IMG/VR virus record: IMGVR_UViG_3300031758_000068
Coordinates: 1 to 63,596 of that record
From: a virus
Taxonomy: Duplodnaviria; Caudoviricetes
Reading direction: 5' to 3' (one strand)
DNA: 63,596 nt
Under the pieces are notes generated by a model. That model was not told where the DNA came from, made no database searches, and saw only the letters and a program-made list of their open reading frames with translations. A program made the translations under genes and the position numbers. This document shows positions 1-63,596 of this stretch, one piece after another. How positions within the stretch are numbered: position 1 is the first letter of the stretch; every line of letters begins with the position of its first letter.

Positions 1-3000
1 CAAGGTCCTCCACCACTTGGATCTAAGTACAGAATCCCGGGAGATACTCTTTACAATCCTACTCCTTACCCCATAGAGGCAGTATCAGACAATGGTATAA
101 GAAAGACACTTAACCCATTTGATACTTCTAATATAAAATTTCCAGGAGCAAACTATGTGGATGAGTATGAGAAGAAAGAAGAAGGAGGAGAGTACTATGA
201 TGATGAACTTACACAAGAAGAGATAGATGATCTTATTGCACAAGGTTATGTTGTAGAAGATCTTCCTAAAGCACAACTAGGTAAAGGTACTACAGTAGAA
301 GTATCACCGTTTAGTCTTAATGCAAATCAATCACAATTAGCTAGTAATGTGTATGGTGAGTATGATCCTGAGTTTTTAATTGGTGCAAGAACACCTTTAG
401 GTGGATCTAGAGATCCAAGGTTCAGCACTGACTTAGGTTTGACATTAGGAGTTCCTTATTCAGGTTCTATGATTCCAAGTGTGAATGCAGATTGGAGATG
501 GAGATATAGACCAAGTGCTGTTAGTGCAGGAGCTTTTGCTCCAACTGTTCAAACAGATATAACACTTGGCTGGGATCCAACACAAGGATTTAATCATAAA
601 ATGGTAGCTAGCCCAAGATGGGAGTTTGGTAATAGAATGCTTGGTGTTTATAGACAACCACGTTGGCCAGTAGGAGCATGGAAAGGTTATGCGGGACCTG
701 CTGCAGGTTGGGAGTTTAGACAACATTCTTTTGTTCCAGGTTTGGAAGGTTATCAAAACACAGGTGAACACCGTACAGGAAATTTTAATTTTGATTACGG
801 TGCTGTAGCTGGTATTGAAGCAAGACCTTTTAAAAGTACACCTTTAAGAGTTGGAGCAGATGCTAGTCTAATGTTTCAACCAGGTAAAGGGCAAGCTGAA
901 GAACAGTTTAATCCTGACACAGATTTTAATACTGTGAAATGGGGGATGACTCCAATGTTAAAAGTAAAAGCTGTTTATCCAATTGGTGCAAACTTGCCTA
1001 AGAAAAAAGAAGCTGAGGAAGAAAAAATTAAAATAGATGCTGCCAGAGCCAATGATAAAAATTTCATGGTTACAGCACCTACTATAACAGGACCTGGAGT
1101 AGATTGGGGGTATGAAGAAAAGCCAGAAAGTACCGGAGTACCTGTAGGATACTTACCAGGATATGAACCTGAAACAGGAAGAAAACTTACTGAGCAAGAG
1201 TTAATGCAAAGATATGGTCAAGGTCCGCGTTTAGCAAAAGGTGGTTCTTTACTTACTAAGAAAGTAACATGTAAAGATTGTGGTTGGAAGTGGAATGCTG
1301 CGGATGGTGGTAATGATGTTACTACATGTCACAAATGTGGTGGTCAAGGATTACTGCATGTGCAAAAAGGTGGACTACCAAAAGCTCAGTTTGGAATGTT
1401 TGATAAATGGAAAAAGAAAAACGTAGACCAAGTTATTGCTGATGCTGAACCACAAGAAGGTGTGCAACAACTTATGGAAGTTGAGGCATCAGGTGATGAA
1501 GCCAAAAAGAAACTGCACATAAGTCTGATGGATAAAGCACGCGCGCTAGGACGTACAGTTGCAGGTAGGAAAGTATGGATGGAGGATGGTCCTAGAAACT
1601 GGACTTTTGATGAAATTCAGGGATACGTTAATAAGGTAAATGATTATAACCAACAAGCACAAAAATATGAGAGAGACCGTAGACTGTTGCAGGACGGTAA
1701 GTTAAGTACAGATGTATTTGCTCAAAGATACAGAGATAACAACTGGGCTAGGTTTGACCAAGCTACTAAAAAAGAAAGTTTTAAAGGTCAGTATCAAAAT
1801 GCCGTTGATGAAGGCATGGCAAGAAAAGAAAAAAACTTTGCTGTTACACAAGGACTGGCGGAGCTTACAGGAGTACCTGCTGCCATGAGAATTGTAAGTG
1901 ATCCTGTAGGTACATTAAAAGGCGTAGGTACAAGTTTAGCGGATCTTGCTATGTTACCATATGCAGCATGGCAAGCAAGGGATTGGGCAGACAATACACT
2001 TAATATGAAGGGTACTTGGAACTTATCTGAGAATCCAATTACAGGACAAGACTTTGGTGAAGGTTTTAATGAATCAATGGATGTTGCTTCTGTTCTACCA
2101 TTTTTTGGTGCAGCTGCAAAGATGCTAAGACCAGCAACAGCAACCACAAAAACTGTAGGTACTACATCTAAGGTGGTTGGTAATACTGTAGGTGAGGGTA
2201 ACGTAATAATGAGTAATCCAAAACTAGCTCGTATTGCCAAAGATTTACCAGATAACCTAGTTGAAAGAAGAATATTTGAATATACAGGTGATGGTAATCC
2301 AAGAAAAATAAGTATTACAAGTGAGGCGGAACTGGAAAAAATATTAAAAGTAGATAGATATAGAATACAGAAACTTAAGAAACAATATCCAGATTTAGAC
2401 TTTAATGATCCTAGTATTAAGGGTTACTATTTTACTGATAAAGAAAGTATAAATAGAATACCAGATATTCTAAAAGGTGCTCAGCAAAATCAAAAATCAG
2501 CAGAGTCCTTTGGAACGTATCTTATGAATGACTATGATACAAAGATGGCCTTTATACAAAAGAGTGGAAACCAACCTTTGATAAATGTAGTTAATGAATC
2601 TCCACAATATTTAGATGAAGTCTATGCACATTTGAGTAGTCCAAACACAGTATCTGATGCTGACTTCTTAAATGATCTTGTAGTAAAAAGTAATAGCTAT
2701 ACAAGATTTATGGAAAGACAGGTAAGTAATGAAGCAGCTAGTGAATTGGTAGGTAGAAACATAGAAAATCCTGGATGGTCTATGGATGTAGAGGGTGTAT
2801 CTCCAAGTGATTACTATGGTGCCTACGGATATAAAATCCGACCTAATATGGATAGGATATATGAAATTGTAAATGCACCTGTAGAACAAAAATGGGGACT
2901 AAGACAACCAACATTTGAAGGTGGTATGAAAATGGTACCTTCAATGCATACAGGGCTTCCTGAGAAAGTTGAAGACTTTCTTAGAATGAGAACTCAAAGA

Positions 3001-3408
3001 TTAAACAGATCTGTTACTAGTAATGTAGGTGAGATTGATCCTTATGAAAAGATATCAAGATGGGATTTATATGCTCCAATGGAATCTAGAGCTAATGTGC
3101 AATTAAGGGAATTTTTACCAAAAGAGTTTGTAGAGTCTAAATATTATACAATACCAAAACATCAGGTATTCAATGTACAAGGTGACTATGGGCAAAAATT
3201 ACAAAATTTTGATGTGTTTGGTTTAGGTAAACTAGAGTTTCCAAAAAACTACACTGGCCATAGAAGTAATCAAGATTACGGAAGATTTTTTGAAGGTACA
3301 GGTAAAGGCTTTGCACGAGGAGGAATAACCATGGGTCAGGAGGTAGACTTAAGTCCAGAACAAGAAGCTCACTTAAGAAAATTAGGATACAAACTTGAAA
3401 GAATATAA
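1..3408 (+). CDS. Modular putative virion/cargo protein, 5'-truncated by the window edge (beta-barrel-like module, Zn-ribbon, pre-toxin-like module, unknown C-terminal domain)
   Basis: Frame 1 is open from base 1 (QGPPPLGSKYRIPGDTLYNP...FPGANYVDEY), so the GTG at 157 is not the true start. Contains CxxC...CxxC (1270-1340), recurrent xxGG/LPKAQxG motifs and a ~200-aa module paralogous to one in the next gene. Confidence 0.75.
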   Translation, partial: QGPPPLGSKYRIPGDTLYNPTPYPIEAVSDNGIRKTLNPFDTSNIKFPGANYVDEYEKKEEGGEYYDDELTQEEIDDLIAQGYVVEDLPKAQLGKGTTVEVSPFSLNANQSQLASNVYGEYDPEFLIGARTPLGGSRDPRFSTDLGLTLGVPYSGSMIPSVNADWRWRYRPSAVSAGAFAPTVQTDITLGWDPTQGFNHKMVASPRWEFGNRMLGVYRQPRWPVGAWKGYAGPAAGWEFRQHSFVPGLEGYQNTGEHRTGNFNFDYGAVAGIEARPFKSTPLRVGADASLMFQPGKGQAEEQFNPDTDFNTVKWGMTPMLKVKAVYPIGANLPKKKEAEEEKIKIDAARANDKNFMVTAPTITGPGVDWGYEEKPESTGVPVGYLPGYEPETGRKLTEQELMQRYGQGPRLAKGGSLLTKKVTCKDCGWKWNAADGGNDVTTCHKCGGQGLLHVQKGGLPKAQFGMFDKWKKKNVDQVIADAEPQEGVQQLMEVEASGDEAKKKLHISLMDKARALGRTVAGRKVWMEDGPRNWTFDEIQGYVNKVNDYNQQAQKYERDRRLLQDGKLSTDVFAQRYRDNNWARFDQATKKESFKGQYQNAVDEGMARKEKNFAVTQGLAELTGVPAAMRIVSDPVGTLKGVGTSLADLAMLPYAAWQARDWADNTLNMKGTWNLSENPITGQDFGEGFNESMDVASVLPFFGAAAKMLRPATATTKTVGTTSKVVGNTVGEGNVIMSNPKLARIAKDLPDNLVERRIFEYTGDGNPRKISITSEAELEKILKVDRYRIQKLKKQYPDLDFNDPSIKGYYFTDKESINRIPDILKGAQQNQKSAESFGTYLMNDYDTKMAFIQKSGNQPLINVVNESPQYLDEVYAHLSSPNTVSDADFLNDLVVKSNSYTRFMERQVSNEAASELVGRNIENPGWSMDVEGVSPSDYYGAYGYKIRPNMDRIYEIVNAPVEQKWGLRQPTFEGGMKMVPSMHTGLPEKVEDFLRMRTQRLNRSVTSNVGEIDPYEKISRWDLYAPMESRANVQLREFLPKEFVESKYYTIPKHQVFNVQGDYGQKLQNFDVFGLGKLEFPKNYTGHRSNQDYGRFFEGTGKGFARGGITMGQEVDLSPEQEAHLRKLGYKLERI
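1504..2110 (+). repeat. Paralogous protein module, copy 1 (GRKVWMEDGP...NNWARFDQ...NPITGQ...LPFFG)
   Basis: Aligns by eye along its length with 4860-5513 in the next gene. Confidence 0.9.
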
Positions 3409-3410
3409 CA

Positions 3411-6400
3411 ATGGCAAAGTTCAAGATAACAGGATTACCAAAAGCTCAGACTGGTAAAACATTTAGTAGAACTCAAGGGGGTGAAGATACCTATTACATA
3501 CATCCTGAAAGACCTGGTAGTATCTATACTAAATGGGATGGTAAATGGCATATTAGTAATAGCAGTACAGGTTTTAATTTTGAACCTATTAAAGATCCAA
3601 CAGGAGAAAGGAAAAAAAACTTAAATACAAATGCAGTTAAAGCAACTCAATTTCAACTTGATAGATGGGAGAATTTAAATCCTTATGATAATAGCAAGCA
3701 ACGTAAACATGTAGGAAATGTTGCAGGTGGTATGGATCCTAAGAAGTCTGCAGAACAAATCAAAAAGGCAGATGAACAATTTATGTTTGATTGGGACTTT
3801 AATACAAAAGACCAAAAAGACATGCATCCACGTGATGCTAGTAATGCTATAGAACTTTATAATAAGGGATTGGACTTTCATAAAGGCTGGATGAATTCTC
3901 CTATGTATAAGAAAATGTTGGCTAACTCTATAAATGCAGGAAAAGCATCAGGAGTAGATGAATCTCAAATGGCTCAACAAAGAATACAAAACTTCAGTAC
4001 TATTCCATCCATGCTTTTTCAAAGACAACCAGAAGGTAGAAGTTTTACAGGGGGTCAGTCAATGCCTACTGATGGATCAATTACTATATTTCCATATGGA
4101 GCTGGCGTATCAGATGTGTCAGCACATGAAATAAGCCATTCTATAGATAGACCTGTTAATTATTATGACAGTGATCAAAGGTTAATTCCTCAAGCTGATA
4201 TAAACTATATTCAAAATGTTACACCAGCTTTTAATAACACTCCTAAGTGGCAGGGTTATGATGCTGATTGGCAACAACTTGTTCTTAACAATCCAGACTA
4301 TCTACAAGAAGAAAAAGATTGGGTGAACTATGTATCAAAACCTACTGAAGTTAGAGCACGTCTTAATGCCATTAGAGCTACAGCAAAAGAATCAGGTACA
4401 TATGATCCATATACTCAAGAAGTAACTCCTGAGATATATGATATGTTACAAAAGATGAGTTTTGGTACTGATGAGAAAGAAGGCTTTAATCCAATTGAAC
4501 AACTAAAAGGTATATACTCAGATGAACAAATTATAGAAATGTTAAATAGCATTTCTAAAAATGATAATGATTCTGGTGACATGCTTAATATGGCAAGAGA
4601 AGGTGGTTTTCTACCACATGCTCAGTTTGGCTTTGGCATGGGTAAACTTAGAAAAAGAAAAGTAGGTAAACAAAAAGGTGAGGAGACTCCTACTTTTGGA
4701 CAACCATTACCTACAGATCCTCAAGGTGCTCCTTATGCTTTTGTTGGAGAACGTCCTGCTTGTCCAGAAGGCCAAGTATGGGATGAAAATCTTCAATCAT
4801 GTGTATTACCAGGGATAGTAGAACAACCAACAATGTATGTATCTGCTAATCCAGAAACAAATAAAAAACGTATTAAATTTATAGATAAAGCTAATGCACT
4901 CTGGGATACTATAGAAGGTAGAAAAGTCTGGATGGAAAACGGACCTAAGAACTATTCTCTTAATGAGTTATCCAAGTTTATTAATAATGTAAAAGACTAC
5001 AAAGACCAAGCTGCTGTATATGAGAAATACCGTAGAATGGCTGAGGATGATGAGATCAGTGGGGATGAGTTTGCTAGACTATATAATGAAAATAACTGGA
5101 TAAGATTTGACCAGAATACAGGTAGAGAAAACTTTAAAGGTCAATGGAGAAAAGCTGCACAAGAAGGTATTAAGAAGAAAGCAGAAAATGCTAAATCTGT
5201 AGCTAGTGACATAGGAGACATACTGCATACTGCAGGAGAGTATACAGGAATTAATAGTGTAGGAAGAGTAATAGCAAATCCTATAGAAACATTATCTGAT
5301 ACAGGGCAGAGTATAGTTGACATTGGGATGACTGCTCCAGAAGTTCCATACATGGCATATGATTATCTATCAAATCTATTCACACCATGGAATAGAGAAT
5401 ATGGAAATGAATACTCAGGTACTGAAGACATTAACCCACTTACAGGTCAACCTTATTGGTCAGGTTCTCAGGGAGCAATAGATTTAATTACTTCTTTTCC
5501 ATTTCTTAAAGGTGCATTTACTTTAGGAAATACAGGGTTTAAAGCAGGTGTTAATGCAGTGAATAGAATACCTTCTTCAAAAGTACTCTTTCAATCAGCA
5601 GAACAAAGATTAGGAAACCCAACAGCTTACAATTTACTTCAAGGTACAGAATCAGGAGTAAGGGGAAAGATAGCAGACAAGTACTATACTAATGCTATGC
5701 GGACCGCTGTAAAACAACAGGATGATGCATATCAAAAATTCTTCAAAGCATATGACGAAGGGGATATGGATTTGGCTAAAAGAATAAATGAAACTGAATT
5801 ACAACCTGCTATAGAAAGAGAAAAACTTTTGGCAAATGAGTATGGTGATTGGCGTAGACAATACTCTGGACTACCAATTAGAAATACAGGTCTGGCAGGA
5901 TCAGAAGGAAGTATTTTTACAATCAAGGGAGATCCAACTCAAGTTGTAAAAGTAGGCACTACACCTAATACAGAAGCTGAGTTAAATAAATTAATAGAGA
6001 TAGGTCAGAACTACCAGTTCCCTGGTTCTCAATTTGCATTCCCCACTAGACAGATTAGACTTATGGGAGATAATCAAGTTGCTCAATTTATGCCTAGATT
6101 AAACTTTAATGCGTCTGGTCTTCCGGTAGGTAAAACATTTGATGATGTTGCTGAGGTTGCCCAGGATTTGAATCAATATGGTGTAGGTCTTGATTATGCA
6201 GGTGAAGGTAATATTGGTAGTGTAGGAAATGACTTAGGCTTTGTTGATTTATCTTATATTGGAAAACCTGGGCAAAGAGTAGACTTTTATAACAGGTTTC
6301 CTTATCATAAGCCTGATATGTTTGGTAAAGGCTTTGCCCTAGATGAAACTATTGGTAGTACTGCACAGGGAATTGCAGATGATGCTGCAGGTCTTATGAA

Positions 6401-9400
6401 TAGAGTACGCTCTCAAGGATTATCAGATGATGCTTTAAAAGCAAGATCCGTACAAGAAACAGGGGCTGCCTCTCAAGTTGATGATTCTATTTTAGGTGCT
6501 GATGATGTATACAAAGCTCCTTCACCAGAAGCAATGCAGCGGTACAATAAAGCGATAGAGCACTTTAATAAACATATGTTTTTACCAGAATCTAAATCAT
6601 TACAAGGACGTGAATTGCTGGATGACTTTATATCAAGAATTAACTCAAAAGAAGGTTTAAAAAGACTAGGTGAACTAGGTATAAATGATCCAAAGTATTT
6701 TGAAGATTTAGTGCTTAAAGAAATACAACATGAGTTAGGTTACTTTACAGAAGTAGGTGGTCAACCTATGATAGCTTTACATGCAGGTATGCCTGCAGAG
6801 ATAGCAAAAAATATTACAAGACATGAAATAGAACATGCAGTACAAAGAGCGATTATAAAAAATGGTCAACAACCTTTTAGTGAAATAGATTACATGTTAA
6901 ATGGTCTTACTCTTAAAGGAACACCAAATGTGGCTGTACCAAGAAAGATGACATGGAATGCTATTGAGTTTCCTAAAAATGCTGATTTGTTTCCTAATGC
7001 ACAAAAAAACTTAGACTACTATGCCTTTGGTTCAGGAGGAAAAGAAAAGTCTGCGTTTTTAGCTGAGGTTCAACAGGGTATGCTTGATAATGGAATCATA
7101 GATGATGTTTATGAAAACATCACACCTGAGAAAGTTAAGAAAGCCTACAAACAATTTATAGAGGATCCTAATCCAGATAAATATAACTACAGATTTTTTG
7201 AAATCATGGAGCCCACTGAAGCAAACTTTGAGTTGACTGCCAAAGCCTTGAATAAGATGTTAGCTATTCCTGGTGCAATTGGAGGTGTGGGTACTGCTGG
7301 TTATATGATGAATCAAGGTGTAACAGAACAACCTGTAGAAGGTCTTAAAAAAGGAGGTACTGTAAGTAAGAAATACTCAAGAAGTTTAGAAGCTAAGAAC
7401 CAACTCTATGTAGAGAACAGACTTGTAAAAAAACGTAAGCCTAAGAATAAAAAGATCTTTAGTCCTACTAGTCCATACTTTCAAGCAGGTGGTGAGAATC
7501 AAGTAGAGTGTGATGATGATGGCAGATGTTATGAGACAGATCAGATACAAAATATACTAGATGAAGGATCTTACATCCCTAAAAAGAATGTAAATATTAT
7601 GTGGGATGTTGCAGAAACACCTGGTGCTTACGAAAATGCAAAAAAAATATGGACAGATAAAGGTGCCCAAGTAATATCAAAAAGATTAGGAAATACTCCT
7701 GCTATTACAAATGTTGGCAATTGTATGTGGGCTGGAGGAATGGGTTATCAATGTTTACCAGAAACAAAAGGAAAGATTTCATTAATGCCTTTTGAATCTA
7801 ATGATAAATTTATTAATGCTGTAAACAAAGGTACTGTACCTTTTTCTAGAGTTGCTAAAACACATGATCCAAATTTTGCATCACAAGAAACAGGTATGTT
7901 GCAACAAGGAGACATTATTAATTTTAAAGGTGCGGGTAATTCTCATGCTATGACCTTTTCACATTATGATGAAGATGGTACTCCTATTTTTTTAGATAGT
8001 AATGGTCAAGAAAGTAACTTTGGTTGGAATAGAGGAATGTGGGATCAACTTGTGCCAAATAAAGAAAAAGTTGCATATGTATCTAGATTTAATCCTGAAA
8101 AGTTTTACGAAAAAGATATTAAAACTTTAGAAGAAATGGCTAGGACCAATCCTACTTATGTTCCAGGAACACATACTGTAGGTAAATTACCATTATTACC
8201 TTTAGCTAATTTAGAAATACCTACAGCAGAAAGAGTATTACCAGCAGTGACTCAAACTTTGGGTATGAGAGCATTAGGTGGTATTCCAAACTTACCACTT
8301 AATAAAAATAGAAAAGTTCTTAGAGATTGGACATATGGTCAGTCTATAGGAATGCTACAAGAAAAACATGGAGGTGTACATTATGCACAAGCTGGATTAA
8401 ATCTTCAAGGTGTTAGAACAGCTCCTGTAACTACAAAAGCTGAACCTAAGAAAGAAGTACCTGTAAGAACAGTACCGGTACCTGCAGCAACTCAAATGAA
8501 CCTACAAGGTATACGTACAGCACCAGTAGTAACTAGACAAGAACCTAAGAAAGAATATGTAAAACCAAAACCTCAGAAACTTTCTGGATTTGACATGATG
8601 CATGAGATACATAACATGTATAACAATAAGATTGCAAATGCAAAAGATCTAAGACCTAAGAGTAAAGAAGAACAAAGAAGAGAGACATCACCTCTTGAAG
8701 TGTTTACTGGAACAAATGATTTGTTTAAGAGCTATACTACGGCTGATAGACAAGAGCAGACAGAGTCACCACTAGATATGTTTGGTCATGTTAATGATGC
8801 CTTCAATGAGGCCGCTAATAAACGTTCTAATAGAGTACCTGGAAGACAAGGATCTCCACTAGATATGTTTGGTTTCCCTGAGTATGGTAATCAAGGTGAT
8901 CAATCTTATGAGTTTCCATTAGCTCCAGGCTTTAGTGCAGATCCTACAAGAGGTACTACAGGTCAACCAGTGGAGAACAATCCTTTAGCATTCTTAACAA
9001 ATACAGGTATCTTAGGTCAGATAGATCATGCAAAACTTGCTAGAGATATAGAAAGAGAACAGAACAGACCTAAGTATAAGAACAGAAATGTTGAACCAGA
9101 CTCTTGGTGGGATAATACTGTTGATGTACTTGGTGATGCCGGAGAGTATATACTTGACACTGGTGTTGATGCTGTTAACACATTAGGTGAATGGAAGAAT
9201 ATGGGTAAACGCTATCTTCAAAAAGAAGGGTGGTTGGATATTGAAGAAGAAAAGATTGATCCTAATAAAGCTAAGAAACTGCAACCTAAGATAAAACAAA
9301 CTCCTAAAGTTGAAAAGTTCTATCAAGAGATTGCAGCTGTAGATGATGCTGGTTACTCTGATAATAAACTATTGTCATACCGTAATCAATGGGATAACAA

Positions 9401-10091
9401 TGAAGGCTTTGTCTATATTGCTACACCTACATTGAAGGATAGAACTGGTAAAGAAGAATATAGAAATGTACGTGGCGTAGGTCACTTCCTTTTAGATGCA
9501 TCTGCTGTTCCAGGTAAAGAATACAAGCATGAGTATAATGAAGCTTATTTGAAAAAAGCTATGAAAAATAATGATTGGATACCTACCTTTACACCAGTTT
9601 CAGGAAATAAAGTAAAATTAAAATACAAGAAACCTGATGAAATCACTAAAGAAGACAAGGTAGTTACACCACTTAGACAGTTTAAATTTGATAATTTAGC
9701 ATTTGATAAAACACAAAGACCTGAAGGTTTCCAAGCAGGAATTAAAGAAGTTAAAACAAAAGATGGACAGGGTTCATATTTAATCTTTAAGGATAGAAAT
9801 GGTTATTCAAGATTTAGTGGAGGATCAGTAGTGTTTATATTTAAAGACAAATACGGAAACACAATTGTAAGAGACTTTGCTGGAACACTGAATAACATTG
9901 AAAATGAAGGTCTTGGTATTAAGAAAACATATGGTCTCAAAGATGGTGACTTGACAATTGGTTATCATGATGTAGGATCATTTAGTGCTAAACCAAAGGC
10001 AGATGAATCTGGAGTTTTAAAGTCTTCTCAATGGGGTGACTTTAATCCAGGATCAATGACTGGTGGGGCATTGCTTATTCCTAATCAGTAA
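3411..10091 (+). CDS. 2226-aa polyvalent putative virion protein: zincin (HEISH), pre-toxin-like module, kinase-like domain, second zincin (HEIEH), NlpC/P60-CHAP-like amidase, C-terminal unknown domain
   Basis: HExxH at 4125 and 6822, each with a downstream Glu. GSEG...VVK...D-x5-N...FVDL at 5889-6251. GNCMW...GDIINF...SH at 7716-7950. Confidence 0.75.
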   Translation: MAKFKITGLPKAQTGKTFSRTQGGEDTYYIHPERPGSIYTKWDGKWHISNSSTGFNFEPIKDPTGERKKNLNTNAVKATQFQLDRWENLNPYDNSKQRKHVGNVAGGMDPKKSAEQIKKADEQFMFDWDFNTKDQKDMHPRDASNAIELYNKGLDFHKGWMNSPMYKKMLANSINAGKASGVDESQMAQQRIQNFSTIPSMLFQRQPEGRSFTGGQSMPTDGSITIFPYGAGVSDVSAHEISHSIDRPVNYYDSDQRLIPQADINYIQNVTPAFNNTPKWQGYDADWQQLVLNNPDYLQEEKDWVNYVSKPTEVRARLNAIRATAKESGTYDPYTQEVTPEIYDMLQKMSFGTDEKEGFNPIEQLKGIYSDEQIIEMLNSISKNDNDSGDMLNMAREGGFLPHAQFGFGMGKLRKRKVGKQKGEETPTFGQPLPTDPQGAPYAFVGERPACPEGQVWDENLQSCVLPGIVEQPTMYVSANPETNKKRIKFIDKANALWDTIEGRKVWMENGPKNYSLNELSKFINNVKDYKDQAAVYEKYRRMAEDDEISGDEFARLYNENNWIRFDQNTGRENFKGQWRKAAQEGIKKKAENAKSVASDIGDILHTAGEYTGINSVGRVIANPIETLSDTGQSIVDIGMTAPEVPYMAYDYLSNLFTPWNREYGNEYSGTEDINPLTGQPYWSGSQGAIDLITSFPFLKGAFTLGNTGFKAGVNAVNRIPSSKVLFQSAEQRLGNPTAYNLLQGTESGVRGKIADKYYTNAMRTAVKQQDDAYQKFFKAYDEGDMDLAKRINETELQPAIEREKLLANEYGDWRRQYSGLPIRNTGLAGSEGSIFTIKGDPTQVVKVGTTPNTEAELNKLIEIGQNYQFPGSQFAFPTRQIRLMGDNQVAQFMPRLNFNASGLPVGKTFDDVAEVAQDLNQYGVGLDYAGEGNIGSVGNDLGFVDLSYIGKPGQRVDFYNRFPYHKPDMFGKGFALDETIGSTAQGIADDAAGLMNRVRSQGLSDDALKARSVQETGAASQVDDSILGADDVYKAPSPEAMQRYNKAIEHFNKHMFLPESKSLQGRELLDDFISRINSKEGLKRLGELGINDPKYFEDLVLKEIQHELGYFTEVGGQPMIALHAGMPAEIAKNITRHEIEHAVQRAIIKNGQQPFSEIDYMLNGLTLKGTPNVAVPRKMTWNAIEFPKNADLFPNAQKNLDYYAFGSGGKEKSAFLAEVQQGMLDNGIIDDVYENITPEKVKKAYKQFIEDPNPDKYNYRFFEIMEPTEANFELTAKALNKMLAIPGAIGGVGTAGYMMNQGVTEQPVEGLKKGGTVSKKYSRSLEAKNQLYVENRLVKKRKPKNKKIFSPTSPYFQAGGENQVECDDDGRCYETDQIQNILDEGSYIPKKNVNIMWDVAETPGAYENAKKIWTDKGAQVISKRLGNTPAITNVGNCMWAGGMGYQCLPETKGKISLMPFESNDKFINAVNKGTVPFSRVAKTHDPNFASQETGMLQQGDIINFKGAGNSHAMTFSHYDEDGTPIFLDSNGQESNFGWNRGMWDQLVPNKEKVAYVSRFNPEKFYEKDIKTLEEMARTNPTYVPGTHTVGKLPLLPLANLEIPTAERVLPAVTQTLGMRALGGIPNLPLNKNRKVLRDWTYGQSIGMLQEKHGGVHYAQAGLNLQGVRTAPVTTKAEPKKEVPVRTVPVPAATQMNLQGIRTAPVVTRQEPKKEYVKPKPQKLSGFDMMHEIHNMYNNKIANAKDLRPKSKEEQRRETSPLEVFTGTNDLFKSYTTADRQEQTESPLDMFGHVNDAFNEAANKRSNRVPGRQGSPLDMFGFPEYGNQGDQSYEFPLAPGFSADPTRGTTGQPVENNPLAFLTNTGILGQIDHAKLARDIEREQNRPKYKNRNVEPDSWWDNTVDVLGDAGEYILDTGVDAVNTLGEWKNMGKRYLQKEGWLDIEEEKIDPNKAKKLQPKIKQTPKVEKFYQEIAAVDDAGYSDNKLLSYRNQWDNNEGFVYIATPTLKDRTGKEEYRNVRGVGHFLLDASAVPGKEYKHEYNEAYLKKAMKNNDWIPTFTPVSGNKVKLKYKKPDEITKEDKVVTPLRQFKFDNLAFDKTQRPEGFQAGIKEVKTKDGQGSYLIFKDRNGYSRFSGGSVVFIFKDKYGNTIVRDFAGTLNNIENEGLGIKKTYGLKDGDLTIGYHDVGSFSAKPKADESGVLKSSQWGDFNPGSMTGGALLIPNQ
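4860..5513 (+). repeat. Paralogous protein module, copy 2 (GRKVWMENGP...NNWIRFDQ...NPLTGQ...FPFLKG)
   Basis: Aligns by eye with 1504-2110. Confidence 0.9.
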
Positions 10092-10140
10092 ACTTCTAAA
10101 GTTTACTCATTAAGATTGAATTTACTATATTTATATTATA
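10087..10140 (+). promoter_or_regulatory. Palindrome AGTAAACTT-CTA-AAGTTTACT plus TATATTTA promoter-like box upstream of the gene at 10150
   Basis: Inverted repeat at 10087-10107 and TATATTTA at 10126-10133. The same arrangement and spacing recur at 15986-16030. Confidence 0.65.
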
Positions 10141-10149
10141 GCGTATATT

Positions 10150-13100
10150 ATGAAAAAACCTGTAAGAATATATAAAGCACAGTTTGGAGCACAACAGGCT
10201 ATGCAACAGCAACAGGTACAACAACAACCACAAGTAAATGAGGAGATGTTGTATAAAGCTGCTGCTGATATGATGGCACAAGGAGCAGCTCCAGAAGAAG
10301 TGCTTAATCAGTTTGTGCAAAGTGGAGTACCTCAAGAGATGGCTAATGCAGTTATCTCAAATGTTGTAGCATATTTAAATGATGAAGATGCTTATGACAA
10401 TGCTATGAAGTCAGATGACACAGAAGCACAAGAGGAACTAGCTGCTCAAAGACAAGCTGAGGAAGAAGAAGCTGCACAGCAGTTAGCTTACAGAAAACAA
10501 ATGGAAGCTATCTATAACCAAGAAACAGATCCTGGATATGATGAGGAGGACCAAGTCATGCAACAGAATCTTATGCGCTTTGGTGGTAACCAAGTTCCTA
10601 AAAGAACTTTCTTAAAGAAGGCAATGAGTCTTATTAAGAAACAAGACGGAGGTGATGAAGAAGCAGAAGCAACTAATGTTGCAGATAGTACAGATACAGG
10701 TGAGAGAGCTGAGCGCTTGAATAATTTTATAGGTAGTGTACAAAATGCAGCTAATCAATCTTTGATGCAACAGGATGCTGAGAATATGTATGCACAGTAT
10801 CAGCAATCATTTGGTCAACCAGAAGACATGGGACAATATCCTATGGCTAGACGTGGTAGACAAATGGGTCCAGGTAGACAAGAGAGACAAGTGATGAGAG
10901 GAGTAGATAGAATACTCCGCAATATGCCAATGGGAATGACAGGACCTGGTCAAGGTTTTATGCCACCAAATGTTAATGTCTTTAACTTACCTATGATGGC
11001 TGGAGCTGGTATGCCAGATATGCGTCAGATGATGAATATGCCTGATACAGGTTACTATTCAGGAGGTCCTAGACTTGCAAACATTGATGTAAGAAAAACA
11101 GGAATCTTTGGAAGACCTAAAGAGTATACAATTACTTGGGCTAATGACGGTTACTATAATCCTGCAGTAAGACAAGATATCATTAGACAGGAACAACACA
11201 ATGAAGAGAATCAAGTCAAAGATAAGATTACTGATGATAAAGCAGCTACAACTAATACATCAACAGACAAGAATGAAGAGGTTAAGGTAGAGGAAAAGAA
11301 AGATCCTCAAGTAGCTACAGGAGCAAAGACTACAGCACAAACACCTGGTAGAGGTACAGTAGTTGCACCTGATGGTTCAGGTACTTATGTAGACAACCGT
11401 GTTGAAGCACAAGAAGAGCCATGGGCGGGAGCTTTAAGAGATAGAAATGCAGGTATGGCGGGACGCTTTGGATATGATCCTTCTGCTGTAGGTACCGCTC
11501 CTGTGAACACTGCGGGCCAATCTAAGTATATATCAAGTAACACAGGTGCTGTTGACATGAATGCAGTAGGAGCTATTACTTACTATGATCCAAATAAACC
11601 TGGGTACATGTATGTAAGTGATGGTACTAAATGGTATTATGATGCACCGGGTGGTGATATGACATTACAACCAGTTACTGATACTAAAAGGATTTCTTAT
11701 CTTAATGAGAACCTAGAAGGAGCTAATATGTATACGTTACCTTCTAAGAAAGGTTATTACTATAGACTACGTCCAGATGGCGCCTATGCTAAGTACTCTG
11801 GTAACCCCGATGATTATACACCTAGTGCAAAACCAGTACAAGTAATTAAACCTGGTGATGCTAACTATGACTACCTAAACAAGAATAAGCAATACTCTTA
11901 CTCTTATGTGGGCAAGCAACAGTTTGGTGGAAATACTAATCAAGCATCAGGGCTTACTAAGTTTGTGAATGGCGGAGATGATATCAGCATTCCAGTAACC
12001 GGAGGTAAACTTACAAATGATCCATACTTTAGAGATGGTGGTTTGTATAAGTTCCAAGGTACAGGTGATAGTCAAGTAGATGCTGGAAATACTACAACAC
12101 CTGAAGTTACTAACCAAGAGTTGTATGACTTCTTAAAGACACAAGGATACAATGTTGGTGAGTACAGAGAAGGTATTGACTACTCACAGTTAGTGGGTGG
12201 TAAAGGAAATACTGGTTATAGTGATCCTTATTTGGAAGGAAGATCTAGTATGCCATGGTATACTAGTAGTAATGCACCACAAGGAAGCTATTACCCACAA
12301 GGATACGGACCTTATGCATATGGTCAAGGATACTATCCACCAGCTATGGGGTACAATAATCCTTACATGGGTAACTACAATATGTATAACCAAGGAATGG
12401 GAGCAATGTACCCACCTTTGTTTGGAAATAGATTCGGTCCTACAGGAAAAGTGTTTGAAAGAGCAGGTTCTTGGTTGCAACAATCTGGTTTACCATTTGA
12501 CCCTACTACAGGTTTACCTATTACAGGTATGTTAGGTCAGCAACCTATGAGTAAGTTTGAAGTTACTAAGTCAGGTATGTTTGGACCTAAAGAGTTTGCA
12601 ATGTACTTTGGTGATCAAGGTGATGGTGAATACAAAGGTGCTGACTTTGGAGATTATAAAAATCCATTTACCGCAAGAGCTGAAGCAGAGGCAGCAGCTA
12701 ATGCAGGGACCTCAAAGAATCCTAAAACAGATGATAAGGGTAGAATTCTATCCTATGCTCAAGGTGATGATTATGACTTTAATCAAAATAAAGAAAATAG
12801 ACAGCAAAACAGATTAAACAGACAACTTGAAAGAGGTGTACAAAGATATGATAGACAGGCTAGACAAGATATGCAAGTACCTGAAGATATTCAGCAAGGT
12901 GTAAATGCATATCAAGGATTCAAAAATCGTGCTAATCAATCTCTTACCCGTGCCTATGGTGGTCAACAACTTCCACAAGCTCAAATGATGGGTGAATTTA
13001 ATGCTGGTGTTAGTGATATTCCTGCAGGATACTACAGAGATAATGTTACGGGTCTTATAAAGAACAACAATGGAATGACATATTCACCTTATGCTGGGTA

Positions 13101-13797
13101 TGGATACAACACAGATAAGATTATGGATACTGATTGGACTAATCAGTACATGGCTTATGGTGGTGTACCAATGGCTCAGTATGGTTTTAGTTCAGGTTCT
13201 GCTAATCAATATGGCTTTAACTATGATCCTGCTTCTATGGATTCAGAAGAAACACAATTCAATAACTGGTGGGGTGGTCTTGGTAGTTCAAGAATGGATG
13301 AAATTCTTGCTCAACAAGAACGAGAGCTTCAAGATATGAATGCTTATGATGTAGACATTGATGCTGAAAATGCTTCAATGGATGCATTTGCTGAGAGTAC
13401 AATGGCTAAGAAACAACCATGGGCAGTAAAAGGAAAAATAAAGAACATGTTTAATGTTGACTTAGAAAGAGGTGTTAATGAATTCAACAGATATGCTGGT
13501 GCTGCTCTTAATCCTTTTGAAAGAGCTGACAATAGAATATCAGCTCCTAACATGATGGAACTTACTGGGTCAGAAAGAAACTATGGTAACAAGTGGTATC
13601 AGAACAAAGGAAGAGACCCTGAAACAAATAGTGGATTGTCTTTCATAAACCAGATGGGTGCTAAACTTCAAAAGAAAGGGAACGCTCAAAAGAAAAAAGG
13701 TGGTTCTACATATAAAGAGGGTGCAGTAACTTATATGTCTGCTAAACAAGTTGAGGAATTTATTAAACAAGGTGGTAAGCTTGAATTTATAAAATAA
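10150..13797 (+). CDS. 1215-aa low-complexity (Q/G/M/Y-rich) putative internal virion protein with many xxGG motifs
   Basis: Long ORF with ATG start in the structural block. Motifs MRFGG, KQDGG, QQFGG, VNGG, FRDGG, AYGG (x2) and KKGG. No Cys seen. Confidence 0.7.
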   Translation: MKKPVRIYKAQFGAQQAMQQQQVQQQPQVNEEMLYKAAADMMAQGAAPEEVLNQFVQSGVPQEMANAVISNVVAYLNDEDAYDNAMKSDDTEAQEELAAQRQAEEEEAAQQLAYRKQMEAIYNQETDPGYDEEDQVMQQNLMRFGGNQVPKRTFLKKAMSLIKKQDGGDEEAEATNVADSTDTGERAERLNNFIGSVQNAANQSLMQQDAENMYAQYQQSFGQPEDMGQYPMARRGRQMGPGRQERQVMRGVDRILRNMPMGMTGPGQGFMPPNVNVFNLPMMAGAGMPDMRQMMNMPDTGYYSGGPRLANIDVRKTGIFGRPKEYTITWANDGYYNPAVRQDIIRQEQHNEENQVKDKITDDKAATTNTSTDKNEEVKVEEKKDPQVATGAKTTAQTPGRGTVVAPDGSGTYVDNRVEAQEEPWAGALRDRNAGMAGRFGYDPSAVGTAPVNTAGQSKYISSNTGAVDMNAVGAITYYDPNKPGYMYVSDGTKWYYDAPGGDMTLQPVTDTKRISYLNENLEGANMYTLPSKKGYYYRLRPDGAYAKYSGNPDDYTPSAKPVQVIKPGDANYDYLNKNKQYSYSYVGKQQFGGNTNQASGLTKFVNGGDDISIPVTGGKLTNDPYFRDGGLYKFQGTGDSQVDAGNTTTPEVTNQELYDFLKTQGYNVGEYREGIDYSQLVGGKGNTGYSDPYLEGRSSMPWYTSSNAPQGSYYPQGYGPYAYGQGYYPPAMGYNNPYMGNYNMYNQGMGAMYPPLFGNRFGPTGKVFERAGSWLQQSGLPFDPTTGLPITGMLGQQPMSKFEVTKSGMFGPKEFAMYFGDQGDGEYKGADFGDYKNPFTARAEAEAAANAGTSKNPKTDDKGRILSYAQGDDYDFNQNKENRQQNRLNRQLERGVQRYDRQARQDMQVPEDIQQGVNAYQGFKNRANQSLTRAYGGQQLPQAQMMGEFNAGVSDIPAGYYRDNVTGLIKNNNGMTYSPYAGYGYNTDKIMDTDWTNQYMAYGGVPMAQYGFSSGSANQYGFNYDPASMDSEETQFNNWWGGLGSSRMDEILAQQERELQDMNAYDVDIDAENASMDAFAESTMAKKQPWAVKGKIKNMFNVDLERGVNEFNRYAGAALNPFERADNRISAPNMMELTGSERNYGNKWYQNKGRDPETNSGLSFINQMGAKLQKKGNAQKKKGGSTYKEGAVTYMSAKQVEEFIKQGGKLEFIK

Positions 13798-13801
13798 CAT
13801 T

Positions 13802-15988
13802 ATGTATTACAAAGTAAAAATCACAGCGCTTCCAGAAGCAGCATACGGTAGATCAGTTAAGACAGGTCAACAGATGAATGGTGCCCTTGCAATTCAACCT
13901 ACAGCAATGGGTGGTGCAGACATTGATCAGTACATAGGTGAGAAAGAACTCAAAGTTCAGAAGACTATTCAACCTATTGATAGAGAAAAGGCTAATGTAG
14001 AAGTTGAGAAGGGTGAAGTTGTAGTTACTGATAATGGTGATGGTATTCCAGAAACATATGTAGCCGGAGGTAAACGTCACTCAGCAGGTGGTACACCACT
14101 TAACTTACCAGATGACTCTTTCATTTTCAGTGATACTAAGTCAATGAGAATCAAAGATCCAGAAATCTTAAAGATGTTTGGTAAGAAAAAAGGTTCTTAT
14201 ACTCCAGCTGACTTAGCTAAACAGTATGATATCAATAAGTACAGACAGATACTACAAGATCCTAACTCTGATGCTATTGATAAGAAGACTGCTGATTTGA
14301 TGATCAGAAACTATACAATGAAACTTGGTGGGTTAGCCGTAGCACAAGAAGGTAAGAAAGCATTCCCACAAGGTATTCCAAAAATTTCTGAGCCATTCTT
14401 GGAAGCTATGGGTATTCAGCAAGAAGCTATCATGCCTACTTATCAACCACAGACTCAGGCACCACAGGATGAGCAAGAAATGATGGGTAATCCTGGTGAA
14501 GAAATGGCAGAACAACAAATGATGCCAGAGGATCAAATGATGATGATGCCACCACAAGACCAAGGTATGCCACCAATGGCAGCTTACGGTATGGCTATGG
14601 GTGGATATGAAATGCCATTTGCTCCTGACTATGCTTACGGTGGTTTGTTCAAAGCTGTTGAAGGAGTAGAAAGTACAACAGATGTTACTCCTTATACAGG
14701 GGGTAAAACAGTAGCTGGTAGTAAAACACCAACTGGTAAGTCTAATGCTTATGCTTCCAATAATGAACCTCTTGATCAACACTTAGGACGTTGGGAAAAG
14801 GTTGTTCCAGGTATTTCAACTATGTCAGATGCAGAAGCTCAAAAAGCAATGTATGACTGGAGCTTAGCAAATAATCCAGATGCTATTAAAGCAATGTGGA
14901 AAGAATGGGGTAATACTACAGAAGGAAAAAAATATGCATCAATTAGAGCATTAGCTCCTAATGGTGTATTCACTGATGAAGTATTAGATGATCCAGCAAA
15001 TCTTGCTATGTTACGTGCTGCTTATGTTGATGGAAAATTTGGAGCAAGACAGATCAAACCAAAAGAACCAGAACCAGAACCTGCAAAAACTGAAGAACCA
15101 AAAACTCAAGATAACACCCAGATTCAAATTACTGATAATAAACAAAGACAGCAAATACAAAGACCTGATCTATTTAATTTCCAGGCACCACCACAAATTG
15201 CTGATTCTGTACAGGCTGAGTGGACTTCACCAGACATCATGAATTACTATGGTGCCTTGAAAGATAGAAACTCATTGCGTCAGTATTTTCCATGGGCTGC
15301 TCCAATTGATATGGAAGAAATGGAACCTACTTACTTAGATCCTACTAGAGAATTAGCACAACAAAGTGAGGATGCAAACATTGCAAGTCAAGCATTGGCT
15401 ATGTTTACTGGACCAAAGGCATATTCTTCTAGAGCATCACAAATCCAAGGAGAAGGCGCTAAGCAAGCAGCAAATACACTTTCTAGATATAACAATGCTA
15501 ACGTAGGTATTGCTAATCAGTTTGAGCAAGCTAACGTAGGTATTAGAAATCAAGAGAGAGCAGCTAACCAAGCTATTAGTAAACAGATCTATGATCAGAC
15601 AGTATTGACTAATGCTAACTATGATAGAGATAAGAGATTAGCTGATAGTGTAGTGAGACAAGCATTTGCTACAGGTTGGAAGAATGCATCTGACATTGCT
15701 ATGTTGAATGCAACATCTGACCAGTATGATATTGACCCAAGAACAGGGACTGTTAGATTTATTCGTGGTAAGAAACCAAGAGCAGATAAAGCTAGGAACT
15801 TTGATGAGCTTTTTGTTTACTATAGAAGTATGGGACTGAATCCAAAAGATGCACGTGAGAATGCTAAGGCTGCATTAGGTGATTATACTGGTTATACAGG
15901 ACCTGCAAGAACAGATGATTATGACCAATATAAAGCAGGTGGTGTCTTTGTTTTAGGGCCAGGAATGTTTCCTCCACTGATCATGTAA
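13802..15988 (+). CDS. 728-aa putative virion protein with N-terminal VEVEKGE...GKRHSAGG...FIFSD domain and C-terminal N/Q/A-rich helical region
   Basis: ExExGE/GxxHxxGG motif of the kind seen in Bacteroidota phage structural proteins, and its position upstream of the ejection/RNAP genes. Confidence 0.65.
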   Translation: MYYKVKITALPEAAYGRSVKTGQQMNGALAIQPTAMGGADIDQYIGEKELKVQKTIQPIDREKANVEVEKGEVVVTDNGDGIPETYVAGGKRHSAGGTPLNLPDDSFIFSDTKSMRIKDPEILKMFGKKKGSYTPADLAKQYDINKYRQILQDPNSDAIDKKTADLMIRNYTMKLGGLAVAQEGKKAFPQGIPKISEPFLEAMGIQQEAIMPTYQPQTQAPQDEQEMMGNPGEEMAEQQMMPEDQMMMMPPQDQGMPPMAAYGMAMGGYEMPFAPDYAYGGLFKAVEGVESTTDVTPYTGGKTVAGSKTPTGKSNAYASNNEPLDQHLGRWEKVVPGISTMSDAEAQKAMYDWSLANNPDAIKAMWKEWGNTTEGKKYASIRALAPNGVFTDEVLDDPANLAMLRAAYVDGKFGARQIKPKEPEPEPAKTEEPKTQDNTQIQITDNKQRQQIQRPDLFNFQAPPQIADSVQAEWTSPDIMNYYGALKDRNSLRQYFPWAAPIDMEEMEPTYLDPTRELAQQSEDANIASQALAMFTGPKAYSSRASQIQGEGAKQAANTLSRYNNANVGIANQFEQANVGIRNQERAANQAISKQIYDQTVLTNANYDRDKRLADSVVRQAFATGWKNASDIAMLNATSDQYDIDPRTGTVRFIRGKKPRADKARNFDELFVYYRSMGLNPKDARENAKAALGDYTGYTGPARTDDYDQYKAGGVFVLGPGMFPPLIM

Positions 15989-16040
15989 ACTTTAGAAGTT
16001 TATTAAACTTATAAGATTTTAGTATATTTACATATATAGA
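15986..16040 (+). promoter_or_regulatory. Palindrome TAAACTT-TAG-AAGTTTA plus TATATTTA promoter-like box upstream of the gene at 16051
   Basis: 15986-16002 is the exact reverse complement of 10089-10105. TATATTTA lies at 16023-16030, again 20 nt downstream. Confidence 0.65.
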
Positions 16041-16050
16041 ATATTAAACT

Positions 16051-19017
16051 ATGGCAACGTACCTCCAAGGCGTCCAAGACTACATTCCACAATTCCAGCC
16101 ATTCCAGCCGGATTTGAATTTGTATGCAAATGTTTTACAGACCAAGCAAACGCAGTATGATACTGCATGGAAGTCTTTAAACAAAGTATATGGGCAATAC
16201 TTCTATGCAGATCTTACACATGAAGATAATGTTGTAAGAAAAGAAGAGATCATGAAGAACATTGATTTCAACTTGCAACGTGTTGCCGGACTTGATTTAT
16301 CTCTAGAACAAAACATTGACCAAGCGGTACAAGTATTCAAGCCTTTCTATGAGGATCAATATCTGATGAAAGATATGGCCTATACAAAGAACTACATCAA
16401 TCAAATGAGTAGAGCTGACTCTTACAAAAACTCAGAAGATGAGAAGATGAGAGGAATGTATTGGCAAGATGGTGTTACAGCTATGAACTATCAGAGAGAT
16501 GAGTTTAGAAAGTCTGACATATCTGAGACACTTAACTTTCAGAATATACAGTATACACCATATGTAAATGTAAATAAGAGAGCTTTAGAGATTGCAAAAG
16601 AAGCTGACCTGAACATTGAGTCTGTAGACTTTAGTCCTGATGGTAGATGGGTAGTTACAAAAAAGAATGGAGAGCAAGTACTTGAGCCACTTAGTAAACT
16701 ATTTGAATCTCAACTAGGAAGTGATCCGGCAATTCAAGATGTATACAAGACTCAAGCTTATGTAAACCGTAAGAACTATGCATACTCAAATGCTGCACAG
16801 TTTGAAGGAGATGAAAATAAAGCTGAGATGGCATATCTGCAGGAAAGCTATGACATGCTTAAAGAGCAAAGTCAACAAAGATATAAGCAGTTACAAGAGC
16901 AGTCTACTTACTACTCTAACATGATTGCTGATGTTGAGAAACAAATAGCTAACGGTACTGCATCTCCAAGAGCTAGAATGGCATTATCTCAATACAGATC
17001 TGCTAAAGAGATTAATGACAAAGTACTTGCACGTGCTGATGAAAATAACAATACGCTCAACGGAGATAATGATAATGCTACTGCAAATACTTCAGGGAAG
17101 ATTAATCCTTACGGAGATCTTAAATCTTTGAGATGGAAAGTAGATAATGGAATGGCATCAATGTTAATGCAGAAAGACTTAGATGAAGCTGCAGAGATAT
17201 ATGCATACCGTAATGCTAAGACAAGTATAGAAGCTAACCCATATGCCGTTAATGATCAGAAGTTCCAGCATGATAGAGCTCTTGCTCAAATCCGTGGTAA
17301 CTACATGTTAGAAGCTACACGCCTTAGAAATAAAGGTGAGAAAGAAAATAACATGGATAAGGCTCTTGTTGAAGCAGGTACACACCAGTATGATCTTAAC
17401 CCTACATTACCTGATGGTAAACCTAATCCTAATTATGGTAGAGCTATTCCTATTGAAGCATATACAAAAGTAACTACTACTAAAAAATCTGACGGTACTG
17501 CATCTGGCAATTATAATGCTAGATCTATGGACAGACAGATTAGTGAGATGGAAACTAAAGAACATGCTCAACCATACTTGCAAAATGTTGCAACAATGGT
17601 AACTACTCTTGTTACTGCCGGTCAAATGACTAAACAACAAGCTAAGCAGATTCTTGGAATGGATTATAATACTTTCCAGTCTAAACTTAATGGTAGCCCT
17701 AACTGGTTTATCAGAAGAGAACTTGGTGGTAAGAAACTTGAAGGTATCCGTAATAACATGGATAGATGGATTGGTCAAAACTTTGAATCATCTGCCCTTA
17801 AGTTATATTCTACACAGTTAGCTACACTTAAGAGTTCATCAACTAAGTTTGGTGATTACATTGGTTATGTAAATGAAAGTCAAGAGTGGAGACAAAAGAC
17901 TGCTAAAGAAGCTGAAACAGAACTTTATAGACAAGGTTTCAAGTATTCTAAATACATGTATGATATTGAAGGTAACTTAAGAAGTGAAAAAGATTTCTAT
18001 GCAGCTCTTCCTCCAGAGGCTATAGAAAAATATGGATTTAAAGTTAAGGGTGCTACAGGTGCTGGTGGAATATCAGGTGTTGGTGCAAATCCAGCTGGTC
18101 AAATGCGCGGAGACATGAACCGTAAAGCAGGAGATAGATATGAGCGTGAAATAAACTATGAAGCCATGAAAAACGCACTTTCTAAAATTTATACATCTGG
18201 TCAAATTAAAGCACCAGTTATTGGTTTAGAAAAGTTTGGCACAATGAGTGGCACTGGTAAGTTTGCATATGAAGTATCATCTGCATGGATTACACCTAAA
18301 GGTATTAACACACCTAACATGGCTAGATTTGGTGAAGTACTTAGTGACTTAAACAATTTTGACTGGGGTACAGATAAAGACAATAGAGTTTCATTCAGAG
18401 GTATATCCAAATCAGACTGGAATTACTATGATGATAAAAGCAGAAATGATGTAGGTAAAGCTATCTTAGATAACATTGTTGCAGAAATACAAAATAATAA
18501 AACCAAAATGGGTGACTTCAGAATAGATGTTGCACCAATGGCTGTAGGAAGTGTTGAGAAAGCTGCTATCATTATTACTCCAGATGCTGAATGGCTTAAA
18601 GGATTTGTATATCAGAAAGATGCAGATGGTGGTAAAAAAGGTACTGGTATTATCAGTCCAGAACAGTATTCTCTTATTATGCAAAATGGTATTTCTTATA
18701 TCATGCCAGCAGATCAGATGACTAATAGTATGTATACAGGTGCATTTCAAACTCCTCTTGAAACTATTATTTCTAATAGTCCTACAGGTTATACATATAC
18801 AGATCCGCAAAATCCTTCTTCTACAATCAATATCAAAAAGAGTAATTCACCGGCTGGTCCATACCAGTACTCAGTTACTTATCCATATATTGATCCTGCA
18901 ACAGGTGAAGAAAAGATGGCACCTCCAGTAGTTGACTTTACAAATGACCCTAATGCTCTTAGAGATAACATGCTTAACTACTTTGAGCTTAACCAACAAG
19001 GTTTACTTGGTTTCTAA
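16051..19017 (+). CDS. 988-aa putative internal virion/ejection protein
   Basis: Long helical-looking ORF with no Cys seen and an N-terminal PQFQPFQP. Lies immediately before the three giant genes, as expected for crAss-like ejected proteins. Confidence 0.65.
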   Translation: MATYLQGVQDYIPQFQPFQPDLNLYANVLQTKQTQYDTAWKSLNKVYGQYFYADLTHEDNVVRKEEIMKNIDFNLQRVAGLDLSLEQNIDQAVQVFKPFYEDQYLMKDMAYTKNYINQMSRADSYKNSEDEKMRGMYWQDGVTAMNYQRDEFRKSDISETLNFQNIQYTPYVNVNKRALEIAKEADLNIESVDFSPDGRWVVTKKNGEQVLEPLSKLFESQLGSDPAIQDVYKTQAYVNRKNYAYSNAAQFEGDENKAEMAYLQESYDMLKEQSQQRYKQLQEQSTYYSNMIADVEKQIANGTASPRARMALSQYRSAKEINDKVLARADENNNTLNGDNDNATANTSGKINPYGDLKSLRWKVDNGMASMLMQKDLDEAAEIYAYRNAKTSIEANPYAVNDQKFQHDRALAQIRGNYMLEATRLRNKGEKENNMDKALVEAGTHQYDLNPTLPDGKPNPNYGRAIPIEAYTKVTTTKKSDGTASGNYNARSMDRQISEMETKEHAQPYLQNVATMVTTLVTAGQMTKQQAKQILGMDYNTFQSKLNGSPNWFIRRELGGKKLEGIRNNMDRWIGQNFESSALKLYSTQLATLKSSSTKFGDYIGYVNESQEWRQKTAKEAETELYRQGFKYSKYMYDIEGNLRSEKDFYAALPPEAIEKYGFKVKGATGAGGISGVGANPAGQMRGDMNRKAGDRYEREINYEAMKNALSKIYTSGQIKAPVIGLEKFGTMSGTGKFAYEVSSAWITPKGINTPNMARFGEVLSDLNNFDWGTDKDNRVSFRGISKSDWNYYDDKSRNDVGKAILDNIVAEIQNNKTKMGDFRIDVAPMAVGSVEKAAIIITPDAEWLKGFVYQKDADGGKKGTGIISPEQYSLIMQNGISYIMPADQMTNSMYTGAFQTPLETIISNSPTGYTYTDPQNPSSTINIKKSNSPAGPYQYSVTYPYIDPATGEEKMAPPVVDFTNDPNALRDNMLNYFELNQQGLLGF

Positions 19018-19028
19018 AAATACTTAAG

Positions 19029-22000
19029 ATGGCAGATAATACTCCAGGTTTCAACTCTCTAGATCCACTTGGTCCGGAGTATGGAAAAATAAATCAACCT
19101 ATCATAGATCCAAAAGGATTAAGTCCTTTTGAAGGTGATAGAATGCGTGATGCACCAATCAACTTTCCAGCAATGCCTGGTCTTGATCTTTCATTGCCTA
19201 ATAGGAATGTAAGACAGAATGCAGTTGGTGCTCCTGGAAAACCAGCTAATGCTAATAAACAAGCAACAGCACAAGATGTAATTAATGCACAAGGTAGTCT
19301 TATTAAGGCTATTGGTCAAGCTAGTCAAAGTAAAGATTCATATGCAAAGATCTATTCATATAATGCAGGACCTGATGGTAATGCTTTCTATAAGAGATAT
19401 CAAGCATATGGTCAAGAGAAGTTTGATGAAATTGGTTTCTCTCCGCTAAGAGATAATGAAGCTAACTTTAATGCTAGAACTACAAGATGGGATGACTTTA
19501 GTAGAATGATGACACACTCATTCTTTCCATTACTTGCTAGTGGTTTTACGTCTGGGCCAAGAAGTTTATTTAGAATGCTTCAAGGTGACTTTACTGGAGC
19601 TGACTTAGAAGATGCAAGACTATATGAAGAGGCTGCTGCTATAGGTCAATCAAGCAAAGGTGGAGTATTTGGGTTTGTCAATAATACAGTGATGAACTTT
19701 GGGTATACTGTTGGTATTATCAGTGAAGTTATACTTGAAGAAATGGGAGCTGCTTTACTTGCTCCAGGAACAGGAGGTACAAGTTTTGCAGCAGCTACAA
19801 TACGTAATCTTGAAAGAATAAAAGGTGTTGGTACGGCAATAAAAGGATTCAAAGCAATGAGAAATTCATTGTCTGAATTAAAAGGTATTCAAGCTGTAAG
19901 AAACTTTAAGAATTCTGTTAATGCAGGTTTGACAAGTAAAGTAGGTAGATTCTTGAATCCACTTGAGAATACATTTGAAGCATTACAACTTGCTAAAGCA
20001 GATAACCTTACAGGTTTAGCTGCTACATTTAAGACGGCAGGAGGTTTATATAGAGATATCCGTACAGTAAATATGGCAGTTTCAGAAGCTAGACTTGAAG
20101 CTGGTATGGTTGAGAATAGTGTGTATGATGATTTATACAATGAACACTATAACTTAACAGGAGAGGCTCCTGATAATAAGACTCAACAAGACATGCAGAG
20201 GCAAGCTAAGGATGCTTCTGGGAACACCTTCTATTGGAATGCAGGTCTTATCTATGCTACAAACAAAATCACATTTAATAATATCACAGGACCACGTGGT
20301 GGTATCCGTAAGTTTATCAAGTCAGTACAAGATGACTTTGTTAGTGTAGGTGGTGGTAAGTTTGGTAACGTAGGTAAGATTGTATATGATAATGTTGCTA
20401 AGAAGTTTGCTTATGAGGCTACTAATCTAAAGAACTTAGCTAAAAGCTGGTGGAAGAATCCTGGATTTAAAACTGCTGCGGGGACCATTGGTTACTTCAA
20501 AGCAAACATATCTGAGGGTCTTCAGGAAAACATGCAAGAGATTATCTCTAGAACTAATGAAGGTTACTACAAAGATAGCTTTAACAGTAAAGCAAGAAGA
20601 GCACAAGAGTATGCAAGAGGTGCAGCCTTATATGCTGGTAAGACACAGAGTGACTACTTTAAAAAAGAGATAGGTGAAGAATTTAGTATGAAAGGACTTG
20701 AGACATTTGGTTCAGGTTTCTTCATGGGTATGCTAGCTGCTCCATTGAATAACTCTATCCCATTCTTATCTAAACAATGGAATAGAATGTTTGACCAGAA
20801 AGGTTATACAGACTATGTTGAGAAGAAAGAAAAAATGGCAGAGGGTATTGTTGAAGTGTTAAATAACATTGACATGAAAGACTTTATCAAGTCAAACATG
20901 TTTAATCTTAGTGCACAAGACTTTATAAGTGAGATAAAAGCTAGAGCTTCTAAAAAAGAAGGAATGGATGCTGAGCTTGAAGGTCTTATTGACTCTGTGG
21001 AAATGATGCTTCAGACAAACACTACAGATGTGTTTACGGATCATCTTAATTCATTCTTTGACTTATCAGAAGATGAGTTTATGGAAGCAATGGGTAACAT
21101 TGAAAAGAGTGAGATACCTGAGTACAAAACAAGAATTACAAAAAGTATTGATAAGATAAAGTCCATCAAGAAGAAGTATGATTATTATAAACAAAAGAAA
21201 CCTAATCCCGTTACTGATGCTTATTTAAGCACACTAGATAAAGATAGTGAAGAGTATGAAGAGGCTGTAAGCTTGCAAGCAGGTTGGGACAGAGCTGTTA
21301 AAAATGCTGTATTTTTTAATGAGGCCTATGAAGATACTATGCAAAGAATGGTTGACATTCAGAGTGAATTTCTATCTAAGACCACTCTTAAGAATATGGG
21401 AGCAAGAGAGATGGGTCTTATATTCCAACCACAAAAAATCAAGAATGAGATTGAACTTCTTAAGAATGATATTGAGGTAGCTGAACAGGCTAAATCAACA
21501 TTACCTGGAGCAGCAGAAGACTTAGCTAAAAAGAAAAGAATGCTTGCTCAGATGGAAGACTATGCTGAGAAGTTTAAAGCATTTGATATCTTCTACAATA
21601 GAGCTGATTACTACAGTGCTCATAGAGATGAAGTTAAGAAACAATTGGGTATTGATCTTACTGATGAAGAAGTAGAAGCTATCTTCAATGAGCAATTGGG
21701 TACACTTGATGGGACTGAAAGCCAAGCAAAAGTACTTGGAGAATTAAAAGAATCTCTTGCTAATTATCTTAAAACAGTAGCTGACATTAATGAAGATACT
21801 GTATTTGATGAAAACATAGATCAAGGATTCACTCTTCTTACTGACCACTATAAGCTTTATAGAGAGTCTCTTGCTATGGTTGAGGCTATTAATACTCTAC
21901 ATGACCCGGGTAACTTTAATGATCTAGCAAGAAGAAACCAAGCTTGGATGAAAGATCTTTACAACAGAAGAGCTGAGTACTATGAGAAGATTGTAAAAGG

Positions 22001-25000
22001 TGAGATGGAAGATGTAGAGTTCAATGCTCTATTAAACAAGCTTGCTGATAGCGGTATTGCAGTTACTCCTGAAGACTTTGTAGAGTGGAAAAACAACCGC
22101 ACTATCCCTAAAGAGTTTATTGATATTGCTAACAAAAGAATCATACCACAGAATAGTGAGAAGTATGCTGCGGCAGTTGATCTATTTGAAAGAGCTACAG
22201 CTCTTAGAGATGATACTACTGTAGTTTCTACAGAAATACAGGATGCTGAATACAAGAGACAACTAGCTGCACTTGAAGCTGATATGCAGGCAGAGATTGA
22301 TGCTTTACCAAAAGTTGAAGAAAGACTTGTTACTGGTAACATTGAGCCTACTGCTAAAAGCAAATCATTTACTCTAAACAAAGTAAGAAAAGAACTTGCT
22401 ATTGGAGAACAAGCTGAGCTCGTAGATAGTAAAGGTGAAAGAATCATTGTCAGAAAAGATGAGAATGAGCAGTTAGTAGATGAGGCTGGTGAACTTGTAG
22501 ATAACAACAAAAGATATGTAGCCGGTGAGAAGTTCAGAATGTCTATGGTAGCTGATGAGGCTGCTGTAAAAGAGATTGAAGATAGATACACTGAGAAAAG
22601 AATTGCGCTTAAAGAGAAGTTCTTAGCTGCACAGGAGAATGTTGAGAAGCCACCGGTTGTAGAAGAGATGACCATAGCGGACATCATGACTAAAGAACCG
22701 GAGCTGTATCAACAACTCTTGACTGCATATGAAGCCATGATGGTTGAAGACATGGGAGTAGATGACTTTGCTACACTGAGTGACAGTCAAAGAGAAAACG
22801 GTCTAGCTAAGTTTATCAAGTCTGCTAAAGGGAAACTTATTGTAGATGCATACCAAGAGAAACAAAAGATTAGCAAGTCTGCTCAGACTGAAGCTAATGA
22901 GATGACCTTTACTCTTGATGGTACTTCATATGACACATCTACTATAACTTCTGTACCTCAATTAAGAAACTTTATTAAACAGTTTAACGCTAAGATTGCA
23001 ACCATTAAGAAAAAGAAAATTCAAGATTCTGCAGACACTGAAGCAATTCTTGATTTACAGTCTATGATTAATGGTATGAACTTACTGATTGATAAAAGAC
23101 TACAGTCTGGTGCCACTGATGAACTCAAAGCAGCAATTGCTAAGATCAAGGTGATGCAGTTGAATCAAAAGGATATTGTGAAACAAGATCTAAAATCAAT
23201 CACAATACCTGAAGATGATAGAGCTTGGAAAAAAGGTGATATCAGATATACTAAACAAGGTATCCGCGTTGAGTATAAAGGAGACAACCTGTATAATATT
23301 GCCGGAGAAGACAGAGTATTTGATACAAGTACACCTAATGCAAGTTCTTTCCAGAGAAGTATTGATACAGCTATCTATACTGCCAATCCACAAGAGGTAC
23401 CAAATGTGTACATGATTAAAGGGACAGAGCATGAGAGAGTATCATATGCAATCAAGAGCGTATATGATGTTTTTGGATTGAATGAGAATGACTTAGCTAT
23501 TCTTAATACTGCCTTTGACGTTACTATAGGTATAAAAGGATTTAATGAAGAATCTATAAAAGCATTTGTTGATGACTTAAGAGCTACTAAAGAAAGTGAT
23601 AACGGTAAACTAGGAGGATTCAGTACTTATACATTTGATGAGATAGAAGGAGATCTTCTTGGATTCTATGATTCAATGACTATCATGGGTGGTGCACCAA
23701 CAACTGCTCCTACTCCAGAGGCAGATCCTAAAAGAGCTGATGTAGAAGCAAGATTGAGAAAAATTGCAGTTGGATTAAAGGAAGAGGAAATACAACAGGT
23801 TTTAGATATACCAATAGAAAAGATAATTACTGAAGTAAAAAATAGAGCTAATAATAATCCAAATACACTTGTTGGTTCTCTTGTTGTATACTATGCTCTT
23901 AGATTAGAAGCTGAGATGGCAGCAATACGTATACCTGTAGGAGAAAAAACAAAATTAGTTGAGGTTGTAAAAGTAATAGATAAATTAACTCCTTCCGCTG
24001 ATTCTGATATAGAAGCCAAGAAAGTTGAAATAGAAAGAAGAAGGCAAGAAGAATTAGCTACGGCTAAGATAGAAATACCAAGGTATTTTAGATTTAGTGA
24101 ACTGGGAGGTGGAAAAGGTAAAAGTGGAGAAGCTCTTTCTTCTGTAGAAGCTGATAAAAATCGAGAGATACAAGAAAATTTTGAAAAACAACTTCAAGAA
24201 GGAGACAAATTAATTGAGCCAAACGGAGATACCTACTATTTTAGAAATGGTAAAACTGTAAAAAGAAATGGACAACCTAGGGGGATGGCTGACATAGGTG
24301 CGTTTTTGACAGGTGTAACAATAGATAGAACAGATAAAATCAATGCTAAATACGATGCTCAACTAGATGCTTTAGAAGCTACTACCCAAACAACTACAAC
24401 ACCAGGATCTGTAGACATAGAAGAGATAAGAAAGCTTGCTCTTAATACTGCAGCAGAGCAATCATATGAGGCTTCAAAAAAAGTAGGTAACTATACGGAT
24501 AAACAGTCTAAACGTATATTTGATGGTGAGGCTCCTGAATTTGATGAAGAGCGGATTACTAAAGAAGCTTATGATGAACTCTTTGATCCTAAGACAGGTT
24601 ACTTAACACAGCTTAAAGAACGGGCAGATAAGGGTGAGTTCTTCATTGCTACAGATATAGTAGTCTATGGAGAGGTTGTTGATGCAAATGGTAAGACACG
24701 TAGAATTGCCGGAGAGATTGACTTACTTATAGCAGACCGTGATGGTAAAATTCACATCATTGACCTTAAGACAGGAACCTATAGTAAGTGGCAATTTTAC
24801 AATAACAAAGGAACTATTGGTTACAATAAGAGAATTGAGAATACCCTTCAGCAGATGTCTTACTCTAACTTAGTATTTAATCAATATGGTTTAGAGACTA
24901 ACATTGGAATCTTACCAATTGAAGCTAAATATGATCCAGATTCTGCTGATGGTAAAATCATGAAAGCGGGTAGACCAACTACTAAAAAACTGTTTGAAGA

Positions 25001-25880
25001 TGATGACATGAGTCTTCTTGAAAGTAACAAGCCTTTCTCAGTTAAGCTTTACAAGAATCAGGAACTGCAACAACTAGATGAGAATGGAGAAGTAGTAAAT
25101 ACTACTGCTGAGGAACTAATTGGTAAAATCATTCCTAGAAAAGATGGTAAGTCTGGAGCTTCAGGTCCAATAAGACCAGATGAAGATTCAACTGAGGATG
25201 AAGCAGGACCAACAGGTGGAACTAATGCTCCTAACCCTACAGTTAATAAAGGAGCAAGACAAGATCAAGTAGATACTTACAATGATCTTAAAGAGCGTAT
25301 CATGATGGCTAATCTTGATGAACTTGATGAATTAAATACTGAACTGTTTGCAGCTAAAGTAAGTAGTGGTATCACTGATGAGCAATACAAAGATCTTGTT
25401 AATTTACTTGAAGAAGCAGAAACTGAATTAAGTATTGGAGAAATTGAGTCAGTTTCAATAAATAATGTTAAATTAAATAGTAAGCTAATTGCCATGGATG
25501 AGTTCACGACAACAACGCAAAAAGGCAAGACTACTATTATAAGCATTATTGGGGCTAATGAGAAAGTTGTGGTTGCTGAAATACTTAAAGACTCAATTAA
25601 AGTAAGAACACAAGATGGCAACCTGGTAGAGGTACCAGCTAACAAGATAAGTGATATCTTTGTTGATGCAGCCAAATATGAAGACGAACCAGGAGGACCT
25701 ATGGATACACCGTATAAACCAACCAAAGAAGAATCAATTGTCATTACTCAGACAAATGATAATGTGGCAACGTTTTTAGATGATAATGATGCTAAAACTG
25801 AAGCAGTTCAGAAAGGTCAATCTATGAATCCAAAAGATGCCCTTAATGACTTGAATAAAATTATAAATTGCCCGGGATAA
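19029..25880 (+). CDS. 2283-aa giant virion/ejection protein with hydrophobic N-terminal helices, coiled coils and a PD-(D/E)xK nuclease domain
   Basis: IAGEIDLL...IIDLKTG...QQMSY at 24705-24865. Gly/Ala-rich hydrophobic segments near 19690-19800 and 20705-20760. Confidence 0.8.
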   Translation: MADNTPGFNSLDPLGPEYGKINQPIIDPKGLSPFEGDRMRDAPINFPAMPGLDLSLPNRNVRQNAVGAPGKPANANKQATAQDVINAQGSLIKAIGQASQSKDSYAKIYSYNAGPDGNAFYKRYQAYGQEKFDEIGFSPLRDNEANFNARTTRWDDFSRMMTHSFFPLLASGFTSGPRSLFRMLQGDFTGADLEDARLYEEAAAIGQSSKGGVFGFVNNTVMNFGYTVGIISEVILEEMGAALLAPGTGGTSFAAATIRNLERIKGVGTAIKGFKAMRNSLSELKGIQAVRNFKNSVNAGLTSKVGRFLNPLENTFEALQLAKADNLTGLAATFKTAGGLYRDIRTVNMAVSEARLEAGMVENSVYDDLYNEHYNLTGEAPDNKTQQDMQRQAKDASGNTFYWNAGLIYATNKITFNNITGPRGGIRKFIKSVQDDFVSVGGGKFGNVGKIVYDNVAKKFAYEATNLKNLAKSWWKNPGFKTAAGTIGYFKANISEGLQENMQEIISRTNEGYYKDSFNSKARRAQEYARGAALYAGKTQSDYFKKEIGEEFSMKGLETFGSGFFMGMLAAPLNNSIPFLSKQWNRMFDQKGYTDYVEKKEKMAEGIVEVLNNIDMKDFIKSNMFNLSAQDFISEIKARASKKEGMDAELEGLIDSVEMMLQTNTTDVFTDHLNSFFDLSEDEFMEAMGNIEKSEIPEYKTRITKSIDKIKSIKKKYDYYKQKKPNPVTDAYLSTLDKDSEEYEEAVSLQAGWDRAVKNAVFFNEAYEDTMQRMVDIQSEFLSKTTLKNMGAREMGLIFQPQKIKNEIELLKNDIEVAEQAKSTLPGAAEDLAKKKRMLAQMEDYAEKFKAFDIFYNRADYYSAHRDEVKKQLGIDLTDEEVEAIFNEQLGTLDGTESQAKVLGELKESLANYLKTVADINEDTVFDENIDQGFTLLTDHYKLYRESLAMVEAINTLHDPGNFNDLARRNQAWMKDLYNRRAEYYEKIVKGEMEDVEFNALLNKLADSGIAVTPEDFVEWKNNRTIPKEFIDIANKRIIPQNSEKYAAAVDLFERATALRDDTTVVSTEIQDAEYKRQLAALEADMQAEIDALPKVEERLVTGNIEPTAKSKSFTLNKVRKELAIGEQAELVDSKGERIIVRKDENEQLVDEAGELVDNNKRYVAGEKFRMSMVADEAAVKEIEDRYTEKRIALKEKFLAAQENVEKPPVVEEMTIADIMTKEPELYQQLLTAYEAMMVEDMGVDDFATLSDSQRENGLAKFIKSAKGKLIVDAYQEKQKISKSAQTEANEMTFTLDGTSYDTSTITSVPQLRNFIKQFNAKIATIKKKKIQDSADTEAILDLQSMINGMNLLIDKRLQSGATDELKAAIAKIKVMQLNQKDIVKQDLKSITIPEDDRAWKKGDIRYTKQGIRVEYKGDNLYNIAGEDRVFDTSTPNASSFQRSIDTAIYTANPQEVPNVYMIKGTEHERVSYAIKSVYDVFGLNENDLAILNTAFDVTIGIKGFNEESIKAFVDDLRATKESDNGKLGGFSTYTFDEIEGDLLGFYDSMTIMGGAPTTAPTPEADPKRADVEARLRKIAVGLKEEEIQQVLDIPIEKIITEVKNRANNNPNTLVGSLVVYYALRLEAEMAAIRIPVGEKTKLVEVVKVIDKLTPSADSDIEAKKVEIERRRQEELATAKIEIPRYFRFSELGGGKGKSGEALSSVEADKNREIQENFEKQLQEGDKLIEPNGDTYYFRNGKTVKRNGQPRGMADIGAFLTGVTIDRTDKINAKYDAQLDALEATTQTTTTPGSVDIEEIRKLALNTAAEQSYEASKKVGNYTDKQSKRIFDGEAPEFDEERITKEAYDELFDPKTGYLTQLKERADKGEFFIATDIVVYGEVVDANGKTRRIAGEIDLLIADRDGKIHIIDLKTGTYSKWQFYNNKGTIGYNKRIENTLQQMSYSNLVFNQYGLETNIGILPIEAKYDPDSADGKIMKAGRPTTKKLFEDDDMSLLESNKPFSVKLYKNQELQQLDENGEVVNTTAEELIGKIIPRKDGKSGASGPIRPDEDSTEDEAGPTGGTNAPNPTVNKGARQDQVDTYNDLKERIMMANLDELDELNTELFAAKVSSGITDEQYKDLVNLLEEAETELSIGEIESVSINNVKLNSKLIAMDEFTTTTQKGKTTIISIIGANEKVVVAEILKDSIKVRTQDGNLVEVPANKISDIFVDAAKYEDEPGGPMDTPYKPTKEESIVITQTNDNVATFLDDNDAKTEAVQKGQSMNPKDALNDLNKIINCPG

Positions 25881-28800
25881 TGATAACTTGTATTCTTTTA
25901 GACAATGAAATTTCAATGCTTTACACAGCTGTAACAGCATTTGTTGAAGACCGTGTAAAAAATGATAAGCCTCTAGATGCAGAGGACATCATGAAGCAAA
26001 TCTATAATAAGATTGCTAAGAGCCATAGTCCTGAAAAAGCTGCTGAGTTTGTACAACATGTTCCGCGGATTATTATTGACTTGTTAAATACGGCTTACCA
26101 AGGTAAGGTTAACATATCTCCACAAGCTTTTGGTGAACTATGGGGAGCTTCTACAGCATTCTATGCAGAAGATGGTATAAACACAATCATCCAACGCTTT
26201 AAGCCTAAGAGAAAAAGTAAGGCAGATAGTACAGCTGAAAAGAAAACAAGAAAGCGTAGCAATCCAAATAAGAAGACTAAGGATAATCTTGAGGAAAAAG
26301 AAGAGCCTGTAGAAGAGCCAACAGAAAAAAGATACAAGTCTTTCAGTGCTTTGAAGGGAACCATTCAGGAGTACCTTAAAAGAAACCCAACTACAAAAAG
26401 AATTCTTGTACCAGAAAAGGTTGACTCAAATAGAGTAGTCATGCAGACTACATTGAAGAGACTAGCTAGTACGTTTGATATTGATGATGATGGGCTAGCT
26501 GCAATCAAATATCAGAATGAGTTTCTTAAGCTTAAGGCTATCCGTTTAGATAAATTTGCTAAAGAATTCCCTAATCAGATTGATGCAACTACAATGCAAG
26601 AGATCACAAGATCTGAGGGAATGGTTAACAAAGGTGTAGCAAGTGCTGATGTAGCTCAAACAGCTGACAGAGTTGTTATTGTAGTAACTGACGGTAAAGG
26701 GAATGTTTTATTCTTTAATGAAGATGGGAACATTGTTTCTGAGAAAGAAGGGAAACCGGTGTATCAGTTCATGTATGATGTTAGAAAGTCAGGAGATAGA
26801 CTTGTAGTAACTGATATCTATGGTAAAGAAGAGAAGATAGCAACTCCTGAACTTATTGCTGAGAAGACATACAACAAAGAAACAGACGGTCCGCTTAAAG
26901 AGTATATTGAAAAAATACGCAAGGCACAGCAGGAAGAGTTTCAGAGACTATATGACTTGAAGAAGTCTGTTATTTCTGGTAAGGATCAAGAGCTCATCTT
27001 TGATGGAGTTAGTGAAGGTTTGACATCAGATATAAACAATGTCTACATTCCCTTAAATCAATTAAGATCTCTTGGTGTTGATAGAAAAGTCTTTAAAACA
27101 ATTGAGACTTTGAAGACACCGGAGGGTGGTCTATCTAAAGGTATGGCTGTTATTGAGTTTAACGGAACTAAGTTTGAACTAGATAGAAGTGATCTTTCTT
27201 CAGATATAGTAAATCAAATTGCTGAAGTTCTTACAAATAAGAACATCCCTTTTAGAAAGAGATTGGACTTTGCACAGCAGTTCTTGAGTAATGACATTAA
27301 TCCAACAGCAAGAAGACATACATTAATCTATGATGTTGATAAGAAGATTCTAAACTTATCAGTGTATCAGTATACTACACAGGAGTCTTGGGAATTTGTA
27401 AAAGAAACTACTGATCCTGTAAGTGAAAAGACTATCAAAGAGTTTGAAGCAAAGAGAACTCCTTTGAACAACCAGAGATATAAATTCTACTATATTGCAC
27501 CAGGTACTGTAATTAATGGTAAAGAATACAAACAAGGTACTTATAGATTGTTTGAGTTTAATGACTCTAAAGGAAGAGGTCAGAATACAACTCTATATCT
27601 TTCTGATGATGCTTTGGCAAAGGCAACTCCAGAAGTTCTTGCTAATGTAAAAGCCGGTATTATAGATGCTTTAGAGAGAGGTTATTATCAGCCTAAGTTT
27701 GAAAGGTTTATGCCTACTAAACTGAACTATGCAGAACATCTATTAGATTCCGGTCAGTATGAGGTATATGATGCTGCTACAGGTAAGTTTCAAAAGAAAG
27801 ACTACATTGACTTCTTGATGAACTTGGAATCTACAGTAAGTGTTAAGACCAAAGATCCAGGTTTCTATAATGCATACATGTCTTTCACTATTCCAAGTGA
27901 TGCTAATCTAGAGAGACAAGAAACTGAGGAAGAAATACCAAGTGTTTTTGTACCGCTTAATCCTTTTGAATCTGGTGTTGAAGAAACTGATTTAAATAAG
28001 TTAGCACACAGTATCTATAAGCAACTAGAAACTTATGGTCAGACTAGTGAATGGATTGACTATCTAGAAGATCAAGGTATAGTAAGTAACTCTGCTAACA
28101 CTGGTTTCTATGTAGCTAATCTCCTTAGACAGCAGTTTGAAAAGAATGCACAGAATGCATATACCAAAGAGTTGGCTAATGCTATTACTGATGTATTCAT
28201 TGCATCTAGAATTGGTACTGAGAAACAAAGAGCTTTTATCAATAAAGGAATTGAAGGCTTGCCTTCACAACCATTTACACCGCCTGCTTCTTCAATGGCT
28301 AGTATAATTGAACAAGCAACTGTACCAGAAGCACCAAATCCTACTAACACTAATACTAATGCTGCAAAGGAAACAGAAACAGATTCTGGTTATGACTTTG
28401 ATGAATTAGAAAGAGGTGAGGGTCTTTCAGGTAAAACTACTAGAGCACAGAGAAGAAAAGCTAACAAATGGTGGAATACCTCTGAGACAGGTAAGAAGTT
28501 TCAAGAAGTCATTGAGCTTTCACACTTGGCTAACCTTGTTAACTCAAATGCATTTGCAGAGTTTACAGTAGCCGGAGCAACACTTATTGATAACAGCAAG
28601 TTGGGTCAGATCAAAATCAACCCTCTTAAAGGTTCCATGGTAGACGTATACCATGAGGCTTTCCACGTCTTTACACAGTTATTCCTTACTAAAGCAGAGA
28701 AGATTGTACTTTACAAAAAGGTTAAAGAGTATACTGATGCTAATGGTAATCAGCCATACAAAAACATGACCTACTTTCAGATTGAGGAAATGTTGGCGGA

Positions 28801-31800
28801 AGACTTTAGAACCTATGCTAAAGACAAGACTCTAAAAGACAATATCCCGGTTAAAAATACTATCTTCAGAAGAATGCTGAAGTTCCTTCAGGCTATGTTC
28901 TCTAAGATAAAAGGGCTATTGCCTATCTCTAAACAAGATGTTGTTGTAGATAGCTCTAGTATACCTGCAATAAATGAGTTGTTTGAGAACCTATACTACA
29001 ATAAGAATAACTTCCTGAATAACTATCAACCACTGATCAAGAACATTAGATTTAATGTACTTAATAGAGGTATTACTAAGGTTAATAATTCTAGAGAAGA
29101 TGCATTAAGTACTACTGATTCTGATTTGATGGTAGCAACCATGGACTCTATTATCTCAGAAGAGATTGATAGATTGCATGATGACAGAAAAGACCAGGGA
29201 GTCACAAAGAGTCTTAAGGCTGGTGTAATCAACTTGCTTACAAGTGATAAAAACAGAACTGTTCTCTATAAGAATATCAAGAAGAGACTTACTGAAGATC
29301 TTGAAAGAGAGAAAGCTAAGTTGTTCTTACAACCAAATGTCAAAAAATTTAGTGAGTTTACATCACTAGAAGACATCAAAGAGAATGCTGTAGGTGTAAT
29401 GAAGAACGCTAAGGGAGAAGATAAGTATATCTTCCTTAGATCTCAGATTGATGACTTCAGTGAGCTATCTGCAGATATCAAGAAGGGTGCACGCGTAAAA
29501 GGAGAAAAGTACTTTGATATTCCTATTGTTGCTGACTTCTATGTACACAAGACTCTTAAATCTGGTAAGAAGACAGTAGACATCATGGTAGTATCACAGC
29601 TATCTGATGCTCAAGTACAGTATGAGAATTACGTTAAAGGTGGTGCTAAGGCATTCACTGAACCTGTAATGAAAGAGGGTGTGGAGGATTCAGTACTTAC
29701 ACAAGAGCAGGAACTTGTTCTTGACAACGTAAGAATCCTTCAGGCAACACTTGACAACTTTGGGGACCCTGAGTATTGGAAAGATGGTAGAATACCAGCA
29801 GGTGTAATTAAATATCACTTAGAGAAGAGTAGATTTACTTTACTTAGAAAGTCTTATGTGGACATGGAGTATGATCCAGACAACGACTATGAGAGTGATG
29901 ACTATGAGGATGAAGAGAATGAAGATGGTATCCCTACAAATGAAGAAGCTGAATTAGAAGCTAAGAACAAAGAGCTTACTAATGACAGTAAAGTAGGTAA
30001 GTACTCATTACAGCAGCTAGCTGATAACAGTACTTTGTATATCTTGAGTAGCTTATTCTATGTTGATGCCAATGGTAACAATGAGCTAGACCGCTTTGGT
30101 CACAAGAAACTAAGCAACTTCAAAGACACATGGAACATAGTTGCTAAGTCTATTGCTGGTATGCAAGATGCGGAGTTAATGTATAGTACTCTTAATAAAC
30201 TTAAGAATACGTATCCTATACTCAGACAACTTGTAGAGAAGAAGCTGCCTAATCCTAAATATGATCCTGAGAGAGGTATGGCTATCACAAATTCATTTGA
30301 GGTAGATAACATTGTTGGGTTCTGGCAAACATTCAGAAGACCAAAGGTTCCGTACATTCAGTTGATGTATTTCCCTATTGTTGAAACTCAGACGGATTAT
30401 CTTACAGGTAATATAGAATTTGTAACAGTAGGTTATGATTCTGAAATGCGTTATGCTTCTGTAGATGGAAACACAATCATCAAGAGATTCCAAAATGAAT
30501 TTGCTTCATCACCGGAAACTGAGTTTATTTCTAAGGTAAACAATACTTCAATTCTAAACTTAGATGCAGCAATAAGCAAGTTCAGTACAAAAGATGGTAA
30601 CTTAAATACAGATAAAGCAATTGAGTTTGCTAGAGCTATCGGTATTTACTTAGATAACACTGACGCTCTTGAGAAAACTATCAATGACAATATGAATGAA
30701 TATGGTATACCTTACTTATTCAATATTGCAAAAGACATCAAGAACCTACAGGACAAACTTAAAGAGCCAAATAATAATCTAAGCACTGAAGCAATCAACT
30801 TAGTTAATGATTTCAAGAAAGATCCTATTGGTATATTGAAAGGAAAGATCCGTGCTACTTTAGTACCTAGTGTTAAAGCTAAGAAAGGTGTTGTTGAGCA
30901 AAAAAATATCATTGTAAAACTTGCTGAGCTTAATGCTAAGTTGGGTTATGAGACAATGAACTTTGGTATTAAGAATGCAAACGGAGATACTGTGTATGAG
31001 AACATAGATATCAACAGTTTGTATATGCAAGTTAACGGGCTCAACACAATGGAGAGTCTTGACGAAGCCTGGACAAAACCAGAGTATTCTTACATGAGCT
31101 ATCTTGATCCTACTAGAAATGCGTATACTCAAAGGTCTATATTGCTAAACAGTATGTTTAACATTGAGACCTTTATGTATGACCGTAGAGGTGAGAGAAC
31201 TATTGAGCTTGCAATGGATGATGGAACCCGTATACCTGGTAAGAACCTAGGTAACACAACAGGTACTCTTACTCCTATGGGTAAATTCAATCAGGAACTT
31301 ACTCTAATGCTCAAGTCTGGTGCTAATAACATGTTCCAGAATGCGGATAAGCAGACAACCCCTATTATCAGATTACTAGGTGGTATCATAGGTGAGAAGA
31401 GTGAGAGAGGTTTAGATGATCACTTGTATGTGGATACTAATATGTTTGCTCCGCAAGCAGGACCAGGAGCTACAGCAGGTGAACTATATGCTGTTAATAG
31501 AGTTCTTATTCAAAACTTAGCTACAGAGTTTGACAGAATTGTCATGGTTAAGGAGAACCGTGATGAGGTAGCTAAGATTAAAGGACCAAATCAAACAGTA
31601 GACTATGATAAAGATGGTAAGCCACTAATGGCTGCTGAAGTATTTGTAGCGTTTGATGATGTTCTTGGTAAAGATACTAAAGAAGCATTGTATGAATTAG
31701 CAGAAGACTGGGATGGTGATATAGTAGAATACTTACACAGCCCAGAGAATGCTAACTTATGGAATACAATTCAAAATGATATAATAAAGTACTTTAGAGC

Positions 31801-34800
31801 AGAAGTTGCTTTAAATATGAGTTTGTTTGAAGACTTCTCATATGACAAAGTACTTGTTGAAAAGACGGGTATCCCTGAAGTTCCTGCTGATACTATTGAT
31901 AAAGCAGCTGCTGAGTTAGAAAGAAAAGGTGCAATCAGAAAAACACTGATGACATCCTTTACGTACAATTCTTGGATACACAACTTTGAGATTATCCATC
32001 TATTCTTTGGAGATATCTCTCAGTTTAATCACTTGAAAGAAGAGCTTCAAAAAAGAAATGCTGGTAATACATCAGGTGGTCTTGGTTTCATGAACAGTCC
32101 ATTCTTTAACAACTTCATTAATAATGTATTTAATGCTGCACAAAAGAATGCAAAGACTGGTGACATTGTAGGTCCAACAACATATGCACAAGCACTTAAT
32201 GTAAGAGACAATGCTCAGGATACTGATAAGGACTATGATAACTTTGTGTACAACGGTAGATTAAATACTGGAGTTATTGCAGATGCTGAAAGAGAATCAG
32301 TGTATATCAAGGAGATGTCTGAGTCTTGGCGTGAGATGTATGAAGAGGATTACAAAGAAGCTATTCCAAATGAAGCAGAAAGAAAAGCTTTCATTGATAA
32401 GCTTATTGAGTATGACGTAGATCCATACATGAAAATGACTGAGTCAGATGGTGCCGGTTACATTACAATTGATGCTTACAGAACTCTTAAGAAAGCATCT
32501 AAGCAATGGACATATGAGCAAGAACAGCTTTATAAAAAACTGGTTGCTGGTGAAAAGCTAACTCCAAAAGAAGTTAAAGAGTTCTTCCCGCCATACAAGT
32601 TGCAATACTATGGTCCACTACATGAGACTGTAATATCTGTTGTAGGTATGCATAAGTTTGCACTTACACCACTTGTGCCGGGTGCACTTGGTGGTGCTCA
32701 ATTGCAAAAGCTTCATGAGGAGATGCTCAGAAGTAACAGACAGTATGTATTGTTTGGTTCTGGTTCTAAGGTGTCTACAGTAACTCTAGATGGTAACTTT
32801 GATGATGTCTTCTTGAATGACAAACAAAAAGCTATCAAGACAGGTGATGATTTCCAAACAGCAAACAACATAATCTATGTTGAGTATCTTAAGGATGTAA
32901 CATCAGTTAATAGCACATTTAAGAAAAAGGTAACCGCAGGTACCCAACAAAGAGTAATGTTTGTTGACAACTTCTTTAAGGATGGTCAGATTGTTAACCC
33001 AGAGGAAAACAAAGAACTTGTTGAAGGATATGTCCAGAATAGCAGAAACATTACCAATGTTCTTATAGCAGAGCTTCTAAATGAAATTGGCTTTGTTTAT
33101 AAAGACGGAATGTACCAAGCATCCGGTAACAGTGTTGAGAAGTTTGTAAATACTATTAAGAAAGGACTTGGTAAAAAGGCTGTACCTAAACACCTTATTG
33201 ATTTAGTTGGTGTGAATGTAGGTGGTCAAGCAACAATGGATTACTCATTACATCCTATTGCAGATGACATTGAAGCTTTAGCTACTGCACTGATTCAAAA
33301 GAGAATCATTAGACAGAAAGCAAAAGGAGAACCTCTTATTCAGGTACCGTCAACTTTGTACAATGGTCTATGGGATACAGACTTTGAACTCATCACTGAT
33401 GAGAAAGAGATTGAAAAACTATTAGGTTCAAACAACTTACCTTTCTATAGAAGAGGTAAGAAAGATCCTAAGACTGGCAAGTATGGTCCATCATCTATGA
33501 TGAAGGTTGCTATTACTATGCAAGCTGACTTTGAGAACCTATATCAGCGTCTAGACCTTAATGGTAAAAAGATAGCAGAAAGCCCTGATCCATTAGCTTT
33601 GTTAAACAAGTTAATCCAGAATGATGAATGGTTAGACAAAGATGACAACAGGTTTGCAATTAGTGTTACAGGACCACGTATCCCTACAGATGGTATCAAC
33701 CTTGTGGAAGGTGCTGAGGTATGGCACTTCTTTGAACCTCAAATGGGTAATATAGTTGTAGTACCTACTGAGATTGTAGCCAAGACCGGTGGTGACTTTG
33801 ACGTTGATAAGTTGAACTTTGAATATGCATATATTGATGGAGATGGTTTCTCATTAAGCAAGCCATTGAGCAATGCTGAATTCAAAGCTAAACTTACAGA
33901 AGCAACTGAGAAGATTGCACAGAGAGCTGAAGATAGAAAAAAAGGTAAGAAGAAAGCAAAAGGTGAAGAAGAAGAGGTAATTATTACACCTTCTGCAATT
34001 ATTAATGCTCAGAAAAAAGCATTACATAATCAGTCTATACAACTCCGTTTAGATATCTTGCGTTTGCCAGACACTTTTGCTAACTTAACAAAGCCTAACA
34101 GTACATACCTTGTTGAACAGTATGCTGAACTAGTTGCTGCTGCACAGCCTTACAAAAAACTAGATAACAGAACAATCAAAGGCTATAAGTTTGATCCAAA
34201 GAATAAAGATAAGGCTGTAATGAGTTCTACTAGAACTCTAGAGATTGGATACAACATGCATAAGTTTGAGGTAAACTTATCTAGCGGTCAGCTTACTTTG
34301 GGTATTACAGCTAAGCAAAATAAACAGCATGTAATAGACAATGAGATTGGTGCTAAGATGCCAGACTCATACTATGAGACAGTGTGGAAAGATGGTAAGT
34401 ATGTTCCTACAAAGAGAAGATATCTAGTAGACTTACACTTTAATCATAACACTACTACAAATAAAGCAGGTAAAGAGGTAATCTCATTGGCTGGATTGCA
34501 AACAAGAAAGGGTACTAGAATTACATCTATTAACTCTCACAACTTGAACGGTATCTTAGACCGTGCTAAGAAGTCATTCCCGGGTGAACTAAACATGGTA
34601 CCTGAGACTATGCCAATCATCAATCACTTAATTGAAGCTGGTGTAGATGAGGAACAAGCATTATACTTTGTGAACTTACCATTGATTAAAAAATATGTAA
34701 AATTACAGAGAGAGTTTGCGGATGTCTATGGGAAGATTAGAATGGTGGCACCGGATAATTCTTCAATGAATAAGTTTCAAGCTGCTGAAAAAACTGTAGC

Positions 34801-37800
34801 TGAATATGAGGCTAGTGGTGCAAAAGAATACAGACTTGTAAATGATATACGTCTGCAAGCTACAATTGACAGATTGATGGTTACTCTTAATGAACTTAAT
34901 CCGACTACACAAATAAGTGTATACTTTGGACAAAAGGTAGGATACGTACAAATGCCAGCTTCTCAATTGAAGAAAGGTCTTCAGTCAGGTGATGTACCAC
35001 CATTTGTTGTGAGAGGTATTAATCTATATGATGAAAAATTAGCATTCCCTTTACAAAAACAATTGTATAAACCTTCTTCATCAATAGTATCTACTGCTAA
35101 TTACTACTATGCAAAAAGAATTGCTTTTGATAAAGTATTTGGTTCTCAAGAAGCTGTATTTAATACTAATTTGATTACAGATTCTATTACTAAGAATGAT
35201 ACAACTAGCCGTTTAGCATTAGCGTTTTTATTACACTATATTCAGATTGAGCATCAACTTAAAGGTATGCAAGAAGCTGCCGCATTGATGTCACCTGATA
35301 CTAGTTTTGTGAAGACTATTCAGCAAGTAAGAAACAGACAACAGCGTATTGCAGATCTTAAGAAGTCTGGTAAGATTGATGATAGCTTGATGGATGACTT
35401 TGAGAAAAAGTCTATTCTAGGTAGCTTCCGTATTGATCAGTTGATGATGGATACAATTGAACCACTATTCCCATTAAGATTGGACCGTGATATCTCTGAG
35501 TATATTGAAGATGCAACAAACAGATTTAGCAATACTATTGCTGCTAGATTTGGTCAGGGTATTGAAGGTAAAGAAAGATTCAGTTCTATGTTTAACAATG
35601 CTGTAGTAACATCATTGTTCCAAAACACACTATCTAACTTCCCTAATGCAAAAATAATAGATGAAGACTTGATGCTACCTGAAGGTTACAAAGGGTATAA
35701 GATATCTATTAATGATAAGCAAGCTGAAGCTGTTAAGATTGAGAATGGTGTAATATCTATAAACATAGAACTTACTAAGTCTGACTTTGCTGATGGTATG
35801 TATCTAGATAATGTAAACAAGCCAGAGTCATATCTTGGAAGAGGACTGTTTGCATTTGATGCTGAAAGAGATCCATTTGTGAGAGTAATTCCAAAAGACA
35901 AAGGTGGTCTTCTTGCTGGTACATCTTTCAGATACTTCAGTAACTATGTACTATTTACTGTACAAAGAGAGCTACTCAGAACCAATAATCCTATTGAGAA
36001 AGTAAGAGAGGAATACATGTTCCAGGATCTTATGTCTCAGTTTAATTTGGATGAGCCGGCAGCCTATGAAATGTATTTGGTTAAAAGAGCTCTTAGAAAC
36101 TCATTCAACCCAGGATATGTCATGGGCTTGTCACAATTCAATTACACTGATGATGTGATGCGTTTGCTTAATCAGTTCCCTGTATTAAAACAAAAATTTG
36201 GAATAGCCTCACAACTAGCTCCTGAGTCAAGAACTAAAACAGACAAGAACATCATTGTATTGAATGACTCAAAGGCAACTGGTGATGTTGCTGATGGTTA
36301 CCATAATGATCTTGTACAGTTAGGTGATATTACTATCCGTAAGGGAAGTGATGCAGAGAATAAATACATCTCTGATACCTTTAAGTTCTTCTCAGAAATG
36401 ATGTACTACCAACATGGTATTGGATATAGCTCATTTGGTTTTGTTAAAGTATATGACTCAGCCGGTTATATCACTCTAATGAGAACTGTAGGTATTAACT
36501 ACTTGCAAAATCCTATTGATGAAAATCAATTGGAGGGTATAACAATCAACCTATTGGACAACAGTGACATCTTTAAGAACTATGTTGTTACATCTGGCTT
36601 CAAGAGAATGGTTACTGATACTGCTTTTGAGGAGTATGATGAGGAAGATATGCTCAATGAGCTAGAGCAGATGAATAGAAAGGCTAAGAATCCTCTTGTT
36701 GCAGAAGTTATAGAAGCAATTAATGCTGTAGAAACTACTAATCCATTTAGAGCTAAAGACATTGAGATGTTCAAAGATGCTGATGCATTCATTGGTTTTG
36801 AAACAACTCTTAATGACCCTAGACTAGATGCTAAGTCTTCTACTAAAGTTTACAGACAAGCATTTGGTAACTTGGCTAACAAAGGTAAGTATACGCCTGA
36901 TGAAGTTGTGGCACTGTCTGGTTCTGGTAACTTTAATAGAGGTGGTGTAGATCTTACTACAGCTATTCAAGAAGACTTCAAGAACAAATACAAACCTGAA
37001 ATACTCAGAGCTATAGATAGCGGTGTATCTACTTTCCTACTAGGAAGCTACAATGACCAGAGAAATCTACAGGATTACTACATTCAGAAGTACTTGGAGT
37101 CTAAGGGTTACACAGCATCTACAGTAGTAGTTGGTAAATATGAGTACTATAAGTTTACTAAAGAAGGTGCTGTTGCTAGTGGAGATATTGAAAGTTTGAA
37201 GAAAGCAGCTGATGCTCTTCCTTCTATTGAGCAAAACTTTGCAGATGGTACAGGAGGTAGAACTATGGAGCCGCAGTTCAAAGGTAAATCTACTATGGAC
37301 TTAATACTCTCTGGTGATAGAACAAGAACTACACGTGCTAAAACAGATATCTCTAGAATGATTAAAGACTATGGTCTTACTAAGATAGAAGACTTGGTTG
37401 GTATGGTTATCCGCATGACTGACAAAAAAGGAAATTTGGCTTACACTAGAATTACTAAAGTAGCTCCATTTACTCAAGAGTATCAAGATGCAACATGGCA
37501 AAAAGAAGGTTGGACAAAAGATGTTACAGATAAAAATGTAGGTAATTATCCATATGCTATAGAATTTGAACTTGTTAAAGAACCTGTTGTAAACAGACCA
37601 GCTTCAAGTGAAGCAGATGTAATATTGCCTATTGGAACAAGTGGTAGCGGAAAGTCTACATTTATTAGCTCTCTTCCTCAAGAGAACTTGGTTGTCATCT
37701 CCCCTGATGAAATGAGAATTGAGTTTACAGGAGATATAGATAATAAGTCTAAAGACAAAGAAATTTATACTGAAGCTGCTAAACGTGCCATTAGTGCAAT

Positions 37801-39007
37801 AAAACAAGGTAAACAAGTTGTATTTGATACTACTAATCTTACAAAAGATAAGAGAAGAACATTTATTGAAGCTATCAGAAAAGAAATACCTAATGCTAAT
37901 ATTCAGTATAAGCTTATGGCTTTGGATCCTGAATTAGCAAAACAAAGGATTAAAGCTGATATTGCTGCAGGTAAGAATAGAGCTAATGTTTCAGATGAAA
38001 CTATTGATAGACATGCTGCTTCTTACGCGCAAATGTTGGAAGACATTAAGTCTGAGGGTATGACTGAGTATGTTTCTAATGTTAAACCTACAGTAGATGT
38101 TATAGAATTAGAACCAGGTCTTGATTATATGCCAAAAGCTTTAACTGTAGAGGAACAAAAACAGTTCTTTGAGTTTGGTAAAGATGTACTTGAGAAAAAT
38201 GGTTATAATCCTTTCCCTGCTTATGTGATGGCTTCTGCTGGACAAATGGAATGGAGTCCTTTATTTGTAGTGGATAAAGAAGGTAAAGGTGTAGATAGAA
38301 ATGGTCCTTATAATGAGTCTATTATATCAATCAAGAAAAGTCTTGGTGGTCAAGATAGTAAAGATAAGAGATGGAACTACAATTATTACTTAAGTAACTT
38401 TGATGGTACGCCTATCATGCCTATTCCCTATAATATCATTAGCATATTGGAAAAGATTACAGGTCAGGATATGTCAGATTATGATACAGTACTTATTAAC
38501 TTGTACCCTATTGGTAGAACACTAGGTTGGCATCAAGATACTACTGAAGACTATAGAACTTTAGATAGAGATATTATCTCCGTATCCATTGGTGCTAATG
38601 CAGACTTTACTTATAATAATGCTAAAGGAATTGTATATGCGCCTAAACCTGGTACAAAAACATCAGGAACACAAACATTGTCAAGCGGTGATGTGATGGT
38701 ATTTGGTGGTGAATCAAGACTAGTTCAACATACTGTAACTAATGTACAAGGAACAACTAATTTAGGCCAGATTAATCTTAACAATTCTAATGTCAACAAA
38801 TACTTTAACGGAGGTTTGATGTTAGATAACTGGAGAATGAACTTTACCTTTAGAGTAGCCGCTGCAGAAAATAATAATGGTAAGAGATCTCTTGAAGAAG
38901 TGCAACAAGCGCCTGTAGCACCGGGAACACAGCTTACATTATTTGATGAAAACGCGCCTGAAGGACTACCTCCGTCTAAAAGATCTAGTAAAAAGTGTAA
39001 TAATTAG
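25880..39007 (+). CDS. Virion RNA polymerase of crAss-like type (~4375 aa) with a zincin domain and C-terminal ASCH, P-loop kinase and AlkB-like domains
   Basis: Catalytic GGDFDVD (DxDxD at 33794-33808) preceded by GPRIP, ESDGAGYIT near 32441, and HEAFH...EEMLAEDF at 28652. The ATG at 25880 overlaps the upstream TAA (TAATG) and is preferred to the TTG at 25868. Confidence 0.92.
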   Translation: MITCILLDNEISMLYTAVTAFVEDRVKNDKPLDAEDIMKQIYNKIAKSHSPEKAAEFVQHVPRIIIDLLNTAYQGKVNISPQAFGELWGASTAFYAEDGINTIIQRFKPKRKSKADSTAEKKTRKRSNPNKKTKDNLEEKEEPVEEPTEKRYKSFSALKGTIQEYLKRNPTTKRILVPEKVDSNRVVMQTTLKRLASTFDIDDDGLAAIKYQNEFLKLKAIRLDKFAKEFPNQIDATTMQEITRSEGMVNKGVASADVAQTADRVVIVVTDGKGNVLFFNEDGNIVSEKEGKPVYQFMYDVRKSGDRLVVTDIYGKEEKIATPELIAEKTYNKETDGPLKEYIEKIRKAQQEEFQRLYDLKKSVISGKDQELIFDGVSEGLTSDINNVYIPLNQLRSLGVDRKVFKTIETLKTPEGGLSKGMAVIEFNGTKFELDRSDLSSDIVNQIAEVLTNKNIPFRKRLDFAQQFLSNDINPTARRHTLIYDVDKKILNLSVYQYTTQESWEFVKETTDPVSEKTIKEFEAKRTPLNNQRYKFYYIAPGTVINGKEYKQGTYRLFEFNDSKGRGQNTTLYLSDDALAKATPEVLANVKAGIIDALERGYYQPKFERFMPTKLNYAEHLLDSGQYEVYDAATGKFQKKDYIDFLMNLESTVSVKTKDPGFYNAYMSFTIPSDANLERQETEEEIPSVFVPLNPFESGVEETDLNKLAHSIYKQLETYGQTSEWIDYLEDQGIVSNSANTGFYVANLLRQQFEKNAQNAYTKELANAITDVFIASRIGTEKQRAFINKGIEGLPSQPFTPPASSMASIIEQATVPEAPNPTNTNTNAAKETETDSGYDFDELERGEGLSGKTTRAQRRKANKWWNTSETGKKFQEVIELSHLANLVNSNAFAEFTVAGATLIDNSKLGQIKINPLKGSMVDVYHEAFHVFTQLFLTKAEKIVLYKKVKEYTDANGNQPYKNMTYFQIEEMLAEDFRTYAKDKTLKDNIPVKNTIFRRMLKFLQAMFSKIKGLLPISKQDVVVDSSSIPAINELFENLYYNKNNFLNNYQPLIKNIRFNVLNRGITKVNNSREDALSTTDSDLMVATMDSIISEEIDRLHDDRKDQGVTKSLKAGVINLLTSDKNRTVLYKNIKKRLTEDLEREKAKLFLQPNVKKFSEFTSLEDIKENAVGVMKNAKGEDKYIFLRSQIDDFSELSADIKKGARVKGEKYFDIPIVADFYVHKTLKSGKKTVDIMVVSQLSDAQVQYENYVKGGAKAFTEPVMKEGVEDSVLTQEQELVLDNVRILQATLDNFGDPEYWKDGRIPAGVIKYHLEKSRFTLLRKSYVDMEYDPDNDYESDDYEDEENEDGIPTNEEAELEAKNKELTNDSKVGKYSLQQLADNSTLYILSSLFYVDANGNNELDRFGHKKLSNFKDTWNIVAKSIAGMQDAELMYSTLNKLKNTYPILRQLVEKKLPNPKYDPERGMAITNSFEVDNIVGFWQTFRRPKVPYIQLMYFPIVETQTDYLTGNIEFVTVGYDSEMRYASVDGNTIIKRFQNEFASSPETEFISKVNNTSILNLDAAISKFSTKDGNLNTDKAIEFARAIGIYLDNTDALEKTINDNMNEYGIPYLFNIAKDIKNLQDKLKEPNNNLSTEAINLVNDFKKDPIGILKGKIRATLVPSVKAKKGVVEQKNIIVKLAELNAKLGYETMNFGIKNANGDTVYENIDINSLYMQVNGLNTMESLDEAWTKPEYSYMSYLDPTRNAYTQRSILLNSMFNIETFMYDRRGERTIELAMDDGTRIPGKNLGNTTGTLTPMGKFNQELTLMLKSGANNMFQNADKQTTPIIRLLGGIIGEKSERGLDDHLYVDTNMFAPQAGPGATAGELYAVNRVLIQNLATEFDRIVMVKENRDEVAKIKGPNQTVDYDKDGKPLMAAEVFVAFDDVLGKDTKEALYELAEDWDGDIVEYLHSPENANLWNTIQNDIIKYFRAEVALNMSLFEDFSYDKVLVEKTGIPEVPADTIDKAAAELERKGAIRKTLMTSFTYNSWIHNFEIIHLFFGDISQFNHLKEELQKRNAGNTSGGLGFMNSPFFNNFINNVFNAAQKNAKTGDIVGPTTYAQALNVRDNAQDTDKDYDNFVYNGRLNTGVIADAERESVYIKEMSESWREMYEEDYKEAIPNEAERKAFIDKLIEYDVDPYMKMTESDGAGYITIDAYRTLKKASKQWTYEQEQLYKKLVAGEKLTPKEVKEFFPPYKLQYYGPLHETVISVVGMHKFALTPLVPGALGGAQLQKLHEEMLRSNRQYVLFGSGSKVSTVTLDGNFDDVFLNDKQKAIKTGDDFQTANNIIYVEYLKDVTSVNSTFKKKVTAGTQQRVMFVDNFFKDGQIVNPEENKELVEGYVQNSRNITNVLIAELLNEIGFVYKDGMYQASGNSVEKFVNTIKKGLGKKAVPKHLIDLVGVNVGGQATMDYSLHPIADDIEALATALIQKRIIRQKAKGEPLIQVPSTLYNGLWDTDFELITDEKEIEKLLGSNNLPFYRRGKKDPKTGKYGPSSMMKVAITMQADFENLYQRLDLNGKKIAESPDPLALLNKLIQNDEWLDKDDNRFAISVTGPRIPTDGINLVEGAEVWHFFEPQMGNIVVVPTEIVAKTGGDFDVDKLNFEYAYIDGDGFSLSKPLSNAEFKAKLTEATEKIAQRAEDRKKGKKKAKGEEEEVIITPSAIINAQKKALHNQSIQLRLDILRLPDTFANLTKPNSTYLVEQYAELVAAAQPYKKLDNRTIKGYKFDPKNKDKAVMSSTRTLEIGYNMHKFEVNLSSGQLTLGITAKQNKQHVIDNEIGAKMPDSYYETVWKDGKYVPTKRRYLVDLHFNHNTTTNKAGKEVISLAGLQTRKGTRITSINSHNLNGILDRAKKSFPGELNMVPETMPIINHLIEAGVDEEQALYFVNLPLIKKYVKLQREFADVYGKIRMVAPDNSSMNKFQAAEKTVAEYEASGAKEYRLVNDIRLQATIDRLMVTLNELNPTTQISVYFGQKVGYVQMPASQLKKGLQSGDVPPFVVRGINLYDEKLAFPLQKQLYKPSSSIVSTANYYYAKRIAFDKVFGSQEAVFNTNLITDSITKNDTTSRLALAFLLHYIQIEHQLKGMQEAAALMSPDTSFVKTIQQVRNRQQRIADLKKSGKIDDSLMDDFEKKSILGSFRIDQLMMDTIEPLFPLRLDRDISEYIEDATNRFSNTIAARFGQGIEGKERFSSMFNNAVVTSLFQNTLSNFPNAKIIDEDLMLPEGYKGYKISINDKQAEAVKIENGVISINIELTKSDFADGMYLDNVNKPESYLGRGLFAFDAERDPFVRVIPKDKGGLLAGTSFRYFSNYVLFTVQRELLRTNNPIEKVREEYMFQDLMSQFNLDEPAAYEMYLVKRALRNSFNPGYVMGLSQFNYTDDVMRLLNQFPVLKQKFGIASQLAPESRTKTDKNIIVLNDSKATGDVADGYHNDLVQLGDITIRKGSDAENKYISDTFKFFSEMMYYQHGIGYSSFGFVKVYDSAGYITLMRTVGINYLQNPIDENQLEGITINLLDNSDIFKNYVVTSGFKRMVTDTAFEEYDEEDMLNELEQMNRKAKNPLVAEVIEAINAVETTNPFRAKDIEMFKDADAFIGFETTLNDPRLDAKSSTKVYRQAFGNLANKGKYTPDEVVALSGSGNFNRGGVDLTTAIQEDFKNKYKPEILRAIDSGVSTFLLGSYNDQRNLQDYYIQKYLESKGYTASTVVVGKYEYYKFTKEGAVASGDIESLKKAADALPSIEQNFADGTGGRTMEPQFKGKSTMDLILSGDRTRTTRAKTDISRMIKDYGLTKIEDLVGMVIRMTDKKGNLAYTRITKVAPFTQEYQDATWQKEGWTKDVTDKNVGNYPYAIEFELVKEPVVNRPASSEADVILPIGTSGSGKSTFISSLPQENLVVISPDEMRIEFTGDIDNKSKDKEIYTEAAKRAISAIKQGKQVVFDTTNLTKDKRRTFIEAIRKEIPNANIQYKLMALDPELAKQRIKADIAAGKNRANVSDETIDRHAASYAQMLEDIKSEGMTEYVSNVKPTVDVIELEPGLDYMPKALTVEEQKQFFEFGKDVLEKNGYNPFPAYVMASAGQMEWSPLFVVDKEGKGVDRNGPYNESIISIKKSLGGQDSKDKRWNYNYYLSNFDGTPIMPIPYNIISILEKITGQDMSDYDTVLINLYPIGRTLGWHQDTTEDYRTLDRDIISVSIGANADFTYNNAKGIVYAPKPGTKTSGTQTLSSGDVMVFGGESRLVQHTVTNVQGTTNLGQINLNNSNVNKYFNGGLMLDNWRMNFTFRVAAAENNNGKRSLEEVQQAPVAPGTQLTLFDENAPEGLPPSKRSSKKCNN

Positions 39008-39022
39008 TATATTTATAATATA
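39003..39022 (+). promoter_or_regulatory. TATATTTA promoter-like box upstream of the gene at 39034
   Basis: ATTAGTATATTTATAATATA matches the motif at 10121 and 16018. Confidence 0.55.
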
Positions 39023-39033
39023 AAATAAGTGAG

Positions 39034-42000
39034 ATGCCTTGTAGAATTAAGATAAAGGAGAACCTTGAAGGAGAAGTATATGACTTGGCAAGACCAGGTA
39101 CATATGGTACTGCTAAACAAGCAAGGGATCTAGCTGTGCGCATTAATCAAATGTACAATGACAGTGTTGTAAGATTTACAAGATCTGAAGCTGACATACT
39201 TAATATTGATGTCACAATTCCAGACTCTTTAATTGATAGATACTTTGCTAATGAGTTAAGACTTGAAGAAGAGGAGGCAAGACATGCTCTAAGAGCGGAT
39301 GCTGTAAGAGCAGGAGTTGATTATTCAGATGATTACCTAAAGCAGAATGAAGTAGATGACTATGACTTAGATATTGCTAAGCAGTTTGAACTTTCTGTAA
39401 AGGGTTCTCAAAGAGCAAGAGCTAATGAGATTGCTTTCAAGTTAGGTGAGAAGTTTAGAGTAGCCTTTGACATGGAGTATCAGCAAGTATCAGCTGACTA
39501 TGCTTATGAGTTACTTAAGGATACTAAGACACCGTATAACGGTGAACCGGCATTCTACTTTAACAACATAGTGTACTTTGTAGATGATAACTTTAATGTT
39601 GAGAACCTATTTCACGAGTACTCTCACCCTTTCTTACAAGCAATAAGAAGAGATAACCCTGTTTTATTTGAGAAGTTGTTTGCCCAGTTGTCTGCTACAT
39701 TTGCAGGTGACCGTATTATTGCTGACTTAGTAAATGAGCAGAAACAAAAGGTAGAGTCTAAGAGACTTACCGGTGATAGACTAAAAGAAGAAGCTCTTGT
39801 CCGTGCCATGGAGTACAGTGCCATGAAGAAGATTGACAAGGTTACTGAATCAGACAGTGCGTTCAAAGCATTTATGACTAATCTTCTATATGCTATCAAA
39901 AAGATTATCCAAAAGCTTGTAGGTAGAACAGACTTAAGCAAGTTGAGTGCTAATACAACTTTGGATGAGCTTGTTGACATGATGTTGACTAAAGAGTTCA
40001 AGATTGAAACCCAGGCGCTGAAGAATTCTGATGTGGCTGAGTTTGCTAGAAACGCTAAGACAGACATAGAAAAGCTAGTAGAAGAATTAAAAAATACTGA
40101 TGCTCAAGATTTCATTGACACCTTTAATAAGTTCTATACAGGGATTGACTATCAGCTAAAGCAGTTAGAGAAAACACCAAAGGATGTACAGAGAATGCTG
40201 CAGAAAGGTCAAGAGGATGGAAGCATTGATGGTAGAAGACTGTTGCGCAATGTAAAAAACTACATGAGCAAAGGTCAGACTGTATATACTAACCTTTCTG
40301 ATATTAATCCTGAAGATTTAATTGAAGCAATTAGAGCTCAAGAAAAAGAGTTCAACAAGCGCGCAATCAACATGATCAAGAGTATCAATGAGATTGAAGT
40401 ATTTGCCCGCAGGATTCAGACTATAGTAAAAGACATGCGTACCAAGAAGATACATCTTAAACCGGATGGTATGGCTGTGGTAGATTACTATATCTCATTC
40501 ATGGAAGAACAGCAACGTTTTATTGATGACATTCTAAAAACACTTAAGCTAGATGAGGAAACTTTATTTACTAAGAAGCTATTATCTATTGAGCGTGTAA
40601 TTAAGAACTCTTTGGGTGATGCATCTAAGTTGAGATTTGACGGAATGGTTAACTGGTTTACTGAAAACGCTGACTTAGTGAATGAATCTATTCAAGGTAA
40701 GCTTGAGACTAAGTTGATGTTGATACTGTCTCCGCAAGGTTTTACTGAACAAGAAATAACAGACTATATTACTAAGCTAAAAACAAGAGGTAACTTAGAT
40801 AAGTTTTCAAAAGCAGATATTGATTTAGGAAGACCTGTAACAAGTGACACATACATAGCAGAAGCAGTAAGAAACTTTGGAAAGAAATATATTACCGCAG
40901 AGAGTATTGCTAGAATGCTTAAGGGAGAAGGTGGTGATATAAATACTATTAGTGCTAACATCTTGTCCTATACAAATATCAATGACCAAATGGGTATTTT
41001 CTATAGAGAGATGAAGAATGAGTTGTCTAATGCTGCAGCTAAGTCTCATGAACAGGAAATAGAATTGATAAAGGCTATTCTTCCTCATCTTAATGCTCTA
41101 GGGTATAACCCTAATAAAACCCACATGCTTGCAGACTTGATGACATTTGTTGATACTATTGCTGTTGTAGAAGACGGTGAATTAAAACGGATGCAAATTA
41201 GATCTGTGCTAGATAAATTTATTAATTGGCGTGCGGATAAGGGGGAACTGGAATATGCTTTGGAAGAAGCTAGAGAAAAGAAGGATAGAGCTGCAATTAA
41301 GAAAGCCATGCAGGATCTATGGAACTTCCATAATACTTACATGAATAGACAATACAAGGATGAAGTCTATAATGTTCAGAATATATGGAGACAAACCAAT
41401 ACTGTATATGACCCTGTGACTAAGACTGATTTAGTAGTGTCCGCAGATGAATCTACAGAGGCATATCTTGAAAGACAAGAGGCACTTGACCAAATGAGTC
41501 TCTATAGTTCTACAAGTGTGTTTACTGAATTGGATGACCTCTATGAAGAACCAGAATCTAAAGAAGCGCGCAGAGAGTATCAGCAGTTATATGAAGTCTA
41601 TGATTCTTTTGGTGTACCAAAGTCTGAAGAGGAAAGAAAAAAAGTTCTAGTACGTCAGTTGTACAGAAAAGAATCTAAGAAGTTCTATGAGCCAAAGGTT
41701 AACTATGACCAGTTCCAGAGAGACTTTGACAACTTTGTACTTACAGAACTTGCATCTGAGGGTATTGATATGGATGATGTGGACTTTGACAAGTACATTC
41801 AAAAGTTCATTGACAAGAATACACGTTTGGCTTATTCTGATAAGTACTATGAAGACCTTGAGAAGATCTTTGATACTATTAGAACTCTTACAGAAAAGGC
41901 TAAAAACAATACTGTATCTCTACAACTTGCAACTCTGTATAAGCAAAGAGCTATTCTAGTTAATGTGGTTACAGATAAGAACGGTACTCCTGATGGTATT

Positions 42001-44967
42001 GAACTCAACCCTGCTCAAAGAAAGAAGTTACTAGAAATAGAAAAAGAAATTGTAGAGCTTCAGGAAAAGTATGACAGACAAACCGGTATCAGTAAAGAAG
42101 ATATGGCTTGGATGGCTAATATAGAAAAGCAAATCAAGCTAAATAAAACTATTGATCCTGTAGATATGGAAAAGTACAAGACACTTTTCAATATCAAAAA
42201 TGACTTGGGTCTCAGCAAACAAGAGAATGCTGACTTGAGAGCTGCCTTTGCTGAGCTTTCTGACTTGAGAGAGACAACTGCTACTGATGCTTATACTGCT
42301 GCATTTGATAATACTATAGGAGATGCAACAGCAATCCTAGAAGAGAAAGGAATGCTTGAGGCAAAAGACTTTCCAGGTGGTAATATTGTACAGTTAACGA
42401 GAGAGAATGCTGATGAGTGGATTAATTCACCTATCATAAAAAAGGTAATGGCAGTAAACCCAGAGTTTGCTACATGGTTTAAAGCTAACCACTACCTGAA
42501 GCCTTCATATGACCAAGCTACAAATTCATACATACCAAAGTACGTTAGAATAAAAGCATGGAGTGTTACAAGACCGGTTGATCCCGAGCACTATCAGATG
42601 ACTGATCTCATTAACCCTATTACTAAAAAACCAATCAGAGTTCAAGGTGTACCTGTAGGTAAATATTCTTACCGTAGTATTAAAGATGAGTACCGTACTA
42701 TACCTAGAAATGCTAACCGTGATAGTTATGTAGGTACCATCATTGACAACCAAGGAAACTATTTGCCTAAAGTAGTTCCTATTGGTAGCCCTAATGATAA
42801 GTACATGAACAAAGAGTACTTTGAATTAATGAAGAATCCTAACTCTGCAAGATTTAAGTTGATTGAGGAGTACAAGAAGCAGTATCTTAAGATACAAAAG
42901 GATAGACCATACAGCTCTAAGATGTATCTTGATACACCAAGAATGCGTATCAATGAGAACATGGAATATATGCAATCTGGTAATGCAAGAAATGATGCCT
43001 ATACTAAGTTGGAGCAACTTAAACAAGGTGCAACTTCTCTATTTAAATCTACTACGGATGACCGTGAGTTTGGTTTGAATGCTGATGTTTCTACTCAATT
43101 GATTGCTACTGATATCAACGGTAAACCTATTACCCGTATACCAGTAAGAGGTATGTATAAACTACAGCTTTCTGAAACTACAACAGATATACTTGGGTCA
43201 ACAAGTACTTACTTGTATTCATTGAATGAACAAGAAGCATTGATTAAGAATGAGCCATTAGGAAAAGCTATTCTTAAAATCCTGAGTGATCCTGAGAATG
43301 GATTGAAGGACATGAGCAAAGTGAGCCGTGATATCCAGAAGACCAGAGGTGAGGAAGTATTCTTGCCAGCTGCTACTAAGACATATCAAAGACTAAAAGC
43401 TAATCAATACTACATAGAAAGATTATTCTATGGACAAGCTGCATCTGACTTCCAACAAAACAACCCTGCGCTTACTAAGGTTATCAAAGCTCTCATGAGT
43501 AAAGCAAGTGGTTCATTCATCAACTTGGATATACAGTCTGCATTGAAGAACCGCTATGGTATGACATTCCAGAAGATGGTAGAAGCTGCCGGTGGACAGT
43601 ATATCAGCTACCAATCTATGGCGCGTGGTAAACTTAAAGCTTTCAAAGCTACAGTAGAGTTATCTTCTAAAGGTATTTACTATAAGGCAATGGGACCTAA
43701 GAGTTTACTTATCCAAATGATTGAAAGATTTGACCCGGTAACAGGGAAAACAAAGCAAGACTTTGGTAAATCTAACTCTAGAACTTTCATAAAGGATATG
43801 CTTGACATGACCTTCTTGTTAGATGGTAGAAAGCTATTGGAATTCAACAGTGGTTTGGAAATCTTCTTTGGTATGATGGAGCACAAACAAATTCCAATTA
43901 CAAGAGCAGATGGGAAAGTAGAAAAGATCCGCTACGTTGATGCTTGGGAACTTGGTGATGACCAGATTATCAGACTTAAAGAAGGTATTGATCCTGAGTG
44001 GGATCAAAAACCTATCTCTCATGAGTATGATGGTACTGAAACTCTAGATGAAATTGCTAAGAAATACTCAACTACAGTAGAAGCAATTAAAACTAAGAAC
44101 AAAATCAAAAGCGCTAGTGAGTTAGAACCAGGGGACAAGATTGTAATCTCTACTGCTAAGTTATTTAATGACTTCAAATTAAAGATTCAAGGTACAGGGA
44201 AAAGACTCAACGGTATGATAGCTGAGGAAGATAACCCTCAAGCTAACCAGTATATCCTCTATAACCTATTCTCCTTCTATAAGAAGTTTGCTCTACCTAT
44301 GTTCCTTAACAGATTCCAAACGGATTTGTCTAAAGAGAACAGATGGGGTGAAGTCTATGACTGGGATATGGGAACAACAACCAAAGGATACTATATCACA
44401 GGTATACAGTCAATCATTAAATTGATTAGAAATTTCAAAGAAGCATACCCTGCTATGGATGTAGAAGAAAAGACTGCAATCAAAAAGATGGCTTCTGAAT
44501 CTCTTATGTTGTTAGCTATGGCTCTTGTGGGTATGTTCTTGTTTGGATATGATCCAGGTGATGAAGATAGATTTAATAAACTCAAAGCTATGGAAGAAAG
44601 ATATGGTGCTTTAGGTTGGTTATCAAATGAAGCATTGTACCTATTAATCATGACTAAGAGAGAGAACCAGATGTTCATTCCATTACCGGGTATAGGATTT
44701 GATGAGTGGCTTAGTCTTACAGACAGTACTTCAATTGCAACAGGACCAACATTAGAACTCTATTCTAAACTGTTCATGGATATTATATACTGGGTAAGTG
44801 GAAGTGAGAAAGCAAGATACAAACAAGATGTAGGACCATATGCTTGGCAGACAGAAGGTAGTCTTAAACTATGGAATCACTTTGCAAGTGTATGGGGTAT
44901 CAAAGGTAAGAACGTAGCACCAATCTGGGCAATTAAGAAAGCGGAAGCGTTTGACGCACTCAATTAA
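39034..44967 (+). CDS. 1977-aa giant virion/ejection protein with N-terminal zincin, inserted LysM domain and C-terminal hydrophobic helix
   Basis: HEYSH at 39613 with downstream KEEAL. LysM consensus TLDEIAKKYSTTVEAIKTKNKI...LEPGDKIVI at 44020-44148. Hydrophobic LMLLAMALVGMFLFG near 44503-44547. Confidence 0.8.
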   Translation: MPCRIKIKENLEGEVYDLARPGTYGTAKQARDLAVRINQMYNDSVVRFTRSEADILNIDVTIPDSLIDRYFANELRLEEEEARHALRADAVRAGVDYSDDYLKQNEVDDYDLDIAKQFELSVKGSQRARANEIAFKLGEKFRVAFDMEYQQVSADYAYELLKDTKTPYNGEPAFYFNNIVYFVDDNFNVENLFHEYSHPFLQAIRRDNPVLFEKLFAQLSATFAGDRIIADLVNEQKQKVESKRLTGDRLKEEALVRAMEYSAMKKIDKVTESDSAFKAFMTNLLYAIKKIIQKLVGRTDLSKLSANTTLDELVDMMLTKEFKIETQALKNSDVAEFARNAKTDIEKLVEELKNTDAQDFIDTFNKFYTGIDYQLKQLEKTPKDVQRMLQKGQEDGSIDGRRLLRNVKNYMSKGQTVYTNLSDINPEDLIEAIRAQEKEFNKRAINMIKSINEIEVFARRIQTIVKDMRTKKIHLKPDGMAVVDYYISFMEEQQRFIDDILKTLKLDEETLFTKKLLSIERVIKNSLGDASKLRFDGMVNWFTENADLVNESIQGKLETKLMLILSPQGFTEQEITDYITKLKTRGNLDKFSKADIDLGRPVTSDTYIAEAVRNFGKKYITAESIARMLKGEGGDINTISANILSYTNINDQMGIFYREMKNELSNAAAKSHEQEIELIKAILPHLNALGYNPNKTHMLADLMTFVDTIAVVEDGELKRMQIRSVLDKFINWRADKGELEYALEEAREKKDRAAIKKAMQDLWNFHNTYMNRQYKDEVYNVQNIWRQTNTVYDPVTKTDLVVSADESTEAYLERQEALDQMSLYSSTSVFTELDDLYEEPESKEARREYQQLYEVYDSFGVPKSEEERKKVLVRQLYRKESKKFYEPKVNYDQFQRDFDNFVLTELASEGIDMDDVDFDKYIQKFIDKNTRLAYSDKYYEDLEKIFDTIRTLTEKAKNNTVSLQLATLYKQRAILVNVVTDKNGTPDGIELNPAQRKKLLEIEKEIVELQEKYDRQTGISKEDMAWMANIEKQIKLNKTIDPVDMEKYKTLFNIKNDLGLSKQENADLRAAFAELSDLRETTATDAYTAAFDNTIGDATAILEEKGMLEAKDFPGGNIVQLTRENADEWINSPIIKKVMAVNPEFATWFKANHYLKPSYDQATNSYIPKYVRIKAWSVTRPVDPEHYQMTDLINPITKKPIRVQGVPVGKYSYRSIKDEYRTIPRNANRDSYVGTIIDNQGNYLPKVVPIGSPNDKYMNKEYFELMKNPNSARFKLIEEYKKQYLKIQKDRPYSSKMYLDTPRMRINENMEYMQSGNARNDAYTKLEQLKQGATSLFKSTTDDREFGLNADVSTQLIATDINGKPITRIPVRGMYKLQLSETTTDILGSTSTYLYSLNEQEALIKNEPLGKAILKILSDPENGLKDMSKVSRDIQKTRGEEVFLPAATKTYQRLKANQYYIERLFYGQAASDFQQNNPALTKVIKALMSKASGSFINLDIQSALKNRYGMTFQKMVEAAGGQYISYQSMARGKLKAFKATVELSSKGIYYKAMGPKSLLIQMIERFDPVTGKTKQDFGKSNSRTFIKDMLDMTFLLDGRKLLEFNSGLEIFFGMMEHKQIPITRADGKVEKIRYVDAWELGDDQIIRLKEGIDPEWDQKPISHEYDGTETLDEIAKKYSTTVEAIKTKNKIKSASELEPGDKIVISTAKLFNDFKLKIQGTGKRLNGMIAEEDNPQANQYILYNLFSFYKKFALPMFLNRFQTDLSKENRWGEVYDWDMGTTTKGYYITGIQSIIKLIRNFKEAYPAMDVEEKTAIKKMASESLMLLAMALVGMFLFGYDPGDEDRFNKLKAMEERYGALGWLSNEALYLLIMTKRENQMFIPLPGIGFDEWLSLTDSTSIATGPTLELYSKLFMDIIYWVSGSEKARYKQDVGPYAWQTEGSLKLWNHFASVWGIKGKNVAPIWAIKKAEAFDALN

Positions 44968-45005
44968 AAAAAAAGGGGAGAACAGCCGTAGCCATTCCCC
45001 CCTTT
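44966..45005 (-). terminator. Intrinsic terminator between the convergent blocks (possibly bidirectional)
   Basis: The minus strand reads AAAGGGGGGAATGGC-TACG-GCTGTTCTCCCC followed by T9: a long stem with G-U pairs and a UACG (UNCG) tetraloop. Confidence 0.85.
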
Positions 45006-45036
45006 AGGTGTAATCCCTGCATTCTTTATTACAGGA

Positions 45037-46188
45037 TCATAAGAAGAATTGGTTAGAGTCACCCTCTTCCTCATCTTCAAAGTTCAAATCAAAATCAAAT
45101 TCAGTTGTAGTCTCAGTATTATCTACTGAGAACTTAACTCTTTCTGGTGCTACTGGAACTAACATCTGTTCCATAATAGCATCTTCTTCTTCATCAGTAA
45201 TAAAATCATCTATTACTACCGGTGCTTCAAAAGTATTACCTGCAGGATCAGTGTATTCAACTACATCTGGTTCAGGTTCACCTTCAATCTCAGCTACACG
45301 TTCAACATACTCTTGATCTGACTCAATGTGAATTACTATTTCCTCAGATGTTTCTCCTGTAAGCTCAGCAATCTGATCTAGGATATTAGTCTGATTAGGA
45401 ATAGCATTTAATGGATCTATCATAGGTACAGTAATCTCTACAGCTGGTGTGATAGGAGCTACAAGAACTTGACCTAAGTTGAACTCATTGCTAATGAACC
45501 AGTGTAGCATGCGTTGATCTTCCATCCATGTTCTTGGGTGAGACTGTTGCAATGCTACGGTAGCATGGTTATAGAAAGACCACAATGTATCTTTACCTCC
45601 GTTATAGAAAAAGCTTGGCTTATCCATCTGCTGGCGGATAATACTTGCTTGCTCAGTAGTCAAGATTTCATACTCTGCAAAGAGTACACCTAGAATCTCA
45701 GCTTGTCTTCTTGAACTAATAGATACTACTTTCATAGCATCTTTATCAGCAACTAGGTTATCATAGTACATCTGCGCATTAGTCAGGTGAGTCTGCATCA
45801 TTGCAATTGTATCAGCATCTGCAGTACCAGTATGCTTTCTTGCATATGTACCAATCTCACCACATAACATGACGGTTTGATTAGCGTGCACATAACCACC
45901 TACTGCACATTTAAATCTTATTTGTTTATTATAACTGTTTGTCCATGCAAACATAAGGGACATCTCTGGGTCTGAATTGTAATTCAGCTGGTAGATACCT
46001 TGAGCAATTTGCCCATCATGGGTTGCTCTATACTCTTCACTTTGTACAGTGAAACCCATTGCAGCAATCTCTGCAAGGGCATAATCCATAATTGATTTGT
46101 GAGAAATAACTGTGTACGTAGCAGCGTGAACTGGCAACGGAACAGCTTCCAGAGTAGCTCTGGTGATGTCTTGAATTTTTCTTGGCAT
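45037..46188 (-). CDS. DUF932-like protein with long acidic C-terminal tail
   Basis: TYTVISH...WTNSYNKQIRF..AVGG...RKHTG...TLWSFYNHAT pattern. The last ~120 aa are very rich in D/E. Confidence 0.55.
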   Translation of the reverse strand: MPRKIQDITRATLEAVPLPVHAATYTVISHKSIMDYALAEIAAMGFTVQSEEYRATHDGQIAQGIYQLNYNSDPEMSLMFAWTNSYNKQIRFKCAVGGYVHANQTVMLCGEIGTYARKHTGTADADTIAMMQTHLTNAQMYYDNLVADKDAMKVVSISSRRQAEILGVLFAEYEILTTEQASIIRQQMDKPSFFYNGGKDTLWSFYNHATVALQQSHPRTWMEDQRMLHWFISNEFNLGQVLVAPITPAVEITVPMIDPLNAIPNQTNILDQIAELTGETSEEIVIHIESDQEYVERVAEIEGEPEPDVVEYTDPAGNTFEAPVVIDDFITDEEEDAIMEQMLVPVAPERVKFSVDNTETTTEFDFDLNFEDEEEGDSNQFFL

Positions 46189-48359
46189 TAGAATAAACTT
46201 AATTGGTTTACATTTGGTTCTAGATTATAAATCTCCTTCATAATCTTTTCTAGATAGTAATCATAATTCAAATCATAGTCTTCAATATTCTTCTCTACAT
46301 AGTCAATGAACAGAGTCTGCATATACTTACCGGCTTCAGTCTGTGTATCACGACCATCAGTAAAGTTATATTTCATTATCTTACTGCCCTTATTAGACAT
46401 GTAATATCTAATAGTGTTTTGTACAGGTAATTCTACATAACTACCACCCACAGTAGGAGCAGTACGGCTAAACGCACCTTCAGTTGTTATACCAGTATTG
46501 GCTTCTTTATAAGCAGAATCACTTCTTACCCAGTTATCATCTGACCAAGACTCTTCCCAACCATTAGCAAGTAGATACTCTTTTTTCTGTTCAAGAGTAT
46601 ACTTTGCATATTCAGGATCTATTTCAGGTTTAAGAAACTTCTCAATAAACTTCCAATCACCTTTAATTTTCTTACCTGCACAAAAGTCAAATATGTTAGT
46701 TTGGGAATATATGAACTCTCTAGGGTCAATACCGTGGACAAAGTAATAGAAGATGCCTTTGGGAATTACCAAGTGACTCTTATTCTTATGCAGAGCCAAG
46801 TCAGCAAACTCAAATCTACCTTTACACTTTACAGCGCTATACTCATACACGCTAGGCATAATTTTGACAGTAGGATAATGCGGGAAGTCTTGTCTTATTC
46901 CAAGTATAGTATCATAATCAACACGCTTTGGCATGTTTACGGCAATGTAGTTATTTACATCACCTAAGATTATCTTGTCATACTTGTCATGCTCCAACTG
47001 AAGCTTGGTTATATCTTCCCACTGTTTACAGATTTCATAATACTTCTCTTCATACTCTCTTGGAATCATAGTCTCTAGACCATCAGTATTCTGCATCAAG
47101 GGTACAGCACCCGGTATACCTTCCGCTAGCATCTCATATAGCATAGCCAAACTCAACTGACCATTAATAGTGATACGCATAGTGAATTCAGGATCATACA
47201 GGAAACTGTTAGCATCATTACTCAAACCATAGGTTGAGTTAAGGATGATCTTGTATACATAGTTTCTGACATCTTTCTTACTGATCTTTTTTCTTTCATC
47301 AAAGAACCATTCATACTGTTCACAGAACTCTTTCTTGGGTAAATGCGCAGGAGCCCAGCCATTTCTAATTGCTAAGTTGGGATAATAACTGACAACATCT
47401 GAAGTCATGATAACCATATCTGCATTAGACTTGTAGACTCTACTTGCCCTGGCGCCATGAATACCACCCAAACCAAAGTCAGTCTTCACTCCTTTGTATT
47501 GGATAGAATATTTAAATCCACCTTTAGTTTCTTCTGGAAATACTATGGCTTCATTAAACTTACTAAGAAGCTTCTGAAAGGTTGCAGTGTTGAACTTTAT
47601 ATAATCTAGTATGATATCCTTGACTATAATCTGCTCACGCTTTGTTCTAAGCTGTTTAAGCTCATACTTTTTTATTCCAGTCTTCTGACTAAGGAAATGT
47701 AAGAATAACTCTTTAGAAATCCTTGGTTCAGATGCAGAGAACAAATTAATGTTGTACTCATCCGTGAGACTCTTGCGCAGCTCAATCTGCTTCTTACTCA
47801 GTTGCATGATAGCCTTGGTAGACTTAACATCATTCTTACAATAGTGAATCACTTCTTCTATCTGCTCAAATGTAGTAATCTCAGAACTATGGTGTATGGG
47901 CATATCAACAATGTTGTGCCAATCCATGGTGTACTGAATCCACTTCAGGCTTGATCTTTTAGCCGGGTTATCCCAGTGATTCAACTTGAATACATCTACC
48001 TGATTAATCTGGATGTCCTTTGGACTAAACTCCAGAAAGTTACCTTCATCTTGACTCTGTATAATATTCTGTGCTTTGCCATATAGCCATTCAGCTATCT
48101 CACATCCACCCATTTCTCTGAGCTGATCAGAGTTACGCAGAATATACTCAGTAATCTGACTGTCAAATCCGAGACCATTGAAACTAACATGCCACTCATC
48201 AAGAGTAATGTTTCTTTCTAAGAACTCTATAAGAGCATCTATGTCATTCTGCAAATCATGTACAATGAATACTTCAGTGTCTTCAGACTTTACGCTTTCA
48301 AATACGGCTATGAAACAATTACTCAAAGTCTCATAGTCCATTACCCAATGTGTTCTCAT
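46188..48359 (-). CDS. polB: Family B DNA polymerase
   Basis: ExoI DYET, ExoII FNGLGFD, ExoIII YCKND, motif A SDVVSYYPN, motif B YKIILNSTYG, motif C NTDG. ATG at 48359 (the track's TTG start is 48365). Confidence 0.95.
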   Translation of the reverse strand: MRTHWVMDYETLSNCFIAVFESVKSEDTEVFIVHDLQNDIDALIEFLERNITLDEWHVSFNGLGFDSQITEYILRNSDQLREMGGCEIAEWLYGKAQNIIQSQDEGNFLEFSPKDIQINQVDVFKLNHWDNPAKRSSLKWIQYTMDWHNIVDMPIHHSSEITTFEQIEEVIHYCKNDVKSTKAIMQLSKKQIELRKSLTDEYNINLFSASEPRISKELFLHFLSQKTGIKKYELKQLRTKREQIIVKDIILDYIKFNTATFQKLLSKFNEAIVFPEETKGGFKYSIQYKGVKTDFGLGGIHGARASRVYKSNADMVIMTSDVVSYYPNLAIRNGWAPAHLPKKEFCEQYEWFFDERKKISKKDVRNYVYKIILNSTYGLSNDANSFLYDPEFTMRITINGQLSLAMLYEMLAEGIPGAVPLMQNTDGLETMIPREYEEKYYEICKQWEDITKLQLEHDKYDKIILGDVNNYIAVNMPKRVDYDTILGIRQDFPHYPTVKIMPSVYEYSAVKCKGRFEFADLALHKNKSHLVIPKGIFYYFVHGIDPREFIYSQTNIFDFCAGKKIKGDWKFIEKFLKPEIDPEYAKYTLEQKKEYLLANGWEESWSDDNWVRSDSAYKEANTGITTEGAFSRTAPTVGGSYVELPVQNTIRYYMSNKGSKIMKYNFTDGRDTQTEAGKYMQTLFIDYVEKNIEDYDLNYDYYLEKIMKEIYNLEPNVNQLSLF

Positions 48360-48376
48360 ACTCAAATTTTATACAT

Positions 48377-48414
48377 AAGAAAAGGGGAGATAGAACTTGA
48401 CAACTACCTCCCCT
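48377..48414 (-). terminator. Intrinsic terminator-like hairpin
   Basis: Minus strand AGGGGAGGTAG...CTATCTCCCCTTTTCTT, located between the gene ending at 48435 and polB. Confidence 0.7.
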
Positions 48415-48434
48415 CATCAACTGCCTGACAGGGC

Positions 48435-48815
48435 TTATTTTTTGGCTTCTAGGAATGATTTCCAATCCATGTCTTTCTGGTTAATTGCAAAGAACTCTAC
48501 CAAAGACTTAATAGCATCTACATCTTCAATATAGTACTCTTGGAAAGTCTCAATAGTTTTTCTTTCTTCCTTAACCGTTCTACCGTTAGCTCTTTTAGTT
48601 TTCAGTGGAGACGGGTCCCCGTTCTCATCAAGCTTAGGCAACATATGCAATGTTGTCTTGCTTAATTTACTGATAATTACAAATACCTTGGTAGCTGGAT
48701 CATAAATACATTCTACATAAGGACAGTCTTCAGTGACAGGGATTAATCTAAATGTTTCCCCTTCATTCCACGAAGACTTGACAACGTACATGTTGCCGCC
48801 AATAACTCTACTCAT
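48435..48815 (-). CDS. Hypothetical protein
   Basis: 126-aa ORF with ATG start, co-oriented, followed by a terminator. Confidence 0.75.
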   Translation of the reverse strand: MSRVIGGNMYVVKSSWNEGETFRLIPVTEDCPYVECIYDPATKVFVIISKLSKTTLHMLPKLDENGDPSPLKTKRANGRTVKEERKTIETFQEYYIEDVDAIKSLVEFFAINQKDMDWKSFLEAKK

Positions 48816-48843
48816 ACTGTTGGTTGTTTTTAATTGTTACAAA

Positions 48844-49410
48844 TTAACCTAGAATTTTCTTGTTTTCCAAATTGCTAACTGTTGCTGTGAGATTTTCCTT
48901 CTCTAGGTCTGGTTTACTACATAGTTCACCAACACTTCTTAAGAATGATTCATCTACACCAAGTAAACTTGCATACAAGCTAAAGAATCTTTCCGGGAAA
49001 AGATAACTTTCCATGTAGGTGTAGCTACCATTTGTTTTGTCAAAGTGATTTAAAATTTTGCGCTTTATTTGCGGGTCCATTTGGCTGTACTTGCCATCCG
49101 CCATCTTCTGATAATCATCTTTCAAATCATTATAATCAAATGTCAAGATATTTTGAGTCTCATTCAGTTCTACATAATCACATAATCTCTCATGCTTTAG
49201 TATTACTGTCTTCTCAAAGTTCTTGTGCACTTGATCCGTTCTTTTTGGATAGATTGCAATCAGCTTTATATCCTCGGGAGTTAAGTAACCATCCCAAGAC
49301 AAATATGTCTGTTCAGGAACTACTGGACTACCTAATTTAATTCCAAGGAGCGGATATAAAAACACCTTGGACTTTTGAAAATAGCTCTTATAAAGCGCAT
49401 CAATTGCCAT
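48844..49410 (-). CDS. Hypothetical protein
   Basis: 188-aa ORF tightly packed in the operon. Confidence 0.75.
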   Translation of the reverse strand: MAIDALYKSYFQKSKVFLYPLLGIKLGSPVVPEQTYLSWDGYLTPEDIKLIAIYPKRTDQVHKNFEKTVILKHERLCDYVELNETQNILTFDYNDLKDDYQKMADGKYSQMDPQIKRKILNHFDKTNGSYTYMESYLFPERFFSLYASLLGVDESFLRSVGELCSKPDLEKENLTATVSNLENKKILG

Positions 49411-49415
49411 AAATT

Positions 49416-50435
49416 CTACAATTTTACATTACCAATAGCTAACTCATATGGTAAAGTATAATCTCTGTTCTCATAATGATAATTCAACACATTAAGTAGA
49501 CCAGAGAAATCCTCCATCCATATTGCTAGCGTTTCATCTGAAACCTGGAATGGATAAACCTGATTATACTTATCTATTACAATAAATGTAAACACAATTT
49601 TCCATTCATTAGCATCCTCTTTTTGTTTGATTAGATTGTTGAACCCCATGATACAATAGATTGCCGCCTGAACATCATAGCGGTAGAACTCTACAGTACT
49701 AGGGAAGCTTTGAATGGATTTGTTGGTTGTCTTAAGGTCATTGATAAAGATAGTCTTGGTGTTTTCATCCACCACTATGTTATCAGCAAAACCTTTCAGA
49801 CCAAACTTGAAATCAATGAGTTCTGTTTTGAGTGATACTTCATTGTAAACAGTTACGCCATTAGAGTTATCATGACCTAATTGTAGAAGCCCCATTACCC
49901 TGTCATCTGCTTTGAGGCTAATTAATGATTCTTCTGCCTTTGACTTTACAGAAGCATCAATAACTGTCTTTGATTCTTTGATTTTTAGAAATGTGAAATA
50001 CTCTTTGTTGTTATCTGTAAGTATCTTGTCAAGTCTCTGCGTATCCGTCTTGAGTGATTGGTAGAGATTATTTACGAGTAACTGATTGAGTATATCTGTA
50101 GGGAAGTCTTCCAAAGTTAATGTTTCATTTTGTAATGGCAAGTAATTGTGATAGAAAATATGTTCTAAAATTGTCTTGTTGCTATCTGTGGGAATCTTCC
50201 CCGGTAGCATTACAAACTGATCATCAAATTTATCTGGTTCCAGTAACAGACAGTGCAGAGCCCTACCTGCAATGAGGTGGGCATCTGTACTATCTTCTTT
50301 CTGGTTGAGAATGTAATGGTTGTAGAACCATCTTGGGGATTGTAAAAGCTTATTTATTCCTGAGTAGCTAAAATAAAACTTCTCATTATAGAACCGGGTT
50401 AAGTCCGAGTTCAGGGAGTCCAGGCTCAATGACAT
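49416..50435 (-). CDS. PD-(D/E)xK exonuclease (RecE/ExoVIII, DUF3799-like)
   Basis: FSYSGIN...GRALHCLLLEP...LKGFADNI...INDLKTT...YDVQAAIY. Confidence 0.85.
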   Translation of the reverse strand: MSLSLDSLNSDLTRFYNEKFYFSYSGINKLLQSPRWFYNHYILNQKEDSTDAHLIAGRALHCLLLEPDKFDDQFVMLPGKIPTDSNKTILEHIFYHNYLPLQNETLTLEDFPTDILNQLLVNNLYQSLKTDTQRLDKILTDNNKEYFTFLKIKESKTVIDASVKSKAEESLISLKADDRVMGLLQLGHDNSNGVTVYNEVSLKTELIDFKFGLKGFADNIVVDENTKTIFINDLKTTNKSIQSFPSTVEFYRYDVQAAIYCIMGFNNLIKQKEDANEWKIVFTFIVIDKYNQVYPFQVSDETLAIWMEDFSGLLNVLNYHYENRDYTLPYELAIGNVKL

Positions 50436-51534
50436 CTTCTTTTTTATTTGGTGTAAATATTTCTACTCTTTTGACTAATTGCTTCTCAAGTATCTGAGAT
50501 ATCTCATCACTGAAAGTTACAGCTTGTACTTTAAAGTAGGTACTGCTAGAATAATTTGATATTTCTTCATAATAATGCTTAAGCAATATACTCATGTTCT
50601 CTATAGTAACGGCTTCTTTCCTAAGCAGAATCTTGACAATATCATCTTTGTATATTGAACTTGGATGAATATCTAGATATGCACAGAGACCTTTGAAGTT
50701 AACATGATTTCTACTTCTTTGATTAGAAATTGGTATACCATATTTTTCAAACAAAATAAGAAGATAGACAAGACTATCAAAGTAATTTGAGTTAGCCATG
50801 ATTTCCATAGCCAACACAGCATTATCTTGATCATTACTTATAAACATATCAGAGAGAGTCTTGAACATAGTTTCATCTATAGTAACTGCATCAGTACCAT
50901 TAATATACTTCAGAAGACTATCTTCAAAGTAAAGGTCTCTTGTACTTAGATCCTTGTACACTTCTTTATAGTCATCTTTGATGTAATGGAAAGATGAGCT
51001 ACTCCTATAATCTTGGTCTTTAATTTGACCTGGGATAAAAGCATACTGTGTTAGTAGTCTAATATCACTCCAGTCATTTATTACCACGTATTCATTAGTA
51101 TAAAACTCTAGAGCTGTATTAACCTTATCAACATAATACTGGTCAATGTTTATATCAACCTGTAAGGTATTAATGAAGTTTTTGAATGCTTCCGTTTTAA
51201 TTCTATACAACCATGTATAGTCAGACATCACATCAGCAGTCTTTCTACCAATAATTACTTTGTCAGCTTGATCTATGTCTCTTACAGTTTTTACTCCAAA
51301 CTCATTATAGATATTCTTCATCTTTACTCTTGGAATAGTTACTCCCGCAGCAAGATATAGTTTATCTTTTTGTTGAAGATCAACATCTGCAGCAACATTT
51401 TCAAACTTAAATTGACTACCAAATTCACCCTCAAGGGCTTCAATTTTTAGGTCAACTTTAAAATCTTTTAAGCGAGCTGTATCCATGAAATCTCTATTGA
51501 GAATATCAAAATCAAATTTTAAATATGTTTCCAT
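50386..51534 (-). CDS. Hypothetical protein downstream of the MoxR/vWA pair (possible BRCT-like segment)
   Basis: 382-aa ORF. PRVKMK...GVKTVRDIDQADKVIIG resembles a BRCT-like element. Carries the MxxSxDxDN motif. Confidence 0.65.
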   Translation of the reverse strand: METYLKFDFDILNRDFMDTARLKDFKVDLKIEALEGEFGSQFKFENVAADVDLQQKDKLYLAAGVTIPRVKMKNIYNEFGVKTVRDIDQADKVIIGRKTADVMSDYTWLYRIKTEAFKNFINTLQVDINIDQYYVDKVNTALEFYTNEYVVINDWSDIRLLTQYAFIPGQIKDQDYRSSSSFHYIKDDYKEVYKDLSTRDLYFEDSLLKYINGTDAVTIDETMFKTLSDMFISNDQDNAVLAMEIMANSNYFDSLVYLLILFEKYGIPISNQRSRNHVNFKGLCAYLDIHPSSIYKDDIVKILLRKEAVTIENMSILLKHYYEEISNYSSSTYFKVQAVTFSDEISQILEKQLVKRVEIFTPNKKEDVIEPGLPELGLNPVL

Positions 51535-51549
51535 GCTTTGATTAAATTA

Positions 51550-51577
51550 GATAAGGCAGGAATTACCCTGCCCTATC
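51550..51577 (-). terminator. Hairpin downstream of the MoxR ATPase gene
   Basis: Minus strand GATAGGGCAGG-GTAATT-CCTGCCTTATC, with a weak U tract. Confidence 0.5.
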
Positions 51578-51631
51578 ATTGTTTTAGAATAGTAAGAAGT
51601 TCCTTTGGAGGGGAACTGTTTTACACTTGTT

Positions 51632-52807
51632 TTACTTGACAGCCATCTTCACTACCTGTGCATTCATCATTAGTTTTTGCCATTTGGTCTTATTTCCATT
51701 GACAATCTCTTTAACCATAAAATACTTTAAGTCATCAGAGAATGAATCACAGTCTGTAAGTAGTCTAATCATACGGTTAACCATTGCATCTGGAACAGAT
51801 TTCTCTTGTGCATGCACTAGACAATAGTTAATAATACGAGTAGCCATTACACTAGAAATATCTGCACGGAAATTATCTCCTGCGCCAATCACAGAGTTCA
51901 AAGCACCAATAACATAAGACTCACTAGCATTAGTAAGAACCTCATGTGGCGGAATAATCTTATCCATCTGATTATTGATAAACATAGTGAATAGAGAAGA
52001 TACCTCTGGACCTACTGAACCTTCACCAATCATTTGGATAACCGGTAGCTCATCTTCAAACTTTACAATAGAGCTAATAGAGTTAAAGAAAGTAGTAATA
52101 GCTCTTGGATTAACAGAAGTAGTTACTACCTCTGGATTCATCAACAAGAAGTTAATACATCTACCGTCAATACCAACTGATTCTGCCCAACGAGCCCATA
52201 CAGAAGCATCAAACTTTACCTCAGTAGAGATAAATCTGGTCTTCTGAGCTATGTCAAGAGAAGTAACGTTATAGTCACCATTGTCCGGATTGGTAGTCAA
52301 TACAATATGCCAGTTCTTTGGTAGCTTCCATGAGATATACTCTTGCCGGTCAATTAACTCCATAGTGGCTTGCATAAATCTTTGGTCAGCACGAGTATAG
52401 TCATCCAAGATTAGGAAACCACCCTCTTGTTGTCCCTGAATCCATTCAGGAGCAGCATGTGACATTCTACTTTGACTTGTAGGTCTAAATCCACCTTTGA
52501 CATATGTCTCAAGCAAAGTTTCTTGAACCCATTTCTTAGCACCGTCTTTGTTCTCAACTTCAAACTCTTTGAATGGAAAACCAACCAAGTCACCCAACTC
52601 CTCAATCTGACTCAAGTTAAGCTTAATAACAGCCATGTTCATCTCTTTAGCCAACTGCATTAGAGATGATGTCTTACCAAGACCAGCATCACCCTCAATA
52701 TTTACAGCTACAGGAACTTTGCCCTGAGCTTGAATGAACTGGTTATTCTTAACCATATGTCCCAAAAACGCCTTTAATTCATCAATGTTTAATTGTACTT
52801 GTGCCAT
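51632..52807 (-). CDS. MoxR-type AAA+ ATPase
   Basis: Walker A GDAGLGKT, Walker B LILDD, sensor TTNP and arginine finger KTRF. Adjacent to a vWA gene. Confidence 0.88.
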   Translation of the reverse strand: MAQVQLNIDELKAFLGHMVKNNQFIQAQGKVPVAVNIEGDAGLGKTSSLMQLAKEMNMAVIKLNLSQIEELGDLVGFPFKEFEVENKDGAKKWVQETLLETYVKGGFRPTSQSRMSHAAPEWIQGQQEGGFLILDDYTRADQRFMQATMELIDRQEYISWKLPKNWHIVLTTNPDNGDYNVTSLDIAQKTRFISTEVKFDASVWARWAESVGIDGRCINFLLMNPEVVTTSVNPRAITTFFNSISSIVKFEDELPVIQMIGEGSVGPEVSSLFTMFINNQMDKIIPPHEVLTNASESYVIGALNSVIGAGDNFRADISSVMATRIINYCLVHAQEKSVPDAMVNRMIRLLTDCDSFSDDLKYFMVKEIVNGNKTKWQKLMMNAQVVKMAVK

Positions 52808-52818
52808 TTTTTCTTTTT

Positions 52819-54051
52819 TTAGAGTTCTAACTTAATCACTTTGCCAGGAAGGCTATCATTCATACTTGATCTTTCAGACAGCACCCATAGTACAGGTGCT
52901 TTTGGTTGAACATTAGTCCAACATTCACCATCTGTGAAATATACAAGACTTGTATACTTTCTAAGATTGGCGTTATAATATTCTAGGACGGGATCAAATT
53001 CAGTCCCACCTCTTCCATGAACTACAAGATCTTTCTTAGGATCAAATGGTTCAATGGATTTAATAGATGTATCACACTGTATGATGGTTACATCTACACC
53101 ACACTTATGAATGTGATAAATCTCACTCATAAACTCTTTAAGTTCATTGTCACTTACAGAACCTGAAGTATCTATAGCCAACAGCATGTGTTGTCTCATC
53201 TTAATCTTCAGACCTGGATTGTCAGAATATCTTCTATTCTCTTTTCTTCTAAGCTTCTTAGTAAAGATCTTAGTAGATGTACCTGTAAATCTTCTTACAT
53301 AACCACGCCAATCAAACTTTGGCTTTTCCAATTGTTGGAGTTTCTCAAGTAGCTGTTGGATGTTACCCGGTACAGTACCTCTCTTCTTTACAGTTTGTTC
53401 TGCGGCTTCAGTAAGAATTCTTTGAACTTGCTGTTCAATTAGTTTCTGCTCTGCCTCAGACAAATCTTCAAACTCTTCCCATGTACCATGTTCTGGAACT
53501 TGAACTTCACCTTCAGCACCATTACCACCCAATTGAATAGTAATAGTACCTTGACCTTGTTCTACACCATCAAGTAGTTTATCCATGTTGGGAGAACCAC
53601 AAGTACCATTCTGTTTCTTATCTTCTTTGGCTTCTTTAAGCTGTTCATAGTAATACCTACAGCCTGCCATTCTTTCAAGATTCAACTCAGGATAGTCATC
53701 AATGTTGATACCACCTTCAGGAAGATAATCTTTGTCAATATACTGATTGATCTCCATGTCCATAGCTATATTAGCCAACTTATGGTCAGGGAACTTAAAA
53801 TACTGTGTCAGGTGGAAGAAAGCAATATGCAATAGCTCATGCTTTAGTAAACCTACACGATGATTCTCTGGTAAGTTACTCCAGAAATCTTCATTGATAG
53901 CAAGCTGATAGTTAATACCATTCTTGCTTACACCTGCTGTTGGAACTCTATTAGTCCAAATCTTGTTGAGCATGATAAGAAAGAAACCATAAAACGGCTC
54001 TTTCCACATCAACTCTTTGCTGGCTTTACCCAGTTGATCATGTTTACTCAT
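52819..54051 (-). CDS. Metallopeptidase-vWA protein (DUF2201-like)
   Basis: HELLH...NIAMDMEIN in the N-terminal half. MIDAS IDTSGS, GGT and FTDG in the C-terminal half. Confidence 0.88.
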   Translation of the reverse strand: MSKHDQLGKASKELMWKEPFYGFFLIMLNKIWTNRVPTAGVSKNGINYQLAINEDFWSNLPENHRVGLLKHELLHIAFFHLTQYFKFPDHKLANIAMDMEINQYIDKDYLPEGGINIDDYPELNLERMAGCRYYYEQLKEAKEDKKQNGTCGSPNMDKLLDGVEQGQGTITIQLGGNGAEGEVQVPEHGTWEEFEDLSEAEQKLIEQQVQRILTEAAEQTVKKRGTVPGNIQQLLEKLQQLEKPKFDWRGYVRRFTGTSTKIFTKKLRRKENRRYSDNPGLKIKMRQHMLLAIDTSGSVSDNELKEFMSEIYHIHKCGVDVTIIQCDTSIKSIEPFDPKKDLVVHGRGGTEFDPVLEYYNANLRKYTSLVYFTDGECWTNVQPKAPVLWVLSERSSMNDSLPGKVIKLEL

Positions 54052-54439
54052 CTTTCAACTTTATATTGATGTCTAATTTGTCTACGGGGTACCCCATAGT
54101 ATCTAACATTGATGCGAGTTGCTTCACATGTCTTTCCAAAAACATGCTTACAATCTCATTTTTATTCTTGTTCTCAATCATGATAGCCAATGCCTTAGCA
54201 TATGTCAGCGGTTGTTCCATGTCAAAGTGCTTCTTTAACTGCTTATATGCAGTCGGTGAGTGCTCTTCCCATTGAGACTTGTCTGGCTTACCAAACTTAT
54301 ACAGATACGCTAAATACCCAATTTCATCCTTCTTAAACTTGTATGCATTGATTGCCTGGAATGCTACATATGCATTGTCTTTGTCTTCAGAGGTCAACAT
54401 GTTTAGAAGTGTCTCTGCTTCTTGCTTGTTTAAATTCAT
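54044..54439 (-). CDS. Hypothetical protein
   Basis: 131-aa ORF coupled to both neighbours, carrying the MLTSEDKDN motif. Confidence 0.7.
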   Translation of the reverse strand: MNLNKQEAETLLNMLTSEDKDNAYVAFQAINAYKFKKDEIGYLAYLYKFGKPDKSQWEEHSPTAYKQLKKHFDMEQPLTYAKALAIMIENKNKNEIVSMFLERHVKQLASMLDTMGYPVDKLDINIKLKDE

Positions 54440-54780
54440 CAGTCTTCAATTTTTAACGTTTTAATCATCCATTCTGTGGGCTTATTAATGTTGTCAACCC
54501 ACTCTTTTGCCGTAGGAATATAGCCGTTGCAGTCTTCTTTGACATGCTGTTCACCTATATACCTTGTATATACTTTCTTTCCATTAGAGTTAATAATGTA
54601 TGGACCAAAGATTCTTTCACATTCAAAGATACCTTCACTGTGGTGTCTGAACATTCTGTGTTTAGAATGCGCAATCCAACTCTTAGTCTCATCAAACCAT
54701 TCATGAATCTTTTGATAATCCTCCGGCAAACCACCAAACTTTCTAGCTGATGATTTAGCATGCTCACAAGGATGTGCCAT
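54439..54780 (-). CDS. His-rich small protein, DUF6915-like
   Basis: MAHP..HA.SSARKFGG..EDY..IH.WFD...HR..RHHSEGIF...GEQHVKED pattern. Confidence 0.7.
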   Translation of the reverse strand: MAHPCEHAKSSARKFGGLPEDYQKIHEWFDETKSWIAHSKHRMFRHHSEGIFECERIFGPYIINSNGKKVYTRYIGEQHVKEDCNGYIPTAKEWVDNINKPTEWMIKTLKIED

Positions 54781-55199
54781 TACTCTTTAGTTTCACTTAG
54801 CAAATCACCTTCATGAGTGTAATCTTCAGTATGAGTAATGTAAATGCTATTGTTGATTTTATACTTACCAGAAGGTACAAGTATACTTACTTTACCATAA
54901 CCCCCATCATTATTCCACCAATCTTCAATACCATCTAGAATATACTGAGATAGAAAGTCATTAAGATCATCATTCATACTATAACTTAAAGCACGCAGAT
55001 ACTTAGCATTTGGACTATATGTATCTATTGAATCAATCTGATCAATTGCAATCTCATCATCTTCATCTAATTTGTCTGTGGTATATACTATATCATCAAT
55101 AGCACCTGAATCTCCACCACCTGAATAAGTTACTAAAAGTCCGGTCACGCCTTCATTGGCCAACTTAACTAAGAGGCCTGTCATTTCTAATTCTGTCAT
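54780..55199 (-). CDS. Acidic protein, DUF6878-like
   Basis: VTYSGGGDSGAID...DWWNNDGGYG pattern. ATG at 55199 preferred because the track's start (55247) lies inside the next small ORF. Confidence 0.65.
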   Translation of the reverse strand: MTELEMTGLLVKLANEGVTGLLVTYSGGGDSGAIDDIVYTTDKLDEDDEIAIDQIDSIDTYSPNAKYLRALSYSMNDDLNDFLSQYILDGIEDWWNNDGGYGKVSILVPSGKYKINNSIYITHTEDYTHEGDLLSETKE

Positions 55200-55201
55200 A
55201 G

Positions 55202-55372
55202 TTATCTTGAAATTATGTGATTTACTACTCTTTCCCAATAGTCCCAATGAACCATAGGAGCAAGAGCTTTAGCAGCATGAGCAGAGTTCAATGCTTCTGT
55301 CTTTGCTTTTTCTGGGCCGTGAAGTTTTAGAGAGTTCTTATAGATCTCTTCAGCCTTTTCTTTTGAACGCAT
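55202..55372 (-). CDS. Small hypothetical protein (56 aa, MRSKEKAEEIY...YWERVVNHIISR), not in the ORF track
   Basis: ATG at 55372 to TAA at 55202 fills the gap exactly, 1-2 nt from each neighbour. Confidence 0.7.
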   Translation of the reverse strand: MRSKEKAEEIYKNSLKLHGPEKAKTEALNSAHAAKALAPMVHWDYWERVVNHIISR

Positions 55373-55373
55373 A

Positions 55374-55799
55374 TTACTTTGTTTTGTAAAACCTACCTAA
55401 GATATTCCCGTTTAGGAATTCTTCTTTCTCAAGTACCTCATATTGGAATAAGTACTTTGTTTCCTGATATGTAAGCTCTGTAGCTGAATGGCAAATAGTT
55501 AAGATTTCACGGTGAATAACCGTATTCTTTTTGTGAGCCTCTTGTAAAACCTTATTACTGCTATAGTATTGCTTGTAATTCAGTTTAGTCTCCTTTGTGT
55601 ACTTCTTAACTCTTTGGTCTGTTAAAGCTGCCAAAGCCTTTTTACCCATCTTCTTTTTGGTGACGGAGTAAAAGTTCTTCTTACCAATATACCTTACACA
55701 CTTACCATCTATAATGGCAGTCATCATGTATATGAAGCCTACAGCTCCTTCAGGAATCATTGAGTCTTTGAACTCAACGTTTTTGTATATCCAACTCAT
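55374..55799 (-). CDS. GIY-YIG-like nuclease
   Basis: GFIY...RYIGKK...YYSS...E...LN pattern. Confidence 0.65.
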   Translation of the reverse strand: MSWIYKNVEFKDSMIPEGAVGFIYMMTAIIDGKCVRYIGKKNFYSVTKKKMGKKALAALTDQRVKKYTKETKLNYKQYYSSNKVLQEAHKKNTVIHREILTICHSATELTYQETKYLFQYEVLEKEEFLNGNILGRFYKTK

Positions 55800-56772
55800 T
55801 TAATAAAGATAATAATTTTTCTTTGACTTTAATAAGACCATGAGCCTTAACTGAATCAGATAAATCCTTCTCCATATCAAGCACTACATAGCTAACACCA
55901 TAGTTTTCCTGATACTTCTTGGCAGCTGCAATACCCGGTTCATCATTGTCAAACAAGACAATTACTTTCTTAAACCTTTGCTTCAATATATGCATACCAG
56001 TTTTAGTAATCATACTGTTCTCACTGTCCGGAGCAATTGACTGATAGCCTACTAGTCCAAGTTTTCTGAATGCCATTAAGTCTTTGAGAGATGAGGTAAT
56101 AATCAAAGCATCACAACTACTAGATGTTAACTGATCAGAACCCTGTGTGTAATTCTCAACCTTGATAAACTTCTTCTCTGGATTCTTGGGCATATAGATC
56201 TTGTACAAAGAGCCATCATTCCTGAAATAACCATAAACATACTTTCTATTGAATTTAACAGACTTGATACTACCATCTAGTTCTGTCTTCTCCATAGTAA
56301 AGAACTCTAGCGGAGATACATTATAGTGCTCTAATAACTTAGAACCTATCTTGTAACTCATCCAATAAGCCTCATCAAGGTTAGTCCAGTGTCTGATTTC
56401 ATAGTCAGTGACTTTGTACTTGTCATGAAACTGATGCTCTACAGTTACAGAGATGTTATTATCCTTGACATAGGCAGCATAATCTGTGACAATTCTATTC
56501 ACCGTGTTGGCAAATGTCCCAAGATTAAACAAGCAGGTTACCAAATGAATTGCATCACCCTGATGACCTGAAGAAAAATCCTTGAACTTGTACTGTGCAT
56601 TGACTGTGTCAAAGTAAATAAACATTGACGGTACCTTATCACTTGAGTTGAATGCAGATAGGATCTTTACATCCTGACCGGTGAGTCTTTCTTTGAGATT
56701 TAAATAATACTCAAATATCCATTCTCTTGGCACGTCTTCTATGCCCCCAATAATTGTTTTTGTAGATATCAT
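55774..56772 (-). CDS. DNA primase (TOPRIM)
   Basis: N-terminal PSM.IY...YKFKDFSSG..GD, TOPRIM IITSSLKD...LFDNDEPG...KDLSD. Confidence 0.85.
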   Translation of the reverse strand: MISTKTIIGGIEDVPREWIFEYYLNLKERLTGQDVKILSAFNSSDKVPSMFIYFDTVNAQYKFKDFSSGHQGDAIHLVTCLFNLGTFANTVNRIVTDYAAYVKDNNISVTVEHQFHDKYKVTDYEIRHWTNLDEAYWMSYKIGSKLLEHYNVSPLEFFTMEKTELDGSIKSVKFNRKYVYGYFRNDGSLYKIYMPKNPEKKFIKVENYTQGSDQLTSSSCDALIITSSLKDLMAFRKLGLVGYQSIAPDSENSMITKTGMHILKQRFKKVIVLFDNDEPGIAAAKKYQENYGVSYVVLDMEKDLSDSVKAHGLIKVKEKLLSLLNELDIQKR

Positions 56773-56790
56773 AACGTGTAAATTTAATAG

Positions 56791-56818
56791 AAAAGGGGGA
56801 ACCGTATGACTCCCCCTT
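56791..56818 (-). terminator. Intrinsic terminator downstream of the SSB-like gene
   Basis: Minus strand AAGGGGGAGTC-ATAC-GGTTCCCCCTTTTCT. Confidence 0.75.
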
Positions 56819-56836
56819 AACTATAAGCTGTTATGC

Positions 56837-57517
56837 TTAGTCAAGACTGAAGTCAGAAGATGATCTTGTTGGAATATCCAAATCATCATCACCGAAATCC
56901 TTTACAGGTTTTACTTCTAGTTTCTTAAGGTGGTCTGCCTCATTGTAAGGGATAACTTTAGAACCCTTAGCTGCATAAGCATACCCATCTTTAGAACCTT
57001 TTGGTAACCACATATCGTAATTAGTGTAACCAGTTTTACCTTCATACTCTTTACCAGCAACACAGAAGTCAAGATATTTATCTTTGAAAGGAGCATCCTT
57101 AGCAAATGCATTAACTAACTCCTCAATTGTGTCATGCTTGTTGTCTTGAGCCAAGAACCAATCATTGATTCCTAGAGTCTTGCACAAATTCTGTAAGAAC
57201 ATCATGATAGATCTATCTCTCTGAATCTTGATACCTGACTTAGTCTCACCATCAGCAAATGCATATTGGCTAGCCTTAACTCTACCAATCTGACCTGCAT
57301 AGTGACCCTTGCTCTCATCATCTTTGTCAATCATAAATCCTTCAAACCCATCAATAGGCTCAGTCTCCATGTTCATCATGAAGTGCACTGCACCATCAAT
57401 AAATTTGAATTCTTCCAAATACACGCTGTTAATCTTTAGTGTGTGGTTTCCCGGTGCAAATGTTTTAGGTAGTCCATTACCACCTTCTTTGCCTAAGTCT
57501 GTTGTGCTTAATGCCAT
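56837..57517 (-). CDS. Putative single-stranded DNA-binding protein
   Basis: Lies between the Sak4-like ATPase and primase, is beta-rich and ends in an acidic/aromatic tail (DFGDDDLD...DFSLD). ATG at 57517 preferred. Confidence 0.55.
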   Translation of the reverse strand: MALSTTDLGKEGGNGLPKTFAPGNHTLKINSVYLEEFKFIDGAVHFMMNMETEPIDGFEGFMIDKDDESKGHYAGQIGRVKASQYAFADGETKSGIKIQRDRSIMMFLQNLCKTLGINDWFLAQDNKHDTIEELVNAFAKDAPFKDKYLDFCVAGKEYEGKTGYTNYDMWLPKGSKDGYAYAAKGSKVIPYNEADHLKKLEVKPVKDFGDDDLDIPTRSSSDFSLD

Positions 57518-57528
57518 CTTTCTTTGTT

Positions 57529-58254
57529 TTATTTGTGTAAAAATACTTTGTCCCACGTTGTATGCAAGACATTGTCAATCATTTCTGTAATTACTATCTC
57601 TTCATTTCTGAGATGTTCTGGTCTTGCACCGCAAGTCACTTCATCATTGGTCTTGAATGATAGAATGGTCTTATTACCTTTTCTATACATGTAACCAATA
57701 GCATCCGCCTGTGCACAAATCAGGGACTTAATCTTACCTGTCAAATCAATATTGGCAGACATAACTAACTCACCTTTATCATCCACTTGTTTGTCTTTGA
57801 TGTGACCTGACAAGATAATTGTTGGTGCTAAGCCATCAATAAAGTCCAAGACTTGGAAAAATGCCTGGCGAATATATAAATATCCTGCACCATTTGGCAA
57901 ATTGATTACAGTATCTCCGTCAAAGTTCTTACCCATAGGCGTCTGCTTATAGAGTTTGATAGCCAATGGCATAATCATTTCCTCTAATGCAGTTACAGTA
58001 TCTATGGTAACATAATCATACGGTTTTCCTGCCTCCTTGATAGCCTTACCGGCATCTAAGAGCTCTTGTAAATTACTGATCTTGACTTTCATAGCTTCAA
58101 CATAATCAGTTCCGTTTTCCAAATCAAGAATGAGATTATTCTCAAGACCAGCATACGCTGTGGTTTTACCGGTCTTTGGTTTAGAATAGATAACTATTCT
58201 CTTGGGGTTTACTCTCTCCCCTTTAACTTTTGCAGTTGGCAATATTATTCCCAT
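57529..58254 (-). CDS. Sak4-like (AAA_24) P-loop ATPase / single-strand annealing protein
   Basis: YSKPKTGKTT, LILDLENG, VTIDTVT, IILSGH, ADAIGY. Confidence 0.8.
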   Translation of the reverse strand: MGIILPTAKVKGERVNPKRIVIYSKPKTGKTTAYAGLENNLILDLENGTDYVEAMKVKISNLQELLDAGKAIKEAGKPYDYVTIDTVTALEEMIMPLAIKLYKQTPMGKNFDGDTVINLPNGAGYLYIRQAFFQVLDFIDGLAPTIILSGHIKDKQVDDKGELVMSANIDLTGKIKSLICAQADAIGYMYRKGNKTILSFKTNDEVTCGARPEHLRNEEIVITEMIDNVLHTTWDKVFLHK

Positions 58255-58257
58255 AAC

Positions 58258-58788
58258 TTAAGAATTAATGATGTCATTTAACCACTTCTTGTTGCTCACA
58301 GGTTTCTTTAGCATGATTGCTGCAAGGTCTCTAATTGTGACTTGATCCAATGGTGCATCCATGTCCGGGTCCATAATCTCATCAAAGTCTGGGAATTGAC
58401 CAACTGGCTCTTCAACTGGTTGTTGAACATCAATTTTAATCAGTTCTGAAACAGGGACAAGATATCTGAAGTGACCATTGGCTGCGGGTTCAGTCTTCTC
58501 ATACTCTTCTTCATAGTGAGGATTAAATCTCCACTTGTAAAGAGTTCTGGTAGGATCTTCAGGATCTAGGTCAATACTTGTGAACTCAGTATAGATATCC
58601 TTACCTTTCTTAACTTCACTAAGAAAGAATCCAATGTGTTGCTCTCCCATGCCTTTAGGCACATAAGCACACTTGGGGATAAATACTGGGTTGTCTTCAC
58701 CTAGTAACTTGAATTTCCAATCATGAAACACATACAGTTCTTCAGTCTTTTCTTGCCTGTTGATTGTAGGTTTTGTTGTTAAACTCAT
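58258..58788 (-). CDS. Hypothetical protein
   Basis: 176-aa ORF packed between the helicase and Sak4-like genes. Confidence 0.7.
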   Translation of the reverse strand: MSLTTKPTINRQEKTEELYVFHDWKFKLLGEDNPVFIPKCAYVPKGMGEQHIGFFLSEVKKGKDIYTEFTSIDLDPEDPTRTLYKWRFNPHYEEEYEKTEPAANGHFRYLVPVSELIKIDVQQPVEEPVGQFPDFDEIMDPDMDAPLDQVTIRDLAAIMLKKPVSNKKWLNDIINS

Positions 58789-58794
58789 AATGTA

Positions 58795-59805
58795 CTATTT
58801 TGTTGTTAATCTTTTCTCCTGTATAGGAGGTGTAATCATCTCTGCAATACTCATCTTTTCAAATTCAGCCTTAAAGAAACATAGTCCGGTTTCACCATTT
58901 CTTGATTTAAGAAAGTGTAGTACTAAGACTTTGTCATCTTCAATCACATACCTATCTGGTCCATAAAATCTAATCTTCTGTTTAGCAGGTCTATTGATAC
59001 CAATTACAGTATCAGCATGCTGAAGAATAGCATCTGAGCCAAATATATCAGACTCTAACACATAATTACCATACTTACCTTCTTCACTTCTCTCTGGGTT
59101 GTCAATATTTCTATTGAGCTGACTCAAGAGTATAAATGCTACCGGCCACTGTCTTTTAAGAGATGTAATTGCTTCACCTAGGTTTGCTAGCATGTCCTGC
59201 TTAGACTTTTCTGTAGGTCCGTTCTTAAATAGTACAGAGTGATCTATAGTAATCAGTGCTTTTGTAAAAATCAGATTATTCTCAGAATCATAATGCGCAT
59301 GGTCCAACATGTATTCCCCTACTATTTGCTTGAACTCTTCAACGGTACAAGACTTCTCTACTACGTCTATGGGATATTTTATTTTGGCTTTTGCGTAATC
59401 ATAACATTTTTGTAAATCATCACTTGAAAGTTTTCCATCAGCACTACATAAGTACTTGTAAGACCTACCAATCACACTGGAATACTCACGTATTGCAGAA
59501 GTTCTTGCTAGCATCTCAAATTGGAATTGCAGGACTCTAAAGTTCTCACCGGGGTTAAGAGGAAAGGACTCTCTTACAATTTGCTCTGCAATAAGAGTCT
59601 TACCACTAGCAGGTCTACCGGCAATCACAGTGAAGGTATTCCACTCTAATCCATCTGTAGTTGCATTATTAAATTTTGCCCATGGTGTTCTGAGACTCTT
59701 AATCTCACCCTTCATTCTACCCTGTAGATATCTCAGAGATTCCTGAAAACCTTCACGTTGACTGTTCCACTTTTTCTTTGGACCAGCCTTTTCTTTGTTA
59801 TCCAT
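58795..59805 (-). CDS. DnaB-like (SF4) replicative helicase, ATPase domain only
   Basis: AGRPASGKT, FEM, ITIDH, LSQLNR, SDIFGSDAILQHAD, KSRNG. Confidence 0.92.
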   Translation of the reverse strand: MDNKEKAGPKKKWNSQREGFQESLRYLQGRMKGEIKSLRTPWAKFNNATTDGLEWNTFTVIAGRPASGKTLIAEQIVRESFPLNPGENFRVLQFQFEMLARTSAIREYSSVIGRSYKYLCSADGKLSSDDLQKCYDYAKAKIKYPIDVVEKSCTVEEFKQIVGEYMLDHAHYDSENNLIFTKALITIDHSVLFKNGPTEKSKQDMLANLGEAITSLKRQWPVAFILLSQLNRNIDNPERSEEGKYGNYVLESDIFGSDAILQHADTVIGINRPAKQKIRFYGPDRYVIEDDKVLVLHFLKSRNGETGLCFFKAEFEKMSIAEMITPPIQEKRLTTK

Positions 59806-59807
59806 AT

Positions 59808-59987
59808 TTACCTGTTTATTTCCTTCTGCTTGACATGTTCATACAGCATATGAAGTAGTGTTACTACAACTTCAATACTGAAGTATTGCCAAAAGGTCAC
59901 TGAGATTATAAATAGATCAACTACTTTGTACCCAATGAGAGTCCCCATTAATGCTATAACGAGGATCTTTAATTTGTAGTTTATCAA
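59808..59987 (-). CDS. Small membrane protein (59 aa, two hydrophobic segments), not in the ORF track
   Basis: The TTG start overlaps the upstream TGA. Reads MINYKLKILVIALMGTLIGYKVVDLFIISVTFWQYFSIEVVVTLLHML... and stops 2 nt before the helicase ATG. Confidence 0.6.
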   Translation of the reverse strand: MINYKLKILVIALMGTLIGYKVVDLFIISVTFWQYFSIEVVVTLLHMLYEHVKQKEINR

Positions 59988-60574
59988 AATACTTTTTCAC
60001 TAAAATGTTTGTCATCAATTCCTGTTTCTCCATTGGTAATCATATCACAATAATTTGCTAACTCTGAATCATATGTCTTATCAGCATTCTGTTTGCGGAT
60101 AAAGTACTGAGAAGTTCTCATGTACTTGTAACCTTGTCTTTCATACTGATCTAGATACAATTTTGTGGCATCTAATACTGTTTCCCATGAGTAAGTATGA
60201 TTCTCAAAGAACCACTTGAAATTACCTTCAAGGTTCTTCTTATCTGATCTTGCATATTTACCGCTGGGAAGCTTAAATTTAGGAAAAAGTTCCAAATAAG
60301 CCTCAATATTTGCCATAAAATGATCACCCATAACGGCCTTTGCTGACTTCTTTTTACTTGTCTTGAAGAATCCTTCTATGTCTTGTATAAAGGCAACTGA
60401 TTTAGGTGTCAATTCTCCGGCTCCTGTTAACCACTCATCAGAAATAAGTCTCATCTTTTCCAGAGCTAAGCTCATACTGATTACGGGAACCATGTTTTCT
60501 TTTTTACACCACAACAAATAGAATTGGTTTGGTGTAAGGTCTGCTTTGATTAGTCTGTTGAATATTTCTTCCAT
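59984..60574 (-). CDS. Hypothetical protein, possible replication initiator/helicase loader
   Basis: Located upstream of the helicase. The aromatic helical C-terminal part (YLELFP...FKWFF...YM.TSQYFI) resembles phage initiator C-terminal domains; the function is inferred. Confidence 0.5.
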   Translation of the reverse strand: MEEIFNRLIKADLTPNQFYLLWCKKENMVPVISMSLALEKMRLISDEWLTGAGELTPKSVAFIQDIEGFFKTSKKKSAKAVMGDHFMANIEAYLELFPKFKLPSGKYARSDKKNLEGNFKWFFENHTYSWETVLDATKLYLDQYERQGYKYMRTSQYFIRKQNADKTYDSELANYCDMITNGETGIDDKHFSEKVF

Positions 60575-61287
60575 CACCATTCAATATCAAAGTTGTTATT
60601 CTTCTTGAGTATGTCTTTGATTTCATTAAACACATTCTTGCAGTCCCATTCTTTTAAGCCGGTATAACTTGCGGCAGCTGGATGACTAATAAAGAACTTG
60701 TAATTGTTATCATTAACACAATCAGCCCACTCTTCTGCTTTCTTGCCTAGATAGACATAGATTAGCCCTGGACAGTGCCAAGTAAGCCAATCAAATAGAT
60801 ATGCAGCAAAGGGCTTCCAAATTAGATAGTGCTGACCTATCTTACCTACATTAGTTGTCAAAGCTGTATTAAACATCAGAACACCTTGATTAGCCCACCT
60901 TGTAAGGTCCTTATCTGTGGAAATCTGTTCATTGTCATATACGGTTCTATTGACAGCATTTAACAGGTACTTTAAACTTGGTTGCATATCATCTGTCTGA
61001 CTTAGACTGAATGATATACCATCCGCATGTCCTAATCCAGGGTATGGATCCTGACCTATGATTACTACCTTGATATCAGTATATGGACACTCTTCAAATG
61101 CCCGGAACCAATTCTTCATAGTAGGAGTAAACCTCTTACCGTCTTTAGCTTGTTTAGCCAACTCTACTATGATGTTATCAAAGTCTCTACTGTATATGAA
61201 TCCTCTCAGGACTCTAGCCCAACCTGATGGTTGTAGCTTAGCCATTATCTTCTCTTTTATTTCTTCAATGTCTAGTTTTTCTGTCAT
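60574..61287 (-). CDS. ung: Uracil-DNA glycosylase (family 1)
   Basis: KVVIIGQDPYP, ADGISFS, PSL, WANQGVLMFNTALT, HPA. Confidence 0.95.
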   Translation of the reverse strand: MTEKLDIEEIKEKIMAKLQPSGWARVLRGFIYSRDFDNIIVELAKQAKDGKRFTPTMKNWFRAFEECPYTDIKVVIIGQDPYPGLGHADGISFSLSQTDDMQPSLKYLLNAVNRTVYDNEQISTDKDLTRWANQGVLMFNTALTTNVGKIGQHYLIWKPFAAYLFDWLTWHCPGLIYVYLGKKAEEWADCVNDNNYKFFISHPAAASYTGLKEWDCKNVFNEIKDILKKNNNFDIEW

Positions 61288-61308
61288 ATTTTCTATATTT
61301 GTGTTATG
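61288..61308 (+). promoter_or_regulatory. Promoter-like box (TATATTTG) for the inverted gene at 61306
   Basis: TATATTTG at 61294-61301 matches the Bacteroidota -7 consensus TAnnTTTG and closely resembles the motif at 10121. Confidence 0.55.
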
Positions 61309-61620
61309 GCAATTAAAGTTAAAGAACTCAAAGATGATGTGCTCATTGATGTAAAAGTCAATAAGAGCTTCTACATGATGTTAAAAGGGACTATCTATTA
61401 TCTATTCAATCAAATTGAAGATGCTCAGAAAAGAGAAGAAGCCCTCAAGAATGTCATGAACAACAAATATGAAGACATGACTGCTTATGAGCGTTCCTTC
61501 TACACTCTTACTCTTATCATTGCTGAGATAGAAAGAGTTGCTGCTGAACAGAATATGTACAAAGAAGAAACTCTTCTTGAGCCTGATGATGAAGGTTACA
61601 CTGAACCTACTGAAGAATAA
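61306..61620 (+). CDS. Hypothetical protein, the only + strand gene in the replication block
   Basis: 104-aa ATG ORF with natural composition. Fills the gap between ung and the 61607 gene and has its own promoter-like box. Confidence 0.75.
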   Translation: MAIKVKELKDDVLIDVKVNKSFYMMLKGTIYYLFNQIEDAQKREEALKNVMNNKYEDMTAYERSFYTLTLIIAEIERVAAEQNMYKEETLLEPDDEGYTEPTEE

Positions 61621-61993
61621 TATTATTCTGTCTTGCTACATCATTACAAGCCTCAATAGCCAAAGTCATCTCAAGTCCACTGCAATCAGCAAATGATTTG
61701 CAGATTACTTTCTTCTCACCTTCATCTTCTACTTCATAGCACAATCCTGCTTTTTCCTTTATGATCAACTTCATATCATCAAAGGCAAATCCAAGTTCTC
61801 CTGCTAATTCTCTTATACAAGCATGAACTTTACTTATTTGGGCAGGAGATGTTCCCCTGCCCTTAATACATACAAAAATCTCTACTTCTTGACCATCTTT
61901 GACTTTGTCAATGAACTGGTCATACAGGAGCTTATCTTTCCTGTTAGAGTAACTCAACTTAGAATTACTCTTTACTAAAGTTCCTATAAACAT
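61607..61993 (-). CDS. Hypothetical protein, possibly NinB/YbcN-like
   Basis: SPAQ..KVHA.IRELA.ELG...DDMK...KSFADCS..EM...IE pattern. Confidence 0.45.
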   Translation of the reverse strand: MFIGTLVKSNSKLSYSNRKDKLLYDQFIDKVKDGQEVEIFVCIKGRGTSPAQISKVHACIRELAGELGFAFDDMKLIIKEKAGLCYEVEDEGEKKVICKSFADCSGLEMTLAIEACNDVARQNNIILQ

Positions 61994-61998
61994 AACTG

Positions 61999-62256
61999 TT
62001 ATTTTTTCTGCTTAGTCCACTTTCCAAAGAGTGCGACAAGAACCTGCACGTCTTCAATATCCCTGATAACTATACCAGACTCATAGCAATAGACTTTCCA
62101 CTGATCATTAGTAATCTCATCACTGGCATCACTCATCAGAACAAAGTCTGGATTGATCTCTAACTGATAGAAATAGTAATCTGTTTTGTCTCCGGTTTCT
62201 TCTACAAGTTGATCAACTCTTTCAAAACCTTCTGCTATAAGTTCTTGTTCTTTCAT
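61999..62256 (-). CDS. Hypothetical protein
   Basis: 85-aa ORF with an ATGA-type 4-nt overlap with the upstream gene. Confidence 0.7.
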   Translation of the reverse strand: MKEQELIAEGFERVDQLVEETGDKTDYYFYQLEINPDFVLMSDASDEITNDQWKVYCYESGIVIRDIEDVQVLVALFGKWTKQKK

Positions 62257-62699
62257 AATTTATCAAGTTTTTCACCTCTGACTATAAGAGTTGGGTACTT
62301 GCTAACGGCTTCTCTAAACGCTGCAGATACATCTTCACCATGAGGTTTCCACTGACCATGTTGTTTGATTCTTTGCTTTCTAAAGTTATCAATGGCTAGT
62401 AAACCTATGTACAGATTATCCTCATCTTCAGAGCTACACATTCTTGCAATGTTCTCTCTTTCTTCTTCAGTAATTTGTCCTAGTGCAACCAACAAGTTCA
62501 TCTCAAAAGCCAGCATAAAGGCTTTATAGTTCCCTTGTTTAGTACCGCTGTGGTACATATACCAAAGGTAATTAAAATTTCTATCCACTGCCAAAGTCAT
62601 ATTGAAATGCTCTTCTATGATTTTCTTGCATAGTTTATTACGCAACTGAATAGTCTTATTACCTGGTTTTTCTACTGTTAAATCATCATTTGTAATCAT
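62253..62699 (-). CDS. Hypothetical protein
   Basis: 148-aa ORF carrying the MCSSEDEDN motif. Confidence 0.7.
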   Translation of the reverse strand: MITNDDLTVEKPGNKTIQLRNKLCKKIIEEHFNMTLAVDRNFNYLWYMYHSGTKQGNYKAFMLAFEMNLLVALGQITEEERENIARMCSSEDEDNLYIGLLAIDNFRKQRIKQHGQWKPHGEDVSAAFREAVSKYPTLIVRGEKLDKL

Positions 62700-62710
62700 A
62701 CACCTACTTG

Positions 62711-62932
62711 TTAATCTTCAACTTCAATCACTTTGATACCTTCTTTGCGTTCTACTCTAGGCATAACTACAAGACCATCAAGAATAATCTTATCTAAAAT
62801 CTGTGTGTGCTGTGTGATAAGAGTTGCTTCTACATCTCCCTTGGCTATATTAGCAAGGATGGCAATCTCAATATCATTCTCTGGGATAAGAACAATCTTA
62901 GTTGTCCCGTTCATTAGAATCTCTACTTTCAT
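62711..62932 (-). CDS. Small hypothetical protein (MKVEILMNG...)
   Basis: ATG at 62932, 4 nt after the upstream stop. Confidence 0.6.
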   Translation of the reverse strand: MKVEILMNGTTKIVLIPENDIEIAILANIAKGDVEATLITQHTQILDKIILDGLVVMPRVERKEGIKVIEVED

Positions 62933-62936
62933 AATC

Positions 62937-63359
62937 TTAGTTGTTATGGTTTTTAATTTCATCAATGCATTTCAAAGCCTGCTTCTTATTTACAAAGAAA
63001 TGACCTTCCTGAAATGTTACACGGACAAGACCCATCTCATAATTAATCCCAACACTCTGGTCATTGAATGATATGATAATACTGTCTTCACCATTAATTG
63101 TGGATACAATATACACATAGAACATCATAAGATCCTCTTTATTTGAAAATTCAAGACTCTTATAGACTTCAATATGTTTATACGCAGCATCTCTAAAGGA
63201 TACCCAATAAGTTGTTACTGTATCCACAGTAACCTTGTTTATACAATGCAAACCCATGTTTGTACAAAAAACAGTTTCTTGCTTCTTGCTTGAAACCTCA
63301 ATCTGTGCTGATGCATTAAACACCAACAACAAACTCAATAATGCTAATCCTCTTTTCAT
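62937..63359 (-). CDS. Secreted/periplasmic protein with Sec signal peptide
   Basis: ATG at 63359 gives MKRGLALLSLLLVFNASA-QIEV: basic n-region, hydrophobic h-region and A-x-A cleavage site. Confidence 0.7.
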   Translation of the reverse strand: MKRGLALLSLLLVFNASAQIEVSSKKQETVFCTNMGLHCINKVTVDTVTTYWVSFRDAAYKHIEVYKSLEFSNKEDLMMFYVYIVSTINGEDSIIISFNDQSVGINYEMGLVRVTFQEGHFFVNKKQALKCIDEIKNHNN

Positions 63360-63361
63360 AA

Positions 63362-63466
63362 TCAATAAACTAATTGTAAAACAATCACTACACTCATACA
63401 GCATACTATGATGCCAATTGAAACTCCTACAAAGAAGCCTTCCCAAAATCTGTTATTCTTATTCAT
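63362..63466 (-). CDS. 34-aa single-transmembrane peptide, not in the ORF track
   Basis: MNKNNRFWEGFFVGVSIGIIVCCMSVVIVLQLVY; stops 2 nt before the next ATG. Confidence 0.55.
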   Translation of the reverse strand: MNKNNRFWEGFFVGVSIGIIVCCMSVVIVLQLVY

Positions 63467-63480
63467 ACTCAATCATTTAG

Positions 63481-63554
63481 TGATTCCAATAGGAGTCGAA
63501 CCTATAACCTATGCCTTAGAAGGGCAGTGCTCTATCCAATTGAGCTATGGAACC
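63481..63554 (-). tRNA. tRNA-Arg (anticodon UCU)
   Basis: Minus strand GGTTCCA-TAGCTCAATTGGATAGAGCA-CTGCC-CTTCTAA-GGCAT-AGGTT-ATAGGTTCGACTCCTAT-TGGAATC-A: acceptor stem, D arm, TTCGA loop. CCA is not encoded. Confidence 0.93.
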
Positions 63555-63596
63555 ATGTGCTACTGAACGCAGTAGCCACCTTACCTATCCCTTAAA

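Follow-up and report, generated by a model that had tools for sequence, protein, structure and literature searches.

The way in which crAss-like phages store and deliver their RNA polymerase cargo, which exceeds 700 kDa, is an open question. The proteins gp47, gp49, and gp50 of crAss001 belong to such cargo and, according to the structural atlas of this phage, the cargo proteins are unresolved in the particle and their exit order is likely set by the packing and by their mutual interactions (PMC10172136). The proteins of the RNA polymerase module of phi14:2 are also virion cargo according to the preprint (10.1101/2020.03.07.982082). The locus described here, located in a window of 63,596 nucleotides (the whole stretch of viral DNA that was analysed), brings this question into a concrete form. 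Three consecutive giant proteins, referred to as A, B, and C, are nearly devoid of cysteine, and the few cysteines they retain lie at the ends facing the neighbouring protein. Could these residues join the cargo proteins end to end?

Cysteine tends to be scarce in proteins that leave the capsid as a thread and cross the host envelope. An example of such depletion is found in Schitoviridae, where N4 gp50 and DEV gp71 contain no cysteine; the source explains this as the avoidance of periplasmic disulfide catalysts and judges the few cysteines found to be annotation errors (PMC11445570). The background used by the initial annotation, namely the cysteine-free virion RNA polymerase of N4 and the large virion cargo proteins of crAss-like phages, agrees with both sources (PMC11445570; PMC10172136). 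No prior description of terminal cysteines or of linked cargo in crAss-like phages was found in the openly searchable literature. A text-term search showed that the word "cysteine" is absent in the context of the cargo from the text of PMC10172136, 10.1101/2020.03.07.982082, and PMC7886860.

Cysteine content of the giant proteins

The translation of the three open reading frames contains 4 cysteines in 8,635 residues: the third residue from the C-terminus of A (ending KIINCPG), residue 4 of B (MITC), the third residue from the C-terminus of B (ending SKKCNN), and residue 3 of C (MPC). The codons were checked, and the full translation of A, B, and C revealed no internal cysteine. The initial annotation had claimed four cysteines placed at the A-B and B-C junctions, with none at the N-terminus of A and the C-terminus of C, and it was accurate on each of these points. 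The 15 open reading frames on the minus strand of the window contain 44 cysteines in 4,717 residues (0.93%), and at this rate the binomial probability of four or fewer cysteines in 8,635 residues is 1e-29. For all four of them to lie within five residues of a junction-facing end, of which the window has four, the chance is about 3e-11. The N-terminal positions refer to predicted start codons and unmapped N-termini. For B, the list of open reading frames offers an alternative upstream TTG start at 25868, and the ATG at 25880 was used because it yields the MI[TSN]C N-terminus common to the homologs.

The depletion extends to the three open reading frames upstream of A, and the whole block (10150-44967) holds 4 cysteines in 11,566 residues. 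The last of these upstream proteins (beginning with MATYLQGV) is a conserved neighbour of A, and its equivalent contains no cysteine in 62 of 62 related loci (58,095 residues). Pfam and PHROG matches were found for none of the three, which are candidate cargo or ejection proteins outside the cysteine chain. The complete absence of cysteine, as in N4 gp50, does not describe A, B, and C, in which the depletion is extreme and the terminal cysteines are conserved. The coordinates of all features are collected in Table 1.

Table 1. Features of the giant-protein block in the window.
Feature	Residues	Nucleotides	Strand	Basis
Three cysteine-free open reading frames upstream of the chain (1215, 728, and 988 aa; 2,931 aa in total)		10150-13797, 13802-15988, 16051-19017	+	
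Protein A, first link, no N-terminal Cys	2283 aa	19029-25880	+	crAss001 gp47-like virion protein
PD-(D/E)XK-like segment of A	1829-1924	24513-24800	+	PF12705 (24.2 bits; cut-off 22)
Donor tail of A	2228-2282	25710-25874	+	Predicted interface with the B head
Donor Cys of A (TGC)	2281	25869-25871	+	Translation
Protein B, middle link, putative virion RNA polymerase with accessory domains	4375 aa	25880-39007	+	Homology, Pfam
Acceptor head of B	1-110	25880-26209	+	Predicted structure
Acceptor Cys of B (TGT)	4	25889-25891	+	Translation
HExxH motif of B	925-929	28652-28666	+	
DFDVD catalytic motif of B	2639-2643	33794-33808	+	Alignment
AAA_33 kinase-like domain of B	3914-4050	37619-38029	+	
AlkB-like 2OG-Fe(II) oxygenase domain of B	4163-4325	38366-38854	+	
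Donor Cys of B (TGT)	4373	38996-38998	+	Translation
Protein C, last link, no C-terminal Cys	1977 aa	39034-44967	+	
Acceptor Cys of C (TGT)	3	39040-39042	+	Translation
LysM domain of C	1669-1705	44038-44148	+	Pfam

RNA polymerase identity and genome context

The profile of B (alignment A1) matches phi14:2 gp66 in hhalign with a probability of 99.9% and E = 3e-33 over 953 columns, which span about residues 1772-2900 of B and 607-1661 of gp66. The aspartates D2639, D2641, and D2643 of the DFDVD motif are invariant in this alignment. Alignment A1 consists of B and 24 of its 42 database matches, picked from the matches that are complete at both ends. This choice partly accounts for the invariance of C4 and C4373 in the alignment, and the unselected counts given below come from the 42 matches. 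No PDB match was obtained with residues 2001-3200 of B as a single-sequence phmmer query. Judged by the catalytic DFDxD motif and the homology to the gp66 core, B is a crAss-like two-barrel virion RNA polymerase of the gp66 type. Its packaging into the virion and delivery to the host are probable from the homology, the position of the gene, and the cysteine depletion.

The plus-strand open reading frames end at 44967 and are followed by minus-strand genes of the DNA polymerase, primase, DnaB-like helicase, exonuclease, and ATPase, with the GC skew reversing near 45 kb. Such an arrangement, in which a same-strand block of giant proteins precedes a replication block on the opposite strand, is the Crassvirales layout and is present within this 63,596-base contig. 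The best tblastn matches all belong to Crassvirales. A, B, and C are best explained as the RNA polymerase module that a divergent crAss-like phage packages in its virion. Neither megablast of positions 25000-40000 and tblastn of C against phage records nor IMG/VR scans with a single A tail or C head detected close relatives of the window.

The modules of phi14:2 (gp67/gp66/gp65) and crAss001 (gp47/gp50/gp49) resemble the window in the RNA polymerase core, the gp47-like A, and the terminal cysteine rule, but the identity is just 21-27% (27% over about 200 residues between A and gp47), and B is nearly twice as long, with the additional kinase-like and AlkB-like domains. Protein C carries a LysM domain and has no BLAST match to crAss001 gp49 or phi14:2 gp65; the search of PHROGs gave no match for A or C.

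Conservation of the terminal cysteines in related loci

The B profile retrieved 78 loci from IMG/VR; all belong to one clade, some are near-duplicates of each other, and their identity to B is 29-39%. A junction was scored on two stretches, the final 10 residues of the upstream protein and the initial 12 of its downstream neighbour, each of which had to contain cysteine. Cysteine occurs on both sides of 149/149 junctions, or 117/117 if only distinct junctions are counted. The free ends behave in the opposite way, with N-terminal cysteine in 0/62 complete first proteins and C-terminal cysteine in 0/63 complete last proteins, whereas the middle proteins all carry both cysteines at any chain length. 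This distribution agrees with the initial annotation, which had expected the terminal cysteines to be conserved and confined to inter-gene junctions. Within the 549,089 residues of these loci, 298 cysteines are terminal and 25 are internal. The complete chains comprise three proteins in 38 cases and four in 9 cases, and one locus (L009), in which B is followed by three further proteins, holds a chain of apparently five.

The acceptor cysteine is located at residue 3-6 in the 117 distinct junctions, with one exception at residue 10, where the ATG lies upstream. The two cysteine codons are separated by 8 to 54 nucleotides and the intergenic gap ranges from -11 to +32; such variable spacing indicates that the constraint acts on the protein. 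The alignments of the junction-facing ends (A2 and A3) were made from the 54 of 78 loci in which the A and B ends are present, with identical junctions collapsed. Cysteine is the sole invariant column in the 55 aligned A tails, for which the mean column identity is 17%, and the 55 aligned B heads share the invariant columns C4, A54, P62, G283, and G291. None of 47 distinct A tails has a histidine among its final 12 residues, and just 4/40 B heads have one among their initial 12. In these alignments, no second ligand is conserved beside the terminal cysteines.

The database homologs were counted separately. Exactly one cysteine, placed in the last 1-3 residues, is present in 22/25 homologs of A. 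The homologs of C carry cysteine at residue 3-5 in 29/30 cases, in 26 of them as the sole cysteine, and the single exception (P0034) is an N-terminally truncated fragment. Among the 42 matches of B, the N-terminal cysteine is found in 37 and a cysteine within the last five residues in 40, the other two sharing only the kinase domain with B. Truncated calls, fused forms, and proteins sharing one domain account for the misses: P0067 and P0083 lack about the first 21-25 residues of the B alignment, P0094 and P0095 are extended at the N-terminus and retain the cysteine at the C-terminus, and P0093, P0096, P0008, P0013, and P0018 share one domain only with B or A. In the locus L055, B begins with MVNC right after A and the frame changes about 50 codons in. 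A conserved extra cysteine near residue 1015 is seen in a subclade of the A homologs.

Cultured phages, other families, and fused genes

The cultured phages display the same rule. In phi14:2, the sole cysteine of gp67 is its last residue, gp66 has cysteines only at residues 3 and 2179 of 2180, and gp65 only at residue 3. In crAss001, the only cysteine of gp47 is third from the C-terminus, gp50 contains cysteines at residues 5, 1334, and -9 (the donor cysteine of crAss001-type gp50 lies 7-9 residues before the end), and gp49 has only the cysteine at residue 5. Together, the three proteins amount to about 600 kDa in phi14:2, whose host is aerobic, and to about 694 kDa in crAss001. The gp47 gene of crAss001 lies on the opposite strand from gp50 and gp49, as it does in cr128_1, where the rule is also kept; the terminal cysteine is therefore not a nucleotide signal of the junction. 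The IMG/VR scan with crAss001 gp50 gave 52 loci, nearly all 94-100% identical to crAss001, with the same pattern. The gp50 reading frame is broken in some of these loci.

The rule extends to Intestiviridae and Suoliviridae and is seen in jaberico, cr271_1, cr8_1, cr4_1, and cr118_1 as well, including their fused genes, which lack the junction cysteines. The gp50+gp49 fusions of jaberico, cr271_1, and cr8_1 (4098-4622 residues) keep the N-terminal cysteine and have no C-terminal one. In the A+B fusions of the Suoliviridae (cr4_1, cr118_1), the N-terminal cysteine is missing and the C-terminal cysteine faces Cys 3 of the next protein. No cysteine pair was found in the fusion zone of either family, as the initial annotation had foreseen in supposing that the junction cysteines vanish where genes are fused. 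The fused Suoliviridae proteins have a single internal cysteine at 2180 (cr4_1) or 2041 (cr118_1), which may be a relic of the junction, the A-B fusion point being mapped coarsely by BLAST. The fused Intestiviridae proteins contain 3 to 14 further cysteines, which, together with the cysteine near residue 1015 in the A subclade, means that the avoidance of cysteine is not absolute.

One junction departs from the rule. In cr108_1, cysteine is absent on both sides between the open reading frames of 2967 and 792 residues, which are about 300 nucleotides apart; the break falls inside the RNA polymerase core and may represent a split or intron-containing gene. With this exception, the rule of terminal cysteines applies, in the predicted proteins, to the window, the 78 loci, and the nine named Crassvirales genomes. 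The regular-expression search for the thioredoxin-type motif [WFY]C[GPA][PHY]C found none in the six frames of the window. Thioredoxin-like genes are annotated in cr108_1, cr8_1, cr128_1, and jaberico.

Docking modules and the predicted A-B interface

Some chains contain small adapter proteins of 242-308 residues, composed of one acceptor head and one donor tail, such as the one at 19436-20359 of the locus L006. The N-terminal module of the adapter is homologous to the first ~170 residues of the last proteins of about 2000 residues, and its C-terminal module to the last ~140 residues of B in three-protein chains. The donor module of cluster 1 stands directly before the acceptor module of cluster 1, which opens the MLxCPxK-type last protein, in 43/43 cases; in 29 of them the donor is carried by B and in 14 by an adapter.

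The complex of the A tail (200 residues) and the B head (300 residues) was predicted with custom alignments of 55 rows, the A-B junction being the one modelled. The ipSAE values were 0.65, 0.65, and 0.72 against 0.21 for the best control. The mark used in the calibration was reached by 58/80 solved complexes and 2/110 mismatched pairs, counts that are approximate for custom alignments. The runs share at least 60% of contacts, with a partner pLDDT of at least 68. The predicted interface comprises residues 1-24, 40-72, and 95-105 of B and 2228-2282 of A; it includes B 1-17 and A 2278-2282 and thus both cysteine-bearing peptides. The best-defined contacts do not list Cys4 with Cys2281; what the model gives is the placement of the two terminal peptides in the interface. 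The B head is predicted as a six-helix domain following an extended N-terminal peptide (pLDDT about 90 at residues 11-110), with a disordered linker at residues 113-156. Searched with Foldseek against the PDB, the B-head model had no match (0 with E <= 0.001), which makes it unlikely that the predictor reproduced a solved fold. The adapters, the co-occurrence of modules, and the complex prediction support a head-to-tail association in gene order.

Proposed mechanism and alternative explanations

The favoured reading, considered probable though well short of certain, is that A, B, and C form a linear thread in gene order, with head-to-tail docking stapled by terminal disulfides. It builds on the cysteine rule and its conservation, the asymmetry of first, middle, and last proteins, the modular ends with their adapters, and the docking prediction for A and B. 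The three proteins would have been purged of cysteine apart from four functional positions. The C-terminal tail of each protein would first bind non-covalently to the helical head that opens the next encoded protein, and the cysteine 1-8 residues from the C-terminus would then be joined to the cysteine 3-6 residues from the N-terminus, most likely by a disulfide. The product would be an A-B-C thread, the split-gene equivalent of the fused polyprotein of some crAss-like phages. Links at the extreme ends keep such a thread unbranched, which makes passage through the narrow tail channel possible, and wrong cross-links would be avoided with no other cysteine available. Reduction in the host cytoplasm would part the linked proteins. 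From this arrangement we infer the disulfide chemistry, the time at which it forms, and what it does for stoichiometry, for the order of ejection, and for RNA polymerase release. Virions assemble in a cytoplasm that is reducing, and many of the hosts live as anaerobes in the gut, which leaves the oxidant and the timing unexplained and counts against a disulfide. Also set against the favoured reading are the donor cysteine of crAss001-type gp50 at 7-9 residues before the end, the further cysteines of the fused Intestiviridae proteins and of the A subclade, and the cysteine-free junction of cr108_1.

A metal bridge needs no oxidant in the reducing cytoplasm or the anaerobic gut. The evidence from conservation, asymmetry, and docking is the same for a clasp of this kind, in which docking is real and the two thiols hold a metal ion or form another thiol-based covalent link. 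It is nonetheless unlikely: the A tails and B heads show no further conserved ligand, the 47 A tails contain no histidine, and a site of two thiolates limits the choice to linear two-coordinate metals. Sequence alone cannot tell which cysteines pair, and many structural disulfides are described for crAss001 virions (PMC10172136); each terminal cysteine might accordingly bind something else, such as the capsid interior, the portal, other cargo, or its own second copy, or carry an acylation-like modification. This is quite improbable, as it fails to explain the cysteine-free outer ends (0/62 and 0/63), both cysteines on every middle protein, their loss on fusion, the 43/43 co-occurrence of modules, and the adapters. 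In a bacterial lipoprotein, the signal peptide is followed by the lipobox cysteine at about residue 15-25. The acceptor cysteines, at residue 3-6 and once at 10 in the 117 distinct junctions, have no signal peptide and no such context, and this candidate was rejected.

The counts of cysteine per protein (1, 2, ..., 2, 1) would fit equally a pairing that ignores gene order, e.g., a self-closed middle protein and a first protein joined to the last. The prediction places the A tail on the B head, the donor module of B or of an adapter is always directly upstream of the MLxCPxK-type last protein (43/43), and a self-closed loop of about 4000 residues could not thread as a single strand, which makes such pairing highly improbable. 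A similarly small probability is given to cysteines acting as catalytic nucleophiles in intein-like or transpeptidase-like processing or ligation of peptide bonds between neighbours. Terminal cysteines are typical of such chemistries, and cleavage of the fused polyproteins of some phages is suggested in the phi14:2 preprint. The geometry is opposite to that of a split intein, in which the catalytic cysteine opens the N-intein, with ~100 residues of the first protein still to follow, and the +1 cysteine comes after the C-intein. In A, B, and C, the cysteines instead occupy the extreme termini, at the outer tips and beyond the docking segments, and the Pfam search of the three proteins detects neither an intein family nor a Hint domain; the split intein was rejected for these reasons. 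Chance, relaxed selection at the termini, an artefact of start or stop calling, or a nucleotide signal of the junction retain almost no probability, even if starts are predicted and terminal residues are often weakly constrained. Chance and annotation artefact are opposed by the probability of about 3e-11 for the window, the 149/149 junctions, the free ends that never carry cysteine, and the single invariant column in tails of 17% mean identity. The nucleotide signal is opposed by the strand switch of gp47 in crAss001 and cr128_1 and by the variable spacing of the codons. These explanations were rejected on the same grounds.

Comparison with known systems

The giant ejected virion RNA polymerases of Schitoviridae and their companions (N4 gp50-52, DEV gp71-73) are cysteine-depleted like the window proteins. 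The depletion is total in Schitoviridae, whereas A, B, and C keep cysteines exactly at the junction-facing termini. The N4 virion RNA polymerase is T7-like, and the Schitoviridae enzymes are unrelated to the two-barrel RNA polymerase of the window. The fused crAss-like polyproteins contain the same domains in the same order as the split A, B, and C; the preprint proposed their cleavage, whereas the rule found here suggests that split genes are re-joined after translation. The cryo-EM of purified crAss001 virions revealed inter-subunit disulfides in the tail hub, the ring proteins R1 and R2, and the gp57 dimer (PMC10172136). They are alike as links between proteins within a crassvirus particle, but they involve internal cysteines of a static symmetric assembly, whereas the proposed links would join the termini of proteins leaving the particle.

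Two systems offer a functional analogy without homology. In AB toxins, one disulfide tethers the translocated chain until it is reduced in the cytosol and the chain is set free. The separately encoded giant proteins of modular polyketide and non-ribosomal peptide synthases are arranged head to tail in gene order by short docking elements at their C- and N-termini. Neither is known to form a multi-protein thread through a phage tail.

Implications for crAss-like phages

In its broadest form, to which an even chance is given, the model states that the RNA polymerase cargo of Crassvirales would be one covalent unbranched thread, composed of two to five separately encoded proteins and ranging in mass from about 0.6 MDa to over 1 MDa. 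The thread would be ordered by a cognate tail-head docking code, including two-module adapters, with a terminal disulfide at each junction; it would be pulled through the tail in gene order, with the release or activation of the RNA polymerase timed by redox. An end-to-end link is a concrete and cheaply testable model for the storage and delivery of this cargo, and the pattern is experimentally accessible now in the cultured phi14:2 and crAss001, which share it. The first, middle, and last cysteine pattern is a simple signature for annotating cargo chains and gene boundaries in metagenomes, and it points to a natural set of orthogonal docking ends whose lock is reversible by redox. The link would explain the free fusing and splitting of these genes in evolution and, if conserved, would bear on the stoichiometry, the packing, and the ejection order of the cargo.

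The cysteines of the giant proteins

The window is a single contig of 63,596 bases from a divergent crAss-like phage. The block of giant open reading frames (ORFs) lies on the plus strand and ends at 44967, minus-strand replication genes follow, and the GC skew changes its sign near 45 kb. The last three giant ORFs encode the adjoining proteins A, B and C, in which the initial annotation had counted four cysteines, all at the termini that face one another. Translation and checking of the codons confirmed the four positions exactly, and no internal cysteine had been missed. The three ORFs directly upstream of A (2,931 aa) contain no cysteine at all, and the remaining ORFs of the window contain 44 in 4,717 residues (0.93%). 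Relative to this rate, the depletion of A, B and C has a binomial P of ~1e-29, and the chance of all four cysteines falling at junction-facing ends is ~3e-11.

Features of the window and of related loci (L, related viral loci or contigs; P, homologous database proteins; A1, the alignment of B)
Feature	Location	Strand	Details
A	19029-25880	+	2283 aa; sole Cys at residue 2281 (end NCPG)
B	ATG 25880 to 39007	+	4375 aa; Cys at residues 4 (start MITC) and 4373 (end KKCNN)
C	39034-44967	+	1977 aa; sole Cys at residue 3 (start MPC)
Replication genes	past 44967	-	DNA polymerase, primase, DnaB-like helicase, exonuclease, ATPase
Cys-free ORFs upstream of A	10150-19017		three ORFs
MATYLQGV start	16051-16074		protein upstream of A; most loci (L005-L082)
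YHEA[WF]H motif	28652-28666		N-terminal third of B; invariant in A1
Enzyme cassette of B	37619-38854		between RNAP core and C-terminal tail; homologs P0056-P0097
LysM domain of C	44038-44148		near C-terminus
Adapter	L006:19436-20359
Adapter	L009:10905-11807
Adapter	L028:21589-22461
Adapter	L047, between 19573 and 20309		242-aa ORF
Adapter	L053:19929-20687
Split RNAP core, cr108_1	L002:22562-22871		2967-aa and 792-aa ORFs
Giant CDSs, cr4_1	L084:10971-29859		38 and 18 in-frame stops (table 11)

Conservation in related loci

Homologs were searched in a collection of 5.8 billion proteins, which gave 25 matches to the A tail, 30 to the C head and 42 to B. Exactly one cysteine, within the last 1-3 residues, is present in 22 of the 25 A matches, and 29 of the 30 C matches carry a cysteine at residue 3-5 (the sole one in 26). 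The B matches have it at residue 4-8 in 37/42 and within the last five residues in 40/42. Homologs lacking the expected cysteine are truncated gene calls, have N-terminal extensions, or have just a single domain in common with the query.

A profile built from A1 (B of the window with 24 of its 42 matches) retrieved 78 IMG/VR loci with up to 10 kb of flank on each side. All plus-strand ORFs were listed, and each chain was traced from the protein preceding B through to the final contiguous ORF. The initial annotation had predicted that homologs would keep the terminal cysteines at inter-gene junctions only, and this is the distribution observed. At 149/149 junctions (117/117 distinct) the upstream protein has a cysteine in its last 10 residues, at position -1 in 63 of the distinct junctions, -2 in 31, -3 in 16 and further in 7. 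At the same 149/149 the downstream protein has one in its first 12 residues (residue 3-6 in 116/117 distinct). The free ends carry none, neither at the N-terminus of complete first proteins (0/62) nor at the C-terminus of complete last proteins (0/63). The sole apparent exception, L055, has an MVNC start right after A and a frame change ~50 codons into the ORF.

In total, 298 terminal and 25 internal cysteines occur in 549,089 chain residues. Among 55 aligned A tails (300 aa, mean column identity 17%) the cysteine is the sole invariant column, and C4 is invariant in the aligned B heads. The only recurrent internal cysteine of the set lies at residue 1015-1020 in a subclade of A (L005, L006, L020, L043, L045, L068 and L079), where it is conserved. 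The protein upstream of A is free of cysteine in 62/62 loci (58,095 aa); its initial octapeptide, present exactly or as a near variant, is strikingly conserved although the rest of the protein is divergent.

Other families, fusions and exceptions

The terminal-cysteine rule reaches beyond the clade of the 78 loci. In phage phi14:2, gp67 (1797 aa) has its only cysteine at the last residue, the crystallised RNA polymerase gp66 (2180 aa) has exactly two, at 3 and 2179, and gp65 (1421 aa) has one, at residue 3. In crAss001 the only cysteine of gp47 is at 2339 of 2341 and that of gp49 at residue 5, while gp50 has three (5, 1334 and 2404 of 2412); the pattern of cr128_1 is identical. In both of these phages gp47 is encoded on the strand opposite gp50 and gp49, and among the 78 loci the spacing of cysteine codons across the junction ranges from 8 to 54 nt, with intergenic gaps of -11 to +32 nt. 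Together, these features exclude a nucleotide-level junction signal.

As the initial annotation had anticipated, junction cysteines disappear where genes are fused. The Intestiviridae jaberico, cr271_1 and cr8_1 have gp50 and gp49 fused (mapped); their gp47-like protein has a cysteine at -2, and the fusion has one at 3 or 5 and none at its C-terminus. The Suoliviridae cr4_1 and cr118_1 have A and B fused, without an N-terminal cysteine and with one at -4; Cys 3 is the only cysteine of the protein that follows. The annotated giant coding sequences of cr4_1 contain in-frame stops, consistent with the stop-codon recoding of some crAss-like phages reported in PMC7886860; the rule is kept at their junction despite these stops.

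The only rule-breaking junction seen is in cr108_1, where the RNAP core is split between two ORFs ~300 nt apart without flanking cysteines. This break may reflect an intron, a frameshift or faulty assembly; PMC7886860 reports that crAss-like phages can have introns and RNAP genes that are disrupted. In several crAss001-like contigs (L088-L139) the gp50 ORF is present as pieces of 1440-1641 aa or is extended to 2551-2608 aa, which suggests insertions or interruptions of the RNAP gene in a nearly clonal population.

Chain length, adapters and docking

At any chain length the cysteines per protein follow the series 1, 2, ..., 2, 1. Complete chains comprise 38 of three proteins and 9 of four, and L009 has three further proteins after B. 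Roughly one related locus in six has adapters between B and the last protein; these are small middle proteins (242-308 aa) whose cysteines are residue 3 and the C-terminal residue. The N-module of an adapter shares homology with the N-terminal ~170 residues of last proteins of the 2000-aa type, and its C-module with the C-terminal ~140 residues of B in chains where B directly precedes a last protein of the 1100-aa type. This two-module composition implies that adapters join one kind of B tail to a last protein with the other kind of head. Clustering of the cysteine-bearing tails (donors) and heads (acceptors) shows that acceptor cluster 1 (MLxCPxK...) comes after donor cluster 1 (ending LLKAIC) in 43/43 cases, with the donor on B in 29 and on adapters in 14.

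The initial annotation had also proposed modelling of the terminal peptide pairs. The last 200 residues of A and the first 300 of B, modelled with custom 55-row alignments, gave complex prediction scores of 0.65, 0.65 and 0.72 (best control 0.21); the score mark, a rough guide for such alignments, was reached in calibration by 58/80 solved complexes and 2/110 mismatched pairs. The runs share at least 60% of contacts, with a partner pLDDT of at least 68. The predicted interface comprises A 2228-2282 and B 1-24, 40-72 and 95-105, corresponding to a confidently predicted six-helix domain of B (8-107) that precedes a disordered linker and has no match among PDB folds. The prediction supports docking, as distinct from evidence of binding, and places both cysteine peptides in the interface; a direct Cys-Cys contact is not part of the reported result.

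Protein identities and domains

By profile comparison, B is identified as the virion RNA polymerase (RNAP), matching the solved phi14:2 gp66 with 99.9% probability (E = 3e-33, 953 columns) and carrying the catalytic DFDVD at residues 2639-2643. An invariant HExxH (925-929) belongs to a zincin-like motif, which served as a scan pattern and retrieved 368 relatives. The phi14:2 preprint 10.1101/2020.03.07.982082 assigns the zincin-like protease domain of phi14:2 to gp65; thus, the chain member bearing this domain varies by lineage. Near the C-terminus, B has a variable cassette, here an AAA_33/zeta-toxin-like kinase and an AlkB-like 2OG-Fe(II) oxygenase; precomputed Pfam lists of homologs give RNase H (PF00075), HD/RelA-SpoT (PF01966 and PF13328), superfamily-1 helicase domains and others. 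These enzymes look like cargo delivered alongside the polymerase. A is similar to crAss001 gp47 around a PD-(D/E)XK-like segment. C has no match among deposited phages; its peptidoglycan-binding LysM domain, found also in most C homologs, suggests that the last link is active in the periplasm.

Proposed linkage of the chain

The most economical reading, which we regard as reasonably probable, combines docking with terminal disulfides. The cognate tail would dock on the head of the next protein, and one disulfide at the very ends would then close the joint, giving an unbranched thread in gene order. With its cysteines at the ends, the joined chain could pass a narrow channel, and the loss of all other cysteines would prevent mis-pairing; we also infer when oxidation takes place, which way the thread leaves and that reduction releases its parts. 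AB toxins, with their reducible interchain disulfide, and modular synthases, which possess docking domains, are functional analogies only.

The disulfide reading has to contend with assembly in a reducing cytoplasm and with hosts of which many are anaerobes. A thiol oxidoreductase encoded by the phage could be relevant to the formation or cleavage of the proposed links. In cr108_1, jaberico, cr8_1 and cr128_1 (L002, L003, L086 and L087), the annotation includes thioredoxin-like genes, located in early or replication regions. In the window, no frame contains a CxxC motif of the thioredoxin type. A thiol clasp of a kind other than a disulfide appears unlikely. A metal site is disfavored by the lack of a second conserved ligand, by a chain total of cysteines that is always even (2, 4, 6 or 8 with chain length) and by the inter-protein disulfides demonstrably present in crAss001 particles. 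We give low probability to terminal cysteines that bind different partners, pair in a different way or act in catalysis.

According to PMC10172136, crAss001 gp47, gp49 and gp50 are virion cargo by mass spectrometry, placed in the capsid cargo zone and requiring partial unfolding to exit via the tail. The preprint 10.1101/2020.03.07.982082 describes phi14:2 gp66 as entering the cell with the DNA and transcribing early genes, and gp65 and gp67 as further virion proteins. It also reads the three-protein fusion of some crAss phages as a polyprotein for cleavage, whereas the cysteine rule points to re-joining of the split versions. The ejected giant proteins of N4-like phages are strongly cysteine-depleted, and totally so (PMC11445570), whereas the crAss-like chain keeps cysteines exactly at its junction-facing termini. 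No description of the terminal cysteines was found in the full-text literature (supplements and subscription journals lie outside this scope) or by term searches within PMC10172136, 10.1101/2020.03.07.982082 and PMC7886860. We consider the terminal-cysteine pattern real and order-wide, and the mechanism proposed for it novel and open to direct tests in two phages available in culture.
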